From the NCBI GenBank assembly GCA_033763315.1, contig JANRKS010000035.1, positions 160,001 to 224,000 on the forward strand: a stretch of DNA of 64,000 bases, given 5' to 3'. Of the stretch, positions 1-64,000 are shown one piece after another. Positions within the stretch are counted from its first letter, which is position 1. The number at the start of each line of letters is the position of its first letter. The position numbers were made by a program, and so were the translations under genes. This DNA comes from Deltaproteobacteria bacterium (GTDB taxonomy: Bacteria; Myxococcota_A; Polyangia; Fen-1088). The notes beneath the pieces are model-generated. The model saw nothing but the letters and a program-made list of their open reading frames with translations, was not told where the DNA came from and searched no databases.

Positions 1-420
1 ATGCGCGACAGCCGCATTGGCACGCACGGCGCCGTGGCGTTGGTGCTGCTTTTGATCGGCAAGGTCACCTTCACGGCTGAGCTTGTGGGCACGCAGGCAC
101 AAGTGTTGTGCCTTGTTCCGGCGGCCGCACGCGCCGCGGTGGTGCCCGCCATCGCGTGCTTCCCCTACGCGCGGCCCGACGGATTAGGCCGTGCCATGCG
201 CGACAATGCACAGCGAAGTGGCATCCTCATTTCACAGCTGTTCTTGCTCGCCACGCTGCTGTGGGTGGGGTTCGAACAATGGCCACGCGTGGCGGCGGCC
301 TTCATCGCCACGGCCGCGACCAGCCTGTGGCTTTCACGCAAACTGGGTGGCCTCACGGGCGACACCTACGGCGCCTGCATCGAATTGGCCGAACTGGCCG
401 CGCTAGCGTTCGCAATCTAG
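1..420 (+). CDS. cobS: adenosylcobinamide-GDP ribazoletransferase (cobalamin synthase), 5'-truncated by window edge
   Basis: Hydrophobic protein with CobS motifs MRDSRIGTHG and LGGLTGDTYGA. Confidence 0.9.
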   Translation: MRDSRIGTHGAVALVLLLIGKVTFTAELVGTQAQVLCLVPAAARAAVVPAIACFPYARPDGLGRAMRDNAQRSGILISQLFLLATLLWVGFEQWPRVAAAFIATAATSLWLSRKLGGLTGDTYGACIELAELAALAFAI

Positions 421-1461
421 CGTCAGCGGCACCGGCGTGCCCATGTCGATCACGTCAAAATCCTTGGGACGAATGGCTTGTAGATCGCGAGAGCCCAGCA
501 GGCCTTCCCACTTCGCCTTCGTGTGCCGATCGCTTTGCGCGGTGAGGGCTACGTTTCCTCCATCGGCCAACAACATGCCGTATTTCTGCAAGGCCTTCGC
601 CACCGTGCGTGCCCCGGCCGTGGGCAGCATATCAAGGGGATAGTCGCTGCGCAGACGCAGACGGACGCCATACGGCGGCGCTTGCATGGGGCCGGTGGTT
701 GCGCGTGTGCCGTGCGTGGCTGGCCTGACGTACTGGCCCTGTCGAATGCGTTCATTGGGCAAGATGAAACGAATGGCGTGTGCCACTTCACCCGCTGCCA
801 CTTCATCTGCGTTGAACAGCAGCGGTGCGATCGGAAAGCCTGCGGCGTCGGCGCTTGAACATTGATCGCCACGCCCCGTCGCGGGGTAAACCTTCGTTAG
901 ATCCCATACGGCCAAACACCCGCCGCGAAACGCGCCTTCAGTGACATGCGCGCGCCACATCTCGAACAACTTCTGGCCCGGCTCGTCCCATACAAGCAAG
1001 TGGCAGTCACCGTCGGGATCGGACGCACACGCATAGCCGTTGTTGCCTTCGATGTTGCCACCCGCGGGCAACGGCACCGGCACATTGTCGCAATCGGGGG
1101 TGAAGAAATCTTTGGTTGGCGTGAACGCACGGCGAGGTGTGTTTGCATCCGCCCGCAGAAGCTCAATGCCAAAATCGATTTGAAAACGGCCGAGGCCAAA
1201 GCCCTGGGCGTCAAGCCACGCAATGATGTTGGCGCTCTGGGGATCCTTGGCCGCACCTGATACGTCCCTCGTCCACGGGTTGCCGGACGGGAAGAAGTGC
1301 GCGGGCCCGGGCGTTGGGTTCATGCCTGCCGTTTGACCCGCTTGCGCGCCGCTTTTCCCTGCGCCGCCGCCGGCAGCCCCTGCCATGCCACCTGAACTTT
1401 CCCCGCCGTCACCGCTGCCACAGGCACACATCAACAACACGGCACACACGAGGCGCTTCAT
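403..1461 (-). CDS. putative lipoprotein, unknown function
   Basis: Likely start ATG 1461 (MKRLVCAVLLMCACG, lipobox-like), Gly-rich linker, then globular domain (PPYGVRLRL, ALQKYGMLLADGG). Confidence 0.7.
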   Translation of the reverse strand: MKRLVCAVLLMCACGSGDGGESSGGMAGAAGGGAGKSGAQAGQTAGMNPTPGPAHFFPSGNPWTRDVSGAAKDPQSANIIAWLDAQGFGLGRFQIDFGIELLRADANTPRRAFTPTKDFFTPDCDNVPVPLPAGGNIEGNNGYACASDPDGDCHLLVWDEPGQKLFEMWRAHVTEGAFRGGCLAVWDLTKVYPATGRGDQCSSADAAGFPIAPLLFNADEVAAGEVAHAIRFILPNERIRQGQYVRPATHGTRATTGPMQAPPYGVRLRLRSDYPLDMLPTAGARTVAKALQKYGMLLADGGNVALTAQSDRHTKAKWEGLLGSRDLQAIRPKDFDVIDMGTPVPLTLDCER

Positions 1462-1528
1462 GAATTGCTTATCGTATGGTCTGGCTGATCTCTTCAGTAT
1501 CGCGGCAGCGCATCGAATGGCCCGCGCG

Positions 1529-2812
1529 TCAGCCCCGTTGCGCCGAACGTAGCTCCTTGAGGCCCACGGTGCCTGCCACCCAGATCGGCAGAAAAAATAG
1601 GATAAACGGCAAGTTGTCTTGCTGAAACCAGGGCAGCACCTTGAGCGCCAAGCCCAGCAGCGAGGCATACATGGCCCACGTGAACAGCCGCTGTGCCCGC
1701 CGGTAAGCGCGCGCTTTGCCACGTGCCACGCCCACACCCAGCATAACCAAACCGAACAACCACAGGGGCGTTTGCAAGATGTTCTCATTGCCTTGGCTGC
1801 TGGTGTGGTTTGTGCCAAGCCACACAAACAGCAGAAAAGCGCCCAGGAACCCAAACACCAACCCGCCGAACGACAGCATTAAACCCAACACCACTCGGCA
1901 AAACACCGAGTTGACGGCCAGCCGGGCGCAAACGTAAAGCGCAAGCGCGCACAGCAGCCCCGCCAGGACGAACCATTTTGTGCGCGCTGGTGGCACTTCC
2001 GCTGGTGGCACGCGGCCAGGCGCGGGGAACAGCACACGTTCGTTTTTCACAAGCGGCACCAAGGCACCGTCGCGCTGCACTTTCACTTCGCGCAACGCCC
2101 GTTGCAACACTTGCGGCACAAACGTTTCCTGCCAACGGTTCGGTGCAAAATCCGTGTGGCCCGACAAGGCAAAGTGAAGGCCCACGTATTCCCACGTCAC
2201 GCCTTCCACCAGCCGCAAGGCGTGCTGCCTGAACGTTTGCCGCCCAGGCTGCGCCTGCAAAGCCGTTTTCAGCGCGCCCGAAACGCTGCCATCAATGGCG
2301 TCGCGCACGCGCGTGGAACAATTGTCCGTGAAGTAATCGTAAAGATACTCGCGGTTCTCGGGGCGCGCGTTGATTTGCAGACGGTGCTGCAGATCGAAGG
2401 CCTGCGCCTCCGTCAAGTTAAGCTCCTGCGCCTCGATGGTCCGGTTCGAACTCGTGTAACTCCACAATGTATCTTCGATGGAAGCCACTGAAAGCCAGTA
2501 ATAAAAACGGCCTTGAATGAACTTGGGAATCAGCGCGGGGTTGTCGAAAGCGAAGGTGCCAAAGTTGTATACGGCGCCGCCGCCGGTGGGTGGTTCGATC
2601 CAAATGGCATTGTGGCCAAACTTGAAGAACGCGTGATCGCCAGGGCCGAAGGTCAGCACGTAAACCCGGGGCGCGGGTTGCGCGTGCGCGGGGGCCGCAA
2701 GCCACACGAGACCACAAATCGCCAGCCAAGCCACAAGCAAAACACGCTGGATGCCGCGATGGCAAAAGCTTCGGCTGACTGCAAAACGGCGCATGAGCGC
2801 GAAAGCTAGCAC
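1529..2812 (-). CDS. DUF4105 domain membrane protein (Lnb-like lipoprotein N-acyltransferase family)
   Basis: Motifs LTFGPG..FGHNAI, VYNFGTF, YLYDYFTDNCSTRVRD; signal peptide; several C-terminal TM helices. Confidence 0.8.
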   Translation of the reverse strand: MLAFALMRRFAVSRSFCHRGIQRVLLVAWLAICGLVWLAAPAHAQPAPRVYVLTFGPGDHAFFKFGHNAIWIEPPTGGGAVYNFGTFAFDNPALIPKFIQGRFYYWLSVASIEDTLWSYTSSNRTIEAQELNLTEAQAFDLQHRLQINARPENREYLYDYFTDNCSTRVRDAIDGSVSGALKTALQAQPGRQTFRQHALRLVEGVTWEYVGLHFALSGHTDFAPNRWQETFVPQVLQRALREVKVQRDGALVPLVKNERVLFPAPGRVPPAEVPPARTKWFVLAGLLCALALYVCARLAVNSVFCRVVLGLMLSFGGLVFGFLGAFLLFVWLGTNHTSSQGNENILQTPLWLFGLVMLGVGVARGKARAYRRAQRLFTWAMYASLLGLALKVLPWFQQDNLPFILFFLPIWVAGTVGLKELRSAQRG

Positions 2813-2823
2813 GGACTCGCCGC

Positions 2824-3615
2824 CTATTGGGCGGGAACGAACTGCACCTCAAACAACTTCGGCCAGTTCTTGCCGGTGAGGAGAAACCGCTTGGTTTGCG
2901 GCACGTACGCGATGCCATTGAGGACATCGGTGCCGCGCCGGTCCGCGGGCGTCAGGAGGTTGGAGGCGTCGATCCATCCGGTGACGTTGCCCGTTTCGGG
3001 ATCGATCCGCGCGATGTAATCGTATTGCCAGATGTTGGCGAAAACCTGCCCGTCCACGCACTCAAGTTCATTCAAATTCCGCACGGGCGTGCCTTCCTTG
3101 CGAACCTCCACGTGGCCTGTCTCGGCAAAGGTTTTTGGATCCCGAAACGTCAAGCGGTCAGAGCCGTCACTCATCACCAAGCGGGTGCCATCAAAACACA
3201 GGCCCCACCCTTCGCCCGTGTAATCAAGCTGCTTGATCGGCTTGAGCGTCATCAGATCCCAATAGAGCGCTTTGCCATTTTTCCACGTCAACTGAATCAG
3301 CTCGCCGTTGACGTCCGCCAGGCCTTCGCCAAACAAATCAGCCGACACTGAGGTGACCAGCTCCACCACTCCCGTTTGCGGATCGGAGCGACGCACGCCT
3401 GATTGCCCGAAAAGGCCGGTGCTTTCAAACAGCTTGCCGCGATACCAAAGCAGCCCTTGCGTGAACGCCCCGGGATCATGCGGGTGCTCGGCCAGCACTT
3501 TGACTTTGAACGCCGTAAGCCCCTCGACAACAGCGGGCGCCTGCCTTTGGCAACCAGCGACGAGCGAGATCACACAAACAGCTGCCAGCGCACCACGCAG
3601 GGCCACCACGCGCAT
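2824..3615 (-). CDS. glutaminyl-peptide cyclotransferase (plant/bacterial type), lipoprotein
   Basis: PHDPGAFTQGL, ESTGLFG, FGEGL, GEGWGL, LNELE, VLNGIAY, TGKNWP motifs; lipobox LVAGC. Confidence 0.92.
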   Translation of the reverse strand: MRVVALRGALAAVCVISLVAGCQRQAPAVVEGLTAFKVKVLAEHPHDPGAFTQGLLWYRGKLFESTGLFGQSGVRRSDPQTGVVELVTSVSADLFGEGLADVNGELIQLTWKNGKALYWDLMTLKPIKQLDYTGEGWGLCFDGTRLVMSDGSDRLTFRDPKTFAETGHVEVRKEGTPVRNLNELECVDGQVFANIWQYDYIARIDPETGNVTGWIDASNLLTPADRRGTDVLNGIAYVPQTKRFLLTGKNWPKLFEVQFVPAQ

Positions 3616-3618
3616 GGG

Positions 3619-4290
3619 CTAGCTTTCGCTGAAATCGAGACGATAGATCTCGTCCATGTTGTCGGTGTTGTTGAGGTTCACACCGAGATCCTTGATCAGA
3701 CCGTCAGCCACGTCATAGACCCACCCGTGGATGACTGGCGCGCCCCGCTCTTGCCAAGCCTTTTGGATGATGGTGGTCTTCGACAAGTTATAGACCTGTT
3801 CCACCACGTTCAACTCGACCATGCGGTTTTCAACGTCCTTCGGATTGACGTAGGCCCGCAAGGATTCGCGGTGAATGCGGTAAACGTCCTTAATGTTGCG
3901 CAACCACTTGTTTAACAGCCCGTAGGATCGCTGGTTCAAAGCGGCGGCCACGCCTCCGCAGCCGTAATGGCCGCACACGATGATGTCTTCCACCTTCAGA
4001 ACGTGCACGGCGTACTCAAGCACCGACATCAAGTTGAGATCGGTGTGGACCACCATATTCGCCACGTTGCGGTGAACGAAGATTTCGCCTGGCAAGGTGT
4101 CGGTGATCTCATTGGCAGGCACGCGGCTATCAGAGCATCCGACCCACAATGTCTTGGGCCCCTGCCCTTTGGCCAGGCGTTTGAAGAACTCTGGATCTTG
4201 CTCAAGCTGCCTGGCCACGAAGCGGCGGTTGCCGTCGAGCAATCGCTGGTAGGTGGCCTGCGGCGGTTTGGGGTTCTCGGCGTCAGACAT
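3619..4290 (-). CDS. can: beta-class carbonic anhydrase
   Basis: Zn-ligand motifs GCSDSRVP, HRNVAN, VCGHYGCGGV. Confidence 0.95.
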   Translation of the reverse strand: MSDAENPKPPQATYQRLLDGNRRFVARQLEQDPEFFKRLAKGQGPKTLWVGCSDSRVPANEITDTLPGEIFVHRNVANMVVHTDLNLMSVLEYAVHVLKVEDIIVCGHYGCGGVAAALNQRSYGLLNKWLRNIKDVYRIHRESLRAYVNPKDVENRMVELNVVEQVYNLSKTTIIQKAWQERGAPVIHGWVYDVADGLIKDLGVNLNNTDNMDEIYRLDFSES

Positions 4291-4315
4291 GGGCGCTCCC
4301 TATAGCGCCCGCAGC

Positions 4316-5059
4316 CTAGAAATGCACGGCCACACCCAGACGGGAATGCGCCCGCTTGCGCTCAAGCCCGCCCAAAGGCAACGTTTCGGCAGGAATATCG
4401 CCCTCGGGCACGCTGCGCAATTTGGCCTCAAATGAGAAATCGGGCGCCAGCGTGTAGCCACCTTCAACGTAAACGGAGAACGCCAGGGCCCGGCCACCGG
4501 TCCACCAACGTTTGGGCTGGGTCACAAACCGCAGGCCCGCCGCCCCTGTGCCATAAAGCACGCTGTCGGACGCCCGCAGATTTGAGCTGCCAACGCCATA
4601 AAGGTTGATCTCGGCCGTGCTTCGCCCACCCGTCACTTGCACATAGGGATGCAAGTAACGATACACAGTCACGTCCAGCATGAGCCCAGCGCCCAACGAG
4701 CTGGATTCGTACTTTGTCGTCCCTTCAAACGTGCCGCCGCGGCTGTCTTCACCGGCAATTTCGATGCGCCCCGAGAGCCCCACGCGCCCGGGCGCCCAAA
4801 ACCGAAACATCGCCGCCGCGCCGCCGCCGCCGATGTCGCGATCGCTCGACACCAGGCGGTAGGCGTTGTCTTTCACGAACGCCGTGTTGCCAAACAGCTC
4901 CAAGCTCAAGCGTGGCGGTGTGATGGGATCTTCGGGCACCTCTTGCAACGTCCGCACGTGTGGGCTTGGACGCCATGTGTTTGCCGCGTGGGCCATGCCA
5001 GCGCCACAAACACCGGCCGCAGCCACACAAAACACGCCGGTCAGGTGAATCATTTTCAT
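4316..5059 (-). CDS. putative outer-membrane beta-barrel protein
   Basis: Signal peptide (AHA), amphipathic beta strands, C-terminal Phe (LGVAVHF); ATGA overlap with upstream gene. Confidence 0.6.
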   Translation of the reverse strand: MKMIHLTGVFCVAAAGVCGAGMAHAANTWRPSPHVRTLQEVPEDPITPPRLSLELFGNTAFVKDNAYRLVSSDRDIGGGGAAAMFRFWAPGRVGLSGRIEIAGEDSRGGTFEGTTKYESSSLGAGLMLDVTVYRYLHPYVQVTGGRSTAEINLYGVGSSNLRASDSVLYGTGAAGLRFVTQPKRWWTGGRALAFSVYVEGGYTLAPDFSFEAKLRSVPEGDIPAETLPLGGLERKRAHSRLGVAVHF

Positions 5060-6702
5060 GGGACATTCCTTTCGGTACGCGACAACAGATCCGTGGCCAC
5101 GAACCCGCGGATTGATTTGGCTGTCTCTCGGGTGGGCGTCGCTGCGTTCATCACGGTGACGTAGCCGCCGTTATCGGCATGCACCACGAGAAGCCGCGAC
5201 ACCATGTCGGGTTCTAACGCTGCCGGCGTCACCAGCACTTCCGTGGCCGGAGCGTCGAGGCGGATGTCACTGACGCCCAGCCTGCCAGGCACCAAAGTCA
5301 AAAGGCCGAGCCGTTCGCTGGGGGTCAACATGTAAAGCGTGCTTGGCGTCGCGCCGCTGGCACGCAAGCCACCAATGCCCACGTCACTTCTGATCGGCGA
5401 AACGGTGCGCGCCGCCAAATCCAAAACGGTCAACGACCGATCCATGTGTTGTAAAACGGCAAGACCTTGCGCAGGGAACGGCGACAGTCCGGTGGCGGGT
5501 GCGGTTAGATTCACAACTTCAAGGTTGCGCGTCTTCAGCGATTCGAGCTTAAGCAGGTCTACAAAGGTGGCCTTCGATGCCTTGCTCGGCAGCAAAAGCG
5601 CCTGCGGCGTTGGTTCCCCTGCACCCGGGCCCGCCACAGGTGTCCATACAGAAAGCCAACCCACTTCGTGCTCAATGGGGATCTGCACGGTCCGGCTTGA
5701 AACGGGGTCGATCACAAACAGTGCCTTATCGGCGCCGGCCACCAACAAGCGCGTGCCCTCACCGGCGTTGTACAGCACCATGCTGGAAGGGCTCGTGCCC
5801 GCGGCCAGCTGGCTCAACACCGCGCGAAAGTCATTCTTGGCCACGGCCGTTGCGGCTTCATCAAGGGGTGCAAAGCGCACCGAAAAAATGTCCGATCCGC
5901 CGCTCACGCGGATAAACACGCCTGGGCCCACCACGTCCCATTCCACCTGCACAGGGAACAGCGTTCGCCCGTCTTCAGGCAACGTTAAAGGAATGCTGAT
6001 CTCTTCACGGTTTTCCGCTTGTCCGTGCAGCAAATCCAGCAACGTGACGTAGTTCTTTGACCGCACCAACACCAAGGGGCGTGGCTGCTTGAGCGCCAAC
6101 ACCGGCGAAAAATCGATCGCGGTGGGCACGCCGCCAAGGCTCGGAACCGTCAAGGTGCGGGGTGCAATTGTAGGCGTGCTCAAATTCACGAGCGCCATCT
6201 GGTTTGGGTTGAACGCCACCTCTCCCGCTTTCGCGTTTGTTTCGGCGAAGAACAACATCACGAACGTGCCGTCCGCGCTTTGCGCGAAGCTTGTGTAACG
6301 CGCGTCCAGGGGAACCTTCACCGGCACCCCGCCCGCTGCAGGCAACACCCACAACGCGGGCGGCTCGTCTTTGACGTCGCGGGTGCCCACCAAACCGCGG
6401 CTGAGCACCAGCAGTTCGTCTTTGCCGTTGCGCTTTTCGTATTTCGCAACGGTGTGCCCCACCTCAATCGGCCGCGCGTGCGGCGTGCCCAAGTGTGCAT
6501 CCACCATAAACGCTGTGCCGTGCGTGGCGTCCACGAAGGCCAACGCACTGTCGAGCGGCACGGCCTTAAGGTCAGAGCGTGCACCCCAGCCCTGGGATTC
6601 ATCGCTGGTGTCGAAATCGCCACCGCACGCGCCCACATGCGCAGCGCCAAGCAACGCGAACGCCGTCAGCACATGCCTACGAGTCAAACCACCGGGTTTC
6701 AT
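5056..6702 (-). CDS. lipoprotein, probable beta-propeller
   Basis: TRRHVL Tat-like N-terminus, VGAC lipobox, repeated beta-blade-like segments. Confidence 0.6.
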   Translation of the reverse strand: MKPGGLTRRHVLTAFALLGAAHVGACGGDFDTSDESQGWGARSDLKAVPLDSALAFVDATHGTAFMVDAHLGTPHARPIEVGHTVAKYEKRNGKDELLVLSRGLVGTRDVKDEPPALWVLPAAGGVPVKVPLDARYTSFAQSADGTFVMLFFAETNAKAGEVAFNPNQMALVNLSTPTIAPRTLTVPSLGGVPTAIDFSPVLALKQPRPLVLVRSKNYVTLLDLLHGQAENREEISIPLTLPEDGRTLFPVQVEWDVVGPGVFIRVSGGSDIFSVRFAPLDEAATAVAKNDFRAVLSQLAAGTSPSSMVLYNAGEGTRLLVAGADKALFVIDPVSSRTVQIPIEHEVGWLSVWTPVAGPGAGEPTPQALLLPSKASKATFVDLLKLESLKTRNLEVVNLTAPATGLSPFPAQGLAVLQHMDRSLTVLDLAARTVSPIRSDVGIGGLRASGATPSTLYMLTPSERLGLLTLVPGRLGVSDIRLDAPATEVLVTPAALEPDMVSRLLVVHADNGGYVTVMNAATPTRETAKSIRGFVATDLLSRTERNVP

Positions 6703-8372
6703 TATTTGATGCCTCCGTTAAGCTCGAATCCGGTCACCGACTCAACGGCCCCCGTTTTCCAATCAATGAAGCTCAAGCGCCCTGCAGGATGCACTTGGCT
6801 CACAAACAAACGGCTCGTGCCCGAGAGCACCGCCAATGAAAGCGGCGGGCTGCCCATCACGTAATCCGTCACCACCAAGCTGGTCAGATCCACTTGCTGG
6901 GTAAGCCGCAGGTCGCGCGCGTCGTCGCGCAGCAACAAGAAGGCGAGGCTTGAATCGGTGGCAATTGCCAAGGGCCCCGGGTCAGCGTTGGTCAGTTGCA
7001 GCTTGGAAAAGCCGTCGGCCAGTTTGACCACCGAGTAGCCATATGAGCGATCAATCTTGGTATCAAGATCAATGCCTGCCGCGTTCGGATCGCCTGGCAG
7101 TTTGGCGTGCAACACCAGGGCCACCGCACTGTTGGGTGAGATCGCCACCGCTCGCACAGTCTTGCGCAGTTGCACAGGGCGACCGGGATTGACGCCATCG
7201 ATGGACGCCACAACGGCGCGCTCGATGTTGCCGACTGTGGTGTAGAGCAACGCTGATTTTCCATCAGGCGTCAACACGGCAGAGCCCACCTTCTCCGCTT
7301 CAAACGTTTGCACGATGCGCGCGGCCTCGCTGGTAAAACCAAGCGGCAAGGGCAACGTCACCATCTTGCTCACGTCACGCAGCATCGCCACTGCCACGAG
7401 GCCGTTGGGCGACAGATCTAGATCAGTGACGGGTGAGCCCAGATCAACCGTGGTAGCAACGGCCGTACTCAAATCAACCAGCGACACAAGACCCGTGCCG
7501 TCCTTGCGCGCCAATGCGTATTTGCCATCAGGCGTGATCGATACGTCGCTGGCGCCCATCGCGGACACGGGGCCCAGCGGCACAAGCGGAGCCACCGTGG
7601 GGCCTGTGACTTGTGCGAAGCGAATGATCGACACGCCGTCCTCGTTGATGACGAACGCTGAAGTGTTGTCTGCCGAAAACGCGACGCCATTGGGACGGAA
7701 GCCAACCGTCAACGGCACAGACGCATCCACGGCCGTCGCGTTCTGCGCCGATGCAAGCCGGATGAGGTGCACGTCTTGAAAGCTGCCCGTGGCCCCGCCA
7801 ATGCCACCATCAATGCGGCTGTCGTACCAGGCGATCGCGAAGGCACCGTTGGGCGACAGCGAGAGGCGGTTTGCCCCCGCGCCCACCGGCACCGTGCTTA
7901 CCACTGAACCGGCAGGCGTGGTGCGCACGATGCTGGCGTCGTTTGAACCGGCGTTGATCACCAACGCCACATCGCTGCCAGGCACCGTTGCCAAAAAAGA
8001 TGGCTTGTCCCCCACGTCCACCGTTCGAATCGAAAGGTTGGTGGAGTCGATCACGGCCACAGTGTCGCGCCGGGGGTTGGCCGCAAACACGTAGCGGGCG
8101 CCCGCGCGGGGCACTTCAAGCTCCACCTGCACTTCCGTTTCGGGGGGAAGCGGGGCGCCGGCGGTTCCACCGCTGCCTTCGTTGCTGACGCCAGCGTCGG
8201 CGTTTTGACCTGCTGGCGCGCCGCTGTTGCCCCCAAAGTTGTCGTTAAAACCACCCCTGCCATCGCCACTGGCGCTGTCAGCCTCGCCACTGCATCCGGC
8301 AAACAGCCCGGCCAAGGCCGCGGCGCCCATCCAGCCTAAGCTGGCACGTCTTTTCTGGCTTATGAACTTCAT
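6702..8372 (-). CDS. lipoprotein, YVTN/WD40-like beta-propeller
   Basis: FAGC lipobox; repeats SPNGAFA / TPDGKYA / SPNGLVA / TPDGKSA; TVAVIDS..IRTVDVGDKP. Confidence 0.7.
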   Translation of the reverse strand: MKFISQKRRASLGWMGAAALAGLFAGCSGEADSASGDGRGGFNDNFGGNSGAPAGQNADAGVSNEGSGGTAGAPLPPETEVQVELEVPRAGARYVFAANPRRDTVAVIDSTNLSIRTVDVGDKPSFLATVPGSDVALVINAGSNDASIVRTTPAGSVVSTVPVGAGANRLSLSPNGAFAIAWYDSRIDGGIGGATGSFQDVHLIRLASAQNATAVDASVPLTVGFRPNGVAFSADNTSAFVINEDGVSIIRFAQVTGPTVAPLVPLGPVSAMGASDVSITPDGKYALARKDGTGLVSLVDLSTAVATTVDLGSPVTDLDLSPNGLVAVAMLRDVSKMVTLPLPLGFTSEAARIVQTFEAEKVGSAVLTPDGKSALLYTTVGNIERAVVASIDGVNPGRPVQLRKTVRAVAISPNSAVALVLHAKLPGDPNAAGIDLDTKIDRSYGYSVVKLADGFSKLQLTNADPGPLAIATDSSLAFLLLRDDARDLRLTQQVDLTSLVVTDYVMGSPPLSLAVLSGTSRLFVSQVHPAGRLSFIDWKTGAVESVTGFELNGGIK

Positions 8373-8519
8373 GACAAAGCCACTTTACAGCAAGGGCCGT
8401 GCCGGGCCCGTTGAGGCCGCTTTTCCCTCAGATTTCGCGCAGATAAAGCGAAGGCCCCGCAAAACCGCGACAGGCTTGTCGTGATCTTGTCGGGGCCTGT
8501 TGAGCGCCGCTGGTGTTCG

Positions 8520-9569
8520 TTAGTCGCGGCGGCCCATGACCAAATCCACGAGATCTTGCAGCGGGCAGGTGGCCAGCGCGATCGCCGTGTCACACACGCC
8601 GTAATAAAGATAGATCAAGCCGTCCTTCACAATGTTGGCGGTGGGGAAGATGACGTTGGGAATGTAGAGCCCGAAGAGCTCGTAATATTCTTCCGGCTCC
8701 ATCACGGGAAACGGATAACGCTTGATGATCTTGCGTGGATTCTCGAGATCCAGCATCAAAGCGCCCAGGCGGTACACCACCGTTTTGCGGGCGGCATCGC
8801 GTGTTTCCACGCCGTGGTACAGGATCAACCAACCTTCGTCGGTCTTGATGGGCGGGGTGGAGCCACCAATGCGGTTGTTCTCCCAATCGAACTCGGGTTC
8901 AACGATGATCTCAGGCTTGCTCCACGTCTTAAGGTCCGACGATTCGGACAATTGGATGTAGCCCTTCATCGGTCCCTTGTGGTTGGCATCCACAAACGGC
9001 AACGGCCGCCGCAAAACAAAGTATTTGCCGCCGATGCGCTCGGGAAAAAGGATCACGTCGCGATCGTCGAGATCGGGCTCTGTGACCCAGCTGTGAAATT
9101 CCCAATCGTATAGGTTCTTCGACACAGCCAAGCCCGAGCGCGTTTGGTTTTCGCGTGGGTTCACCGTGATCCCTGGAAATTCGGTTTGGTGTGATTGCGG
9201 CACGCCCACGCCTGTGGGGTGAGAGCTCCACGCGTAAGGGCGAAACGCGAACGTCATATAGAACGTGTCATCGATCTTCACCACGCGCGGATCTTGAACG
9301 CTGCCGTACTCGCTGCCGGCCATCTTAGGCGTGAACACGGGATCCGGACGCGACAGCTTGAAATCAACACCGTTGTCGCTTTCGTGCATACCAACGGTGC
9401 AGATGAACGGGCGCAACTCTCCAGCGGCGCGCTCGAACAAATAAAACTTGCCGTTCTCGTAGATGGCACCGGGGTTAAACACGGTGGCTAAGCGCCACGG
9501 TTGGCCCCCAGGAACGATGATTGGGTTCTTGGGATGACGAACGAATTTGACGGTCTGAGGCAGCGGCAT
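8520..9569 (-). CDS. glycoside hydrolase family 130 (mannoside phosphorylase/hydrolase)
   Basis: NPII, VFNPGA, QDPRVVKID, DRDVILFPERIGGKY, GGSTPPIKTDEGWLILYHGV, NVIFPT, YYGVCD; start ATG 9569. Confidence 0.88.
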   Translation of the reverse strand: MPLPQTVKFVRHPKNPIIVPGGQPWRLATVFNPGAIYENGKFYLFERAAGELRPFICTVGMHESDNGVDFKLSRPDPVFTPKMAGSEYGSVQDPRVVKIDDTFYMTFAFRPYAWSSHPTGVGVPQSHQTEFPGITVNPRENQTRSGLAVSKNLYDWEFHSWVTEPDLDDRDVILFPERIGGKYFVLRRPLPFVDANHKGPMKGYIQLSESSDLKTWSKPEIIVEPEFDWENNRIGGSTPPIKTDEGWLILYHGVETRDAARKTVVYRLGALMLDLENPRKIIKRYPFPVMEPEEYYELFGLYIPNVIFPTANIVKDGLIYLYYGVCDTAIALATCPLQDLVDLVMGRRD

Positions 9570-9661
9570 GAGGTCCTTCCAGGAAGGCCCCAAGCAGACA
9601 TGGGGCCACAAGCCGTGTCAAGGCACCAGGAGGCCCCACATAAACGGTTTTGGCCGTTTTT

Positions 9662-10600
9662 TTAACGCCGGGATGGCGCAGCCCGGAAGCCGCCGCCACC
9701 ACCGCCACCGCCCCCGCGAAATGAACCACCACCGCCGCCGCGGAAAGATCCACCACCACCACCACCGCCACGCCAACCACCACCGCCGCCGGACGCGGGA
9801 GGGCGGTAACCACCCCCGCCACCGTAATAACCGCCGCCGTAATAAGGCCGCCCCCAAAAACCATAACCGCCGTAATAGGGATACCCGTAGCCGTAATAGA
9901 ACGGATCCCCCCAGTAACCGCCGTAACCCCAACCCACGCCCCAATAAGGCCCCCACCACCAGCCGGGCCCCACAGATAAGTGAATGCGGGAGTCATACGC
10001 AGGCCGGTACGCGTAACCGGGGTAACCAGGGTAATTGCCGTCGCGGCCCTGCTGGCGTTCGAACACCGTGTCTTGGGCGTACATCTCGTTGCCGCGGTTC
10101 ACGCGCCAGTTCAGCGTCACCTTCGTTGGATCCACGCCTTCTGGCAGCGCGTAATAAAGATCCAGCGTGCCGCGTTTGCCGGGCTCAATGTTCACCACCG
10201 GCGAGCCACCGCTGCCTTCCGCAAAAGCGGGCGCCACACCTTGCTGCCCGCCCAGCTGCACCGTTTGATCGCGCGCGTCCATCATCCACGGGCCGGTGTC
10301 CTTGTCGTTCGCCACGGCCAGGCGCAAATGCAAGTAAAGCGGGGCACCATTGGGCACGGGCAATTTCTCACCGCCCAGGGACATCACGTACGCGGTGCCC
10401 TTGGGGGCATCGGCGGGAATGTTGTAAGCGGAGGCGCTGGGCGTGTTCTCCGACGGCTGGGCCTGGTACGAGGCTCCGGCGGAGCGATGGGCGCAGCCTG
10501 CACCGCCCAGGATCAGGAGCGAAGCAACCGCCAAAGCCCCCGCTGCCCCCCGCAGAACCGGCGTCGTGGGAATCGTTCGTTCACTCGTCTGCTTCGTCAT
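9662..10600 (-). CDS. lipoprotein with Gly/Tyr/Arg-rich low-complexity C-terminus
   Basis: GAGC lipobox; tail of YYGG and RGGGGG repeats; start ATG 10600 with GGAG upstream. Confidence 0.65.
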   Translation of the reverse strand: MTKQTSERTIPTTPVLRGAAGALAVASLLILGGAGCAHRSAGASYQAQPSENTPSASAYNIPADAPKGTAYVMSLGGEKLPVPNGAPLYLHLRLAVANDKDTGPWMMDARDQTVQLGGQQGVAPAFAEGSGGSPVVNIEPGKRGTLDLYYALPEGVDPTKVTLNWRVNRGNEMYAQDTVFERQQGRDGNYPGYPGYAYRPAYDSRIHLSVGPGWWWGPYWGVGWGYGGYWGDPFYYGYGYPYYGGYGFWGRPYYGGGYYGGGGGYRPPASGGGGGWRGGGGGGGSFRGGGGGSFRGGGGGGGGGFRAAPSRR

Positions 10601-10715
10601 AGGGACTCCTTCAGCAAGACCCAAGCCAACTCATTAAAGCCAACGTCTCTGTAAGGAAATCTATTCCCCTGGACCCCGATATGCCAGCACCACACCAAGG
10701 AGCACCGGCCGGACC

Positions 10716-11588
10716 GTGAAACACGCTATACTTGGGCCCCCTTCCCCACTGCCAAAGCACACATTGGAAACGACCGCCGCCCCGCAAACGAACGCACAAC
10801 TGGATTCCCCCGTGTCCGAAGATGCCGCCTTACCCCACCGGGAGCCCTTGGGGACCCGCCTGGCTTGGACGCTCGTCAACCTCATTCAGGCTGTGTATTT
10901 CGCTGTGTGGACCGCATTTTGCGTGAGCTGCGCGTGTGTGGCCTTGCTGTTTTGGCGCAAGCTGCCCCTCATCATGGCGCGGCACATGTGGGCGCCGCCG
11001 CTGTTGTTCTTCGCCGGGGCCCGCATCAAAGCCAAGGGCCTGCAAAACGTGCCGCGCGATCGCCCCGTGATCTTTGTGTGCAACCACCAATCCATGTTGG
11101 ACATCGCGCTGGTGTTCAAAGTTTTGCCGGTCAACCTGCACTTTGTGCTGAAAAAGGAACTGGCCTTTGCGCCGTTTATCGGCCTGTTTGCGTGGGCCAC
11201 GGGCATGATTTTCGTGGATCGAAAGAACCGCAAGGCCGCGATTGCCAGCGTGCGACGCGTGGGCAAGATGGTAAGCGAAGGCCGCAGCATCATCGCGTTT
11301 CCCGAAGGCACGCGCTCGCGAGAGCAAACCATCTTGCCGTTCAAGAAAGGCGTCTTCGTTTCGGCGCTGTCGGCGCACGTGCCCGTGGTTCCTGTGGCGC
11401 TTGAAGGGGCCAACCGCGTGTTGCCAAGCCATGGCTTTCGCGTTCGCCCGAGCCCCGTGCGTGTCAACGTGGGGCCACCCATTTTCACCGAAGGCATGAC
11501 GGAACAAGATCGCGACGTTTTGTTGGAACGCGCCCAAAGCGCCGTCCGCGCGCTTTATGAAGAAATTCGTTTGCCGCCGTTGGCTTAG
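10716..11588 (+). CDS. plsC: 1-acyl-sn-glycerol-3-phosphate acyltransferase
   Basis: NHQSMLD, IFVDR, FPEGTRS, PFKKG, PVVPV motifs. Confidence 0.9.
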   Translation: MKHAILGPPSPLPKHTLETTAAPQTNAQLDSPVSEDAALPHREPLGTRLAWTLVNLIQAVYFAVWTAFCVSCACVALLFWRKLPLIMARHMWAPPLLFFAGARIKAKGLQNVPRDRPVIFVCNHQSMLDIALVFKVLPVNLHFVLKKELAFAPFIGLFAWATGMIFVDRKNRKAAIASVRRVGKMVSEGRSIIAFPEGTRSREQTILPFKKGVFVSALSAHVPVVPVALEGANRVLPSHGFRVRPSPVRVNVGPPIFTEGMTEQDRDVLLERAQSAVRALYEEIRLPPLA

Positions 11589-11647
11589 CGCCCGCGGGTG
11601 ATCGCGCCTGTGCGACGACGGCTTGTCGGCTATCCTTTGGAGACTGC

Positions 11648-12232
11648 ATGAAGCATCAAAGTCTGGCTCCCGGGTTATTGCTGGCTTCGCCACGCTTGGG
11701 TGATCCAAACTTCGACCACACCGTGGTGTTGCTGGGTCACCACGACAAGAAGGGCGCGCTGGGGTGGGTGATCAATGGCGAACCGCTGATGCCCGTACGC
11801 GAGTTGTTGGTGAGCTCTGGGCTGTGGACGCGAGGCCAAGATCTGCCGCCCAGCCCTTCGTTTGACCGCTTGGCCCGCGTGGGCGGCCCCGTGGATCGCG
11901 CCACGGGGTGGATCCTTTATCGCGAAAGCCACGCGGCGATGGCCAACGAATTGAGCCTGGGCCCCAACCTCACCGTCTCCGGCGACAGCGATTCATTGAG
12001 CTCCGTGATGCGCGGCGAAGGCCCGAAAGAATTCCGCCTGCTGATCGGCTATTCCGGCTGGGGCCCCGGCCAGTTGGAAGCCGAAATCAGCGCTGGGGCT
12101 TGGTTGCCGGCCCCCGTTGATCCCGCGTTGATCTTCGACACGCCCACCCACAACATGTGGCAAGACGCTTACCAGCGCTCCGTGGGCGCAAGCCCGGGCA
12201 TGTTCACAAGCACCAAACGCGGCCAAGCGTAA
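11648..12232 (+). CDS. YqgE/AlgH family protein (DUF179)
   Basis: DPNFDHTVVLL, GGPVD, GYSGWGPGQLEAEI..GAW motifs. Confidence 0.93.
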   Translation: MKHQSLAPGLLLASPRLGDPNFDHTVVLLGHHDKKGALGWVINGEPLMPVRELLVSSGLWTRGQDLPPSPSFDRLARVGGPVDRATGWILYRESHAAMANELSLGPNLTVSGDSDSLSSVMRGEGPKEFRLLIGYSGWGPGQLEAEISAGAWLPAPVDPALIFDTPTHNMWQDAYQRSVGASPGMFTSTKRGQA

Positions 12233-12248
12233 ACGCTCTGGCGCGCGG

Positions 12249-13007
12249 CTAGCGCTTCGGTGCTGCGGGCACGCCTGTGGTCGCAGGGGTCGCGGCGGGG
12301 GCTGGCGTGGCAGGTGCAGCGGCCGCAGGTGCGGCAGGCACGGGGGGCACCGGGGCGGGCAAGGGCACTGGCGCGGCTGCGGGTACGGGCTCGCCAGCGG
12401 GGGCAGCCGCCTCACCTTCGTCCTTCTCAGGCGCAGCCGCGGGCGCCACGGGCTCAGGGGGCGGCACCAAAGGGGACAACCCCAAAAGCTGCCGCCGCGT
12501 CTTATAGAGCGGGCCGCCAAACAACAATTCAGACAGACAAACGTGGTACGGAAGCTCGAGCATCTCGCGGCCCACACCGGTGCCGATCATGGCCTCTTCG
12601 TTGGTCACCACGCGCCTCACGCCGGCCTTCTCAGACCATCGCACCTCGATCTCCACGCGGTTTGATTTCATCACGTCGTCGGGCACGCGCTTCCAGTTTT
12701 CCCGCAGGACGCGCTTGATCGTCTGCAGCTGGTAAGGGCCCTCAAACGCGAACGTGGTGCGACCACCGCTTGAGTGTTTGCCGTCGGTGCGTTCGAGCTC
12801 GTTGGTATTCACCACCTCGGGCGGCTCGACTTTCTTCATCATCAACGTGTCGTGGTATTCCTGCACGCCACACACGTCGTCGAACACCACTTCCTTGGCT
12901 GGTGTTTGCGCTAAATCACGGCGCACGCCAATGCCACAGCCGCCCGCCGCCCAGGCCGTTGTGGCCACCCAGAAAATCACGCCCGTTTTGCTCATGATGT
13001 AGGACAC
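12249..13007 (-). CDS. putative lipoprotein with Pro/Ala-rich tail
   Basis: AGGC lipobox-like signal; globular core; PAPAA-rich C-terminus. Confidence 0.6.
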   Translation of the reverse strand: MSYIMSKTGVIFWVATTAWAAGGCGIGVRRDLAQTPAKEVVFDDVCGVQEYHDTLMMKKVEPPEVVNTNELERTDGKHSSGGRTTFAFEGPYQLQTIKRVLRENWKRVPDDVMKSNRVEIEVRWSEKAGVRRVVTNEEAMIGTGVGREMLELPYHVCLSELLFGGPLYKTRRQLLGLSPLVPPPEPVAPAAAPEKDEGEAAAPAGEPVPAAAPVPLPAPVPPVPAAPAAAAPATPAPAATPATTGVPAAPKR

Positions 13008-13114
13008 CTGTGGTTCGTATCGACCGTTGATGCTCCCAGGTTAACGCCAATTGCGCATAGGCCCAAGCAAAGCGGCGCAAATCCCGAACGCCGCCTGGCG
13101 AGAGTCTGAAGCTT

Positions 13115-15448
13115 TCACTTCGTGGACAGACGCTTTTTGGCCGTTTTCGGGGTCCGTGTGGCCCCGGCGCTCAACGCTCGCGCCACGGTCGGATCGATCA
13201 CCTTGGGCGCCGGCTTCGCGGCTGGCGCCGACGGCGGAGTGTCAGACGCCGGCTCGGGGTCGGCGGCCGTCAAAGGCGGGCTGGGGCCACCTGTGCCTTC
13301 AGACAAAACCAGGTTGTCTTCGTCTTCGTCGTCGCCCCGTGTATTTGTGGTCTTTCGCACGAACGCCTCGATCGGCTTTTCAAGCTTGCCCTTGATGTTG
13401 CCCTCGAGCACATCCACCTTGATCGGGTTCTGCAGCTGGAAGTAATAGCCGCGGCTCGACATCTTGAATTCGTAGGCGCTGCCCTCGTGAACGAACCGCT
13501 TGCGGTAAGCAAGCTTCTGATCGCCCAGGCGTTCGAACGCCGAATGCTTGAGCACAAAACCAAACAAGCGCACCGCCCGGTTGTTCACCAAGCGATGACA
13601 ACCATGCGAATACCGACGCGCGATCGACGTGTAATCCACCGAGCCATGCGTGCGAATTTGGTTGTCATACCCCGAAGGCATCTGGTGAATGGCCATCACC
13701 ATTCCGTACGCCGAGGCAAAGCCAGGCCCGATGACATCTGTGTTCACCACCGTTTCGGGCCGACCAAACACATCGAACTTCTTGCGCGTGAGCAGATCTT
13801 TGGGCTGCGTGCCGTCGGGCGCGATCCACACCGGCGAAACCACGATGTTCTTCCACACGCGCGGCCCCACGTCTGAGTTCTTGTACTTGTAATAGACGTT
13901 GCCATCGGGGTGACGTTCGCTGCGCCACGATCCGATGGTGGTGCGCCAATGCACCAAAGCGATGCGCTGGTTGTTCCACCGCACAAACAGCGTAAGATGC
14001 GGGTAATGTTGCCGCGGCTGGGGGCGTTGCTCGCCCTTGTCGTCGAAGGGAAAGTCGTACCACACGTCGCCGCGATCAATCTCGGCTTCAAGTTGCATCA
14101 CGTCGGCGTAATAAGGCGGCTTGGGTGGCGATTTGAACGCCACCTTCAGGGTGCCCAAAACCTCGGCGGAAACGCTGCCGAACCGCCGCTGCACGTCTTC
14201 GGGCGCAGCGACACCCAGGGCCGCCAGCAACGCGTCGCGGTTCGCGCCCACCAAATCTTGCACCTGCCGATCGTTGCCCGCTTCGTCTTTATAGTGCGCG
14301 GCTTTGCCCAAGCCCAGCGCCGATTCATCTTCAAGCACGCTAGCGGCATCGGCCACCCGCTCGGTGACCAGGCGCTTGAACGTTTCAAAATGCAACTGTA
14401 AGGGCGATCGTTTCAACGCCTCTAGCGTCTCATCCGCCAACATGCCCCAACTGAAAATGTTGTTCTTGCGTTCAAACTCGGCCAGCGCTTCGTGTGTGGC
14501 CAAATCAAACATGCCCGGCGTGAACTTCGCCACCAACAAGCCTTCGCACACCAAACGTTGCTGCGTGGCCTTGACCGCAGCCACCCGCAGCAGCCCCTGC
14601 TGGTAACGCCGCACACGAGCCGCAAATTTCGGATCCGCCGCCAAGGCCTGCAGCTCTGCGGCTTCTGTGGTTTCCGCCCAAGCGTCGGGGTGTTCTTGCT
14701 TCAGTTTTTCGCTGCGCAGCTTCACCCACCGCGTGTCTTCTTGCACAAGCGCAAACTCGCGTTTGGCCTGCAGCATCGACTGGTACGAAACGCTGCCCGC
14801 AAACGCTTGCAAGGCAGCCATATCCACCTGCGCGTAGCAACCTTCGTTTGCCGCGTCTGTGGCCATCCGCTTTTGCAGCACCGTGATGGTGGGCGGAATG
14901 CCAAACGGCTCGAGGAAGTTGTTGGGTGGCTGCTTTTGCAACCGTCGCAAACCCTTTTGGCGGCTCTTCTTGCGCTCTTCCTCAAACGCGCGTCGCGCGG
15001 CCGGGGCCATGCCCAGCGGCTCTGCAGGCACGGCCTTGGTGGGCCCGGCGCCTCGCAGGTAAAGCACGTCGGGATCCACGCGATCATTGGCCAGGTCGAT
15101 AAACGTTTGGCGGTACGCCTGCGGCTTGGGCTCTTGGGCTTCGGCGTCGCGTTCACTCAAAATGAACGGCACCCAATTGTCTGAAAGATCCACAACCGTG
15201 AGGCCTTGCGCTTGCGCCTCATGCAGCGGGATCGTTTTGCCTTTCCCCGCTTGCATGGCGTAAGCGTGGCCGGCGGCCAGGACGCCTTTTTGCCAGGGCG
15301 CTGGGGGTGGCTCCTGCGGTTTCGCTGCGCCCGCCTTCGATGACGACTTCGGCTGGTGTCGCTTGGTCTTTTCGGGTTGGCAACCAAACACAAGCGCCAG
15401 CGGCGCCAGCAACAAAAGAGGCTTTAAGCGAAACAGCATAAGCAACAA
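13115..15448 (-). CDS. L,D-transpeptidase (YkuD) family lipoprotein with peptidoglycan-binding domain
   Basis: Catalytic HGS...SHGCHRL; PG-binding-like GMFDLATHEALAEFER; VFGC lipobox. Confidence 0.8.
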   Translation of the reverse strand: MLLMLFRLKPLLLLAPLALVFGCQPEKTKRHQPKSSSKAGAAKPQEPPPAPWQKGVLAAGHAYAMQAGKGKTIPLHEAQAQGLTVVDLSDNWVPFILSERDAEAQEPKPQAYRQTFIDLANDRVDPDVLYLRGAGPTKAVPAEPLGMAPAARRAFEEERKKSRQKGLRRLQKQPPNNFLEPFGIPPTITVLQKRMATDAANEGCYAQVDMAALQAFAGSVSYQSMLQAKREFALVQEDTRWVKLRSEKLKQEHPDAWAETTEAAELQALAADPKFAARVRRYQQGLLRVAAVKATQQRLVCEGLLVAKFTPGMFDLATHEALAEFERKNNIFSWGMLADETLEALKRSPLQLHFETFKRLVTERVADAASVLEDESALGLGKAAHYKDEAGNDRQVQDLVGANRDALLAALGVAAPEDVQRRFGSVSAEVLGTLKVAFKSPPKPPYYADVMQLEAEIDRGDVWYDFPFDDKGEQRPQPRQHYPHLTLFVRWNNQRIALVHWRTTIGSWRSERHPDGNVYYKYKNSDVGPRVWKNIVVSPVWIAPDGTQPKDLLTRKKFDVFGRPETVVNTDVIGPGFASAYGMVMAIHQMPSGYDNQIRTHGSVDYTSIARRYSHGCHRLVNNRAVRLFGFVLKHSAFERLGDQKLAYRKRFVHEGSAYEFKMSSRGYYFQLQNPIKVDVLEGNIKGKLEKPIEAFVRKTTNTRGDDEDEDNLVLSEGTGGPSPPLTAADPEPASDTPPSAPAAKPAPKVIDPTVARALSAGATRTPKTAKKRLSTK

Positions 15449-15453
15449 CCGCG

Positions 15454-15939
15454 TTAGTCGCGGAAGTTTACGAACTGCAAGTCCAGTCCGTAATCCTCCT
15501 TCCTCAAAAAGGCGATCACGGATTGCAGGTCGTCACGGTTCTTACCCGTCACGCGCAGCTCATCACCTTGGATGGATGCCTGCACCTTGAATTTTTCGTC
15601 TTTGAGGCGCTTGACGATCTTCTTGGCGACGTCGCTTTCGATGCCCTGCTTGATCTTCACCACCTGCCGCACGGTTTTGTGGGTGGCGTCTTCCAGCTTC
15701 TGCGGATCCAGGCACCGCGGGGAAACGCCGCGCTTGACCAGCCGCTCACGCAAGATCTGCAGCGCGGCCTCAAGGTGCTCCACGTCGCTGGTGCGCACCG
15801 TGATGGTTTCGTCCTTGAGCTCAAAGGCGCTGTTCGTGCCCCGAAAATCGTAGCGTGTCGTGATTTCCTTCTGGGCCACGTTCACGGCGTTGTCGAGTTC
15901 CATCAAATCAACCTTGGACACCACATCAAAAGACGGCAT
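15454..15939 (-). CDS. yajQ: YajQ family nucleotide/c-di-GMP-binding protein
   Basis: MPSFDVVS, RYDFRG, VQASIQGDELRVTGKNRDDLQ, LQFVNFRD. Confidence 0.96.
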   Translation of the reverse strand: MPSFDVVSKVDLMELDNAVNVAQKEITTRYDFRGTNSAFELKDETITVRTSDVEHLEAALQILRERLVKRGVSPRCLDPQKLEDATHKTVRQVVKIKQGIESDVAKKIVKRLKDEKFKVQASIQGDELRVTGKNRDDLQSVIAFLRKEDYGLDLQFVNFRD

Positions 15940-16052
15940 GGAGGGGTTTTTTATCAGATTTTCGACGAACCAACCTGAAACCGATGCGTAACGGCGGCAT
16001 ACTTTAGATTGAGGGATAAGGCGAAACTGCCGATCCCTTCAGAAGGAGGCAT

Positions 16053-16817
16053 TTGCCCATGACCGCTGCAATTTCGGTGAAGCAACTTCCCCGCGTGGTG
16101 GCCAACTTCGACCGCGCTGGGGCCATCCCTGCCGATTATTCGGCCGGCCGGCACATCGCCACCACCCTGACTCTCAGCGCCATCATCATCACCGCAGCCA
16201 TGTTCCTGGCGGTCAAGGCCCAGCCCATCGATTGGCTGCTGCTGCCGGCGTTTTGGCTGGCGGGCAACTTTATCGAGTGGGCGTTCCACAAGGGCCCCAT
16301 GCACCGGCCCACCAAGGCGCGGATTCTTTACGTGAACCACACGCTGATTCACCACCGCGCCTTTTTGCACAACACGATGCCGGTGCAAAACTTCCGCGAG
16401 TTCGGCCTCATCTTGATGCCGTGGTACACGATGATGCTGCTGCTGGTGCTGGCGTCGCCGATTGCGGTCGCCGCTTGGGCGTGGCGGGGTCCAGGCGCGG
16501 TCGGGATCTTCTATCTGTTCGCCATGAGCTACTTCTTGTTCTACGAAGTGCTGCACGGCCTTTATCACACGCCCGAAGCCTTTCAGCGCCGGTTCGGCCT
16601 GTGGAACAACCGCGTGTTCAAGTTCCTGCAGCACCACCACGCGCACCACCACCGGTTGGATCGGATGTCGCACAAAAACTTCAACGTCACGGTTCCTCTG
16701 TTCGACACGTTGATGGGCACGCGGGAGAAGCCGGGCTTAGACGCAGACGCGCACGCCACGGCGGAAGCGTGGGATCAAGAGATGGGGGCGGAGGAGCGGA
16801 AGGAAGCGGAGAAGTAG
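16053..16817 (+). CDS. sterol desaturase / fatty acid hydroxylase family membrane protein
   Basis: His boxes HKGPMH, HTLIHH, HGLYH, HHAHHH; NFNVT..FDTLMGT. Confidence 0.85.
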   Translation: MPMTAAISVKQLPRVVANFDRAGAIPADYSAGRHIATTLTLSAIIITAAMFLAVKAQPIDWLLLPAFWLAGNFIEWAFHKGPMHRPTKARILYVNHTLIHHRAFLHNTMPVQNFREFGLILMPWYTMMLLLVLASPIAVAAWAWRGPGAVGIFYLFAMSYFLFYEVLHGLYHTPEAFQRRFGLWNNRVFKFLQHHHAHHHRLDRMSHKNFNVTVPLFDTLMGTREKPGLDADAHATAEAWDQEMGAEERKEAEK

Positions 16818-16834
16818 GCGGCGAGGCAACACGA

Positions 16835-16873
16835 AAAAAGCGCCAGGGCTAAGGAGGTGCGCCGGCGCTTTTT
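16835..16873. terminator. probable bidirectional intrinsic terminator
   Basis: Inverted repeat AAAAAGCGCC (16835-16844) / GGCGCTTTTT (16864-16873) between convergent genes. Confidence 0.65.
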
Positions 16874-16894
16874 GTTGGACGACCCTGAAACCTT

Positions 16895-18106
16895 TTATTG
16901 AGCCTTGAGTGCCGTGCTTGCGTTGCCGCGGTTGTCTCGGAACGACACAGCGTTGCCCTGTACACAGTAATCCTGAACGACCATCACGGGACCCGAAGCG
17001 AGTGTAAGTTTGTTTCCCGCCGTCGAGAACGTCCCTGTCGTCGTTTGAGGTGGGCCCGCCTGCAAGCCCGAGCAAACGCAGTTTGTGTCCACGCTGCCGC
17101 TACAGGACCACGAGTAACCCGCGGCAGTCACGATCTTGGCGGCGACGGCGGCGCAGGTGGTGCTGCCTTCGCCCTTTTGAAACGCCGTGCAGGTCGCATC
17201 GGCCACGATGTCGGAGCGGGAGGATGCGGTGGTCACTTGTTCGTAGTTGGCATCCGTGAATGTGATGCTGCCCGAGTTTTCAATGGTGGCGGCCACTGAT
17301 GCTTTTCCCGTGCCGCAGGTGACGATTTCGGTGGTGGTGCCTGTCTTTGCGCAACTGGAGGTTAGATTGTATTTTCCGGCAAGCGTACCGCCACAACTGT
17401 CAATCTTGGGGCAGTACGTGCTGGCACCTTGGGGGCCGCCCGCTCCGCCTTCTCCCAACAACACAGCAAAGGTGCCCGCTCGAGACGTCAACGCGGTGAC
17501 GGAGGCATCGCCCTGCCGCCAAGCGGATAGCAGCGCGATCCAAACTTTGGCGACGTCGTCGTACCAAGCGATCGTGGGCGTTTTGCCCGCAGGCAGGTCC
17601 GCGGGAACCGGAAGCGTCACAGAGATCGGCGAACTGAAGGTCGTCCCGGCGGGGCTGAAGTTATAGATGCTGCCCGACACGTCCATGCGATTGGGCGTGT
17701 TGTTGACTGGCTGCGATGTTGTAAGGGTGACGTTGGTGTTGGTGGCAATCGAGCCGCCCAAGACAGTGACGGTGCCGCCTCCCACTTGCACTTGGCCGCC
17801 ACCAGTCGTTGTGATGGTGCCCATCGCCGTGGTGGGGGCCGCGTCGGCGCCCGCATCGCTTGAGGTTCCGCCGTCGCCCGTGCTGCCATCAGCCGCCCCA
17901 CCATCACTTAAGGCATCGCCGGCTGAGTCGATCCCACCGTCACCACTGGCATCCCCAACGGGCGCATCCATATCGCCGCCCATCATGTTGGCATCCCCGG
18001 GCACGCCGGTGTCCCAGCCCGCCAATGGCGAAAGACCATCGTCATCACCACACCCCGCCGCCAAACCTGCGCCCACAATCAATAACGTCAATACCCGCGT
18101 TTTCAT
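16895..18106 (-). CDS. Cys-rich lipoprotein with ZU5-like domain
   Basis: AAGC lipobox; DGG/DAG linker; YNFSPAGTTFSSPISVTLP; CGG..GKY..SC and C-S-C motifs typical of myxobacterial surface proteins. Confidence 0.65.
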   Translation of the reverse strand: MKTRVLTLLIVGAGLAAGCGDDDGLSPLAGWDTGVPGDANMMGGDMDAPVGDASGDGGIDSAGDALSDGGAADGSTGDGGTSSDAGADAAPTTAMGTITTTGGGQVQVGGGTVTVLGGSIATNTNVTLTTSQPVNNTPNRMDVSGSIYNFSPAGTTFSSPISVTLPVPADLPAGKTPTIAWYDDVAKVWIALLSAWRQGDASVTALTSRAGTFAVLLGEGGAGGPQGASTYCPKIDSCGGTLAGKYNLTSSCAKTGTTTEIVTCGTGKASVAATIENSGSITFTDANYEQVTTASSRSDIVADATCTAFQKGEGSTTCAAVAAKIVTAAGYSWSCSGSVDTNCVCSGLQAGPPQTTTGTFSTAGNKLTLASGPVMVVQDYCVQGNAVSFRDNRGNASTALKAQ

Positions 18107-18246
18107 GAAGATCCGTTCTCCCTTGGCCGTCCCACTGATCGCGACGAGGGTAAAGGATCACCGCGTAAAAAGTCAAAGCTTCCGCTGTGACGCTGGACAA
18201 ACGACGCCTTTACCTGGTGCGCGCGTTGGCGTAGCTTACGACCCCA

Positions 18247-19137
18247 ATGGCAAATCGATTAGGTAGCACTATGAAGACGATTGCAGGCAGAACTTCACAA
18301 ACGGCACGCTTGAGCCGCCGGGGTTTGCTGGGGCACGCCGCCGCGGGCGGGCTGGCCACCCTGCTGATGGGTCGGGGCCAGGCGATTGCGGCCGCCCCCA
18401 AGGCGCCGCTGCTGAAGTTGGGTTTGGCTTCGTATTCACTGCGCAAGCTATCGGTGGATCAACTGATCGAAGCGTGCGGCAAGTTGGACTTGCGCTACCT
18501 CACGCTCAAAGACATGCACCTGCCGCGCGAGCCGAAGGCGTTGCAAGACGCGGTGGCGAAATTCAAAGCCGCCAACATCACCATCATGGGTGCGGGCGTG
18601 ATCTACATGAAGAACGAGCCCGAAAAAGTCCGCAAAGATTTCGAATACGCGCGCGATGCGGGTGTGCCGCTGATCGTTGCCGCACCTGACATCGACGCTT
18701 TGGATTTGGTGGAAGGCCTGGTCAAGGAGTTCAACATACCTGTGGCGATCCACAACCACGGCCCCGAAGACAAACTTTACCCGGGCCCATCGGATGTGAT
18801 GAAACACATCGCCAAACGCGACAAGCGCATGGGCGTTTGCATGGATGTGGGGCACACGGTGCGCGCGGGCGAAGATCCGGTGGCGCTGGTGAGCAAACTT
18901 GGCGCGCGGCTTTTCGATCTACACGTCAAAGATCTGAAAGATCCCAAAGACAAGGCCAGCCAGATCGAATCAGGCAAGGGCGTGATCGATTTGGTGGGCT
19001 TGTGCAAAGCGCTTCAGAAGCGCAAATACCAAGGCCAAGTGGGCCTTGAATACGAGATCCACGAAAACGATCCGCTGCCCGGGATCGCGGAATCGTTGGC
19101 GTATTTGCGTGGCGTGATTGCCGGCATTCGCGCTTAA
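18247..19137 (+). CDS. sugar phosphate isomerase/epimerase (xylose-isomerase-like TIM barrel), Tat-exported
   Basis: SRRGLL Tat motif; AIHNHGP, CMDVGH, LHVKD, GLEYE. Confidence 0.85.
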   Translation: MANRLGSTMKTIAGRTSQTARLSRRGLLGHAAAGGLATLLMGRGQAIAAAPKAPLLKLGLASYSLRKLSVDQLIEACGKLDLRYLTLKDMHLPREPKALQDAVAKFKAANITIMGAGVIYMKNEPEKVRKDFEYARDAGVPLIVAAPDIDALDLVEGLVKEFNIPVAIHNHGPEDKLYPGPSDVMKHIAKRDKRMGVCMDVGHTVRAGEDPVALVSKLGARLFDLHVKDLKDPKDKASQIESGKGVIDLVGLCKALQKRKYQGQVGLEYEIHENDPLPGIAESLAYLRGVIAGIRA

Positions 19138-19559
19138 GACGCGGTGATCACCAGCGCGCCCTTGTACATCCCCATCCCGCACGTGAACGACAGTTCTTGC
19201 GGCTGCTGCGCGGGGATGGTGACGGTCACGTCCTCGTTCAGCGGGAGATCCTTGCGAATGTTCAGCTTGGGGAACACCAAGGTGTCGCCGCAGTTCTGCT
19301 CGTCGACGCGGCGAAAGATCAGCGTGGTGTCTTTGCCTGCGGGGGCGGTGATCGAGGCTGGGGTGTAGCCGTCTTTGCTGACGGTGACCCGCGTGACGCC
19401 GGCGGGCGTGGGAGGGGCGGCAGGGGCTGCGGGGGCTGCGGCGGGGGGCTCAACGGTGGGAGATTTGGCTTTGCACCCTGCCCCGGCGGTGAACAAAACG
19501 CCGAAAAGGGCGGCAGGAAGGGCTGCGCTGCGAAGGAGGGAGAAGTTGTGGTTTCGCAT
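19134..19559 (-). CDS. cupredoxin domain lipoprotein
   Basis: GAGC lipobox; GYTPASIT; FTCGMGMYKG; start ATG 19559. Confidence 0.85.
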   Translation of the reverse strand: MRNHNFSLLRSAALPAALFGVLFTAGAGCKAKSPTVEPPAAAPAAPAAPPTPAGVTRVTVSKDGYTPASITAPAGKDTTLIFRRVDEQNCGDTLVFPKLNIRKDLPLNEDVTVTIPAQQPQELSFTCGMGMYKGALVITAS

Positions 19560-19628
19560 CCCGAAAGCCAAGCACACCCGCCCACCAAAATCCTGCTGTC
19601 GGCGGCTCAAAGATCCCCGATTTCTTAA

Positions 19629-19657
19629 TTGACACCCCGAATGGCGACCCTTATATC
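19629..19657 (+). promoter_or_regulatory. sigma70-like promoter of tRNA-Asp
   Basis: Perfect TTGACA at 19629-19634, 17 bp spacer, TATATC at 19652-19657, about 50 bp upstream of the tRNA. Confidence 0.55.
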
Positions 19658-19710
19658 TACCACCCCTGGCAGCCGGGCCCGCCCAGCCGTCAGGACTGAA
19701 AACCGAATAT

Positions 19711-21217
<1,507 letters not shown>

Positions 21218-21221
<4 letters not shown>

Positions 21222-21610
21222 TTCCTCTCCCGACGAGCCCGCGACTTTTCGAGGATGCGGTCCGCCTGATCCTCGTTGGACGCGAGGTCGTTGTTGTCTA
21301 TTCGTCTCGCCTCAAGAAATTGGTGAAGTTCTTTCGGGTCGATGAGGTTGCCGCGAGGTCCGTAGCCCTTGAGCCCCTCCAGACGCCACCGTCGAAGAGT
21401 CTTCGGTGATCGAGAAATCAGCGTGGCGGCCTTCGTGATTGTAAGGAAGCGGCGACCACCGCCGGAGCTTGCTCGCCGAGCCGGGAGCCGCTGCTCAAGG
21501 AAGTTCATGATCTCCCGCCTGAGGTCCGCAACTGCCTCCTCAACAGCGGCGCGGGCGACCTCGCCAATCGCTTCGTCGACTGAAGCTCGCCGAGCAGTGA
21601 CCCTTGTCAT
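21218..21610 (-). CDS. HTH_17/excisionase-like DNA-binding protein
   Basis: FLTITKAATLISRSPKTLRRW helix-turn-helix; 4-nt overlap with int start. Confidence 0.75.
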
Positions 21611-22068
21611 CTATCGCTGCTCCCGCGGGCCGACAACCGATCAGCCACAAGGATCATCTGCAAGTGGGTGGCGTCCGCAATTGTCCCCGGAGTTCCTCGC
21701 TTCCCGAGGCTGAGGATCTGCTCTCGCCGGAGCAACACTTCGGAGCACAAGAAGTCCAGCATCAGCAACACGTCATTCTCGGTGAAGATCTCGTGTCGCA
21801 GGAGAGTGATGAGAAAGCAGATCTCGTCGTAGTAGTGGTCAAGAAGCTCATCGGTGCACGGATGAGCTTTGGGGAAACCTTTCTCCAGCATCTCCCAGAC
21901 TCTGGATGTCGCGTACTCCCACAGATCGATCTCTTGGTCCGTTGGAAACCCATCCTCGGTCGAGGTCTCACCGAGGCCCAGAGGATTGCCGAAGAAGCCG
22001 CGAGGCGAATTCTTGATGCATTCAAAAAGACGCGCGCGGGGCTCCGAGAAAATAGGCACAATTCTCAT
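21607..22068 (-). CDS. hypothetical protein
   Basis: ATGA overlaps on both sides; no recognisable motif. Confidence 0.6.
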   Translation of the reverse strand: MRIVPIFSEPRARLFECIKNSPRGFFGNPLGLGETSTEDGFPTDQEIDLWEYATSRVWEMLEKGFPKAHPCTDELLDHYYDEICFLITLLRHEIFTENDVLLMLDFLCSEVLLRREQILSLGKRGTPGTIADATHLQMILVADRLSARGSSDR

Positions 22069-23951
22069 GTCTTGCTCCAGTTTCTTGAGATCTGAGATTC
22101 GACAACCACGGGAACGTCGGGCAGATATTCCTGCATGCCAGTCACCATCTCCTCGACGACAGCGCGCTTGGCTTCGTCAGCAAGCTCGACGGGCGCCTCG
22201 ACGACGATCTCGTCGTGGACGAGATTCACAATCTGCGATCGCAAAGGACGCAGGCGCCGGTAGACGAGAGCAACGGCTCTCTTCATCCCGTCAGCGGCCG
22301 TGCCTTGGATGGGCGTGTTCAAGACCTCGGTAATCTTCGTATCCCCATCAAAAAGTCGCACACGCCCTGACGCCGTGGTGACGAACCCATCTCGCAACAA
22401 GGCCAAGCGCGCCGCCTGATGCCAGCGCGCGAGACCCCGGTAAAGCCCGAAGTACTTCTGGCGCATCAGTTGAGCCTGTGGCCGCGTGAGGATGACCTCA
22501 TACTGCGACTTGGCGTATGCAATGAAGGCCTCGGCACCCATCCCGTAGCAGAATCCGAAGTTCGCGGCTTTCGCCCGCTTTCGTTCCTCGGACGTGACAG
22601 CGTCGATCTCCTTCCCCATCACGAACGCAGCAGTTCGTTTGTGCGGATCGATCGGCGGATCGGAACAGAAGCACCGACGAAGCTCGGGTTCGCCGACCAT
22701 CTGCGCGATGACACGAAGCTCAATGGCGCCGTAGTCAGCGACGATGAGGATGCAGCCGGGACGAGCAATAAACAGGCTCCGGACATCGCCGTCTCGTGGA
22801 ACCGCCTGGATATTTGGCGCCGAACAACTCATCCGCCCAGTCGGCGCCCCAAGGGTGTGAAACGTGGGATGCAACCTCCCGTCGTGCGCAGCAGCGGCCA
22901 ACCAGGCTTGCGCATACCGATTTCGCAGAATCGCCAACTCGCGATACTCGATCACGCTCCGAGCTGCGTCGTCGTCAGGGAGTTCTCGAAGAGCTTCGGT
23001 GGCCGTTGAAGCGATGGACACGCCATGCCGGGCGGAGAATGCTTTTCGAAGCTGAGCAGGAGAATCCAGATCGAGATCTTGGGCCCCAAGTTCGTTCAGG
23101 ACGCTCGCCCCCGCCTTGACCATCGACTTGTCCCAGCGACGCATCTTCTTCTTGAGGCCGGGCACGTCCACTGCGAACCCAGCGAGTTCGATCTCCGCCA
23201 GAGGCAAGATGATCGCATTCTCCAGGTCCCACGCTTCATTCAGGGATGCCCGTTCCATCCGGTCGCGAAGTCGGGCAAACAGTCGGAACAGAAGGCCGAC
23301 ATCAAGCGCGGCGTATTGGAGTTGCTCAGTGGAGAGCTTGGGACGCCCCCAGTCCGATCGCTGCTCGGTCTTGTCCACCTCCTCGTTAAGTAGATCGCGG
23401 ACCACCGAGGCCAGGGTGTAGCGGCCTTTCTCTCCGCGTTCACCGGTGCCGAGGCAGCCCTGATCCAGAACCGCAGCGACGAACAGGTCGACCGGCCACT
23501 CGATGCGGACATCGAAATGATGGAGCAGGTTCTTGAGGTCGAACTTGATGTTGAAGCCGATGCAGGGACGATCCCGTTTCAGCAACTCACGAAGCGGTGG
23601 GGGCAAACCTCCAAGCCGCAGAAGATCGAAGATGACCACGTGCTCGGAGGACGATGCGACCTGGACCAATCGGACGCGGTTTCTATGTGGGTCCACGGCC
23701 GGCTTGTCCGACGGACCGATGGGCGCCATCGCCGAGTAGGTCTCGATGTCAAGCGCGAGAATGTCGGCCGACTCCAGCTTGTGGCAGGCGTGCGCGGCAT
23801 GGTCGAACGTTTCGACGAGTTCGAACGATGGGAAGACCGTTACCGGGGCCTGATTCCTCCCGCTCAGGCTGCCGTTGGGACATGCAGCGGGACGACCGCC
23901 AGGCGCCTGAAGCACCGCAGGTGGGGAGAGGGGGACATGACATTTATCCAT
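22065..23951 (-). CDS. family A DNA polymerase with 3'-5' exonuclease (no 5' nuclease domain), element-encoded
   Basis: ExoI LDIET, ExoII FNIKFDL, ExoIII YAALDV; TGRMSCSAPNIQ; motif A ADYGAIELR; motif B RKRAKAANFGFCYG; NTPIQGTAAD; motif C VHDEI; start ATG 23951 with GGAGG. Confidence 0.93.
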   Translation of the reverse strand: MDKCHVPLSPPAVLQAPGGRPAACPNGSLSGRNQAPVTVFPSFELVETFDHAAHACHKLESADILALDIETYSAMAPIGPSDKPAVDPHRNRVRLVQVASSSEHVVIFDLLRLGGLPPPLRELLKRDRPCIGFNIKFDLKNLLHHFDVRIEWPVDLFVAAVLDQGCLGTGERGEKGRYTLASVVRDLLNEEVDKTEQRSDWGRPKLSTEQLQYAALDVGLLFRLFARLRDRMERASLNEAWDLENAIILPLAEIELAGFAVDVPGLKKKMRRWDKSMVKAGASVLNELGAQDLDLDSPAQLRKAFSARHGVSIASTATEALRELPDDDAARSVIEYRELAILRNRYAQAWLAAAAHDGRLHPTFHTLGAPTGRMSCSAPNIQAVPRDGDVRSLFIARPGCILIVADYGAIELRVIAQMVGEPELRRCFCSDPPIDPHKRTAAFVMGKEIDAVTSEERKRAKAANFGFCYGMGAEAFIAYAKSQYEVILTRPQAQLMRQKYFGLYRGLARWHQAARLALLRDGFVTTASGRVRLFDGDTKITEVLNTPIQGTAADGMKRAVALVYRRLRPLRSQIVNLVHDEIVVEAPVELADEAKRAVVEEMVTGMQEYLPDVPVVVESQISRNWSKT

Positions 23952-26814
23952 TGGTTCCGCCCCCCTCCGCCCCGCCGTCCCCGCCGTGAGAGGTGCCACT
24001 GCTGTGAGGTGTCCCAGCTGGCCCACTTGTCCCGTCGGCAGGGTCTGCTCGTAATCCGCCGCGTTCGTCGGAGCCCGACTCTCCAGGAGCCGTCGGATTC
24101 GACGCATGGGCCGCGGGACTCTTCGGCGGTACCACGATGTCCGCCACCGACCGGCGCTTCTTGACCGGAGTCGCTGGCGAGGGAGGCTGAGCAGGCTTCG
24201 TCTCGGCCGAGGCCGCGGCGTACGGCAAGACAATCCAGTACGCCCGTGGGCGCTGCGGCCCCAACTCGCTCGTGTGCCGAGTCATGTGGTTGGAGTCTCC
24301 AGGAATCAGGTCCCCTCGATCCCTGAGCCCAGCCATGACCTCCTCGACATTGAACTCGTGTTTCCTTGCGAGTTCGACCAGGGGGCCCCGCATGATCGCG
24401 ACGACCCGTCGTCCTTTGGACTCCCTGGGATCGACCTTGTCGGGCTCGATGAACGCGCCGATGCGGCGCTGACTTCCGCCTTCGAGCGCAAGCTCGTTCT
24501 CGCTGATGAGGCCGAGGATGGCGTCATACCCTGCGTCCACTGGGTCCACGGCCGAATCGGGGGCGTTCCTCGCCAGTGCCCGAATCTCCCGCCCTGTGGT
24601 GAGAGCCGCGGCGTGCGCGACCTCGGCCGGTTCGCCAAGAACGATCGTTTGCGCCAGGTAGTCCGCCAGGCAGAGGGCGGCTATGTGAAGGGTCGTCTCG
24701 TCTGGGCGATCGGCGAGGTCCCGCGCGAACTCGTCGAACGTCTTCCTCAGCCGAAATGTCTCGCTCGGTCGGATGTACCGGTCAATCAGGCCTTGGATGA
24801 ACGACGGCCCGGTGTGCCCGTGATGCTGAGCCAACTCCCGATGGAGGCTGGCGGCGAATTCGGGGCTCGCGAATGGAACCTCGCGGAACTCAACGGTTCG
24901 ATTCCGCGCCCCTTTCGCGCTGCCGGCCCGCAGAAGCGGGTGCTCGCCGCTGATCGTCGCGACCACGACCCAATCCCTGATGGCCTGCATGCCGCCACCG
25001 GCGGTGCCGCGCGCCCGGCCGGTCTCGCCACCAACCTGGTAGGCGAGCAGGTCCAGAATCTGCTGGTTTCGCGTCTGCTGGGTGTCGTCGATCCACAAGA
25101 CGTTGTCCCGGTACTGGGCAAGGGCAGCCTCCATCGCCGTCGACGTGGCATCGCCCGTGATCTTGAGCCCCTCGGGACGCCCCCACGGAGAAACGGCCAG
25201 CGCCTGCGCGGCTGATTTGCCCCCTCCAGAGTTCGACCACACCGATAGAGCAAAGCTCCTTCGGCCGATCAGTCGCAGGATGGGCCCGGCGTATCCTGCT
25301 GCCCAGAAGACGCGTGCGACGGGCGACTTTCTTCGCGCCTCGCGGCACAGATCCAGGTACGACTCAATTCGCCCTCGCGCCTCCTGAGCATCGAGCACCT
25401 TGTCACCGGTCTCTAGAATCGGCCATCCCTCACTTCCGATGACCTTGCGTCCGAACACGTAGGACCCGAGGTCTCTGGTCCATCCAGGTTTTGTAAAAAC
25501 CTGGACCTCGGGAATGCGGTGCTTGTGGAATTGCTCCTGCCTCTGGAGAAACATCTGCACGACGGGCCGATTCGCCTGCTGCACCGGCGCGCCGTGCGCC
25601 GCAAGCTCGATGATCTCGGGACTTGAGAGCTGCAATCGGGGCACACGACGAACGACCTCCCGGTCCCGGTGTTTGAACCGGACGGCAGAGTAGACCGTCT
25701 GATCCTCTGCTATCCCGATGGCGACGATATTGATTGGTGCGCTTGTGATCGGGGTCGGATCTTTGCTCTCGTGGTTCTTCCAAAGGCCGGCTCGCGGCCC
25801 ATCGGCCACAATGAAGAATCCGGGCGCGCCCATCCAACCGTCGGAGTCGTCCTCATCGTCCGCGTTTTGGGAGTGCCTGGCAAACGTCGTGGTCTTCAGG
25901 AGCGCTTTGAGGTCACGGACTTTCCGCCCCAAGAGGCGCGCCGCCTCGTTCACCCACATGGCTTTTTGATCTGGATCTTGCTGGCATGCGAATGGGATTG
26001 CACGGTTCAACTCCAGTTGCTGGCGCTCCAAGCTCCAGGCACGCCACCTCTTTGCCAGCCACTCGACGAGGTTCGCTTGCGGGTCCGTAGGCCTGGTCGC
26101 GTCCACGACTCGCGCCCTCAGTGCCTGGCCGTCACGACCTCCGCGATTGTAGGCGTCATCAAGCCCCAGCTTCTGCCCGCGGTCGCTGTCGAGAAACGCG
26201 ATGCATGAGTCCGAGCCAACCGCACGAAGCATGCTCGCCAAGCGAACGGCGGCGTTCATCACGTTCGGGTTGGCGTCGATGTCGGAATCGAACAGGATCA
26301 CGGTCTTGCGTCCTCGCGGAACGAGCGCGCCGAGGTCACCATGGAGGACCGGCCCCTCATCGCTCTGCCGCTCCCTTTTTTGGTGGAATGTGTTCACGCC
26401 GGGTGCAGCCGCAGCCGCCATGCCCAACTGATTGGCGACCAACGCCTTCTTCTCGCCCTCCAGCAAGTACAGCGGCTCGGCCGGGTCTCCGATGGCCGAG
26501 TTCACGTCACGAGGTACGTAGATCCGCGGCGGGATACCGCGGGGGGCCTCGTACTTCACTTTGCGATCCCGGTGGCGTTCCACACGAGGAGAGTCCGGCC
26601 GGTATCGAACGTAGTCGGTGCCCGGGTAGGAAAAGCGAAGCGCCGGCACGGGCGGCTTTGGCCCAATGGTCTCCCACCGCAACTCAGCCCGCATGACCTC
26701 GGGATCGGTCACAGACGTGATGCCCGCCATATCGATGGTCGCATCCAACAGCCCCTCACCGCGGAGGTACTCCAGATGGGCAGGCAGGATCTGCGGGCCG
26801 TTCGCGCCGATCAT
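23944..26814 (-). CDS. primase-helicase-like replication protein (DUF3854/TOPRIM + DUF927 + P-loop)
   Basis: KVKYEAP, LLEGEKKA, ILFDSD, GLDD TOPRIM-like motifs; KPGW; Walker A SNSGGGKS; WIDD; HHGHTGPSFI; start ATG 26814 overlapping xis stop. Confidence 0.8.
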   Translation of the reverse strand: MIGANGPQILPAHLEYLRGEGLLDATIDMAGITSVTDPEVMRAELRWETIGPKPPVPALRFSYPGTDYVRYRPDSPRVERHRDRKVKYEAPRGIPPRIYVPRDVNSAIGDPAEPLYLLEGEKKALVANQLGMAAAAAPGVNTFHQKRERQSDEGPVLHGDLGALVPRGRKTVILFDSDIDANPNVMNAAVRLASMLRAVGSDSCIAFLDSDRGQKLGLDDAYNRGGRDGQALRARVVDATRPTDPQANLVEWLAKRWRAWSLERQQLELNRAIPFACQQDPDQKAMWVNEAARLLGRKVRDLKALLKTTTFARHSQNADDEDDSDGWMGAPGFFIVADGPRAGLWKNHESKDPTPITSAPINIVAIGIAEDQTVYSAVRFKHRDREVVRRVPRLQLSSPEIIELAAHGAPVQQANRPVVQMFLQRQEQFHKHRIPEVQVFTKPGWTRDLGSYVFGRKVIGSEGWPILETGDKVLDAQEARGRIESYLDLCREARRKSPVARVFWAAGYAGPILRLIGRRSFALSVWSNSGGGKSAAQALAVSPWGRPEGLKITGDATSTAMEAALAQYRDNVLWIDDTQQTRNQQILDLLAYQVGGETGRARGTAGGGMQAIRDWVVVATISGEHPLLRAGSAKGARNRTVEFREVPFASPEFAASLHRELAQHHGHTGPSFIQGLIDRYIRPSETFRLRKTFDEFARDLADRPDETTLHIAALCLADYLAQTIVLGEPAEVAHAAALTTGREIRALARNAPDSAVDPVDAGYDAILGLISENELALEGGSQRRIGAFIEPDKVDPRESKGRRVVAIMRGPLVELARKHEFNVEEVMAGLRDRGDLIPGDSNHMTRHTSELGPQRPRAYWIVLPYAAASAETKPAQPPSPATPVKKRRSVADIVVPPKSPAAHASNPTAPGESGSDERGGLRADPADGTSGPAGTPHSSGTSHGGDGGAEGGGTNG

Positions 26815-27014
26815 GATCGGCCTCTCAGCTTGCGCAGTGGAAGGGCCTCGCGCCGCGATCCCTCGATGAAGGCCTCGAGGTCGCAGCGCTGAATCAATCT
26901 TCGTCGACCCAGCTTCACGCTGGCGAGGCGGCGGGTCTGGACCCAGCTGCGCACGGTGCCCAGGGGCGCCCCCGTTTCGGCTGCAACGTCCGATATTTTC
27001 AAGAACCGGCTCAT
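26811..27014 (-). CDS. excisionase family HTH_17 protein
   Basis: FLKISDVAAETG..TVRSW..LASVKLGRRRLI..DLEAFI. Confidence 0.85.
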   Translation of the reverse strand: MSRFLKISDVAAETGAPLGTVRSWVQTRRLASVKLGRRRLIQRCDLEAFIEGSRREALPLRKLRGRS

Positions 27015-27098
27015 GCCGGTGGTTATCTGCGAATGCCGGCTGTCGCGCGATAACAGGAGTGACGGCGTTGCTGTTCTTGCGGGTTCGGCGAAGGATCG

Positions 27099-27884
27099 CT
27101 ACGGGCGATACACCCAAACACCCGGCGGGTGCCGCTGGTGCTTGTGAGCCTCAAGTAGCTTGACCGTTACCGATGTGGCCTTGGCCAGGCTGGAGCCCCG
27201 CGCCGCCCGCCCCAACTGCACGCGCAACGCCTCGGGTGATCGTGATTCGCTCAGACGGGCGTCGTCGCTCCATCCAAGCTCCAAAATATCGCTCATGACT
27301 TCAAACATCGATCGGTGGCGCCGAGTGCCCGACGTGAGGAGTCCGTGCTCGCGAAGCACGGCGGCCAGGAGGACCAACAAGTCATCGAAGTTGCGCCGTC
27401 TCCCGTCCTTTCCGCGTGTGGTGGAGCGCGAGAAAACTTCGCTTGACCGGGCGTGCGCCTGCCAAGGCCATTGTCTTTCGCCCACGATCTCGCCCCGGGC
27501 GTCGACAATGACGGTCCCTGGCGGCGATTCTCTTTCGTAGGTGTCGACGGAGAAGATTCGGTCGCTGTCGAGCCGCGACTCCAACTCGATAGCGAGTTCC
27601 AGGGTGTGCGGCTCCCAGGAGAAATGCCCGAGGAGCGCTTTCAGGGTCTCCCAATGGGAGCGGACCCTGCCCCATACCTTGCGAAGGGGGCCGGGCATTG
27701 AGGCGCACAGCTCGATCGCCACCGCGATGGGCTCTGCGGCATCTTGGGGAAGTCCCTTGATCTCGCGAATCATCTTCAATAATTCTTGGTGTTCGAGGTA
27801 CTGCCACCCGTCCGCGAGACCCTGTTCACGTGATCTGGGGCGGCCACGCGACGCCGGTCGCTTCCGGTTCTTGGTCCTGCGCAT
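27099..27884 (-). CDS. hypothetical protein
   Basis: 261-aa ORF preceded by AGGAAG; no recognisable motif. Confidence 0.55.
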   Translation of the reverse strand: MRRTKNRKRPASRGRPRSREQGLADGWQYLEHQELLKMIREIKGLPQDAAEPIAVAIELCASMPGPLRKVWGRVRSHWETLKALLGHFSWEPHTLELAIELESRLDSDRIFSVDTYERESPPGTVIVDARGEIVGERQWPWQAHARSSEVFSRSTTRGKDGRRRNFDDLLVLLAAVLREHGLLTSGTRRHRSMFEVMSDILELGWSDDARLSESRSPEALRVQLGRAARGSSLAKATSVTVKLLEAHKHQRHPPGVWVYRP

Positions 27885-27895
27885 TGGGCGGAAGA

Positions 27896-28665
27896 CTATC
27901 GAACTTCCTTGCGCCCGGGGTCTGGATCAGAGCGCCGCTGTGCCGCGTTCGCGATCTCTCGATCCAACTCGGCGATCTGCGCCTTCTCCTCGTCGCTCAG
28001 CTCTTCGCCGCCAAGCCGCCGTCGCAGCTCGCGCTCCAACTCTCGATCGGCTTGGCGCGCAATGTGGTTCCGAAGAGCGCGCTCGAAGCTCTCCGGAGTC
28101 GCAGGCTCGTCGTTCCAATCCAGGAGGCGCCGAACTCGCGCGAAGGACTTCGGAGGCAGGACCCACTCCGGTCCCAGCGACTTGTACGACGCCCAGAGCG
28201 CGACGGCCTGAGCGGGGGCCAGCGACAGGTTGATGACGGCCTCGCGAGGAGACGCCCCCTCCTCGAAGAGCTTGAATGCCTTGGCGGCCACAGCGCCCTC
28301 GACGTGAACGTCGGGTACAGCCGCAGGGGGATCGACGACTCCAGTCGCGGGAACAGCGAATGAAGGACGAAACACACGGGCCACTCGCGTCCGAGGAATC
28401 ACCTTGTGAGCGCGATTCAATCGATCGATTCGCGCCGCCTCCTGTTCCACCTCGGCGCGCGAAAACAGCTTTCTTGGCTGGCATGTTGTCCCTGGCGCTT
28501 GGCCACGACCGGATGCAAATAGCCTTGCGCGACGCGGAGACGTACCGTGCTCGGCGCGAGCCCAAGGCGCTCGGCGGTTTCTTCTAACGTCATGGCGCCC
28601 GCGGTTTCTGCGGTCTTGTCGTTTGCGCCTTCTGAGGCTGCTTCGGTTTCGAGGTTTGTGCGCAT
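27896..28665 (-). pseudogene. HTH DNA-binding protein split by an apparent -1 frameshift near 28470-28490
   Basis: N-terminal HTH (MTLEETAERLGLAPSTVRLRVAQGYLHP) is in the 28417..28665 frame; the continuation (RKLFSRAEVE...AAKAFKLFEEGASPREAVI) is in the 27896..28675 frame. Confidence 0.55.
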
Positions 28666-28801
28666 TGGTTGTCACCTCACATGCTGATTGTGCAGTTGCA
28701 GGAAAGCGGCGCCACGCCGTCCCGGTGACCCGTCCGGAGCTTGGGCGGGGGAGAAGTCGGACGGCGTGGCGCCAAATTCACGTGGGCCGATCCGAAGGGG
28801 A

Positions 28802-29401
28802 TCAGCGCTTGTTCTTCGGCGTACCCCGCGCGCCGAACTGGCGCTCGGTGGACGAGTCGAGAGGCGCGGACGCCGCTGGTGCCATGGTCACCTCGGCGGA
28901 GGTCGGCCCAGCGGGAGCCACGTACCTGTCGACGCTGTCCGGCGCAATTGGCGCGGGAGGCGCGGATGCGGCGAGGCGAACATCGCTCGAAAGGTCCACC
29001 ACCGGACCGCTGAACATGAACGCCGCAGGCTGGTTTGTAGCCGGCGCTGCCGCCCCCACGCGCGCGAGGTAAACGTCCCCCGTAGCCATCACCGGGGGCG
29101 ACGGAACAATCTGAACCATCGTCCCGCCCACGCTTACCGGCGTCCGGGGCGCCGGTGCCTCACCCCACGGCGACCATGGACGTTGAGGGACCGTTACCTC
29201 GGTTGCGTTGTTGAGCGGTTGACCTGGCGGCGGTCCCCCATGGGCCCACGCTGGAATCGTGGCGTCCCCCGATGCGATGGGCGGCGCCTCAGCCGGCGCA
29301 AACCTCACGTCGACCGAGCCCACGTGGACCGTCGGTGCCTCCGTAGGACCCGAACGGGAACTCGACGGCGGAACCAGGGCGCCAATGAAGACCTCAGCCA
29401 C
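28802..29401 (-). CDS. Pro/Ala-rich hypothetical protein (start uncertain)
   Basis: 199-aa ORF only; weak start context. Confidence 0.3.
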   Translation of the reverse strand: MAEVFIGALVPPSSSRSGPTEAPTVHVGSVDVRFAPAEAPPIASGDATIPAWAHGGPPPGQPLNNATEVTVPQRPWSPWGEAPAPRTPVSVGGTMVQIVPSPPVMATGDVYLARVGAAAPATNQPAAFMFSGPVVDLSSDVRLAASAPPAPIAPDSVDRYVAPAGPTSAEVTMAPAASAPLDSSTERQFGARGTPKNKR

Positions 29402-29812
29402 GACAGCACCGGCCTGGCCGCCGATGCGGCCCCTTCATCTTGCACATGTTTTTCTTTCCCCGAGGCGGGCTGAAGGGGCTCGTGGCCACCCGACTCGGAC
29501 GTTGCGCTCGTCACCTGACGAGCGTGAGCAAAGTCTGCGCGCCTCACTACGACGCTGCAAGGGGGCGAGCCGCGCGACCTTGATCTTTCTCTGTCCACAG
29601 AAGTTGCGGTTCTGATTGATCTGGGGCACGCCCGGGGAGTAACCTGACGCGCCGTTTTGTCTCGGAATGTCGGCTACTTCCGGGACTGAGGCTTCGACGA
29701 GAGGAACCGAAGTGGAAGCCGCACCGCATCCAAGATCCAAGCTCCGTCCACCACCGGCCTGGCCGGGCGGCCTTTCTTGCCCTCGCTGGACTACGCCGAG
29801 GGGTCCGCATTC

Positions 29813-32800
29813 ATGAGCCCAGCGGATCTGAAGCCAGGGGTCGTGGTGCGTGGCCCGATGCTGCCGGAGCCCATTGAGGTTCTCGTTGTGTCCGTCCTCG
29901 CCGACATGGTCAAGGTGACCGGCGCTGGGCAGAAGACAGGCCAAGTCCATCAGCGCGTACTTCATCCAGACCAGCTCCGCCTCCTTCAAGCGACGCCCGA
30001 GAAGGAGCCCTTCGACGGCGATCCGTTGCACTTCAAGCTCGGCGTCGAGGCGGCGCGCCTCGGGCTGGCGTACGAATACGACCCGTACTTCTCGCTGTCG
30101 ATCGCGCGCGTCGATCCGCTGCCTCACCAGCTGGAGGCCGTTTACGACTACTTCTTGAAGCTACCCCGCATCCGATTCCTGCTCGCGGATGATCCTGGCG
30201 CGGGCAAGACGATCATGGCGGGCCTGCTTCTCAAGGAGCTGAAGGTCCGGGGGCTCGTGAAGCGGACGCTCATCGTTGCGCCCGCAAACCTCACGTTTCA
30301 GTGGCAACGCGAGCTGAAGGACAAGTTCCGCGAACAGTTCGATGTCATGCGCGGCGAGGTGCTGCGCACGCAGTACGGGCAGAATCCCTGGCAGGAAAGC
30401 AACCAGGTCGTCACCTCGGTTTCGTGGATCTCGCGCGTCGAAGACGCAAAGGAGAGCCTGCTGCGCTCGCAATGGGACCTCGTCATCGTCGACGAGGCTC
30501 ACAAGATGAGCGCGTACAGTGCCGACAAGAAGACGCTTGCCTTCCAAATCGGCGAGGCTCTGTCTCAGCGCACCGACCACTTCCTGCTGATGACGGCGAC
30601 ACCACACAAGGGTGATCCCGAGAACTTCCGTCTGTTCCTCAGCCTTCTCGACCGCGACGTTTACGGAGATGTGAAGAGCCTTGAGGAGGCTATGCGCCGC
30701 CACGAGGCGCCGTTCTATCTCCGCCGCTTGAAGGAAGCGCTCGTTGCATTTCCCGATCCGGAAACCGGCGAGGTCAAGAAGCTCTTCACGAACCGCGACG
30801 TGCGGACGACCAAGTTTGAACTCGACGGCGAAGAGTTCGACTTCTACGACGCTCTCACCCGGTACGTCGAGGACCAGTCAATCAAGGCCGCCGCCGCCGA
30901 GAACGTTCAGGCCAACATCCTGGGCTTCCAAATGGCGATGTTGCAGCGTCGCTTCGCCTCAAGCGTGTACGCCGTGCGCCGCAGCCTTGAGCGCATGCGG
31001 GACAAGCGAAGAAAGATCCTCGACGACCCAGAGGGTCATCGGCAGCACCTGATCGAGCGCAAGCTCCCCGATGACTTCGACGACCTGCCCGAGGACGAGC
31101 AGTCGAAGATCATGCAGAGCGCGGAGGAGGCGGTTCTCATCGTCGACCCAATCGCACTGCGCGAGGAAATCCAGCGCCTCGATAAGCTCGTCGACCTGGC
31201 GCGCGCTCTGGAGAAGCGCGAGGTCGAGTCCAAGCTCAACAAGCTGAAGCAGGTTCTTAACGAGCAGCAGGTCTTCAGTGACCCTCGAATGAAGCTGCTG
31301 GTGTTCACCGAACACAAGGACACGCTCGACTACCTCGCGGGCGACGGAAAGGACGGGCGCCCGCTGGGCAAGCTTCGTGAGTGGGGCCTCTCCTGCACGC
31401 AGATCCACGGCGGCATGCCCATTGGCGACCGCGACACACCCAATACCCGCATCTATGCCGAGCGCGAGTTCCGCGAGGACGCGCAGATACTCGTGGCCAC
31501 CGAGGCGGCGGGGGAAGGCATCAACCTCCAGTTCTGCTGGTTGATGATCAACTATGACATCCCGTGGAACCCGGTGCGGCTCGAACAGCGCATGGGCCGC
31601 ATCCACCGCTACGGCCAGCAGAAGGACTGCCTCATCTTCAATTTCGCTGCCATCAACACGCGTGAGGGCCGCGTACTTGAGAAGCTCCTGATGCGCCTTG
31701 CGGAGATTAAGGAGGAACTCGGCACCGACAAGGTCTTCGATGTTGTCGGTGAAATGCTTCCGTCGAATGCGCTGGAAAAGATGTTTCGCGAGATGTACGC
31801 GAAACGGCTCGATGTCACGGACATCTCCGACCGCATCGTGAAGGACATCGATCCCGAACGCTTCAAGCGCATTACGGGCTCGACGCTCGAAGGCCTTGCC
31901 AAGAAGGAACTGAATCTTTCAGCACTCGTAGGGAAATCGGTGGAAGCGAAGGAGCGGCGGTTGGTCCCCGAGGTAGTCGAGGACTTCTTCATCCACGCTG
32001 GGCCAGTCGCAGGCGTTCACCCGACCCCGGTGCGTGGAAAGGACCACGTGTTCAAGGTGGGCAAGGTGCCGAAGACGTTGAGCGCGATCGGTGAGAGGCT
32101 GGAACCCCGTTTCGGCAAGCTTGGCCGTGAATACCAGCGGGTTGTATTCGACAAACGTCTGCTGGGCGACGACGCAACCCTGGAATGGGTCACGCCAGGT
32201 CACCCGCTGTTCGAGGTGGTGCGCAGTGATGTGGCCGATCGGGTACAGGACGATCTCCGGCGCGGGGCGGTCCTGTGGGACTTGCACGCGAAGGCGCCGT
32301 ACCGACTGGACGTGTTCGCCGCTTCGATCAAGGACGGCCGGGGCAACACGCTGCACAAGAAGCTTTTCGTCGTCCGTGCCGACGCGGACGGAAAGCTGTC
32401 GGTACGCCAACCAACGCTCTTCCTCGATCTCATCGTCTCTGAGCGCGGCACGTCGGTGCCCACGCTACCGGGCCTTCCGGAACGCGACATCGTTGAGGGC
32501 TATCTGGTTCACAACGCGCTCACCCCTTTCCTCTCCGATGTGGCGAACCAGCGCACGCAAGAAAACTCCGTGGTTCGAAAGCACATCGAGATCTCGCTCA
32601 ACACGCTTATCGACAAACAGCAGATCAAACTTGGCGAACAGCTCGAACGGCGTGTCGAGGGTCAGGTCATCCCTGCCGTCGAAGGAAACATCAAGCAGGC
32701 CGAGGACCACTTGGACGAACTGAACGCTCGCCTTGAAAGCCGGCGCCAGGAACTGGAGATGGAGAGCCACTGCTCCATCGGTGATGTGCAGCATCTCGGG

Positions 32801-33250
32801 CGGGCGTGGGCGCTACCGCATCCCGAGCGCGAAGCGCCGAATATCGCGCCGATGGTGAGTGACCCGGAGATTGAGAAGATCGCCGTGCAGCTGGCCATGA
32901 AGCACGAGCGCGACAACGGCTGGGTCGTGGAGAGCGTGGAGAACGAGAACCGCGGCTACGATCTACTTTCGAAGCGCCCGCATCCGACGGAGCCTGGTGT
33001 GTTTGTACAGGCTCGCTTCATTGAGGTGAAGGGGCGCGCCGGGGTCGGGGAGGTGGCGCTTACGGCGAACGAGTACCGCACGGCTCAGCGCCTCGGCGAG
33101 GACTTCTGGCTTTACGTGGTGTTTGACTGCGCGACCGCGCCGAAGCTCAATGCGATTCAGAACCCCGCGAAACTCGGGTGGGAGCCCGTCGTGAAAGTCG
33201 AGCACTACCACGTGACGGCCAAGGCCATTCTGGAGGCCGCACGTGAGTGA
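29813..33250 (+). CDS. SNF2-family helicase with C-terminal DUF3883/NOV nuclease-like domain
   Basis: LLADDPGAGKT, DEAH, MTATPH, ATEAAGEGINLQ, NPVRLEQRMGRIHRYGQ; C-terminal GYDLLS..FIEVKG..LTANE. Confidence 0.92.
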   Translation: MSPADLKPGVVVRGPMLPEPIEVLVVSVLADMVKVTGAGQKTGQVHQRVLHPDQLRLLQATPEKEPFDGDPLHFKLGVEAARLGLAYEYDPYFSLSIARVDPLPHQLEAVYDYFLKLPRIRFLLADDPGAGKTIMAGLLLKELKVRGLVKRTLIVAPANLTFQWQRELKDKFREQFDVMRGEVLRTQYGQNPWQESNQVVTSVSWISRVEDAKESLLRSQWDLVIVDEAHKMSAYSADKKTLAFQIGEALSQRTDHFLLMTATPHKGDPENFRLFLSLLDRDVYGDVKSLEEAMRRHEAPFYLRRLKEALVAFPDPETGEVKKLFTNRDVRTTKFELDGEEFDFYDALTRYVEDQSIKAAAAENVQANILGFQMAMLQRRFASSVYAVRRSLERMRDKRRKILDDPEGHRQHLIERKLPDDFDDLPEDEQSKIMQSAEEAVLIVDPIALREEIQRLDKLVDLARALEKREVESKLNKLKQVLNEQQVFSDPRMKLLVFTEHKDTLDYLAGDGKDGRPLGKLREWGLSCTQIHGGMPIGDRDTPNTRIYAEREFREDAQILVATEAAGEGINLQFCWLMINYDIPWNPVRLEQRMGRIHRYGQQKDCLIFNFAAINTREGRVLEKLLMRLAEIKEELGTDKVFDVVGEMLPSNALEKMFREMYAKRLDVTDISDRIVKDIDPERFKRITGSTLEGLAKKELNLSALVGKSVEAKERRLVPEVVEDFFIHAGPVAGVHPTPVRGKDHVFKVGKVPKTLSAIGERLEPRFGKLGREYQRVVFDKRLLGDDATLEWVTPGHPLFEVVRSDVADRVQDDLRRGAVLWDLHAKAPYRLDVFAASIKDGRGNTLHKKLFVVRADADGKLSVRQPTLFLDLIVSERGTSVPTLPGLPERDIVEGYLVHNALTPFLSDVANQRTQENSVVRKHIEISLNTLIDKQQIKLGEQLERRVEGQVIPAVEGNIKQAEDHLDELNARLESRRQELEMESHCSIGDVQHLGRAWALPHPEREAPNIAPMVSDPEIEKIAVQLAMKHERDNGWVVESVENENRGYDLLSKRPHPTEPGVFVQARFIEVKGRAGVGEVALTANEYRTAQRLGEDFWLYVVFDCATAPKLNAIQNPAKLGWEPVVKVEHYHVTAKAILEAARE

Positions 33251-36200
33251 AGCACGGAAGTATCCGAAGCGGCTGATCGAGATCGACCTGCCGATCCGAC
33301 GGATCTCGGAGCATTCGCGCAGAGAGAAGTCGATCCGTCACGGACACATCTCGACGCTGCATATCTGGTGGGCAAGAAGGCCGCTCGGCGCCTGTCGCGC
33401 AGTTCTTTGCGCCGCGCTGTGGCCCGACCCGGCCGACCAGTTCTGCCCCGATGCGTTCCGCGTCTCCGCTTACGAGGCTCTTGCCAAGCTGAGTGCTGGC
33501 ATCGAGCGTGACCGTCCCGCCTTCGAGATCGTTGGACGCCACGCCAGCATTTGGCGCGGGTTTCAGCAGGGGAGTGTGCGTCTCGATGCCGGAGACGGAC
33601 TCATGCGTCTGCGCGATGCGCTGCTCCTCTTCATTGGCGAGTTTTCGAGTTGGAACGCTGCAACGGTGCCCCTTCTTCTCGAAACTGCACGGAGGATCAC
33701 CCGCGCCGCGCATACTTCCTTGCATGGTGCCCATGCCGACCTTCCGTCCGTGCTCGATCCTTTCGCCGGTGGAGGTTCGATTCCGCTTGAAGCGCTGCGT
33801 GTCGGGGCGGATGCAATAGCGAGCGACATCAATCCGATCCCCGTCCTTCTTAATCGCGTGGTTCTTGAGTTTGGATCGGATCGCCTGACTACGCTGCGTG
33901 ACACCTTCGCTAGCGCTGCGCGCCAAGTTGAAGAGCGTACGCGTAAGTTCCTCGCTCCTGCATTCGAAACTCGTGCAGGAGCCGCGCCCGTCGCGTACCT
34001 CTGGGCTCGCACGATTTTGTGCGAGGGCCCGGCTTGTGGGCTTGAGATTCCGATGCTTCGAACCCTCCGCCTTTCGAAGCACGGCAAGGCTTCATCGTGG
34101 CTTCGACTCACCCATGACGAGAAGGAGAGAGCACTCGTCATCACCGTCGAGCAACGGGAGTCTTCGACTGGCGCGGGCACAGTGAAGTCGGGCTCCGTCC
34201 TATGTCCCGCCTGCGGCTACACGACCAAGGGTGAGGCTGCGCGTGCTCAGCTTGCGGCGCGCAACGGCGGTTCGGCTGACGCTCGTATGGTCGCAGTGTT
34301 GGAACGCGACACTTCTGGCGTCAAACGGTTTCGAGCCCCCGAACAGGTCGATGCTCGTGCACACCAGGCTGCCGTCAAGCTCCTCGATCAACTCCGCGCA
34401 GATGCCGGGGGCCTTTCTACGGTGCCTGACGAACTGATTCCGACTGAGCGGCCTTCTCCCAATGCCAGGGGATTGTCCGCCGTAACGCGCGTGGGAATGC
34501 GAAGATTTGGAGATCTGTACACGCCCCGACAGGCGCTGGTCCTAGCGGCACTCGCCAAGGCCGTCCGCGAAGTCACCGAGGTGTATCGGGCCAGCGCGAC
34601 TGCCGATGCAGATATCCTCAACGTGCTGCTTGCCGCTGCGGTTAGTAAGCGGGCCGATTTTGGCAGTTCACTTTGTTCCTGGCGCCTCGGGGCCTCCTGC
34701 GTCCGAGGAACGTTCGCGCGCCAAGCCCTCGCCAACACCTGGGACTTTGGCGAGATGTACCCATTCGCTGGGAGCGCCGGCGACTGGGCTGAGGCGTGCG
34801 CTTTCATCGACAAGTTTCTCGGGCACTTGGTGGATTCGAAGCTCGCAACTGGCAGCGTGATTTCAGCGTCGGCGACCCACCATCCGCTGCCCGACGATAC
34901 TGTCGACGCATTGATCACGGACCCGCCGTACTACGACTCCGTGCCCTACGCAGACCTCTCCGACTACTTTTACGTGTGGCTCCGGCGCGCGTTGACCGGT
35001 CGCAACTCTCTTCCGGGCGCCGGGTCACCGAAGGACGGCGAGATCATCTGGAATCCCACGAGAAGCGTGGGGCAGCGCCCCAAGGACAAGCAGTTCTATG
35101 AAGAGCAAATGACGCTCGCGTTCCAGGAGGCGAGAAGAGTCACCAAGCCCGATGGTATCGCTGTCGTTGTATTCGCTCACAAGAGCACGGCGGGCTGGGA
35201 GGCTGTTCTTGAAGCTCTTCTGAAGGCCGGGTGGATTGCGACTGGTTCTTGGCCGCTCGACACAGAGCGCGCAGGGAGAACGAATGCTGTGGGGACTGCG
35301 TCCCTTGGTTCTTCCGTCCACATCGTATGCCGTCCGAGAGAGAGTGCGTCGGGAGCGGTTGTGGAAGGCGAAGTGGGCTCCTGGCGAGATGTGCTTCAGG
35401 AGCTCCCCCAGCGAATTCACGAGTGGATGCCTCGCCTCTCGCAAGAAGGCATCGTGGGCGCAGACGCTATCTTTGCCTGCCTCGGCCCCGCCTTAGAGGT
35501 CTTTTCTCGGTTTTCGCGCGTCGAGAAGTCGAACGGCGACGTTGTGGGTCTCCGCGACTACCTTGAGCATGTTTGGGCCGCTGTTTCTCGCGAGGCGCTC
35601 TCGATGATCTTTAGCGCCGCTGATGCTTCTGGGCTTGAAGCCGATGCTCGAATCACTGCGATTTGGCTGTGGACTCTTGCTGATCCTACAGACAGCGGGG
35701 CAAAGAGCGAGGCGGGCGATTCAGACGAGGATGACGAGGTGGACGACGATGGCGATGGCGCCGAAGCGGCCGGCTTTGTTCTCGATTTCGATGCAGCTCG
35801 AAAAATCGCGCAAGGTCTTGGTGCCCGGCTCGAAGAACTGGAGGCAGTAGTCGAGGTTCAAAAGGACAAGGCACGCCTTCTCCCCGTGGCCGAGCGTTCG
35901 AAGTTCCTGTTCGGAAAGAGCGTGGGCGGACCTTCGGCCAAACGTCCGGGGAAGAAGAAGCAAATGACCTTGTTCGCGGAGATCGACGAAGCCGCTGAGG
36001 CCCAGGGATGGGGAGAGGTGGGGGCTCCCCGAGCGGGGACGACCACCTTGGACCGCGTCCACCAAGCGATGCTGCTCTTCGGCGCAGGCCGCGGTGAGGC
36101 GCTGAAGCGCTTCATCGTCGAAGAGGGCGTCGGCAAGCAGCCGCAGTTTTGGAAGCTCGCCCAGTCGCTCTCCGCGCTCTACCCGATTGGCACCGACGAG

Positions 36201-36254
36201 AAGCGCTGGGTTGACGGTTTCCTCGCGCGCAAGAAGGGCTTGGGTTTCGGATGA
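33243..36254 (+). CDS. DUF1156 adenine-specific DNA methyltransferase, copy 1
   Basis: LHIWWARRP, motif I DPFAGGGSIP, Zn ribbon CEGPAC/CPAC, catalytic TDPPYY, VFAHKS. Confidence 0.92.
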   Translation: MSEARKYPKRLIEIDLPIRRISEHSRREKSIRHGHISTLHIWWARRPLGACRAVLCAALWPDPADQFCPDAFRVSAYEALAKLSAGIERDRPAFEIVGRHASIWRGFQQGSVRLDAGDGLMRLRDALLLFIGEFSSWNAATVPLLLETARRITRAAHTSLHGAHADLPSVLDPFAGGGSIPLEALRVGADAIASDINPIPVLLNRVVLEFGSDRLTTLRDTFASAARQVEERTRKFLAPAFETRAGAAPVAYLWARTILCEGPACGLEIPMLRTLRLSKHGKASSWLRLTHDEKERALVITVEQRESSTGAGTVKSGSVLCPACGYTTKGEAARAQLAARNGGSADARMVAVLERDTSGVKRFRAPEQVDARAHQAAVKLLDQLRADAGGLSTVPDELIPTERPSPNARGLSAVTRVGMRRFGDLYTPRQALVLAALAKAVREVTEVYRASATADADILNVLLAAAVSKRADFGSSLCSWRLGASCVRGTFARQALANTWDFGEMYPFAGSAGDWAEACAFIDKFLGHLVDSKLATGSVISASATHHPLPDDTVDALITDPPYYDSVPYADLSDYFYVWLRRALTGRNSLPGAGSPKDGEIIWNPTRSVGQRPKDKQFYEEQMTLAFQEARRVTKPDGIAVVVFAHKSTAGWEAVLEALLKAGWIATGSWPLDTERAGRTNAVGTASLGSSVHIVCRPRESASGAVVEGEVGSWRDVLQELPQRIHEWMPRLSQEGIVGADAIFACLGPALEVFSRFSRVEKSNGDVVGLRDYLEHVWAAVSREALSMIFSAADASGLEADARITAIWLWTLADPTDSGAKSEAGDSDEDDEVDDDGDGAEAAGFVLDFDAARKIAQGLGARLEELEAVVEVQKDKARLLPVAERSKFLFGKSVGGPSAKRPGKKKQMTLFAEIDEAAEAQGWGEVGAPRAGTTTLDRVHQAMLLFGAGRGEALKRFIVEEGVGKQPQFWKLAQSLSALYPIGTDEKRWVDGFLARKKGLGFG

Positions 36255-38059
36255 CCTCAGTCCGGATTGCAAAGATTCGTGTCGAGAACTTCCGCGCTCT
36301 GAAAGACGTGTGCGTTGAACTGGATGAGAAGGTGACTGTGTTCGTCGGCGAGAACAACACCGGAAAGACTTCTCTCATTGAGGCACTCACAATCGCATTT
36401 GATCACCGCGTCGCAGCCAAAGACGATCTCCACGTCGGCGCAGAAGGCGCAACCGCTTCACGCTGCGTGATCGACGTTCGAATCGAGCCGACAGAAGCCG
36501 AGTTCAGCGATGCGGCTACCGATCTTTTCGCCCAGGCGATCCAGGTCAAGGAAACGCCTCCCTTCGTTACTTTGCGCTACGTCGGAGAACCGAGCGGCGC
36601 CGACACGCGCCTCAGCGGAAGGCGACGATTTGTTCAGGGTTGGGCCGATACCGCGGCTGAAGCGACGAATCTGAAAGAGCTGCAATCCCCTGTCTATCGA
36701 TCGGACATGCGTGAAGCTCTGCTTGTTTCAGTGCTCGACGCGCGGAGGGACGTTGTTGAGCAACTTCGGCAGCGAGGCTCGTTCTTGAATGCACTGGTCG
36801 CAGAACTGAGCTTGAAACCTGAGCTGCGCACGGAAGTGGAGGAGGCGCTGTCTCGGTTGGGCCAAGGCGTCCTTGATGGAAGTCCTGTTCTCGGCGACCT
36901 GCGGAAAGAGCTTGAGAGCGTGTCGCAGTCCCTATCGCGAACCTCGTCAGGTGTCTCGATCGCCCCGCTGCCAACTTCTGCCGATGATCTTGGTCGAGCG
37001 CTCGATATCCTCGTCCAGGCACCCGGCGGCAGTCCGCTTTCTGTTCATCGTCAGGGGATGGGCACCAGAAGCCTCACTGCCCTCGTCGTTTTCCGCGCCT
37101 TTGTGGCGGCTCGCCTTCGACGTTCCCCTACCCCGCTCATGGCGCTTTCTGTGTTCGAGGAGCCGGAAGCGCATCTGCACCCTCAGGCCCAGCGCGGCGT
37201 TCTTGAAATCCTAGGAGGCGTACAGGGGCAGAAGATCCTCTCGACGCATTCCCCGTACGTGGCATCGGTGGCGGAGCCTTGGACCTACCGCACTTTCACC
37301 CGTGACTGCGCCAACGTTCGAGTTCGGGCCTTTGCTCGCACTAGGGGCGGAAAAGATGCCTTCGACGCCGGAGCCCTCGCAGACATCAGGCGTTTCTGTT
37401 TGGAACGTAATGGCGAGATCTTCTTCGCACGCACCGTGATCCTGGTGGAGGGCGATACAGAGGGGGCGGTGCTTCCAGTATTCGCCGACGCTCATTGGAA
37501 GGGCCGGTGTGATTCTCTCGGGGTCTCGATCGTGCGGGTGGATGGCGCGGGCAAGGCCGGGTACCTCGCCCGCGTCCTGGAAGACCTTGGTATCGCGTGG
37601 TTTTGTCTCCTTGACGGGGACACTGGCTGGGATTCCGGCGTGCGCGGTTTGAGTAATGCTCTTGGGCGCCCAATGGACGAGAAATCCAGGGAGATTGTCC
37701 GGCTCAAGGTGGGGACCGACGGAGTGGATCTAGAGGAGTATCTCCTTCGTTCTGGCTATGAGGCAGCGTTCGCACCCGCTCTCAAAGCATTGGACGGCCC
37801 ATCCGCCATCGATGACTACCGATCAAGGCTCAACGGGCAGAAGCTGAAGCGCGGTGGCATCCGAGACTACGAGACAGCGGGCTGGGAGAAGCGACTCCTT
37901 CTCGACTACGCGCGCGCCGAAAAGGGACGCCTCGGGCGCTTGCTGGCGAACGAAGTGCTTCGGCTCAATGGCGAAGGCGGTCTTGGATTGTTGCCGCCTG
38001 CGGTGCAAGACCTTTTTGCGCGGGTTGACGCGGCATTGTTGCCAAGGCAGGGACCGTGA
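36251..38059 (+). CDS. gajA: OLD-family ABC-ATPase/TOPRIM nuclease (Gabija GajA-like)
   Basis: VENFRAL, GENNTGKT, QGMGTRS, EEPEAHLHP, STHSPY; TOPRIM VEGDTE and LDGD; next to a UvrD gene. Confidence 0.8.
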   Translation: MTSVRIAKIRVENFRALKDVCVELDEKVTVFVGENNTGKTSLIEALTIAFDHRVAAKDDLHVGAEGATASRCVIDVRIEPTEAEFSDAATDLFAQAIQVKETPPFVTLRYVGEPSGADTRLSGRRRFVQGWADTAAEATNLKELQSPVYRSDMREALLVSVLDARRDVVEQLRQRGSFLNALVAELSLKPELRTEVEEALSRLGQGVLDGSPVLGDLRKELESVSQSLSRTSSGVSIAPLPTSADDLGRALDILVQAPGGSPLSVHRQGMGTRSLTALVVFRAFVAARLRRSPTPLMALSVFEEPEAHLHPQAQRGVLEILGGVQGQKILSTHSPYVASVAEPWTYRTFTRDCANVRVRAFARTRGGKDAFDAGALADIRRFCLERNGEIFFARTVILVEGDTEGAVLPVFADAHWKGRCDSLGVSIVRVDGAGKAGYLARVLEDLGIAWFCLLDGDTGWDSGVRGLSNALGRPMDEKSREIVRLKVGTDGVDLEEYLLRSGYEAAFAPALKALDGPSAIDDYRSRLNGQKLKRGGIRDYETAGWEKRLLLDYARAEKGRLGRLLANEVLRLNGEGGLGLLPPAVQDLFARVDAALLPRQGP

Positions 38060-39906
38060 AACCCTTCCAGCCCACCGACGAACAGCGTCACATCATCGAG
38101 TTCGCGGAGGGCTGCGCCTTGGTGGTTGCCGCCCCTGGCTCCGGCAAGACGGAGGTGCTTACCCGGAGGGCTGAGCGTCTGTTGCAGCGGTCAGAAGGGC
38201 AGAATGCGCGAGTCCTTGCGCTCACGTTCTCTACCCGGGCGGGTGACACGATTCGCGATCGACTCGAAGCAACGCTGGGCGCTGATTCCCGCAGAGTTGT
38301 GGCGCAGACGTTCCACGCGTTCGCGACGGATGTACTAACCCACTATGGGGACAAGCCGAATCGGACCATCTACGATCGCGAAGAAGATCGTCTGCAGGCT
38401 CTTTCCGAGGCCCTTGCTGATGAGGAGCCATTTCTTGGTGGTGTCGGAGGGAAGGAGCTGAAGAACCTTCTTGCTCGCATCGGTCGCTGGAAGCGCGACC
38501 TTGTTACACCCGAAGCCGCCCAACTCGAAGAGCCAGCGGAGGCGGCCGCCTACGCTGCATACAATCGTCGCCTTGAGCAGCTCAATGCTGCGGACTTCGA
38601 TGATCTCCTCTTTGAGGTAAACCAACTTTTCCAGGGCTCGCCGAGTGTGGCCAGGCATTACCGTCGCCTGTTTCGACATGTGATGATCGACGAAGCCCAG
38701 GATACGAGTCGGGTCCAGTACGAGATCATCCGTGCGTTGTGCGGCGCTGATCATAGGAACGTGGTTCTTTTCGCTGACGACCATCAGGCGCTCTATGGTT
38801 TTGCCGGAGCCGATCGTCGATTCCTTCGCGACTTCGCCACCGACTTCGCCCCAGTCGAGCGCTTCGGCCTGACGAAGAACTTCCGGTGCGCAACAGCGAT
38901 CGTTCGAACTGCAAACGGGATAAGCGACAAGTTGGTCAAGGATGTCCCGCGGCGAATGCTCGATGATGGTCGGGCGCCGGGGCGCGTGTTCCTGCGAGAA
39001 TTCGGTTCGGTAGAAGAAGAGGCGCAGTTCGTGGTCGGCCAGACCCAGCAACTGCTGCGCGACGGTCTTCCGCCGGAGATCCTCCATGCCGAAGAGGCTC
39101 GCAGTTTGGTTCCGGAGAACATTTGCGTCCTGGCGCGGGCCCGGTACGCGCTCGACGCGATAGTCGCCGGATTTGCATCATCTGGAGTCGAGGTCGCGTT
39201 CTCGAGCGGCCCTCGACCGGTGTTCGACAGCCAGGCCGGTCAAAATTTTCTCGACCTTTGTAGGATTCTGCGGAACCCCAAGGATGCGATCGCGTGGCGG
39301 CGCCTCCTGTCCGAACGCGCTGACGGAAGCCTAGTGCATCCTCCGAGCAGCCCACCCGAAGTGCTGAAGGTGCTGGCCTCCGGATCGGATGGTATCGCCC
39401 GTCTCGCGATGAAGGCCCAACGAGCGGCCAACCCGATGTCTGATGTACAGGTTCTGATCGATGCCGTCGGGGAAGCGATGCGGGACTGGCCTACTGGGGA
39501 CGAAAACGAACGAGCGAGCATCGACAATGATTGGGATCTGGTCAGGGATCGCTGGCGACGCGTGCGGGCCGATGCCGGACACGACGTTCCTACCCTTGAG
39601 GCGCTTCTGAATGACTTGTCCCTGGTAGGTCGGACCGCCCTCGACCGTGGAGGGGTTCGTGTCCTCACTGTGCACGCAGCAAAGGGCTTGGAGTTTCGTG
39701 CTGTGTTCCTGGTGGGAATGAATGAGGGCACGTTCCCCGACTATCGGGCCAAGTCGCAAAACCAGATCGAAGAGGAGCGGCGGAGCGCCTACGTTGCGGT
39801 AACCCGAGCCCAGCGCTGGCTGTGTGTGACCCGGGCGAAAGTGAGAGGCGCCTATTTGCAGACGCCCTCTGGATTCCTTCGCGAAATGAACTTGGACCTC
39901 AAATGA
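38056..39906 (+). CDS. gajB: UvrD/SF1 helicase (Gabija GajB-like)
   Basis: AAPGSGKT, TFHAFA, IDEAQD, DDHQALYGFAGA, NFRC, TVHAAKGLEF, YVAVTRA; GTGA overlap with gajA. Confidence 0.8.
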   Translation: MKPFQPTDEQRHIIEFAEGCALVVAAPGSGKTEVLTRRAERLLQRSEGQNARVLALTFSTRAGDTIRDRLEATLGADSRRVVAQTFHAFATDVLTHYGDKPNRTIYDREEDRLQALSEALADEEPFLGGVGGKELKNLLARIGRWKRDLVTPEAAQLEEPAEAAAYAAYNRRLEQLNAADFDDLLFEVNQLFQGSPSVARHYRRLFRHVMIDEAQDTSRVQYEIIRALCGADHRNVVLFADDHQALYGFAGADRRFLRDFATDFAPVERFGLTKNFRCATAIVRTANGISDKLVKDVPRRMLDDGRAPGRVFLREFGSVEEEAQFVVGQTQQLLRDGLPPEILHAEEARSLVPENICVLARARYALDAIVAGFASSGVEVAFSSGPRPVFDSQAGQNFLDLCRILRNPKDAIAWRRLLSERADGSLVHPPSSPPEVLKVLASGSDGIARLAMKAQRAANPMSDVQVLIDAVGEAMRDWPTGDENERASIDNDWDLVRDRWRRVRADAGHDVPTLEALLNDLSLVGRTALDRGGVRVLTVHAAKGLEFRAVFLVGMNEGTFPDYRAKSQNQIEEERRSAYVAVTRAQRWLCVTRAKVRGAYLQTPSGFLREMNLDLK

Positions 39907-40095
39907 CTTCCGGAGTTTTTCTCGTTCCGGCGCGCAAGACGGTGGCCCCTGCCGGGCGATCTGCGATCGGGCTGCCCGAAAGAGCTGGACGTTTCCACTT
40001 CAGCCGCTTCACGGCTCTGGGAGCTGATCTGCGCCGACGGGGCTGCGTGATCCAGGCGGTATCAGTTGATGCTGTCGTGATGGTCCACGCCCCGC

Positions 40096-40193
40096 ATCCG
40101 GCAGCGAATCCGGCAAGTGCCGCTGGATACTTCGGAGCGACCCGCGGAGCCCGAGAACCCGGCAACGAATCCGGCAACGGTTGCCGGATTCTC
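40096..40193. repeat. array of 12-bp-period ATCCGGCA repeats plus a 25-bp palindrome
   Basis: ATCCGGCA at 40096, 40108, 40169 and ACCCGGCA at 40157; GAATCCGGCAAC-G-GTTGCCGGATTC at 40167-40191. Confidence 0.8.
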
Positions 40194-40285
40194 AGAGGCA
40201 GATACCACCGCGATTCCGCATTCCTCGGATTCAACTGCACCATCCTGGCGAGAACGTCCCTCGACCCTCTGGAGTCCGGCGTGTG

Positions 40286-43192
40286 ATGCTTGCGACCGAG
40301 ACATACCCGCGCCGCCTCATCGAGGTCGATCTCCCGATCGCCACGGTATCGGGGCACGCGCGGGATGGGCGATCAGTCCATCATGGGCACATCACCGCGA
40401 TCCACATCTGGTGGGCGCGCAAGCCCCTTCCCTCCTGCCGAGCGGCCCTTCTCGCTGCCTCGTTGATCGACCCGCTCGACCCAGGGTGCCCGGCTGCGTT
40501 CAAGCAGCAGGCACGAAACGTTTTGGGCCAGCTCTACGGGATGGACCTCGAAGCAGACGGCGAGGCCCTCCGCCGCGGGCTCCTGCGGCTCGTCGCGGAT
40601 TTCGCGGCGTGGCAGCGCGCAACCGACCCGGCATTCCGGCATGCCGCCCGCGCTCTTGCCTCGTCGGCGCACGCAGCCCTTTTTGAGACGGGTCCGTCGT
40701 TCCTCGCCGATCCGTTCTGCGGGGGCGGCTCGATACCGCTCGAAGGCCTGCGGCTCGGGGCCACGTCGTACGCATCCGACCTCAACCCGGTCGCGACACT
40801 CATCAGCAAGGTCACGCTCGAATACGTGCAACGCTTCGGTGAAACGCTATTCACTGAGGTAGAGCGGTGGGGCGCCGAGATCGCCCGAGAGGTGAACGAG
40901 GATCTACGGCACCTCTATCCGGTCGTCGATGGCCAGCAGCCCGTCGCGTACATCTCGTTTCGCCGCATCCAGTGTGAAGGACCTAGGTGTGGCGCCGACG
41001 TGGTGCTAACGAGCAAGTTCCACCTTTCGCGCCGTGGCGACCGCTCCGTCGGCTTGCGGCTTGTAGGCTGGGATGGTCCGACGCCCCGGTTCGAGATCAC
41101 CGAAGGCAACCTGCGCGCATTCCCCGACCCGACCGTTCGTCGTGGTGCCGCCACGTGCCTCAAGTGCGGCTACACGATCCCCGTCGAGCACGTGCGCGAG
41201 CAGCTCTCTTCCCGCGCGGGCGGAGCCGCCTCTTCGCTCCTCGTCGCGGTCGCCGTCGATGGGTCCTCGGGCGAGCGTCTGTTCCGCGCGCCCGCCGACG
41301 TTGACTACGCCGCCTTGCTGACCGCTTCCAAATCCCTGGCTCAACTCGAAACCGCCGAAGGTGATGGGCTCTCCGAACTACCCAATGAGTCGCTTCCGCC
41401 GATCGGAACGCTCGGATTCCGCGTTCAACGCTACGGAATGGTCCGGTGGCGCGACCTCTTTACGCCACGCCAGCTCCTGACCATCACCACCCTGGTTCGC
41501 CTCGTGCGGGAGGCGATGCCCAATGATCGCGCGCCAAACGGCCTCGGGGTCGCCGTCCGTTCGTGCCTCGCGCTTGCCGTCGATCGACTTTGCGACTACC
41601 AAAACACCGGCTGCTCATGGAACCCGAGCGGTTCCGCTCTGCCGCACCTCTTCACCCGGCAGGCGCTTCCGATCATTTGGGACTACGGCGAGGCAAACCC
41701 GCTCGCCTCGTCTTCGGGCTCGTGGGCGGGCGCCGTCGAGCACGTTGTCCGAGGTCTCCGCAACGCACATGTCACGGCCCCTGGTTCGCCACAGGGCGAA
41801 CACGGCGCCGACGTAGGCCTGGCATCCGCGAGTCACCATCCGCTGCCCACGGACTGCGCGCACATCTTGATAACCGACCCGCCGTATTACGACGCCATCC
41901 CGTACGGAGACCTCTCTGACTTCTTCTACGTGTGGCTGCGCCGCATGCTCGCAGCCGATCACCCTGAGCTGTTCAAGACAACGCTGGTGCCGCGCGAGAA
42001 CGAGGCCATCGTTAATCCCGTCGCCGGCAAGGACCGAGGCTACTACCGAAGGATCATGACGGCTGCGCTCGCAGAGGCGCGCCGTGTGACGAGGCCCGAC
42101 GGCGTTGGCGTGATCATCTTCGCCCACAAGTCGACGAGTGGCTGGGAGGATCTTCTCGCTGCGATGATCGACGCGGGCTGGATCATCACCGCGTCGTGGC
42201 CCATCGACACCGAGAACGCTTCGCGCCTGCGGGCGCGGAACTCCGCGGTGCTGGGCTCGTCGATTCACCTCGTGTGCCGACCGCGCGAACACCGCGACGG
42301 CCGCCTCATCACGGACACGGTTGGCGACTGGCGCGACATCCTCGCTGCGCTTCCGAAACGCATCTCCGAATGGATGCCTCGACTTGCCCGCGAAGGAATC
42401 GTCGGAGCCGATGCCATTTTCGCGTGCCTGGGTCCCGCGCTGGAGCTGTTCTCTCGCTTCGCCCGCGTCGAGAAGGTGTCAGGCGCGGTTGTGCCACTTG
42501 AAGAGTACCTCGAACAGGTTTGGGCGGCCGTTTCACGCGAAGCACTTTCCATGATCTTCAACGAGGCCGAAACCGCGGGACTCGAAGAGGACGCGCGCAT
42601 CACTGCGATGTGGCTGTGGACGCTTGCGGGCGCAGCTGCGGCCTCGTCCGAAGGCACAGAGGATGCGGACTCGATCGATGAGGGGGCCGGCGGTGACAGC
42701 GCGATGGCGGGCTTCAGCCTTGAGTACGACGCTGCCCGCAAGATCGCCCAGGGGCTCGGCGCGCGCCTCGAAGCGCTCAACCAGGTGGTGGAGGTCAAGG
42801 GAGCAACCGCGCGCCTCGTCGCGGTCGCCGAGCGCGCAAATGTCCTATTCGGTGGAACCGACGCGGTCCAAGCACCCAGGCGCGCATCGAAAAAGCGACA
42901 GATGTCGCTGTTCGCCGAGCTAGACGAGGCCGCCAGGTCCCAGGGTTGGGGCGATGTCGGCACCCCAAGGGCCGGAGCCACGACGCTCGACCGCGTCCAT
43001 CAGGCAATGCTGCTCTTCGCTTCCGGCCGAGGAGAGGCCCTCAAGCGATTCCTCGTGGACGAGGGCGTCGGTCAGGGCCCGCTGTTCTGGAAACTCGCCC
43101 AGTCGTTGTCAGCACTATACCCCAGCGGCTCCGACGAGAAGCGCTGGGTCGACGGCGTCCTCGCGCGGAAGAAGGGATTCGGTTTCGGATGA
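40286..43192 (+). CDS. DUF1156 adenine-specific DNA methyltransferase, copy 2
   Basis: IHIWWARKP, DPFCGGGSIP, CEGPRC/CLKC, TDPPYY, IFAHKS; colinear with copy 1; start ATG 40286 (or GTG 40283) after GGAG. Confidence 0.92.
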   Translation: MLATETYPRRLIEVDLPIATVSGHARDGRSVHHGHITAIHIWWARKPLPSCRAALLAASLIDPLDPGCPAAFKQQARNVLGQLYGMDLEADGEALRRGLLRLVADFAAWQRATDPAFRHAARALASSAHAALFETGPSFLADPFCGGGSIPLEGLRLGATSYASDLNPVATLISKVTLEYVQRFGETLFTEVERWGAEIAREVNEDLRHLYPVVDGQQPVAYISFRRIQCEGPRCGADVVLTSKFHLSRRGDRSVGLRLVGWDGPTPRFEITEGNLRAFPDPTVRRGAATCLKCGYTIPVEHVREQLSSRAGGAASSLLVAVAVDGSSGERLFRAPADVDYAALLTASKSLAQLETAEGDGLSELPNESLPPIGTLGFRVQRYGMVRWRDLFTPRQLLTITTLVRLVREAMPNDRAPNGLGVAVRSCLALAVDRLCDYQNTGCSWNPSGSALPHLFTRQALPIIWDYGEANPLASSSGSWAGAVEHVVRGLRNAHVTAPGSPQGEHGADVGLASASHHPLPTDCAHILITDPPYYDAIPYGDLSDFFYVWLRRMLAADHPELFKTTLVPRENEAIVNPVAGKDRGYYRRIMTAALAEARRVTRPDGVGVIIFAHKSTSGWEDLLAAMIDAGWIITASWPIDTENASRLRARNSAVLGSSIHLVCRPREHRDGRLITDTVGDWRDILAALPKRISEWMPRLAREGIVGADAIFACLGPALELFSRFARVEKVSGAVVPLEEYLEQVWAAVSREALSMIFNEAETAGLEEDARITAMWLWTLAGAAAASSEGTEDADSIDEGAGGDSAMAGFSLEYDAARKIAQGLGARLEALNQVVEVKGATARLVAVAERANVLFGGTDAVQAPRRASKKRQMSLFAELDEAARSQGWGDVGTPRAGATTLDRVHQAMLLFASGRGEALKRFLVDEGVGQGPLFWKLAQSLSALYPSGSDEKRWVDGVLARKKGFGFG

Positions 43193-43869
43193 ATCATTCA
43201 GACCTCGCGAACGCTATCGTTCATTGGCTCGAATACGAGCGGCTCTGCGGGCGGTCAAACCTTCTGTCCGAGGCCGCCCTCAAGGCACCAGTAGGTGAGT
43301 TCTTGCTCAGCACACAGGGGCATTCACTTGAGGTCGAGGTGCCCTATCCGAAAGAAATGCAGCCCGCGAAAGGACGACCGAGGTCCGTAGATTTCTGCCT
43401 TCGGCGAGCGGGTGGCGGGCGAGTATGGACGAGCATCGTCGAGTCCAAGTGGGCCAACGGCAAACGGGACTTGTCCCAGGAGGTCTTCGACGACCTGCTA
43501 CGTCTCGAGCACGTCCGTCGATCCTCACAGGTGGAGCCATTCGAGCGAGTATTCCTGCTCGCGGGGCAATCGAAGGCCATCGTCCAGGACATTTTCGAGC
43601 GGGAGGCGAACGGCGCCGACGGGCGAGTCCGGCTGTTCGAGGGGGTGCTTCCCCAGACTGGTTCTGCCGGCGTCCCGGTGGCCAACGCCCCGGCCGGCAT
43701 CGTTAAGTATTGGCATGAGGCCGCAATAAACATCGGCCTCAAAGGTCTTCCGCTGACCATGAAGACGAAGCTTGTTGCTATGGCGAGTGCCGGAACCTTC
43801 GATTGTTGGGTGTGGCGCATCTCAAGCGCTCGAAATCGGAAAATCTGGGAGTTCGGAGAACAGAAATGA
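43189..43869 (+). CDS. putative PD-(D/E)XK nuclease
   Basis: Start ATG 43189 (ATGA overlap); EVPYP...SVDF...IVESKW; DDLLRL. Confidence 0.6.
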   Translation: MNHSDLANAIVHWLEYERLCGRSNLLSEAALKAPVGEFLLSTQGHSLEVEVPYPKEMQPAKGRPRSVDFCLRRAGGGRVWTSIVESKWANGKRDLSQEVFDDLLRLEHVRRSSQVEPFERVFLLAGQSKAIVQDIFEREANGADGRVRLFEGVLPQTGSAGVPVANAPAGIVKYWHEAAINIGLKGLPLTMKTKLVAMASAGTFDCWVWRISSARNRKIWEFGEQK

Positions 43870-46679
43870 TGAAACCCTGGTACAAGGTCGTGACCCCACG
43901 CGAGGACCTGCGCGATGGCAAGCCCCTCGACGCGTCGGAGTTCGCGGTCCACCTCGACCACGTTCGCGACGGGCGCGCGCCCGCCGTGTACCAGAATCCG
44001 GCCGAGTTCTTCGAACGAACTTTCCTCACGAAGAATCTCAGCGAACTTTCCGGGCAGGTCGTCCGCCGGCTTTCCGGGGTGAAGGTCGAGACATCAGCCA
44101 TCTTCAACCTCTCGACGCAGTTCGGTGGTGGTAAGACCCACTCGCTGACGTTGCTCTTCCATCTCGCGCAGCACGGAGATGCCGCGAAGTCCTGGAAAGG
44201 CGTGAACGGCATCCTTCAGGACGCAGGCGTCACCAGCGTACCGAAGGCGGCGACGGCCATCTTCGTGGGCACGGAGTTCGATTCCATCAGCGGCCGCGGT
44301 GGCAATGACGGAACGCCGCTTCGAAAAACGCCCTGGGGCGAGATCGCCTACCAGCTCGGTGGCGAGGATGGCTTCAAGCTCGTCGCCGAACATGAAAGGG
44401 AGCTGACTGCGCCGGGCGGCGACGTTATCGAGCGCATGTTGCCCAAGGGCAGACCGACGCTGATCCTTTTCGACGAGCTGATGAACTACGTAAACCGCAG
44501 CCGAAAGAGCGGCCTTGCGGCTCAACTTTACACGTTCTTGCACAATCTGTCCGAAGTTGCGCGCGCTCGGGACAACGTCGTTCTCGCGGTCTCGATCCCC
44601 GCCTCGGAACTGGAGATGACGACCGAGGATCACCAGGACTTCGATCGCCTCAAGAAGATGCTCGATCGCCTCGGCAAGGCCATCATCATGTCAGCCGAGA
44701 CCGAGACCTCGGAGATCATCCGGAGACGGCTATTCGAGTGGCAAGGGTTGCCAAAGGACGCCATCTCGACCATCGAGGAATACGAGCACTGGTTGCTCGT
44801 CAACAAGCAACAAGTCCCGAGTTGGTTCCCCGTCGAGAACGCGCGCGAGGCGTTGAAGGCGTCGTACCCTTTCCACCCATCACTGCTCTCGGTTTTTGAG
44901 CGCAAGTGGCAGGGTCTTCCGCGTTTTCAGCAGACGCGCGGCGTGCTGCGCCTCCTCGCGTTGTGGGTGTCGAAGGCGTACAGCGAAGGCTACAGGGGAG
45001 CGCACAAAGATCCTCTCATATCTCTAGGGACTGCCCCTCTCGAAGATCCACTATTCCGTTCCGCGCTCTTCGAGCAGCTTGGTGAAGCGCGCCTTGAGCC
45101 GGCTGTGACCACGGACATTGCCGGCAAAGACCATGCGCACGCTTTGCGCCTCGACACCGAGGCGACGCCCGAGCTGAAGAAGGCACGTCTGCACCGGAAG
45201 GTCGCGACCACAATCCTCTTTGAATCGAATGGTGGCCAACAGCGCGGAGAGGCAACGCTGCCCGAGGTGCGACTAGCCGTAGCCGAGCCTGAACTCGACA
45301 TCGGCAACGTCGAGCAGTGTCTCGAAGCCCTGACCGACCACTGCTACTTCCTGGCCGCCGAGAAGAATCGGTACCGCTTCAGCTTCCAACCGAATCTCAA
45401 CAAGCTCCTTGCCGACCGCCGCGCGAGCGTTAGCGCGGCCTTGATCGAAGAGGTCATGCGCAAGGAGATCCAGAAGGTGTTCTCAGCGGGGAGTGGCGTC
45501 GAGCGCGTGTACTTCCCAAAGAAAAGCAGCGAGGTCCCGGACCGCCCGGTGCTCACATTGGCCGTGCTCGCGCCCGAGAACCCGGCGCCCGAACCCGCCA
45601 CCAAGAGCCTCATCGCTCAAATGACCACCGAGAGCGGATCGTCTTCGCGAACATTCAAGAGCGCCCTCATCTGGGCGGTTCCAGAGGATGCGTCGGCACT
45701 TCTGGAAGAAGCCCGTAAGGTGCTCGCGTGGAAGGACATCGACGCGGACTCGGGCGAGTTGAAGCTAGACGAGACGCAGCAGCGCCAACTCACCGAGAAC
45801 ACAAAGCGCGCCGAGCGCGATCTTCGTGAGGCGGTCTGGCGGGCTTACAAGAATGTCTTCTTGCTCGCCGACGACAACTCGATCCGGAAGATTGACCTCG
45901 GTCTCGTCCACTCCAGTGCCGCGACCTCGCTCGTCGAGTTGATCCTCTCGCGCCTCAAGCAGGAGGACATCGTCGTCGAGGGTGTGAGCCCGAACTTTCT
46001 CACGCGCTACTGGCCACCTGCACTCCCCGAGTGGAGCACGAAGTCGGTGCGGGACGCATTCTATGCCTCGCCGAAGTTCCCGAGGCTCCTGAGGCCAGAT
46101 GCGGTCAAGGAAACGATCGCGCGCGGCCTCGACACCGGAACGGTCGCGTATGTTGGCAAGGCACACGATGGTGGCTACGAGCCGTTCGTGTACAGGCGTT
46201 CCCTTGGATTGGGCGACATCGAGATCGCCGACGATGTGTACCTGATAGTCCGCGACCGCGCGGAGGAGTACCTGGCCAAGAAGGCGGCGCCCCCGGCCGC
46301 CACGACCGCGACGCTGGCCGTTTCGGACGGCGTCGCACAGCCCGTGCCGCGCACGTCGACCGGTGTGCCCCAGAGCACCACGACGGATATCCCACGCGGC
46401 GTCTCGCCAACGACCACGACTTCAGGATCTTCGGAACCTCCGCTCGGAGCCGAGATCGCGGGCTTTCAATGGAGTGGGGAGATTTCGCCGCAGAAGTGGA
46501 TGAATTTCTACACGAAAGTCCTATCGCGCTTCGCGACCAGCGGTGGTCTGAAACTCGCCGTGTCGGTCGACGTAGAACCGCCCGGCGGCACCACCGTCTC
46601 GAAGGTGGAAGAAACGAAGGTGGCGCTGCGCGAGTTGGGTCTGGCGGAGGACATCACGTTCAAGCGGGGGCGGGGATGA
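43866..46679 (+). CDS. DUF499 AAA+ ATPase
   Basis: KPWYKVVTPREDL, FFERTF, Walker A TQFGGGKTH, Walker B ILFDEL, SYPFHP, FQQTRGVLRLLA. Confidence 0.92.
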   Translation: MMKPWYKVVTPREDLRDGKPLDASEFAVHLDHVRDGRAPAVYQNPAEFFERTFLTKNLSELSGQVVRRLSGVKVETSAIFNLSTQFGGGKTHSLTLLFHLAQHGDAAKSWKGVNGILQDAGVTSVPKAATAIFVGTEFDSISGRGGNDGTPLRKTPWGEIAYQLGGEDGFKLVAEHERELTAPGGDVIERMLPKGRPTLILFDELMNYVNRSRKSGLAAQLYTFLHNLSEVARARDNVVLAVSIPASELEMTTEDHQDFDRLKKMLDRLGKAIIMSAETETSEIIRRRLFEWQGLPKDAISTIEEYEHWLLVNKQQVPSWFPVENAREALKASYPFHPSLLSVFERKWQGLPRFQQTRGVLRLLALWVSKAYSEGYRGAHKDPLISLGTAPLEDPLFRSALFEQLGEARLEPAVTTDIAGKDHAHALRLDTEATPELKKARLHRKVATTILFESNGGQQRGEATLPEVRLAVAEPELDIGNVEQCLEALTDHCYFLAAEKNRYRFSFQPNLNKLLADRRASVSAALIEEVMRKEIQKVFSAGSGVERVYFPKKSSEVPDRPVLTLAVLAPENPAPEPATKSLIAQMTTESGSSSRTFKSALIWAVPEDASALLEEARKVLAWKDIDADSGELKLDETQQRQLTENTKRAERDLREAVWRAYKNVFLLADDNSIRKIDLGLVHSSAATSLVELILSRLKQEDIVVEGVSPNFLTRYWPPALPEWSTKSVRDAFYASPKFPRLLRPDAVKETIARGLDTGTVAYVGKAHDGGYEPFVYRRSLGLGDIEIADDVYLIVRDRAEEYLAKKAAPPAATTATLAVSDGVAQPVPRTSTGVPQSTTTDIPRGVSPTTTTSGSSEPPLGAEIAGFQWSGEISPQKWMNFYTKVLSRFATSGGLKLAVSVDVEPPGGTTVSKVEETKVALRELGLAEDITFKRGRG

Positions 46680-46781
46680 CGTGAAGTTCCCTCTCCTCCT
46701 CCAGTTCGACTGGGCCGCCCGAAGCGTCGCCTCCCGGGCACGTGCCACCGGTTTGGCTGATCACGTCGCCAACCTCCAATC

Positions 46782-47996
46782 ATGATCGCGCTCATGCCTT
46801 CGACCCAACAATGGCTCGACGCTTTGATTGTCCCTCGCCGCGTGAGGGTCGACTCATCGGTTGGGCTTGCCAAAAAAGTCGCTGGCATGGGTGTCTCAAA
46901 GAGCTTCAAGGGAACACCCAAGAAGGCCGTGGCGCTGCCGAGTGACACGTTCCCCAACAGAGTTCACGTTCGCCCAGCTGAACTCCTGTACTACGTGGCA
47001 AAGGCTACGTTGCCCCAAATCGAGAATCTTTGCGATCTGTCGTCAACGTCAGCGCTGCTTCGGTACATTTGGGCATTCGAACCGAAACCGTCGGTCCACA
47101 ACCTGAAACTGAGTAAGGAAGCGCTGGGTATCGATTTCCACCAGAAGATGGTGATGTCGGACGAGATTGGGTGCGGAATGGGATGCCTGTTTGTCGAGCG
47201 CTATCTCAGGGCGTGCAATCCTGTGCCGATCAGCATGGCCCTTGCAGATTCAGCGAACGCTTTTGGTATATCGAAAAAGTATTCGACCTCACCTGACTTC
47301 ATTTTTGCCGAGCCCCGACCAGACGGGAGGTATGTGGTGTTGGAGTGCAAAGGAAGTCGATCAGGGCGCGCCAACTCAGAGCGACAATTGCGCCGCGGGC
47401 TTGAGCAGGTGCCTTCAATCGTTTTCTCGTCTCCACCCGCGCCACTAGCAGTAGTCATGGCGACCAGCCTTTCGAAGGAACGCACGGAAGTGCTGGTTCT
47501 TGACCCAGAGGGCCGCCCGACCCACGTACGCGATCGCACCGAATTTGCCACGACCGTGAGCGCCCTCGGCAGGGAAAGTCTCATCAGGTTCGCTGGAGCA
47601 ATTGGCCTCGCCCGCAGGAAAGCACGAGAACGCGAAAGCAAGCAGCCTGACTTCGGTCTAGAATTCGAGGGACCGCTGTCGCCACCTGCGGAGAAACCAT
47701 CTCCCATGGGCATTCCACTCGTCGGATTCCGGCAATCTGCCCAGATTGGCGATGTTCGAGTCGAGCTCTTCCGGGGCATCTCGACGGCGCAGTTCCGAGC
47801 GCTTGAAACGGATGACATCGAACGTTCGCGAGCAGCTGCAAACCAACTTTTTGGGGCCGCGAGCGCCTTGCGACGCGGGGAAGAGTTCCCGGGACCAGTA
47901 GTGGTTGCGCGGGGCTCCGGCGAGCGGGAGCAGGGAATTGTCTCAGTTGTCGGCCCCGACGGCACGGCGGTTCTGATTGAGGCGTCTTCCGAGTGA
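46782..47996 (+). CDS. putative PD-(D/E)XK nuclease
   Basis: SDEIGCG, SPDFIF...VVLECKG, GLEQ. Confidence 0.6.
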   Translation: MIALMPSTQQWLDALIVPRRVRVDSSVGLAKKVAGMGVSKSFKGTPKKAVALPSDTFPNRVHVRPAELLYYVAKATLPQIENLCDLSSTSALLRYIWAFEPKPSVHNLKLSKEALGIDFHQKMVMSDEIGCGMGCLFVERYLRACNPVPISMALADSANAFGISKKYSTSPDFIFAEPRPDGRYVVLECKGSRSGRANSERQLRRGLEQVPSIVFSSPPAPLAVVMATSLSKERTEVLVLDPEGRPTHVRDRTEFATTVSALGRESLIRFAGAIGLARRKARERESKQPDFGLEFEGPLSPPAEKPSPMGIPLVGFRQSAQIGDVRVELFRGISTAQFRALETDDIERSRAAANQLFGAASALRRGEEFPGPVVVARGSGEREQGIVSVVGPDGTAVLIEASSE

Positions 47997-48064
47997 CCCT
48001 GACTCATGTTGGAGCCCTGGGCGTGGGCCCCATTGTCAGCGGGCACTGCGCGCGTGGCTCAAAT

Positions 48065-48343
48065 CTAGTTCGGCGTGATGTCCCTTGGGTGCGCCATGTC
48101 GCTCTCCTTGAACTGCATGAGCGGGCCTCTGAACGGGCTCGACTCCGGCAGCATCGAGATCACCTCGTCGTACGCCGACGCGATCCATCGTCTCCGCTGT
48201 TCGTCAGACGGCTCTTCTCCGCGTGTCCGCGCCGCCAGTCTCACCGACGTGTAAAGCACCCGGGCTGAAGCTCGCAGTGACGCGATTGTGGCGATGGTCA
48301 CGTCCTCGATGGTGCATGTGAAGTTCTCGATCACGACCGCCAT
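48065..48343 (-). CDS. small hypothetical protein
   Basis: ATG 48343 preceded by strong AAGGAG; directly follows the second MBL gene. Confidence 0.6.
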   Translation of the reverse strand: MAVVIENFTCTIEDVTIATIASLRASARVLYTSVRLAARTRGEEPSDEQRRRWIASAYDEVISMLPESSPFRGPLMQFKESDMAHPRDITPN

Positions 48344-48364
48344 CTTTTTCTCCTTATCCGACAA

Positions 48365-49219
48365 CTATGCTTCTCGCGCCGTCCACTCGGTGGTCCGCGT
48401 CCCCCATAGCCAGCCCTTTGCCGTCTGGAAGCTCTTCCCTGTGTGCGTCGAGTACACGTCCGCACCTGATGCTGCGTAAAGGTCTAGCGCCTCTCGATGT
48501 GGATGTTCGAACTGGTTTCCGACGCCGGCGCTGATGAGCACGGTGCCCGGTGACACGAACCCCAGCGTCTCCTCGTTGATTCCGTTCCGCGAGCCGTGGT
48601 GGGGCGCCGCCATCACGTCTGCTCGAAGCGCTTTACCAAAAATGCGGTTGATGCTCTCCCAGCGCAGATTCTCGGTGTCTCCCGTGATGAGGTACCGAAA
48701 ACCGTCGCGGCCCTCCTTCGGGAACACCTTCGCCACGAGCGAGCAGTTGTTCGAGCTGCACATGTCCTCGGGGTGCGGGCTGAACACCTCGATGTCCCAC
48801 TCGGCCGACAGCGTCGTGAACGTCCTCTCCTCGATACGGTCGAGCCGAATCGGTATTCGATTGAGCGGCGACGCCGTGCCCGCCCTCGCGTCTGTGTGCT
48901 CCTTGAGCGTCTTGAACACCTGCATCGCCGAGGTCGTAAACTTCCGGTACTGCGGATGCATCACCCAATCGGGCCTGTACTTGCCCAGAATCCACGCGAT
49001 GCCTCGGTGGTCGGCGTGGTCATCGTCCCACCCCGTGATCACGAGCCCCGTCACCCGCTTACCCGTGACCGCCTTGGAGAGCGCCGCCTTCACATACGCC
49101 GCCTGGCGGTCCGTCTGCGGGGGGATGTACGAGTCGACGATGATGGCCTCGTCCCGCCCCGCGATGATTGAGAGCGAACCCTGCGCGACGTATGGGGTGA
49201 TGACTACCATGATGCTCAC
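48365..49219 (-). CDS. ComEC/Rec2-type MBL hydrolase with variant motif (GWDDDH)
   Basis: VAQG, IIVD, ITGWDDDH, ITGDTE, APHHGS, ISAG.GNQFEHPH; GTG 49219 overlaps upstream stop. Confidence 0.8.
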   Translation of the reverse strand: MSIMVVITPYVAQGSLSIIAGRDEAIIVDSYIPPQTDRQAAYVKAALSKAVTGKRVTGLVITGWDDDHADHRGIAWILGKYRPDWVMHPQYRKFTTSAMQVFKTLKEHTDARAGTASPLNRIPIRLDRIEERTFTTLSAEWDIEVFSPHPEDMCSSNNCSLVAKVFPKEGRDGFRYLITGDTENLRWESINRIFGKALRADVMAAPHHGSRNGINEETLGFVSPGTVLISAGVGNQFEHPHREALDLYAASGADVYSTHTGKSFQTAKGWLWGTRTTEWTAREA

Positions 49220-50229
49220 GCCGCCTTGGCCGGAATCGCATTCAAGCGCCATACCGGCCATGCCTTCAACGCCGCGTCATAGCTCGCTCCCGGCGCGTGT
49301 CTCCTGGCAAACGTTTCATTGCTGAATAGCACCTTCATCACGTCATCGGTCTGCACGTCCAGCACGACGTTGCCCGCCTGGTTGTTCGTTACGAACGGGA
49401 GGCCCCGGCTATTCCACTCCTCGTACGCGAGGTGCTCCGAGGGGGCATTCCCGAATAGCGTCAGCGTCGGCCTCATCACGTCGAGAAAATCGTAGTCGAG
49501 TCGCGAATGCCGGCCGTGGTGGGGCGCCACGAGGATATCAACGTCCTCGATCTCGCTCCTGTGGTGCTTCAGCAGGTGCTCGATGGTCTGCGTGCTGGCG
49601 TCCCCGCAGAAAAGCACTCGGAACTTGCCGACTCGGTAGAGCACGACATACGAGCAGTCATTGAACTTCTCGCAGTCGTTCGCCTGGCTGGTGAGTTCCT
49701 CGGTGGGCGCCAGGACGCTGAGCCCATCCCCGCCCCGCTGGTTATCCGCGTCGCGGTTCCAGAATTGCCCGACATCGCCATCGTGCAGGATGAGGCGCTT
49801 CGTCCCGGGATGACCGGCTCGAAGCTCCTGGTAGAAATTCCAGTCGTCCTCGTTGAAGCCTCCGCTGCCCGCACCGAAGTCCTTTTCGGCGGTGTTGTTC
49901 GTGTCCCAGAAGTTGTAGACCGGGATCGCCTCGAAGAGTGCCTTCAGCCCATCCATGTGGTCCATGTCCGGGTGGGTGAGAATGAACCGAAAGATCGCCG
50001 AGACCCCCAGCCCTTGCAGGTACTCGATTGGGTTCTCGGGGTGTACCTTCTGATTGAAGTTGCCCCTGGGAGACACGCCCGTCAGCGCACCGAGCGCTTT
50101 TTCGAGAATGGCCTCGGTCGACTTCGGGTCACGCGCTTTGCATACGTCGATCACGGTTACGCGCCCCGAGCCGTGCTGAATGATCGAGCAGTCGCCGTTT
50201 CCCACGTTCAGAAAATGAATTCTTGGCAT
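49216..50229 (-). CDS. ComEC/Rec2-type MBL hydrolase
   Basis: IHFLNVGNGDC, VID, LTHPDMDHMDG, NDCSYV, LFCGD, VAPHHGR; start ATG 50229. Confidence 0.88.
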   Translation of the reverse strand: MPRIHFLNVGNGDCSIIQHGSGRVTVIDVCKARDPKSTEAILEKALGALTGVSPRGNFNQKVHPENPIEYLQGLGVSAIFRFILTHPDMDHMDGLKALFEAIPVYNFWDTNNTAEKDFGAGSGGFNEDDWNFYQELRAGHPGTKRLILHDGDVGQFWNRDADNQRGGDGLSVLAPTEELTSQANDCEKFNDCSYVVLYRVGKFRVLFCGDASTQTIEHLLKHHRSEIEDVDILVAPHHGRHSRLDYDFLDVMRPTLTLFGNAPSEHLAYEEWNSRGLPFVTNNQAGNVVLDVQTDDVMKVLFSNETFARRHAPGASYDAALKAWPVWRLNAIPAKAA

Positions 50230-50233
50230 TCCC

Positions 50234-50992
50234 TCACTTCTCTTTCGTCGCGAGGTGCTCGGACGCCTCAACCAGGCGCTCGGCATAGTTGAACGCTGCC
50301 CTCCTGGCCTGCTCCTCGCTGAGCTGGACCTTGAAGAACCAGAGCAAGCCGCCGACTACGGCGCTCGCGACGATGGCACCGACTATCTGCTCGTGATTCG
50401 CAGCCGCCTGCGTCGCGCCAGCGGCCACCGCGGGTCTCATCGTCGTCACCAGCTTCGTCAAGGCGACAGCCAACCCCAAGAGAGAGGATGTGATGCCGGC
50501 CGTCCTGATGGCTAGAAGGTTGCGCCAGAACCCATAGGTGACGTTCTCGGCGTAGAGCAGCGGAAATGCTGCCTTGTCGCGGGTCTTGTTGATGAGAGCC
50601 CTCGTAATGGCCTTGTAGTCGTCGTCGAAGGCGCCCGGCCGCGCCTTCTCCTCTTCGGCGGTAGGAAGACGTACGTCGGAGATGACCTTCGCTATGAACT
50701 CCCGGTACCGTTGGAGGCTCTTCGGCGAAATGCGTTCGCTGCCCTTTCGAAGGACTTGGGTCGTCGGAGGGCCTCCCCACCTCGCCCATAGCCGAGGCTC
50801 AAGGTCGCGCCCCTTGTTTCGCACGAGGTGCGAGACAGCCGCGGCGACGGCCGCCAGCAGGGGCACGCTCGTGATGACGCCGATGACCGTGGTCGGGAGC
50901 CAGATCGTCATCGCGATCACGGACGGCGCAGCCACCAGAACGCAGGGCAGCCAACGCGCTCTGAAGCTGTAGCCGTCGAGCCCCAAGGTCAC
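50234..50992 (-). CDS. membrane protein with about 4 TM helices
   Basis: GTG 50992 after GAGG; DGYSFRARWLP, two TMs, WGGPPTT..LR, ENVTYGFWRNL, two TMs. Confidence 0.75.
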   Translation of the reverse strand: MTLGLDGYSFRARWLPCVLVAAPSVIAMTIWLPTTVIGVITSVPLLAAVAAAVSHLVRNKGRDLEPRLWARWGGPPTTQVLRKGSERISPKSLQRYREFIAKVISDVRLPTAEEEKARPGAFDDDYKAITRALINKTRDKAAFPLLYAENVTYGFWRNLLAIRTAGITSSLLGLAVALTKLVTTMRPAVAAGATQAAANHEQIVGAIVASAVVGGLLWFFKVQLSEEQARRAAFNYAERLVEASEHLATKEK

Positions 50993-51082
50993 GGGCGCAC
51001 CTCGGCCTCTGCGGCACCAGCGCATCGCACCATGTTCAGGTAAATCGCTCCCATCCAGCTCAGACCTGTCACGTGCTCGGTT

Positions 51083-51538
51083 TCACTTCGCCCACGGCGC
51101 TTCCTGGAAGTCCTCGATTCCGGAAGCCACGCGCGCCATTGCTTCGACGACCACCTTCTCGGTGGGCAGGACCACGGCCGCGCCTGTGACGCCAACATCG
51201 GCTAGCTGCCTCAGCCGTCGGTCGACGCTCTCGATGCCCTTGAACACGCTGGCCGGCAGCTCTTGTCGCGACAAGAAGATGCGCGACCACTTGCGCCCCT
51301 TCTGCCACATCGGCTTCGCGTACGGAAAAACAGAAGCGAGGTCGTCCTTCAGCCACTCGATGCGACTGCTTGGCATGCGGCTACGGGGCGCGACCTGAAG
51401 GCCGACGAATCGCATGTAGTCGGCTCGGCCGATGACCACGCAATCCACGCCGTTCATCCAAGCCCATTGAACGAGATAGCTGCCCAGCGTCCGATGCGTG
51501 CGCCTGGCCGCCTCGCGGTAGAACTTATCCGAGGCCAT
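51083..51538 (-). CDS. hypothetical protein
   Basis: ATG 51538 preceded by GGAGG. Confidence 0.6.
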   Translation of the reverse strand: MASDKFYREAARRTHRTLGSYLVQWAWMNGVDCVVIGRADYMRFVGLQVAPRSRMPSSRIEWLKDDLASVFPYAKPMWQKGRKWSRIFLSRQELPASVFKGIESVDRRLRQLADVGVTGAAVVLPTEKVVVEAMARVASGIEDFQEAPWAK

Positions 51539-51552
51539 GAAGTTTCCTCCAC

Positions 51553-51816
51553 TCAGGCGATGGTGAAGACCTCGGCTGACGGAAGCCGAGCGTATGCCAA
51601 GCGCTCGCTGATGGAGCGCACGCCGTTCTCGATCTCCTGCATGCCGCGTTTGCCATGGTAGTCGGCGAGGTTGCGGGCCTCGTCGAAGCTGACGGAGCAC
51701 CGGACCAGCGTCGCCGGCATCTCTCGACCGTCCGGCAGGAATGCTCTGGCCTCGATCAAAACGCCTTCTGCCGTCGTGGTTCTGGTGATCCTGGTGTCGA
51801 TGACGATAGTGCTCAT
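51553..51816 (-). CDS. small hypothetical protein
   Basis: ATG 51816 in ATGA overlap with upstream ORF. Confidence 0.5.
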   Translation of the reverse strand: MSTIVIDTRITRTTTAEGVLIEARAFLPDGREMPATLVRCSVSFDEARNLADYHGKRGMQEIENGVRSISERLAYARLPSAEVFTIA

Positions 51817-52094
51817 AGCCGCGGGTCCTCTGGCAGTTCGTAGTAGCTCCCGTGCGAGGTCCGCCGAATCATTCCCTCGTCGGCCATCCACTCGTACAGG
51901 TCCAGCATTTCGGAGTCGTTATCCGCCGCGAGCACGTAGTGGTCGCCGGTCTGCCGTCTGCGCTCTCGAATGCGCGCCAGCTCCTCGCGGGCGCGTTTGG
52001 CGCGGCCCCTGTTCTTGAACGCCTTTATGCCTACCTTCACGGCATCGACTGCCTTGTGGGCATTGCCGACGACGGCGAGCGCTTCGATACCCAT
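51813..52094 (-). CDS. small hypothetical protein (possible winged-helix C-terminus)
   Basis: ATG 52094 preceded by GGAGG; LYEWMADEGMIRRTSHGSYYEL. Confidence 0.5.
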   Translation of the reverse strand: MGIEALAVVGNAHKAVDAVKVGIKAFKNRGRAKRAREELARIRERRRQTGDHYVLAADNDSEMLDLYEWMADEGMIRRTSHGSYYELPEDPRL

Positions 52095-52852
52095 CTTGGG
52101 GGCCTCCGGAAAAGAGATACACCTCGCCCCATCGGGGGCGGCCCTTGGTGATCTAACCACCCCCGTGGCGTCGTCTAGTGACTTCTGCAAGAGACTAAGA
52201 TTGTCGCCCCGCGCCGTACGCGTCGCCGGGCCGATCACTTGACGACCAGCCAACGCCCGCCCACTTGTTTGCAGCAACTCAACCTCGTCCTCCGTGAGGC
52301 TTACGTGTCCCCGTCCCCGTCCGAGGCTGTCGTCAATGCGTTCTGGCGACGCGGTCGCGTCGTGCGCGTTAACGTCGGGGCTGGATCCAGGAACGACTGG
52401 GCAGAGCGAACCGATCTCTCGAACAAACACGTCGGATTCGTAGCGCGCGGCGAGCGGCTGCCGTTCGTCCCCGTCCTGGTCCGGCTCGCTGAAGCTGGAC
52501 AAAGATGCTTACCGACCGAAAGTGAGTGGGATGCGCGGGATCGGCCGAGTTGATGGCGTCCACACCTGCCTCGCGAGTTCCATCCGCGGTTCCGGTCGTG
52601 AGGGCAACATTAGGGCGGCATATCCCTCTGCGTCATCCAGCGCCACCTCGTTCGCCGCCACCTTAAGTCGCCCGATCCAGCAGCCGTCCGAGCGCTGCAT
52701 GGACGCGACTCACGATCTCACGATGAGCGTCCACGGGTGGCGCACTATGTCCGCATGCGGCACAAGGCGCCGGGTCGGATGTCGTTGAATTTGTTATAGA
52801 ATGTCCGCTCACGTCCACGAGTGTCTCGATGACAACTTCGGGCTTTTTCGTA

Positions 52853-52875
52853 TTCAAGTCCCGTCCACCCCGCAA
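52853..52875 (+). repeat. attR core (duplicated tRNA-Asp 3' end)
   Basis: Identical to 19765-19787. Confidence 0.95.
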
Positions 52876-52880
52876 GTTAG

Positions 52881-52911
52881 AAGCGAGATCGTGAAAGCGG
52901 TCTCGCTTTTT
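52881..52911 (+). terminator. intrinsic terminator, probably the original tRNA-Asp terminator
   Basis: AAGCGAGATCG-TGAAAG-CGGTCTCGCTT stem followed by a T run, 5 bp after attR. Confidence 0.8.
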
Positions 52912-53131
52912 GCGTTTCGGGGGGATGTGCGGCCACCGCCATGGCCAATCAGCGACGCCCGGATGACGCGTGGTCGAAAGTCCGAAGCGGACTGGCCCCC
53001 TAGCCATTGGTTCTCGCACGGCCGACACCACCGCTGCGCTGGCCGTCCCAACACGAGCCTCGAATGGAATTGCTCGATCGTCGCCCGGGCCATCCGTGGT
53101 ACTGTCGGTAGCCCAAAAGAAGCATTGGCAA

Positions 53132-53710
53132 ATGGAAACCTCCGACGGCTTGAGCAACGAACAACTCGACCTCATTCTGGCGGTTCAATTGACTGTCGCT
53201 TGGGCGGGCGAATCGGGCGGCGATCCTCCTCGGTTGGGGTGGTGGGAAAGCGATCTGGTTGACGCCGACGCCGCGGGCGATCTGTTTTCCAGGCTGATTC
53301 CCCGCACCCAGAAGTGGGCAGGGCTTGAGGCCGTCCGCGCGGCCGCCATTCGCATCGACGATCGCCGGCGAGCCGCGCTCGCCACGCCCGACCGGTCGAG
53401 GACGCTGTTTCACTTGGGCTTTCGTACGGATGAACGTTTGCGCGATCGCTTGCTTTTTCACAAACGGCACAACGCCGCGCCGGCCACGATCTTCGGCAAA
53501 GAATTTGGCATCAGCGATAACCACTCGTTGCCAGCGTTCGAGGCTTACTTGAAGCAGTTTCCTGAAGCGCAAACCAAGGTCATTCCTGGCGCTCGTGAAG
53601 TGACGACAATCAGCAAACACCTAACGGAACAAGTCACACAGCTGGCCTCAGCGCTGCTGCCCATCAGCAAGGAATACCCGCTACCCTTCCTTATCGCCGA
53701 GGGCTCGTGA
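53132..53710 (+). CDS. brxE: BREX system protein BrxE (type 6-like)
   Basis: QLTVAWAGE..PRLGWW..DL, RTLFHLGF, EYPLPF; first gene before brxA-brxB-brxC. Confidence 0.75.
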   Translation: METSDGLSNEQLDLILAVQLTVAWAGESGGDPPRLGWWESDLVDADAAGDLFSRLIPRTQKWAGLEAVRAAAIRIDDRRRAALATPDRSRTLFHLGFRTDERLRDRLLFHKRHNAAPATIFGKEFGISDNHSLPAFEAYLKQFPEAQTKVIPGAREVTTISKHLTEQVTQLASALLPISKEYPLPFLIAEGS

Positions 53711-54480
53711 GCACGAAGGCATCGCTCGCCGAATTCACCGCTCCGCACACTCACATCCTGAAGGTGATGTTGGTGGTGGAGGATAGCCACCAATACTGGC
53801 GCAATGTGGATTTGCGTGTGCCCTTTGAGCAGCGCGCGGCTCAAGCTTTTCAGGGCCGGTGGTTTGGGGCCAAAAGCGAGGCGCGAGTAAGCAATCTCGT
53901 TTCCGTGATGGGCAACCGATTCGATGCCTTCCCGGATGCCCTCGCCCTGTTGCACAGTTGGGGGACGGTTCCCGCGCCGATCCGACCCTGGATCTGCCAC
54001 TGGCACACTCAGCTTTCCGACGTCATCTACCGGCGATTCACGGGTGAGTTCCTCCCCGATCGGCGCGATTCGGGAATTGTGGACGTGGATCGCGATGCGG
54101 TTGCGCGTTGGGTGGATGCGCAATTTCCAGGCAGATGGACCCCCATCACGTGTTTTAAGTTTGCATCCAACATGCTTTCGGCCGCGCACGAAGCCGGCCT
54201 GATCAAAAATTCACGGGACCCGCGGCAATTTCAGCGCCCTGTTGTTCCTGACTTGGCGTTGGCTTACCTGCTCTACCTCCTTCGCAATGTCCGCATCGCT
54301 GGCACCCTGTTTGCCAACCCGTACCTTCGCTCGGTGGGCCTCGGGCCGGAAATGATAGAGGACCGCTTGGCCACGGTGCCAGGCATCGCCTACCGCAGCC
54401 TCGGCGGCGTCTTCGAGCTTGAATGGCAGTTCAATGGTCTTCGTGATTGGGGCAACCATGCCCAAGGCGCCATCGCATGA
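53707..54480 (+). CDS. brxA: BREX protein BrxA (DUF1819)
   Basis: ICHWHTQLSD.IYRRF, W...T..KFASNML, ALAYLLY; position in operon. Confidence 0.78.
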   Translation: MSTKASLAEFTAPHTHILKVMLVVEDSHQYWRNVDLRVPFEQRAAQAFQGRWFGAKSEARVSNLVSVMGNRFDAFPDALALLHSWGTVPAPIRPWICHWHTQLSDVIYRRFTGEFLPDRRDSGIVDVDRDAVARWVDAQFPGRWTPITCFKFASNMLSAAHEAGLIKNSRDPRQFQRPVVPDLALAYLLYLLRNVRIAGTLFANPYLRSVGLGPEMIEDRLATVPGIAYRSLGGVFELEWQFNGLRDWGNHAQGAIA

Positions 54481-55130
54481 GCACATTCCATCACCCCACA
54501 CGACTGGCCACAGCGGTCGAAGCCTTGCGCAAGGATCTACTGCTCGAAGGCGGGCCGCGGATTGCCACGTTGAGAAACTACAACTTTGCCATCCTTCCCT
54601 ACGATCCAGCCGCCGAGTTTGAAGTGCGAGAGCGGATACATCGGCTGTGTCAGGACCTTCGTGAAAGCGGGTGGAATACATTCACCATCGCGCTCAATCG
54701 GTTGCTCCTTCGCCGCTTGCGAAGCTTGGGCAACGAGTATCTTGAAAAAACGATCAACCGAGAAAAGCGACTGTTTGAAAAGGGTTTAGAGCGTTCCCTT
54801 GAACATCTGAAAAGCCAGGTTGTAGATGAACTTGAGGGGCCCAATGGCCTCGCCGCGGATGTCGTGAAAGAAATCGAGCGATTCATGAGCCAGCCCGCCC
54901 AAGACGGCACAACGTCCCTGTCACCGGAACGCACGGTTATCTTCATTGGCCGCGCGGGTTCGCTGTTCCCATTCTTCCGAACGTCCTCGCTTTTGAAGCA
55001 CATGGCAGACCACACGCACAACCTGCCCGTGGTGCTGCTTTATCCAGGCAAATCGGTTGGTGACACCGGCCTTTCGTTCATGGGCGTCCTACCAGCCGAC
55101 CGCGATTACCGTCCCCGCATTTACCGCTAA
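54477..55130 (+). CDS. brxB: BREX protein BrxB (DUF1788)
   Basis: FAILPYDP..E, GSLFPFFRTSSLL, VVLLYPG, LSFMG..DYRPRIY. Confidence 0.88.
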   Translation: MSTFHHPTRLATAVEALRKDLLLEGGPRIATLRNYNFAILPYDPAAEFEVRERIHRLCQDLRESGWNTFTIALNRLLLRRLRSLGNEYLEKTINREKRLFEKGLERSLEHLKSQVVDELEGPNGLAADVVKEIERFMSQPAQDGTTSLSPERTVIFIGRAGSLFPFFRTSSLLKHMADHTHNLPVVLLYPGKSVGDTGLSFMGVLPADRDYRPRIYR

Positions 55131-55139
55131 AGGTTCATC

Positions 55140-58100
55140 ATGCTCATCGGCGACATTTTCGAGAAGAACGTCACGCGTGACATTCCCCCGGTGGTTTATT
55201 TCCACGAGCAGACGCCCGCGAAGCTTGCGGATGAAGTGGGCGAATACATCATCACCGGCGGGTATGGCAGCAACGACCCGAGGGCCATCCGCAACGACGG
55301 AGGCATTCACGAGCAGTTTGTCCGCCTGCTGACATCGATGTGGGAAGAGCTCCGCAAGCCCGGCGGTGCCGACCTCCCCGCGGTGTGGATCTCGGGCTTT
55401 TATGGCTCTGGTAAGTCGAGCTTCGCAAAACTTTTGGGCTTGGCGCTGGACGGCGTTGCGCTTCCGAGCGGAGCGCCCCTTTCGGAAGCACTGCTTGCCC
55501 GCGATTCATCCCCCGCCCGCCAAGCCTTCGCGGATGCGTGGCACCGATTCCGTGAAGCCATCACGCAGCCGATCGCCGTTGTCTTCGATGTGGGCAGCGC
55601 GGCCCGAGACAACGAACACATTCACAATGTGGTTTTGCGTGAATGCCAAAAGCGTTTTGGATATTGCTCCACCAGCCACCACGTGGCCGATTTTGAACTG
55701 AGCCTAGAATCCGATGGCGACTATCCCGCCTTCTTGGACTGCGCCGCCAAGGTACTCGGGCGCCCGTGGTCTGAGATGAAGAACAAGAAACTGGCGGAAG
55801 ATCACTTCTCAGAGGTGATGCATCACTTTCGCAGCGCAACCTACAAAGATCCGATGAGTTGGCTTGATAGCCGCGCCGGCTCTCTGAAGCTTAGGTCTCC
55901 AGAAGAAGCGGTAACCGACATCGCCACCATGATGGCGAAACGCTTTCCTCAGCGCACGTTGTTCTTGGTGGTGGATGAAGTCAGCCAATACGTCCACGAC
56001 AACGAAGATCGCATGTTGCGTTTGCAGTCCTTCGTTTCGGCACTGGGGCAGCGTCTCAAAGGCGGGGCGTGGTTGTTGGCCACGGGTCAACAGAAGCTGG
56101 AAGACGGCGCCGCGGCGAAATCTCCGTTAAGCAAACTCAAAGACCGCTTCCCGGAGAAGCTTCGCGTTCATTTAGGAACCGCCAACATTCGCGATGTTGT
56201 ACACAAGCGGTTGTTGGCCAAGCGCCCCACTGTGGTGCCTGAACTACGCGAGCTTTTCCAGCACCACCGCGCGGACCTGGCGCTTTACTCCTTCAAAGGG
56301 GATGAAGTCAGTGAATCAGAATTCATCGACATTTACCCGATGCTGCCAGGGCACATTGATCTGCTGTTGGCGATCACAACTGGCTTACGGGCACGTTCCT
56401 CACGCATACAGGGTGATTCCCACGCGATCCGCGGCTTGCTGCAACTGCTGGGGGAAATTTTCCGCTACCAGGGCAGCGCGTTCACACGTTACGAACTGGG
56501 CTGCCTGATAACGATTGACCGCATCTTTGACGTTCTTCATACGTCGCTCGATTCGGACATTCAAACAACCTTGAACCGGGCTTTGAACTATTGCTCGAAA
56601 CAGCAAGATGTTCTGGCGGCGCGAACGGTGAAGGCCGTTTCGTTGCTTGAACTGATCTCCGAAGAGCGGAAAACGGACGCCGATCTCATTTCTCGGTGCT
56701 TGTACGAAAAGCTGGGGGCGGGATCACAAGTTGACGCGGTTCAGTTGGCGTTGGACAAGCTCAAGGCGGAAGGCCTGCTGGGCTATTCCGAAAAATCCGG
56801 CTACAAGATTCAGAGCACGGCGGGTGAAGAATGGCAGCGCGAACGCGATGACTACGCCGTGGGGCAAGAGCGCCTAAGCGATGAAATTCAAACAGCTTTG
56901 AAATGGCTGTTGGCAGACGTCAAGAAGGTCGCCTTGGAAGGCATGCCGTTGCCGTGGCAAGCGTTCTTCTCGGATTCACTGGGCACAAGCGACGCACGCA
57001 TCAACAGGGAAGCAAGCCACACCGTTGTGAATGTGGATTTTCGCTTCGTGAGCCGTGAGGAGCGAAAAGCAGAATTGTGGGTTCCCCGCAGCGATGCTGT
57101 GTTTCCGGATCGCATTCTTTGGGTGGCAGGAGACATTGATGATCCACGCCAGGCGGCACGCAAACTGGTGCAATCCGCCCGATTGGTGGAACGTTACGAT
57201 GGCCGGGAAGCCACGCTGGTCCCTGAAAAGCAGCGACTGCTCATTGAAGAACGCAATCGAAGGGACGCTCTGGTCAAGGATCTGAAAACGGCGGTGGAGG
57301 CCTCTTTCCTGGCGGGAACTTTTTACTTCCGCGGGCGCCAGCAAGAAGCGCGCGACGTAAGCGCCGGTTTCGCGCAGGCGCTGGAGCAATTCGCCCAGGG
57401 CAACTTGAGAGCCATTTACCCGCACCCAGTTACCTATAGCGTTACCCAAAAAGACATCGATTTCTTGATCGACAACCGCGACTTGCAGGGGCCGCCGCAG
57501 GTGCTTGGCCAAAGCCGGTTGGGCATTCTGGCCCTTGATGCGGGCCGATACGAAGCCACATGCGAGGGCGTTGTGCCGGCGGCGGTGAGCAAGTTGATCG
57601 CTTCGCAACCGGGCATCGGGGGCAGCAGCCTGTTGGAACACTTTGGCAGCCCCCCGCATGGCTATACGACCGACATCGTTCGCGCATGCTTGGTTGGCTT
57701 GCTGCGCGGGCACAAAATTCGCGCGCGCGCACCTGGGATCGGCGAGATCACCAGCGTCCGCGATGAAGGAACGCGTGAATTGTTCGCGGATCGAAACCTG
57801 CGAAAGGCCGAGTTCTTCATCAACGCCGATGAAACGTTGGCTCCGCGTGATAAGGCAGCGATTTGCCGCTTGTTTCAAGAGCATTTTGGCGAAGACGTGC
57901 AGCGGGACAACGATGCGATCGCTGACGCGGTGGCGAAACACTTTGTTCGCGCGCGTGAATGGCTCACGGACATTGAGCAACGCTTTCGAAAGCTGGGGGG
58001 CACGGTGGACCTGCCCCCTGCCCTGGTCAAGTTGGGCTCAGCCTTGGAGAATTGCCGCGCCAATCGCCAAGTTGAACCCACGGTTAAAGCAGTGAAGCGC

Positions 58101-58802
58101 AACTTGGATGCGCTTCGTGATGGCCTGCACCAAACCCGGAGGTTGCTGACGGATCTTTCCGACGAAGCCATCTTGGGCTTGAGAAGCGCGCAGGACGTCC
58201 TGCAGATTCTTGTGCCGCAATTGCAATCGGTCTACGCGTTGGCAGCGCCGGCCGGGGCTGAGGGGAAAAGCGACGCCCAGCTGGTGTTTCTGAAGAACGT
58301 GGCTGATCTGAAGGATTGTTTAGCGGCACCGCAAGCATGGACAAATTTGGTGGCGCTTTCGGCCCACGCGCGTGACATTCGCAAAGAATACGAGGCCGCC
58401 CGAAAGGCCATCCTGGATGCCCACCAAAGCCAGATCGAAGCTTCGGTGGATGCGATGAAACGGCGTAAGGGGTTTGATACCTTAAGCCCGGATCAGCAGC
58501 ACCACGTGTTGCGCTTTATCCGCGAAGGGGCGGCCTTGCAAACGTCGGCATCCGCAGTGGCTCCTGGGCTTGACGTTCTTGACGTTCAATTTGCCCAGCA
58601 GCTGTCGCGTGCGGAGCAGCGAGCTTTGGCAACATTGGATGGCTTGCTCGAAGACATGGGCCAACCAGCCACGGTCACGGTTGACCTGGGATGGCGTGGG
58701 CGAGAGATCAGCACCGAGCAAGATCTGCTGCGGTTCTTGGCCGAAGTTGAAGCACGCATACGCGGTGAGCTGGCGGCCAAGCACAAGGTTAGGTTGCAGT
58801 AG
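55140..58802 (+). CDS. brxC: BREX P-loop ATPase BrxC
   Basis: IGDIFEKNVTRDI, EVGEYIIT, WISGFYGSGKS, VVDEVSQY, LKDRF, YPMLP. Confidence 0.92.
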   Translation: MLIGDIFEKNVTRDIPPVVYFHEQTPAKLADEVGEYIITGGYGSNDPRAIRNDGGIHEQFVRLLTSMWEELRKPGGADLPAVWISGFYGSGKSSFAKLLGLALDGVALPSGAPLSEALLARDSSPARQAFADAWHRFREAITQPIAVVFDVGSAARDNEHIHNVVLRECQKRFGYCSTSHHVADFELSLESDGDYPAFLDCAAKVLGRPWSEMKNKKLAEDHFSEVMHHFRSATYKDPMSWLDSRAGSLKLRSPEEAVTDIATMMAKRFPQRTLFLVVDEVSQYVHDNEDRMLRLQSFVSALGQRLKGGAWLLATGQQKLEDGAAAKSPLSKLKDRFPEKLRVHLGTANIRDVVHKRLLAKRPTVVPELRELFQHHRADLALYSFKGDEVSESEFIDIYPMLPGHIDLLLAITTGLRARSSRIQGDSHAIRGLLQLLGEIFRYQGSAFTRYELGCLITIDRIFDVLHTSLDSDIQTTLNRALNYCSKQQDVLAARTVKAVSLLELISEERKTDADLISRCLYEKLGAGSQVDAVQLALDKLKAEGLLGYSEKSGYKIQSTAGEEWQRERDDYAVGQERLSDEIQTALKWLLADVKKVALEGMPLPWQAFFSDSLGTSDARINREASHTVVNVDFRFVSREERKAELWVPRSDAVFPDRILWVAGDIDDPRQAARKLVQSARLVERYDGREATLVPEKQRLLIEERNRRDALVKDLKTAVEASFLAGTFYFRGRQQEARDVSAGFAQALEQFAQGNLRAIYPHPVTYSVTQKDIDFLIDNRDLQGPPQVLGQSRLGILALDAGRYEATCEGVVPAAVSKLIASQPGIGGSSLLEHFGSPPHGYTTDIVRACLVGLLRGHKIRARAPGIGEITSVRDEGTRELFADRNLRKAEFFINADETLAPRDKAAICRLFQEHFGEDVQRDNDAIADAVAKHFVRAREWLTDIEQRFRKLGGTVDLPPALVKLGSALENCRANRQVEPTVKAVKRNLDALRDGLHQTRRLLTDLSDEAILGLRSAQDVLQILVPQLQSVYALAAPAGAEGKSDAQLVFLKNVADLKDCLAAPQAWTNLVALSAHARDIRKEYEAARKAILDAHQSQIEASVDAMKRRKGFDTLSPDQQHHVLRFIREGAALQTSASAVAPGLDVLDVQFAQQLSRAEQRALATLDGLLEDMGQPATVTVDLGWRGREISTEQDLLRFLAEVEARIRGELAAKHKVRLQ

Positions 58803-58804
58803 GG

Positions 58805-60493
58805 ATGGCGGGCGTTCGAGAACCACCGCCAGCGCACGCGCCTTTGCCCGAACGTGAGAGTTTGCACGTTGAGTTCAAAAGCGATCGCAAGCCCTTGGCA
58901 GACAACGACCTTATCGAGGCTGTTGTTTGTATGGCCAACGCTGAAGGCGGCAGCATTTACCTGGGAGTGGAAGATGATGGCACACCTACGGGAATCAGTG
59001 ACAAACACGCAGATCCTTTGCGCTTGTCGGGCCTCGTGGCGAGCCGCACGGTGCCGCCGGTTGTTGTCAGGGTGGATCTTGTTTCGGTAGGCGATGTTTC
59101 CGTTGCACAAATCCAGGTTCCTGCGGCGTCGCGAATTGTTGGAACCACGTCGGGCGTCTACCGGCAGCGCCGAATCATGGGCGACGGGAAACCCGGCTGC
59201 GCTCCGATGCATCCTTCTGACCTGGACTCGCGATCTTCGTCTTTAGGCATTCTGGATGTTACGAAGCGGCTGATCTCGGAGGCCACGCTTGATGATTTAG
59301 ATCCTGTTTGGCGTGCACGTCTGCCGCAGGTGATCGAAGAGAACCGCGGTGATGCGTCGCTTTTGGCGATCGACCAGCAACAACGGGACGCAGCGCTGGG
59401 GCTGATCTCCAGACAGCCGGACGGGCGTTGGGTGCCTACCTTACTGGGGATGTTGTTGGTGGGCAGAGAATCTTCCTTACAGAACTTTGTGCCTACGCAC
59501 GAAGTGGCGTTTCAAGTGGTGGAAGGTTCCGATGTTCGAACGAACCTTTTCTCGCGCGCCCCTTTGCTACGCATTGTTGAATGGCTTGGCACCGTGATGG
59601 AGCCCGTGAACCCTGAACAAGAGTTTTTCAGGGGTCCCTATCGGGTGGGAATTCCCCGCTTTGATCGACTGGCCTTCCGCGAAGCGGTGGCAAACGCATT
59701 GGTTCACCGCGACTACAGCGTGTTGGGCACCGTATTTGTTCGGTTGCGGGACGATGTTCTTTCGATCTCGAACCCTGGGGGTTTCATCTCAGGCGTTGGA
59801 ATCGACAATCTATTGAGCACTGAACCGCGCGCAAGAAACCCGGCCTTGGCCGATGCGTTCAAGCGATTGGGGTTGGTTGAACGCAATGGCCGCGGGGTTG
59901 AATTGATCTACCGAGGCCAGCTTTTGTACGCGCGGCCCCTGCCCAGTTACGCCCAAAGCACGCCCTACACCGTGGTGTTGCGGATTCCGTTTGCAGCGGC
60001 AGACGCTGTATTCATGCAAATGATTCTCGAAGAAGAGACGCGCCGCAGCCGGCCGCTCCCCATCGAAAGCCTGATTGCTTTATCGACGCTACGGCAACAC
60101 AAGCGATTGTCGTCACCTGAACTGGCAACCCTCATTCAGCATGACGCTTCCAACGCAGCGGCTGTGCTTGAGGCTTTGCGTGAGCTGGGCTTTGTTCAGT
60201 CGCAGGGTCGAGGCAAAACATCCACATACATTCTTTCGCCTTCAACCTACGAGAGGCTGGGCGGCAAGTCCGAATACGTCCGCCAAGCAGGCTTCGCGAT
60301 ACCCCAGCAGCGTGCCATGATCCAAGAATACGCGGCGTCGCACGGAGCGATCACAACTGCGGAAGCGATGGAGCTTTGTGGTCTTTCCGAAGACCAGGCA
60401 CGCAGGCGCCTGAAGGACCTTGTGGCTGAGGGGAAGCTGGTTGAAGGGGGCGCGAGAGGCAACAGGATCTACTCTCGGACGCAGCCAGAATGA
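58805..60493 (+). CDS. AlbA_2(Schlafen-like)/HATPase_c_4/HTH protein inserted in BREX
   Basis: ESLHVEFKS, MANAEGGSIYLGVEDDG, REAVANALVHRDY, RNPALA...VERNGRG, two C-terminal winged HTHs. Confidence 0.85.
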   Translation: MAGVREPPPAHAPLPERESLHVEFKSDRKPLADNDLIEAVVCMANAEGGSIYLGVEDDGTPTGISDKHADPLRLSGLVASRTVPPVVVRVDLVSVGDVSVAQIQVPAASRIVGTTSGVYRQRRIMGDGKPGCAPMHPSDLDSRSSSLGILDVTKRLISEATLDDLDPVWRARLPQVIEENRGDASLLAIDQQQRDAALGLISRQPDGRWVPTLLGMLLVGRESSLQNFVPTHEVAFQVVEGSDVRTNLFSRAPLLRIVEWLGTVMEPVNPEQEFFRGPYRVGIPRFDRLAFREAVANALVHRDYSVLGTVFVRLRDDVLSISNPGGFISGVGIDNLLSTEPRARNPALADAFKRLGLVERNGRGVELIYRGQLLYARPLPSYAQSTPYTVVLRIPFAAADAVFMQMILEEETRRSRPLPIESLIALSTLRQHKRLSSPELATLIQHDASNAAAVLEALRELGFVQSQGRGKTSTYILSPSTYERLGGKSEYVRQAGFAIPQQRAMIQEYAASHGAITTAEAMELCGLSEDQARRRLKDLVAEGKLVEGGARGNRIYSRTQPE

Positions 60494-60651
60494 CGCCATC
60501 GGTCACAGATGAATGCTGCGCACGGTCACAGATGACCACGACGGTGGTTCTGGGCGCAAAACTCTAGTTCCTTCAATAGTTACATGCACTTAGTGACCTT
60601 CTAAGATTCTTCCGGCACCCGCACAATGACTCAATCGGTCACAGATGACCG
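60489..60651. promoter_or_regulatory. repeated operator-like sites upstream of pglX
   Basis: CGGTCACAGATGA at 60500, 60523 and 60636; the latter two form the GGTCA-N4-TGACC palindrome. Confidence 0.6.
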
Positions 60652-60672
60652 CAGGCAAATCACAGCGAAACC

Positions 60673-63600
60673 ATGTCCAACCACCTTTTCGATAGCAGCA
60701 CCAAAGAGGCCCTTCGCAAGACCATTCGGGGGTTGCGGGGGCGGCTTATTGACCAGCTGACGGCGGCGGCCGAGGGTGAATACCGGCTGAGTTTGCCGAT
60801 CGAAAAAGCAAAGCTTCCTGAGGGCCGCAGAATTCGGCGGCAGCGTTTGGAAGACTGTTTGGATGAGCAAGCCCGTGGGGAGCTGCGTGGTGCGGGAATG
60901 CCGGATGTCCCGGCGAAGGGGAAGCGCAAGGCAAGTTCGAGTGCGGGGGTGGATGCGGGCGCTTTGCGAACGCGTTTGCTGAACCAATCGGTGAAAGAGG
61001 CGGCTTATACGTTGCTGAACCGCTTGCTGATTGTGCGCATCATGGAACACCATGGCTTAAGCAAGCCGGCGGTGGTGACGGGTGGCTGGCAAAGCGCGGG
61101 CTATCGTGAATTCGCGCCGTATGCGGGTGCTTTGACGGGCGACGATGCGCTTGGTTACGATCTTTTGCTGGGGTTGCTGTTCGATGAATTGGCGTTAGAG
61201 CTGCCGGGGTTGTTTGGGGCGGTGGGGCTTGTGCCTTTGTTCCCGATACCGGCAGCAACGTGGCGTGATGTGATCGATTGCTTGAACGACAGCAAGCTTG
61301 AGGCTGCTTGGGGCGAAGACACAACCTTGGGGTGGGTGTATCAGTTCTGGAATGATCCGGAACGGGAGGCGTTAGACGACAAGATCGCGGGTGGTGGCAA
61401 GATCTTGCCGCACGAGATCGCCAGCAAAACGCAGATGTTCACGGAGCGCTACATGGTGGAATGGCTGCTGCAAAACAGCCTGGGCACGATGTGGCTGCAG
61501 ATCTGCAAGAAGAATGGCTGGGCGGCTGATTTCGAGGGCATTCGTGGGGGGCTGCAAGCGCGTCGCGCGGATTGGCGGGGGAAACGGGAACGGGGGGAAG
61601 TGGCACTGGATGCGTTGATGCCTTTGCACGATGCTTTGGAGAATCAGTGGAAATATTGGGTTGATCAGCCTGTGCCTGATTTTGATGCACATACGCCGGG
61701 GAGCGTTCGGGATCTGAAGCTTCTGGATCCGGCTTGTGGCTCGGGGCACTTCTTGGTGATCGCGTTTGATTTGCTTGCGGCGCTTTATGCGGAGGAGGCG
61801 CGGCACCGTAGTGAAGGTTTTGATGCGGCGGAGGTTGCGCGGGGGATCGTGCACAACAACCTGCACGGGGTTGATATTGATCCGCGTGCTGTGCAGATCG
61901 CGGCTGCGGCTTTGTGGTTGAAGGCAAAGCGGTTTGCGCCTGGGGTTCGGTTGGATCGCATGAATCTTGTAGCGCCTGTGTTCAAGCTTGCGGGACTGGG
62001 GGGTGATGATCCGGCACGTTTGCGTTTGCAAAGTGATCTTGAGCGCGAGGTGGGCATTCCGAAGGCGCTCACGGATGCGTTGCTTTCGGGATTGGCGGGC
62101 GTTGATCACTTGGGCACTCTGTTGCGGGTGGATCGTGAGGTGGAAAAATCGTTGGCTGCTTATCAAGTGGCAACGAAGGGGGGGCCGAAGCAGGGGAACT
62201 TGTTTACGGGGATGCCGGCGCAGCAGCTGAAGTTATCGGTGGAAGACGCAAAAGAAAGCGTGCTCGATAAGCTGGGGGCGTTTCTTGATGCGCATCAGGC
62301 GGAGCAGGATTTGGGGCTGCGTCTTGAGGGTGAGCAGTTGGCGGCGGGCGTGCGTTTTGTGCGGCTGGTGCGCGAGGGGGCGTATGACGTGGTGGTGGGG
62401 AACCCGCCGTATCAGGGCACAAGCAAGATGGATGAGGTGGAGTGGTTCAAGAAGCATTACCCGCGGGGGAAGGCGGACCTATATGCGTGCTTCTTGGAGC
62501 GCGGGCTTGAGCTTGTGCGCGAGGGTGGAGTGAGTGCGTTGTTGACGATGCGCGGGTGGATGTTTTTGAGCACGTTTACGGAGTTGCGTGAGCGGTTGCT
62601 GGGTGGCCTTGCCGTTATCGCCGACTTGGGTGTAGGGGCCTTTGACGAAATCGGTGGAGAGGTTGTGCAGGTATCGCTTACCGTGACAAGGCGAGATACC
62701 TATTCGGGCAGCTCTGCGGCGGTTCGCATTGAATACACCCGAGGCTACAAACGAATCGGGCGCGCCCCCATCGCAGCTTCATTGTATGCGCACGACCGCC
62801 TCTACACATTCGACGCGAGGAAACTCGCCGGCATCGAAGGCACCCCAATGGTCTATTGGTGGGACAAGAAGTTCCTTGATGAATACATCGCCGCCCCGAA
62901 ACTGGGAAATGTCGCGGCCGTGCGCCAAGGGTTGGCGACCTCAGATAATGTTCGCTTTCTTTTGCGGCCCTGGGAGCAGCACCTCCACTCTATTGGGACT
63001 TTGGGTGCCCCAATGGTTCCCTACATAAAGGGCGCTGCGGGCAGGAGTTGGTTCGAGCCACTCGAAGAATCCATCAGGTGGCAGCGCAACGGACTCGAAG
63101 TGAAAGTCTATGCTCAGGCGCTCTACGGTAGTTACACCCGTACAATTAAGAACGAAGAATTCTATTTCCGTAAGGGTATTGCGTTCAGCTCGACGGGATC
63201 GATTTGTCGAGCGCGTTACCACCGCTTTGCGAGCGTTTTTGATGTAAAGGGGCAGTCCGTATTCCCGGACAATCCACATCAAGTTTGCCTAGCTATGAAC
63301 ACCTCGTTCGCGGGGGAGGTGCTTGAAGCGCTGAATCCATCGATCAGTTTTCAGGTTGGTGACGCCACTCGGATGCCTTTGCGTCCGCAAGCCCTTACGG
63401 AGCAGTTGTGGGCTGTGATCGATGGTGCATTCTCTACGCACGAATCCCACCGCGAGCCTTCCGTAGAATTCAAACGCCCCGGCCCATCCCCATGGCGATC
63501 CGCACAAGCCTGGGCACAACTCGCTGTTGATCGCGAAAAGGGCGCACCACTTCCCCCATATACCCCCGAACTCGATCCCCCCGATCCCGAAGCCGACCTC

Positions 63601-64000
63601 TCTTTCGCGATCGGCGTTGCACTCGGCCGCTTCGGCGCCACTGGCGAAGGCATTCTCGATCAAGCCCCACCCGCTGCGCTTCCCAACGGCATCCTGTTCC
63701 TCAGCGCCATCGACACCATCGCCAACAGCCTCAACACACCACCGCCCAACGCCACCGCGGCCATCGATCAAATCAAAGACGCATGGCAAGCCGATAGCAC
63801 CGCGATCCTCAAAGACGGCAAGCGCATGGATCTCTCTGAATATCTGCGCCGCGAGTTCTTCAGGTACCACAAGAACCTCTACGAAAACCGCCCCATCTAC
63901 TTCCCGCTTTCAAGCGAGAACCGCAACTTCGTTGCGTGGGTCAGCATTCACCGCTTCACAGAGAACACCCTGCCCACCCTTCTTTCCGATCACCTGCACC
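60673..64000 (+). CDS. pglX: BREX adenine-specific DNA methyltransferase PglX (BrxX), 3'-truncated by window edge; missing from ORF track
   Basis: Segments translated by hand from ATG 60673, all in one frame: LGWVYQFW, KTQMFTERYMV, LLDPACGSGHFL, VVGNPPY, KADLY, LNPSISFQVGD, FFRYHKNLYENRPIYF. Confidence 0.93.
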   Translation, partial: MSNHLFDSSTKEALRKTIRGLRGRLIDQLTAAAEGEYRLSLPIEKAKLPEGRRIRRQRLEDCLDEQARGELRGAGMPDVPAKGKRKASSSAGVDAGALRTRLLNQSVKEAAYTLLNRLLIVRIMEHHGLSKPAVVTGGWQSAGYREFAPYAGALTGDDALGYDLLLGLLFDELALELPGLFGAVGLVPLFPIPAATWRDVIDCLNDSKLEAAWGEDTTLGWVYQFWNDPEREALDDKIAGGGKILPHEIASKTQMFTERYMVEWLLQNSLGTMWLQICKKNGWAADFEGIRGGLQARRADWRGKRERGEVALDALMPLHDALENQWKYWVDQPVPDFDAHTPGSVRDLKLLDPACGSGHFLVIAFDLLAALYAEEARHRSEGFDAAEVARGIVHNNLHGVDIDPRAVQIAAAALWLKAKRFAPGVRLDRMNLVAPVFKLAGLGGDDPARLRLQSDLEREVGIPKALTDALLSGLAGVDHLGTLLRVDREVEKSLAAYQVATKGGPKQGNLFTGMPAQQLKLSVEDAKESVLDKLGAFLDAHQAEQDLGLRLEGEQLAAGVRFVRLVREGAYDVVVGNPPYQGTSKMDEVEWFKKHYPRGKADLYACFLERGLELVREGGVSALLTMRGWMFLSTFTELRERLLGGLAVIADLGVGAFDEIGGEVVQVSLTVTRRDTYSGSSAAVRIEYTRGYKRIGRAPIAASLYAHDRLYTFDARKLAGIEGTPMVYWWDKKFLDEYIAAPKLGNVAAVRQGLATSDNVRFLLRPWEQHLHSIGTLGAPMVPYIKGAAGRSWFEPLEESIRWQRNGLEVKVYAQALYGSYTRTIKNEEFYFRKGIAFSSTGSICRARYHRFASVFDVKGQSVFPDNPHQVCLAMNTSFAGEVLEALNPSISFQVGDATRMPLRPQALTEQLWAVIDGAFSTHESHREPSVEFKRPGPSPWRSAQAWAQLAVDREKGAPLPPYTPELDPPDPEADLSFAIGVALGRFGATGEGILDQAPPAALPNGILFLSAIDTIANSLNTPPPNATAAIDQIKDAWQADSTAILKDGKRMDLSEYLRREFFRYHKNLYENRPIYFPLSSENRNFVAWVSIHRFTENTLPTLLSDHLH

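What the first reader, a model, noticed from the sequence alone, without database searches (positions are those of the whole stretch)
29813..47996. SNF2 / DUF1156 / DUF499 system with two paralogous methylases differing in predicted recognition loops
Seen: gene order helicase-nuclease, MTase1, gajAB, MTase2, nuclease, DUF499 ATPase, nuclease. The two MTases are colinear, both keep motif I and DPPY, and have near-identical C-termini (EKRWVDGFLARKKGLGFG vs EKRWVDGVLARKKGFGFG). They differ in internal loops: PTERPSPNARGLSAV vs PPIGTLGFRV; WRLGASCVRGT vs WNPSGSALPHL; TERAGRTNAVGT vs TENASRLRARNS. Known: DUF499, DUF1156 and SNF2 genes co-occur as a poorly characterised RM/BREX-related predicted defence module, usually with one methylase as far as I recall. 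Inference: one ATPase/helicase core serves two interchangeable specificity subunits through the conserved C-terminal domain, giving dual-motif restriction.
Basis: partly seen in the sequence, partly recalled or inferred. Interest (0 to 1): 0.78.

Follow-up and report, generated by a model that had tools for sequence, protein, structure and literature searches.

The report
Hma defence locus with two methylases
This is a known kind of anti-phage locus (Hma, also called a BREX-related system) in an undescribed form that carries two DNA methylases, one kept constant among relatives and one swapped like a cassette, with a separate Gabija defence system nested between them.

Summary
Window 29813-46679 is an Hma / "Type-1 BREX-related" system. 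It has an SNF2 helicase-nuclease (HmaA), two intact DUF1156 adenine methylases (49% identical) and a DUF499 ATPase (HmaC). A complete Gabija pair is embedded between the methylases.

Embedding of Gabija-type modules in such systems is already described. The two-methylase layout is not chance. It recurs in 7 of 71 related loci, all from one clade and mostly Myxococcota.

- **Downstream methylase:** it forms one clade and diverges in step with HmaA and HmaC.
- **Upstream methylase:** it is replaced as a cassette. Two loci are 98-100% identical in DNA except for codons ~20-890 of that gene.
- **Catalytic motifs:** both copies keep them.

Best reading: one restriction core uses a constant and an exchangeable specificity methylase, marking two motifs. 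This is inferred. The precedent is type V BREX with two independent methylases. Docking through the C-terminus is untested.

I found no description of this variant. One Hma survey excluded loci with duplicated hma genes. Verdict: new variant of a known kind, moderate interest.

The parts
29813..33250 (+). hmaA: SNF2 helicase with a C-terminal NOV_C (PD-(D/E)XK-type) nuclease domain. It is the presumed restriction effector.
   Evidence: Pfam SNF2-rel_dom 1e-17, Helicase_C 1.2e-19, NOV_C 1e-21. PADLOC HmaA 6.3e-184 over residues 17-1118. ATG at 29813. 90-92% identical to HmaA of L001-L005.
33243..36254 (+). hmaB1 ('slot 1'): DUF1156 N6-adenine methylase, the exchangeable copy. Its start overlaps the hmaA stop by 8 nt.
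   Evidence: DUF1156 5e-21. HmaB 3e-111. Motifs DPFAGGG and DPPY. GC3 of the gene body is 0.57-0.66 (one 300-nt bin 0.79), against 0.74 for the first and 0.84 for the last 300 nt. Only 55-59% identical to slot 1 of loci whose HmaA is 90-92% identical.
36251..38059 (+). gajA: OLD-type ABC ATPase with a TOPRIM nuclease (Gabija). An embedded cassette.
   Evidence: AAA_15 1e-30 and OLD-like_TOPRIM 4e-18. PADLOC GajA 2.9e-121, full length. Absent at this position in all 71 related loci.
38056..39906 (+). gajB: UvrD-type helicase (Gabija).
   Evidence: UvrD-helicase 5e-53 and UvrD_C 3e-35. PADLOC GajB 1.5e-120.
40106..40191 (.). Two palindromic elements in the 380-nt gap upstream of hmaB2. The second is a perfect 12+12 palindrome at 40167-40191.
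   Evidence: the repeat finder I4, D1 and I1. Unique in the window, with 0 of 100 shuffles giving a match. The RNA fold has z = -2.76. An analogous palindrome pair with different inner bases lies upstream of slot 2 in L002-L004.
40286..43192 (+). hmaB2 ('slot 2'): DUF1156 N6-adenine methylase, the constant copy inherited with the backbone.
   Evidence: DUF1156 6e-13. HmaB 7e-100. Motifs DPFCGGG and DPPY. GC3 0.77, like hmaA and hmaC. The slot-2 proteins form one clade with SH-aLRT 99. 83-91% identical where HmaA is 85-95% identical.
43189..43869 (+). 226-aa gene in the slot between methylase and ATPase. A probable PD-(D/E)XK-type nuclease, with 4-nt overlaps to both neighbours.
   Evidence: No Pfam, PADLOC or NCBIfam hit. 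The family has 8 proteins, plus L017 at the same position. D68, E85 and K87 are invariant. pLDDT 90.5. Fold matches are weak only.
43866..46679 (+). hmaC: DUF499 AAA+ (ORC/Cdc6-like) ATPase.
   Evidence: DUF499 5.9e-24. PADLOC HmaC 1.4e-127. 87-89% identical to HmaC of L001, L002, L003 and L005.
46782..47996 (+). 404-aa gene 102 nt after hmaC. It carries a PD...ExK motif. Whether it belongs to the system is uncertain.
   Evidence: No homologue in the 71 loci. GC3 0.63. 448 representative relatives. P171, D172, E188 and K190 are invariant. pLDDT 89.3. No significant fold match.

Best explanation
The locus is an Hma (helicase-methylase-ATPase) system, also called a Type-1 DUF499-centred BREX-related system. 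It belongs to a sub-clade, mostly from Myxococcota, that carries two DUF1156 methylases in place of the usual one.

**Shown**
- The core is hmaA, hmaB1, hmaB2, a small gene and hmaC.
- A complete Gabija pair is embedded between the two methylase genes. Relatives carry other cassettes at that junction or at the hmaA|hmaB1 junction.
- The downstream methylase is inherited with the backbone, and its target-recognition region is conserved.
- The upstream methylase behaves like the single methylase of ordinary Hma loci. It is replaced wholesale between otherwise near-identical loci. The breakpoints lie just inside the conserved 5' end and about 100 codons before the 3' end.

**Inferred**
- Both methylases are active and mark different motifs on host DNA.
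- Each also serves as a recognition module for the same HmaC / HmaA restriction core, so DNA lacking either mark is attacked by the HmaA nuclease.
- The constant copy would give a clade-wide mark, and the exchangeable copy a strain-specific one.
- Gabija, and perhaps the two small PD-(D/E)XK-like genes, act as independent or back-up effectors.
For: **Family assignment.** Supported.

**Recurrence.** Two full methylases occur in 7 of 71 related loci (L001-L006, L021). That is 6 of the 46 loci holding the whole hmaA-hmaC interval, plus L004, whose contig ends before hmaC. L006 has the two genes abutting with no insert.

**Tree of 61 methylases.** Slot 2 is one clade (SH-aLRT 99) with short branches. 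Slot 1 needs at least 3 changes and mixes with single-copy methylases.

**Identity between loci.**
- L003 against L004: HmaA 100%, slot 2 99%, slot 1 61%.
- Their DNA is 93-100% identical (mostly 98-100%) in 150-nt windows, except across ~5450-8076. That stretch is slot-1 codons ~20-890.
- For locus pairs with HmaA at least 85% identical: slot 2 is 83-99% identical (15 pairs); slot 1 is 55-67% (15 pairs); single-copy methylases are 45-75% (9 pairs).
- Column conservation across window-B1 residues 401-640: 0.87-0.94 for slot 2 against 0.45-0.61 for slot 1.

**Catalytic motifs.** DPPY is present in 16 of 16 copies. Motif I is DPFAGGG in 8 of 8 slot-1 copies and DPFCGGG in 7 of 8 slot-2 copies; L006 has DPFCGGA.

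**Each type can stand alone.** L023 (HmaA 89%, HmaC 84% identical to the window's) has only a slot-1-type methylase. L025, sister of the slot-2 clade, has a single methylase.

**Composition.** GC3 is 0.80 / 0.77 / 0.785 for hmaA / hmaB2 / hmaC. It is 0.67 / 0.645 / 0.67 for hmaB1 / gajA / gajB.

**Literature.**
- HmaA alone defended against T4 and needs its nuclease (abstract and sections 15 and 18 of PMC11232893).
- Embedding in Hma is common: 931 of 1485 systems (passages of bioRxiv 10.1101/2024.01.29.577857).
- OLD / Gabija modules inside BR systems are described (section 35 of PMC12839542).
- Type V BREX of Haloarcula hispanica has two methylases, 53% identical. They mark two motifs independently, and deleting either one abolished protection (passages of bioRxiv 10.64898/2026.04.28.721311).
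Against: - No methylome, expression or defence data exist for this locus or its relatives. Activity of either methylase is inferred from motifs alone.
- In the only tested Hma system, phage T4 grown on an HmaB-overexpressing host was restricted by HmaA just like ordinary T4. HmaA also defended without HmaB or HmaC (section 18 of PMC11232893). So a restriction-modification logic for Hma is itself unproven.
- The body of hmaB1 has the same low GC3 as gajAB. It may therefore have arrived together with Gabija.
- A methylase whose recognition region stays fixed across families (slot 2) is unusual for a specificity subunit. It could instead point to a structural or regulatory role.
- The related loci were chosen by similarity to hmaB2. 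The frequency of the layout among all Hma systems is therefore not measured.
Confidence: 0.6

Rival explanations
1. Only the downstream, vertically inherited methylase (hmaB2) works with HmaA and HmaC. On this reading hmaB1 is just another embedded cassette: a stand-alone methylase that came in by horizontal transfer, possibly together with Gabija, and does not feed into Hma restriction.
For: - hmaB2 diverges in step with the backbone, while hmaB1 is swapped.
- The hmaB1 body has GC3 of about 0.6-0.66, like gajA and gajB at 0.645 and 0.67, against a backbone of 0.77-0.80.
- Hma loci are known hotspots for embedded genes.
Against: - Slot 1 sits where the sole methylase of ordinary loci sits, overlapping or abutting the hmaA stop. 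The gap is -7 to +18 nt in 14 loci.
- Slot 1 shows the same uncoupling from the backbone as those sole methylases.
- The close relative L023 has only a slot-1-type methylase.
- Slot 1 is present in all 7 dual loci, none of which has Gabija.
- Its last 300 nt are backbone-like: 79-83% identical to slot 1 of L001-L005.
Confidence: 0.2
2. hmaB1 is the system's real specificity methylase. hmaB2 is a 'frozen' paralogue that has taken on another role, such as scaffold of the complex, regulator, or reader of DNA. Any methylation by it would not set a second restriction specificity.
For: - The slot-2 recognition region is conserved at 0.87-0.94, whereas specificity subunits in this family normally vary (0.32-0.58 in single-copy loci).
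- Slot 2 has its own upstream palindromic elements wherever an insert separates it from slot 1.
- The slot-2 clade has a diagnostic Cys in motif I.
Against: - Catalytic motifs are kept: DPPY in 8 of 8 slot-2 copies, and an intact motif I in 7 of 8.
- L025, sister of the slot-2 clade, is the only methylase of its locus.
- In type V BREX both paralogous methylases are active and both are needed for defence.
Confidence: 0.13
3. The two methylases act on one asymmetric site, one per strand or as a heterodimer. Some type IIS systems have two methylases that work this way (the type IIS comparison is recalled, not checked here).
For: The two genes are tandem paralogues in one operon. In 3 loci (L001, L005, L006) they abut.
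Against: Slot 1 is exchanged while slot 2 stays 98-99% identical in L002, L003 and L004. Partners recognising the same site would have to change together.
Confidence: 0.04
4. The layout is an accident: two partial Hma systems fused by rearrangement, or an assembly artefact.
For: The GC3 difference between hmaB1-gajAB and the rest of the locus.
Against: - The same order, hmaA - methylase - methylase - (small gene) - hmaC, is found in 7 independent records. One of them is a complete genome of a cultured strain, L005.
- The window holds a single hmaA and a single hmaC.
- Genes are coupled by 4-8 nt overlaps.
Confidence: 0.03

Closest known systems
Hma system (PADLOC; HmaA, HmaB, HmaC), the same as the Type-1 DUF499-centred BREX-related (BR) system of Rakesh & Krishnan 2026 (PMC12839542)
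   Same: All three core families are present, in the usual order and on one strand. They are an SNF2 helicase with a C-terminal PD-(D/E)XK (NOV_C) nuclease, a DUF1156 N6-adenine methylase with a nested recognition domain, and a DUF499 ATPase. Foreign defence genes are embedded between the hma genes, as reported for 62.7-66.5% of Hma systems.
   Different: - There are two full-length methylases in place of one. One is inherited with the backbone and one is exchanged as a cassette.
- The main text of PMC12839542 has no hit for 'two MTase', 'second MTase', 'tandem MTase' or 'paralog'. PMC11232893 has none for 'two hmaB', 'duplicat', 'paralog' or 'two methyl'.
- The Hma survey in bioRxiv 10.1101/2024.01.29.577857 kept only loci in which each hma gene occurs once.
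- The supplement of PMC12839542 could not be read, so such loci may be listed there.
Type V BREX of Haloarcula hispanica (bioRxiv 10.64898/2026.04.28.721311)
   Same: One defence locus encodes two paralogous methylases (53% identical there, 49% here). They mark two different motifs independently, and both are needed for protection. This is the closest functional precedent for the proposed mechanism.
   Different: - The families differ. That system has PglX-type BrxX, two BrxC ATPases, BrxZ (PglZ), BrxA and BrxB, and its methylation is N4-cytosine.
- The present locus has DUF1156 methylases, one DUF499 ATPase, no PglZ, and a nuclease fused to the helicase.
- That paper reports no constant-versus-exchangeable asymmetry in the passages I read.
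Gabija (GajA / GajB)
   Same: The embedded pair at 36251-39906 matches GajA and GajB models over their full length.
   Different: It sits inside another system's operon, coupled by 4-nt overlaps. Gabija-type (OLD/TOPRIM) modules inside BREX and BR systems are already described as back-up effectors.
Type I restriction-modification specificity (hsdS) exchange (recalled from general knowledge, not tested)
   Same: Specificity varies between otherwise conserved loci through recombination that uses conserved flanking segments.
   Different: Here almost the whole ~1000-aa methylase is replaced, not a recognition domain of a separate S subunit. No invertase and no silent cassettes were seen in the loci examined.

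Membership tests
Hma / Type-1 BR system | SNF2-family helicase carrying a C-terminal PD-(D/E)XK (NOV_C / DUF3883-type) nuclease | tested here: met
   SNF2-rel_dom, Helicase_C and NOV_C (residues 1032-1126) match. HmaA model 6.3e-184.
Hma / Type-1 BR system | DUF1156 N6-adenine methylase | tested here: met
   There are two copies. DUF1156 scores 5e-21 and 6e-13, and HmaB 3e-111 and 7e-100. Motif I and DPPY are present in both.
Hma / Type-1 BR system | DUF499 AAA+ ATPase in the same operon | tested here: met
   DUF499 5.9e-24. HmaC 1.4e-127 over residues 22-925 of the ORF.
Hma / Type-1 BR system | Each core gene present once. This was a curation rule in one survey, not a definition of the family. 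| tested here: not met
   Two hmaB genes are present.
Hma / Type-1 BR system | Anti-phage activity, and methylation-dependent discrimination of self from foreign DNA | not testable with these tools
   Only HmaA of Halomonas meridiana has been tested, against T4. No methylation-dependent effect was seen there.
Type-2 BR system | Stand-alone DUF3780 gene, and an HKD (PLD) nuclease on the helicase | tested here: not met
   Pfam gave no DUF3780 hit for any of the 8 genes. The helicase has NOV_C and no PLD domain.
Type-3 BR system / BREX | PglZ (and an inactive STAND protein) within the locus | tested here: not met
   No PglZ match among the 8 genes. A separate BREX locus lies further downstream, starting at 52970.
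Gabija | GajA (ABC ATPase plus TOPRIM) next to GajB (UvrD-type helicase) | tested here: met
   GajA 2.9e-121 over residues 3-594 and GajB 1.5e-120 over residues 7-611. The Pfam domains agree.
PD-(D/E)XK nucleases (the 226-aa and 404-aa genes) | Restriction-endonuclease-like fold with a D ... (D/E)xK active site | tested here: inconclusive
   - The motif residues are invariant in both families.
- Foldseek against the PDB found nothing at E <= 0.001 for either protein.
- For the 226-aa protein, Atlas structure leads point to DpnII, McrC and PDDEXK_9, with TM 0.40-0.49 by query.
- For the 404-aa protein, only weak leads appeared.

The most novel reading that the evidence does not exclude
The dual-methylase Hma clade may be a two-tier self-marking system.
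- One methylase would write a mark shared by a whole clade of myxobacteria.
- The other would write a strain-specific mark. It would be renewed by homologous recombination that uses the conserved first ~20 and last ~100 codons of the gene as arms.
- Both would aim the same HmaC / HmaA restriction core.

The constant copy would keep the cell protected and defended while the variable one is being replaced. That would explain why a second, 'frozen' methylase is maintained.
Probability: 0.3. Interest if true: 0.7.

Novelty: new variant of a known kind. Interest (0 to 1): 0.55.

Why it matters
Whether Hma / BR systems work by methylation at all is open. In the only experimental study, HmaA alone defended against T4, and no effect of HmaB on that defence was seen.

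A clade with two methylases offers a natural experiment. One copy is constant and one is swapped between near-identical loci.
- Strains such as those behind L002, L003 and L004 should share one methylation motif and differ in another.
- Each motif could then be linked to restriction.

The result also shows that surveys requiring each hma gene to occur once miss a recurrent architecture. Finally, it points to the conserved gene ends as recombination boundaries for exchanging specificity.

Tried and rejected
- **Complex prediction.** I ran HmaC (937 aa, alignment A3) with the last 63 residues of HmaB2 (alignment A4, residues 906-968). The result was no verdict (score 0.00, controls not run). It says nothing for or against docking.
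- **Recent gene conversion between the two C-termini.** Rejected. Third-position identity among identical residues is only 0.26-0.53 over the last 300 codons. The last 300 nt of slot 1 and slot 2 are no more alike within a locus (76-82% in the window and L001-L005; 54-60% in L006 and L021) than between loci.
- **L023's single methylase as a slot-1 / slot-2 chimera.** Not supported. Its last 300 nt are 84-85% identical to slot-1 ends of L001-L005, against 78-81% to slot-2 ends.
- **Homology between the window's 226-aa gene and the 197-aa family that fills the same slot in 19 loci.** None found: hhalign probability 0.2. That family also has no homologue anywhere in the window. It has no Pfam or NCBIfam hit and no PDB sequence match (best E 1.1).
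- **Fold searches of both small proteins against the PDB.** Nothing at E <= 0.001.
- **Promoter and terminator scan of 29300-48400.** One promoter-like site and 15 terminator-like sites, at or below what shuffles give. Uninformative for this GC-rich DNA.
- **The palindrome pattern in the other loci.** No exact match. The analogous elements in L002-L004 differ in their inner bases.
- **Plasmid records.** 214 records matched, all below 60% identity. The one locus inspected, on a Planktothrix plasmid, has a single methylase.
- **Supplement of PMC12839542.** Unreadable here.
- **Not searched.** Eight metagenome contigs seem to carry both methylase types, judged only by equal contig lengths. They could not be inspected.

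Full report
**What is there.** The + strand of window 29813-47996 carries eight tightly packed genes.
- hmaA (29813-33250) matches SNF2, Helicase_C and NOV_C. It hits the PADLOC HmaA model at 6e-184.
- hmaB1 (33243-36254) and hmaB2 (40286-43192) both match DUF1156 and the HmaB models, at 3e-111 and 7e-100.
- gajA (36251-38059) and gajB (38056-39906) match GajA and GajB over their full length.
- hmaC (43866-46679) matches DUF499 and HmaC at 1e-127.
- Two genes have no family hit: a 226-aa gene (43189-43869) wedged between hmaB2 and hmaC, and a 404-aa gene (46782-47996) after hmaC.
- Overlaps of 4-8 nt join hmaA-hmaB1-gajA-gajB and hmaB2-226aa-hmaC. A 380-nt gap holding two palindromes separates the two blocks.

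**The observation.** The two methylases are colinear and 49% identical. Both keep motif I and DPPY. But the proteins are not near-copies that differ in a few loops.
- Identity is 22-59% in 50-column windows over residues ~80-640 (67% in the window spanning DPPY). It rises to 72-84% around residues 711-785 and in the last ~100.
- Synonymous third positions are close to saturated throughout.
- They are therefore old paralogues. The shared C-terminus reflects protein-level constraint, not recent conversion.

**What it is called.** This gene set is the Hma system of PADLOC; I saw the naming paper PMC8565338 only as a search listing. It is also the "Type-1 DUF499-centred BREX-related system" of PMC12839542. 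Of that paper I read sections 29, 33, 35 (part 1) and 39, plus passages. In Halomonas meridiana, HmaA alone defended against T4 through its nuclease, and no effect of HmaB was seen (PMC11232893: abstract, sections 15 and 18).

Foreign defence genes nested between hma genes are well documented.
- 66.5% of systems in that paper have them.
- 931 of 1485 systems have them in bioRxiv 10.1101/2024.01.29.577857 (passages).
- OLD / Gabija modules inside BREX and BR loci are described as back-up effectors.

So Gabija here is an embedded, separate system and not a component of Hma.

**The two-methylase layout recurs.** A scan of species-representative genomes with hmaB2 returned 71 loci. I mapped the window's eight proteins onto them with tblastn.
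- 46 loci hold the whole interval from the end of hmaA to the start of hmaC.
- Of these, 34 have one full methylase, 6 have a fragmented one, and 6 have two (L001, L002, L003, L005, L006, L021).
- L004 also has two, but its contig ends before hmaC.
- The seven dual loci are Myxococcota records, including the complete genome of Archangium minus Cbm 6, plus one "Proteobacteria" MAG.
- They are exactly the loci whose matched methylase is at least 68% identical to hmaB2 and that also have upstream sequence. L026 (63%) starts at the methylase, so its state is unknown.

The inserts differ from locus to locus.
- L006 has none; the two genes abut.
- L001 and L005 carry an ATPase-TOPRIM gene (PADLOC HEC-04, 4e-44) between hmaA and slot 1.
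- L002-L004 carry a deaminase / HATPase_c_4 / HTH gene between the two methylases.
- L021 carries a UPF0175 / DUF3368 pair at the same place.
- The window carries Gabija there.

**The two slots behave differently.**
- In a tree of 61 methylases, the downstream (slot 2) proteins form one clade (SH-aLRT 99) with short branches. The upstream (slot 1) proteins have long branches, need at least three changes, and mix with single-copy methylases of other phyla (quick search, LG+G4).
- L003 and L004 are 100% identical in HmaA and 99% in slot 2, but 61% in slot 1.
- Their DNA is 93-100% identical (mostly 98-100%) in 150-nt windows, except from ~5450 to ~8076. That stretch is slot-1 codons ~20-890. The last ~290 nt of the gene are again 98-99% identical.
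- In locus pairs with HmaA at least 85% identical, slot 2 is 83-99% identical (15 pairs) and slot 1 55-67% (15 pairs). The sole methylase of ordinary loci is 45-75% identical (9 pairs).
- So slot 1 behaves like the normal Hma methylase, and slot 2 is the unusual, 'frozen' one.
- The slot-2 recognition region (window-B1 residues 401-640) has column conservation of 0.87-0.94, against 0.45-0.61 for slot 1.

The window fits this pattern.
- GC3 is 0.80, 0.77 and 0.785 for hmaA, hmaB2 and hmaC. It is 0.67 for hmaB1, whose first and last 300 nt are backbone-like at 0.74 and 0.84.
- The window aligns with relatives through hmaA and ~190 nt into hmaB1, and then the alignment breaks.
- The last 300 nt of hmaB1 are 79-83% identical to slot-1 ends of L001-L005.

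**History.** In the HmaA tree, the window and L001-L005 form a clade (99). The single-methylase locus L023 is its sister (100), and the dual loci L021 and L006 lie further out. The dual state is therefore clustered but needs at least two changes. The L023 methylase belongs to the slot-1 group and ends like slot 1, so it most simply lost slot 2. L025, sister to the slot-2 clade, has a single methylase. Each type can thus be the only methylase of a locus.

**Mechanism.**
- *Shown:* architecture, recurrence, cassette exchange of slot 1, co-inheritance of slot 2, and intact motifs in both.
- *Inferred:* both are active and mark different motifs, and each directs the HmaC / HmaA core.

Independent exchange of slot 1 argues against the two enzymes sharing one site. 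The closest precedent is type V BREX of Haloarcula hispanica. There, BrxX1 and BrxX2 (53% identical) methylate two motifs independently, and deleting either one abolished protection (passages of bioRxiv 10.64898/2026.04.28.721311). Against a simple restriction-modification logic stands the Halomonas result noted above. It is the most conserved part of the whole family and it is also where recombination ends.

**The small genes.**
- The 226-aa protein belongs to a family of eight proteins (the window's own among them), plus one in locus L017 at the same position. It has an invariant D68 / E85-x-K87 and a confident model (pLDDT 90.5). No PDB match reaches E <= 0.001; the best leads are PD-(D/E)XK proteins.
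- In 19 related loci the same slot holds an unrelated 197-aa family of unknown function. It includes all dual loci that reach this slot except L021, and it is absent from the window.
- A Planktothrix plasmid has small endonuclease-annotated genes in this slot.
- The 404-aa protein has 448 representative relatives and an invariant PD ... ExK motif. It has no significant fold match and no homologue in the related loci. Its membership in the system is doubtful.

**Novelty and limits.**
- I found no description of a dual-methylase Hma / BR subtype. Term searches inside the two key papers gave nothing, and only four distinct papers in the library mention DUF1156.
- The Hma embedding survey kept only loci with each hma gene once.
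- The supplement of PMC12839542 could not be read, and bioRxiv supplements are closed, so such loci may be listed there.
- The 71 loci were chosen by similarity to hmaB2, so the overall frequency is unknown.
Eight metagenome contigs seem to carry both types, judged by equal contig lengths, and remain unchecked.
- Verdict: a known system with known embedding, in a new and recurrent two-methylase variant that makes the role of methylation in Hma directly testable.

Noticed in passing
window 52970-63999 (+): A separate BREX locus lies here: BrxE (52970-53710), BrxA, BrxB, BrxC (55140-58802) and a PglX-type methylase that runs off the window end (60673-63999). A Schlafen AlbA_2 / HATPase_c_4 / HTH gene (58805-60493) is embedded in it. 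The window therefore holds two BREX-family systems plus Gabija.
   Followed up: partly
window 22065-27117 (-): A family-A DNA polymerase with a 3'-5' exonuclease domain sits next to a 1057-aa DUF3854 / DUF927 (primase-helicase-like) protein. This suggests the defence genes sit on or beside a mobile element. No integrase or tRNA search was done.
   Followed up: no
window 40106-40191; L002-L004 about 9870-9965: Paired palindromes lie just upstream of the downstream methylase. In the window there is a perfect 12+12 palindrome at 40167-40191 and a weaker copy 61 nt before it. L002-L004 have an analogous pair with the same outer bases but different, still complementary, inner bases. The elements are absent where the two methylase genes abut. 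They could be an operator, a hairpin or a cassette boundary.
   Followed up: partly
L001 12886-13479, L002 12895-13488, L023 12916-13509 and 16 more loci: A conserved 197-aa protein family lies between the methylase and HmaC in 19 loci. E73, D78, E97-L-E99-N100 and W112 are invariant. It has no Pfam, NCBIfam or PDB sequence match. It may be an unrecognised fourth Hma gene. In the window it is replaced by an unrelated gene.
   Followed up: partly
L003 8371-9864; L001 5563-7032; L021 9211-9973: Relatives carry other embedded cassettes: a cytidine-deaminase / HATPase_c_4 / HTH fusion (L002-L004), an ATPase-TOPRIM HEC-04 homologue (L001, L005), and a UPF0175 / DUF3368 toxin-antitoxin-like pair (L021).
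   Followed up: partly
L012 7277-11704; L032 7233-12124; L008 10001-11704: In these loci the methylase matches in two pieces, an N-terminal ~430 residues and a C-terminal ~570 residues. In L012 and L032 the pieces are about 1.45-1.6 kb apart. The methylase may be split or interrupted. L012 also shows many frameshift-like breaks in hmaA.
   Followed up: no
window 48365-50286 (-): Two adjacent genes with metallo-beta-lactamase-fold similarity match the PADLOC candidate PDC-M48B, the better one at 1e-40. They may be a further defence candidate next to the locus.
   Followed up: no
protein hits: Some DUF1156 methylases of 1200-1420 aa carry extra domains: PF01661 (Macro), PF02481 or PF08719.
   Followed up: no
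methylase motif I, window about 40706-40726 and relatives: All 8 slot-2 methylases have Cys in motif I (DPFCGG-). All 8 slot-1 copies and 40 of 45 single-copy methylases have DPFAGGG. This is a simple marker for the 'frozen' clade.
   Followed up: yes

Follow-up and report, generated by a model that had tools for sequence, protein, structure and literature searches.

Genes of the locus and their surroundings

The window analyzed here is a stretch of 64,000 nucleotides, in which four minus-strand ORFs form a compact cassette; all four had been listed in the preliminary description. In the direction of transcription, the first gene (50234..50992) encodes a 4TM membrane protein of 252 amino acids, a putative effector from a large unnamed family with conserved polar residues on the cytoplasmic side. 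It is followed by MBL1 (49216..50229; 337 amino acids), a ComEC-type MBL-fold metallohydrolase with an intact H-x-D-x-D-H motif that is sister to PDC-M48B, and by MBL2 (48365..49210; 281 amino acids from the ATG at 49210), a ComEC-type MBL of a clade without the first metal-binding His. The last gene is a small orphan ORF of 92 amino acids (48065..48343) with an AAGGAG ribosome-binding site and a third-codon-position GC content (GC3) of 0.82, within the range of 0.80-0.83 of the cassette ORFs. The tight packing reported earlier was reproduced by measurement, with gaps of 4 and 21 nucleotides. The GTGA overlap described for MBL1 and MBL2 is present in the sequence but may be unused: the ATG at 49210, which leaves a gap of 5 nucleotides to MBL1, is a more likely start of MBL2 than the alternative GTG at 49219, because the homologs of MBL2 begin there.

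The small ORF, a candidate member of the cassette, is probably co-transcribed with the other genes. Its Atlas model (pLDDT 0.83) yielded no usable match, and no relative was found in 90 loci, in plasmids, in PHROGs or by the Atlas feature search. Three further orphan ORFs of the same orientation lie upstream on the minus strand (51083-51538, 51553-51816 and 51813-52094; GC3 0.80-0.82) and are possibly on the same transcript. They have no relative in the 90 loci and no Pfam, NCBIfam, PADLOC or PHROGs family, and plasmids gave no match to the ORF of 151 amino acids; these ORFs are not conserved beside the MBL and effector module. A promoter and terminator scan gave scores no better than those of shuffled sequences.

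The claim of a defence-rich context was borne out. Profile searches identified HmaA, HmaB, GajA, GajB, a second HmaB and HmaC to the left of the cassette, and BrxE, BrxA, BrxB and BrxC of BREX-6 to its right, so that Hma, Gabija and BREX-6 genes flank it. An integrase gene (19746-21221) abuts tRNA-Asp, and the cassette is probably cargo of an integrated, tRNA-linked element. The E2, E1, JAB and E2-E1-JAB profiles had no match within the 64-kb window, and no protease family was detected among the scanned ORFs neighboring the cassette, several of which have no family at all.

The membrane protein

Four membrane helices are indicated concordantly by hydropathy, by the AlphaFold model (pLDDT 95.6) and by positive-inside counts, and the ENxxYGFWRNL motif noted earlier can be read in the protein. 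The distribution of Lys and Arg places the N-terminus, a loop of 100 residues and the C-terminus in the cytoplasm. Ten residues (D6, Y8, R13, R58, R138, E149, Y153, R157, N158 and Y236) show 93-100% conservation, all of them on the side rich in Lys and Arg. In this predicted topology, the conserved polar residues face the same, cytoplasmic, side of the membrane as the unexported MBLs.

The TM family has 3,052 representatives at E≤1e-3, and one phage record also contains a relative. No family could be assigned from Pfam, NCBIfam, PADLOC, PHROGs or PDB sequences. Comparison of the model with solved folds gave no Foldseek match at E≤0.001 and only helical hairpins by VIA-align (best Z 8.7), and the Atlas search returned unnamed clusters only. 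These missing matches do not demonstrate a new fold, nor do they show that relatives are lacking. Direct comparison with PDC-M48A found no homology (HHalign probability 0.1; none of 150 aligned members match), the one indirect bridge running through a single plasmid ORF (L002:7038-7448); it likewise found none to family c9, another effector family of related loci.

None of the 150 members matches the Csx27 profile at E≤0.01. A two-step chain connects the two families, from the TM profile to effector family c13 (E 3e-4) and from a c13 member to Csx27 (E 0.005), and constitutes a weak lead. The Csx27-like 4TM proteins resemble the window protein in their four TM helices and in their reported links to competence-type and ubiquitin-system genes, and differ in the lack of a direct profile match and in the absence of Cas13b here. 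Two reviews (PMC7642515, PMC8209922) report that Makarova et al. (2019) described these proteins beside competence and ubiquitin-system genes and proposed them to be ssDNA channels; that study may already cover the window's TM family.

Two MBLs of different clades

Both MBLs begin at the first MBL strand, with no signal peptide, and are stand-alone domains far below the TIGR00361 cut-off, in agreement with the earlier view that the ComEC membrane domain is absent. Lacking that domain and an export signal, they can be excluded from a role in competence. They share 26% identity over 104 residues and fall into separate clades of the tree, which rules out a recent duplication.

In MBL1, the motif reported as THPDMDH is present, and all the metal ligands of ComEC are retained. 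HPDxDH occurs in 112 of the 120 MBL1 homologs among the matches listed. MBL1 reads PHHGR rather than PHHGS, and R240 is invariant in 40 aligned sequences. Its best PDB sequence match is the ComEC beta-lactamase-like domain (E 4e-7). The argument that the lack of a PADLOC match would support novelty does not apply to MBL1, which matches PDC-M48B (PDLC04673) with an E-value of 7.7e-41 and 138 bits, and groups with PDC-M48B-type MBLs as their sister clade (support 0.96).

The motifs TGWDDDH, GD, PHHGS and HPH were all found in MBL2, but GWDxDH is not the motif of its clade: among the 120 homologs listed, out of 1,494 in total, the first two residues read GF in 95, SF in 18, GL in 6 and GW in one, which is the window MBL2 itself. 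The first metal-binding His is absent from MBL2 and from all 120, and its loss is thus a trait of the clade. D65, D67, H68, N157, D181, H207, H208, H239 and an extra H149 (numbering from the GTG at 49219) are invariant in 50 aligned sequences. The model of MBL2 (pLDDT 93.8) is closest to the folds of ComEC (9ic4; E 4e-17, TM-score 0.76) and Pce. By motif alignment, the missing His corresponds to H598 of ComEC, whose mutation is among those reported nearly to abolish activity (PMC12455585). MBL2 may therefore be weak or inactive.

These features bear on a rather unlikely alternative, in which DNA cleavage by the MBLs is the effector function and the 4TM protein acts as a sensor or a DNA channel, as proposed for Csx27-like proteins. 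The ComEC MBL domain (PMC12455585) and protease-activated defence MBLs (PMC12642450, PMC12799240) cut DNA, and MBL1 has every metal ligand of ComEC; the ssDNA-channel proposal and the weak TM-c13-Csx27 chain also count in its favor. However, the His that ComEC needs for its DNase activity is missing throughout the MBL2 clade, and the cassette has no identified protease gene.

Genomic neighborhoods of the TM family and MBL1

A tblastn search of plasmids with the TM sequence gave 86 records, of which 20 were opened for diversity among the 40 matches listed. An MBL gene lies within the stretch in 19 of the 20. In nine loci the TM gene comes after a 6A-type MBL and E2-E1-JAB pair, and in another (L009) gene and pair are divergently oriented; the TM gene follows a PDLC04676-type MBL in seven, one of which (L093) also faces a 6A-type pair, and adjoins a PDLC04673-type MBL in two. 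The exception, L094, carries a partial TM gene beside IS21. The partners come from four MBL clades. These neighborhoods support the view that MBL and TM are a conserved unit, paired much more often than chance would allow. No cyclase is annotated in the 20 plasmid stretches; a TIR gene lies downstream in one (L102). Among seven MBL1 plasmid loci that were opened, six (L002, L003, L105-L108) have a 4TM or patatin gene nearby, and no classified effector was found nearby in the seventh, L004.

Effector exchange and a conjugation operon beside MBL2

For MBL2, the best 80 of 110 confirmed relatives served as genome loci. Directly upstream of MBL2, 59 of the 80 carry genes for E2, a Phd-fused E2, E1 and JAB; a small peptide gene is found in 57, and 17 are without a JAB gene. 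The peptide has 57-66 amino acids and contains LGGEY. The peptide-E2-E2-E1-JAB operon ahead of MBL2 is apparently undescribed.

An effector-class gene occurs in 75 of the 80 loci and is directly adjacent in 56, counts that are partly circular because all profiles except those of the window TM and the MBLs were built from these same loci. The effectors are patatins or members of four 4TM families: a patatin (36), a patatin fused to E2-E1-JAB (7), family c9 (10), PDC-M48A (5) and family c13 (3), and the window's TM family is present in 15, in 14 as part of the cassette and in L055 as a member of another module. The catalytic DGG motif is kept in 43 of 43 patatins. Some of these effectors lie on the opposite strand. 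No classified effector was found in five loci (L012, L041, L045, L057 and L081); L041 does have a membrane protein with two helices, which is unclassified. A second MBL accompanies MBL2 in 27 of the 80. A tree of 76 MBL2 tips requires no fewer than 19 changes of effector class, compared with a mean of 30 and a minimum of 24 after shuffling; the class is inherited yet often swapped. The earlier proposal that the TM protein is the effector agrees with its behavior, because it exchanges with patatin in the same slot.

ORFs flanking these loci were also scanned, 123 in all (122 of 130 listed and one added by hand). PADLOC profiles were matched at 1e-15 by 22 of them from 20 loci, some via generic domains and with no background rate measured. 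As the preliminary description stated for the cassette, cyclases and nucleotidyltransferases are absent from the window proteins scanned, and the only one among the 123 flanking ORFs is a cyclase in L014, the ORF added by hand; L015 has a similar protein outside the scan.

Replacement of the TM protein by an intact patatin in 43 of the 80 loci (36 free, 7 fused) points to an effector role rather than a channel role, and thus argues against the DNase explanation. It also bears on a toxin-antitoxin or guard arrangement, in which direct binding of the MBL keeps the TM protein closed and a phage protein releases it by displacing the MBL. Tight two-gene cassettes do exist (L008, L010, L042, L070, L091, L097 and L104) and MBL2 may be catalytically impaired, but a single TM family has partners in four divergent MBL clades, and a single MBL clade has partners in five effector classes; we consider a guard very unlikely.

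Conservation of the three-gene set

The exact order TM-MBL1-MBL2 was found in none of the 80 MBL2 genome loci. One locus, L063, contains members of all three families; there, MBL1 is oriented divergently to an operon of the order peptide-E2-E2-E1-JAB-MBL2-TM. For TM, MBL1 and MBL2, the nearest relatives (53-67% identity) are on same-source contigs of equal size (9345 and 6989), and those of MBL1 and MBL2 also on contigs matched in size at 68975 and 11342. The sizes, compared by eye, indirectly suggest that the same three-gene set is present on two other contigs, although one further match (1414) is too short for both genes, and size coincidences therefore occur.

The MBL2 tree groups the conjugation-linked sequences in a single clade (support 0.99), which includes two nested loci without the module. 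The window MBL2 lies outside this clade, together with its closest relatives and L012, under a poorly supported root. This placement suggests that the cassette represents a lineage lacking conjugation genes of its own rather than a decayed copy.

It is very improbable, in our estimation, that the functional unit is the TM protein with one MBL only, the small ORF and the other MBL being unconnected cargo or what is left of a lost conjugation operon. The absent gene order, the E2/E1/JAB neighbors that most MBL2 relatives need and the small ORF without a detected relative would suit that explanation. It is opposed by the equal-sized contigs, by the co-occurrence of the three families in L063 and by the position of the window MBL2 in the tree.

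The preliminary description proposed a candidate new defence system and recognized no named system with tandem MBLs and this TM family. The data do not support a self-contained system of four genes: TM, MBL1 and MBL2 belong to a broader family of interchangeable parts, 6A-MBL and PDC-M48 among them, a second MBL is common in it, and no relative of the small ORF was detected in any locus. The cassette represents one way of arranging a widespread module that combines a ComEC-type MBL with a swappable membrane effector. It is a new two-MBL version of this known, uncharacterized module, probably with an anti-phage function.

Relationship to known systems

PDC-M48, a PADLOC candidate system that is not known to have been tested, also combines an MBL with a small membrane protein. 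MBL1 is sister to PDC-M48B; in 5 of 80 loci MBL2 has PDC-M48A as a neighbor, and in 9 of 20 plasmid loci the window's TM family has a PDC-M48B-type MBL beside it. However, the window TM has no direct PDC-M48A match, there are two MBLs here, and the 138 bits of MBL1 compare with 449-497 for core PDC-M48B members. By profile, the cassette thus corresponds to PDC-M48 in its MBL part and not in its PDC-M48A part. No paper on PDC-M48 was found in the literature search.

6A-MBL (operon 6a of Iyer et al., 2006; NF058524/NF058523) shares with the cassette a ComEC-type MBL in anti-phage operons, and of the 20 plasmid loci, nine have a TM-family gene after such an MBL and E2-E1-JAB pair and two more have one divergently oriented to the pair. 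The window MBLs score 49.6 and 32.1 bits against the NF058524 cut-off of 220, belong to separate clades, and have neither an E2-E1-JAB (cap2_3) gene in the window nor a Gly-containing C-terminal tail. Membership of 6A-MBL was rejected on the scores and the missing E2-E1-JAB gene. Protease-activated MBL DNases (Avs1a, HamM, Lamassu and DRT), described as DNase effectors (PMC12642450, PMC12799240), have in common with the window MBLs a ComEC-related fold, weak profile matches and a place in defence islands, whereas the window has no protease partner and its MBLs are paired with a membrane effector. ComEC itself is a DNase (PMC12455585).

Like CBASS and Pycsar, the module has one enzyme, a swappable patatin or TM effector and optional E2/E1/JAB genes, but it contains no CD-NTase or cyclase, and the CBASS effector profiles of PADLOC find no match among its patatins and TMs. 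By analogy, the cassette would be CBASS-like in its working without being a member of CBASS, as it has no cyclase.

Ye et al. treat the MBL of "type II MBL" pathways as the conjugated signaling enzyme (10.1101/2024.11.21.623953), and Iyer et al. (2006) list the MBL and E2-E1-JAB operon (6a) beside the nucleotidyltransferase operon (6b) (PMC1779556). 6A-MBL is mentioned only in passing in 10.1101/2025.09.30.679545 and PMC13276650, and no MBL passage was found in 10.1101/2022.03.31.486616. A literature search covering few subscription papers and no supplements found no TM and two-MBL cassette, no His-less MBL clade and no peptide operon; Makarova et al. (2019), Ledvina et al. (2023, Nature), the original 6A-MBL paper or their supplements may list the TM family or the peptide operon.

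A possible signaling mechanism

The membrane protein, common to the two hydrolases, probably kills the infected cell. We tentatively favor a model, to which we assign somewhat less than an even chance, in which a diffusible, phosphate-bearing product of the MBLs serves as the signal for opening the 4TM effector, so that the cassette would be a stand-alone, CBASS-like anti-phage unit. Infection would switch on a cytoplasmic MBL, which by phosphodiester chemistry would make or release a small phosphate-bearing signal; the signal would bind the cytoplasmic Arg/Tyr/Asn-rich site of the 4TM protein and lead to membrane disruption and aborted infection. Two MBLs of different clades would give two inputs to one effector. 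In Thoeris, several TIR genes feed one effector in a parallel manner.

The genomic basis of the model comprises the MBL-effector pairing, effector swapping, the optional E1/E2/JAB module and the defence-island setting. Because an MBL partner serves a phospholipase as well as unrelated membrane proteins, a diffusible signal fits better than a fitted protein contact. The model is also favored by the CBASS layout, with one enzyme, a slot for patatin or 4TM and optional E2/E1/JAB genes, and by the descriptions of Ye et al. and Iyer et al., as well as by the intact catalytic motifs of the patatins, the near absence of cyclases from the flanking ORFs and the conserved polar residues on the cytoplasmic side of the TM protein. 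Counting against it, every related MBL with data is a hydrolase, MBL2 lacks a His that is important for ComEC activity, and 5 of 80 MBL2 loci and one of seven MBL1 loci are without a classified effector. Furthermore, NCBIfam has only two 6A-MBL models, for the enzyme and cap2_3, and an MBL system may therefore work without a TM protein. No MBL-made immune messenger was found in the literature search.

The opposite direction of signaling, in which the TM protein senses a nucleotide or a product of DNA breakdown and the MBL phosphodiesterases clear it until infection overloads or inhibits them, is an account that we hold to be rather unlikely, to the same degree as the DNase explanation. Hydrolysis is the default MBL chemistry (the best folds are ComEC and Pce), the cassettes have no synthase, and the same neighborhood pattern would result; the direction of signaling cannot be read from neighborhood data. 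Metis is a hydrolase and TM pair that senses methylated dAMP and counts in favor of such brakes; no Metis paper was found in the literature search. On the other hand, the enzyme that makes the signal in type II CBASS is primed by E1/E2/JAB proteins, and Ye et al. (10.1101/2024.11.21.623953) give the same description for MBL pathways. Several MBLs per effector, as in 27 of 80 loci, would suit several sensors better than redundant brakes.

Implications for ComEC-type MBLs

Both 6A-MBL and PDC-M48 are already catalogued, and the literature search found no paper on what their MBLs do. Across bacteria and archaea, these MBLs occupy the cyclase slot of CBASS-like operons, beside swappable, putatively membrane-destroying effectors. 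A wider reading, which we regard as speculative and rather doubtful, is that ComEC-type MBLs are unrecognized producers of immune second messengers, like CD-NTases and TIRs, and signal to patatins and a 4TM superfamily. The His-less MBL2 clade would then have an altered, perhaps non-hydrolytic (cyclizing or transferring) chemistry and would mostly be primed by an undescribed conjugation system with an LGGEY-peptide tag. If the MBLs make a messenger, it would be a new immune signal, produced by a fold for which no enzyme activity other than hydrolysis is known. In this wider reading, the window cassette would be the minimal form, with two sensors and one effector, which makes the idea directly testable; being compact and without E1/E2/JAB genes, it offers a simple test case, and the patatin versions would give an in vitro read-out.

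Defence genes and the probable integrated element around the cassette

In the window, a tRNA-Asp gene adjoins a tyrosine integrase gene, followed by genes that encode a DNA polymerase of family A and a protein with DUF3854/DUF927 domains (19711-27117); this region is likely the left end and the replication genes of an integrated element. The Hma operon (29777-46679) contains two HmaB/DUF1156 methyltransferase genes (33243-36254 and 40181-43192) with a Gabija pair inserted between them, and an orphan ORF ahead of HmaC. Convergent with the minus-strand TM-MBL1-MBL2 cassette is a plus-strand orphan of 404 aa (46782-47996), with a lower GC3 of 0.63, which had no match in a family search and in which a PD-(D/E)xK-like motif was recognized by eye.

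Putative effectors of the MBL systems

A relative of the gene for TM, the putative 4TM effector, is found in a Ralstonia phage (ON170032.1, 24403-24990; 32% identity), and in locus L102 (3492-5862) MBL, TM and a ThsB-type TIR gene (PADLOC, 3e-122) form a single run, the only TM locus among those examined with an adjoining known signal-making domain. Elsewhere, the slot of TM is occupied by three further 4TM families, c9, c13 and PDC-M48A (L016:8875-9543, L079:6848-7510 and L049:7507-8001), which have in common a Tyr/Arg/Asn pattern ahead of the third helix and may possibly constitute a single superfamily together with Csx27. In seven loci (L033, L046, L061, L064, L071, L072 and L085), a C-terminal patatin is fused onto the 6A-type E2-E1-JAB protein (about 1,140-1,180 aa); therefore, effectors are present in 6A-MBL systems, left out of both NCBIfam models.

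A candidate conjugation operon that houses most of the MBL2 clade

Most of the 80 genome loci holding MBL2 relatives (L011-L090) contain an apparently undescribed operon, the main home of this clade, encoding in order a small peptide, E2, Phd-fused E2, E1, JAB, MBL and an effector (for example, L013:5099-9620); it is also present in L001 (3143-8049). The peptide is 57-66 aa long; LGGEY is present in all 58 of 58, and GGEY forms the C-terminal end in 19 of these. The operon suggests a new protein-conjugation system of bacteria and archaea that uses a short tag.
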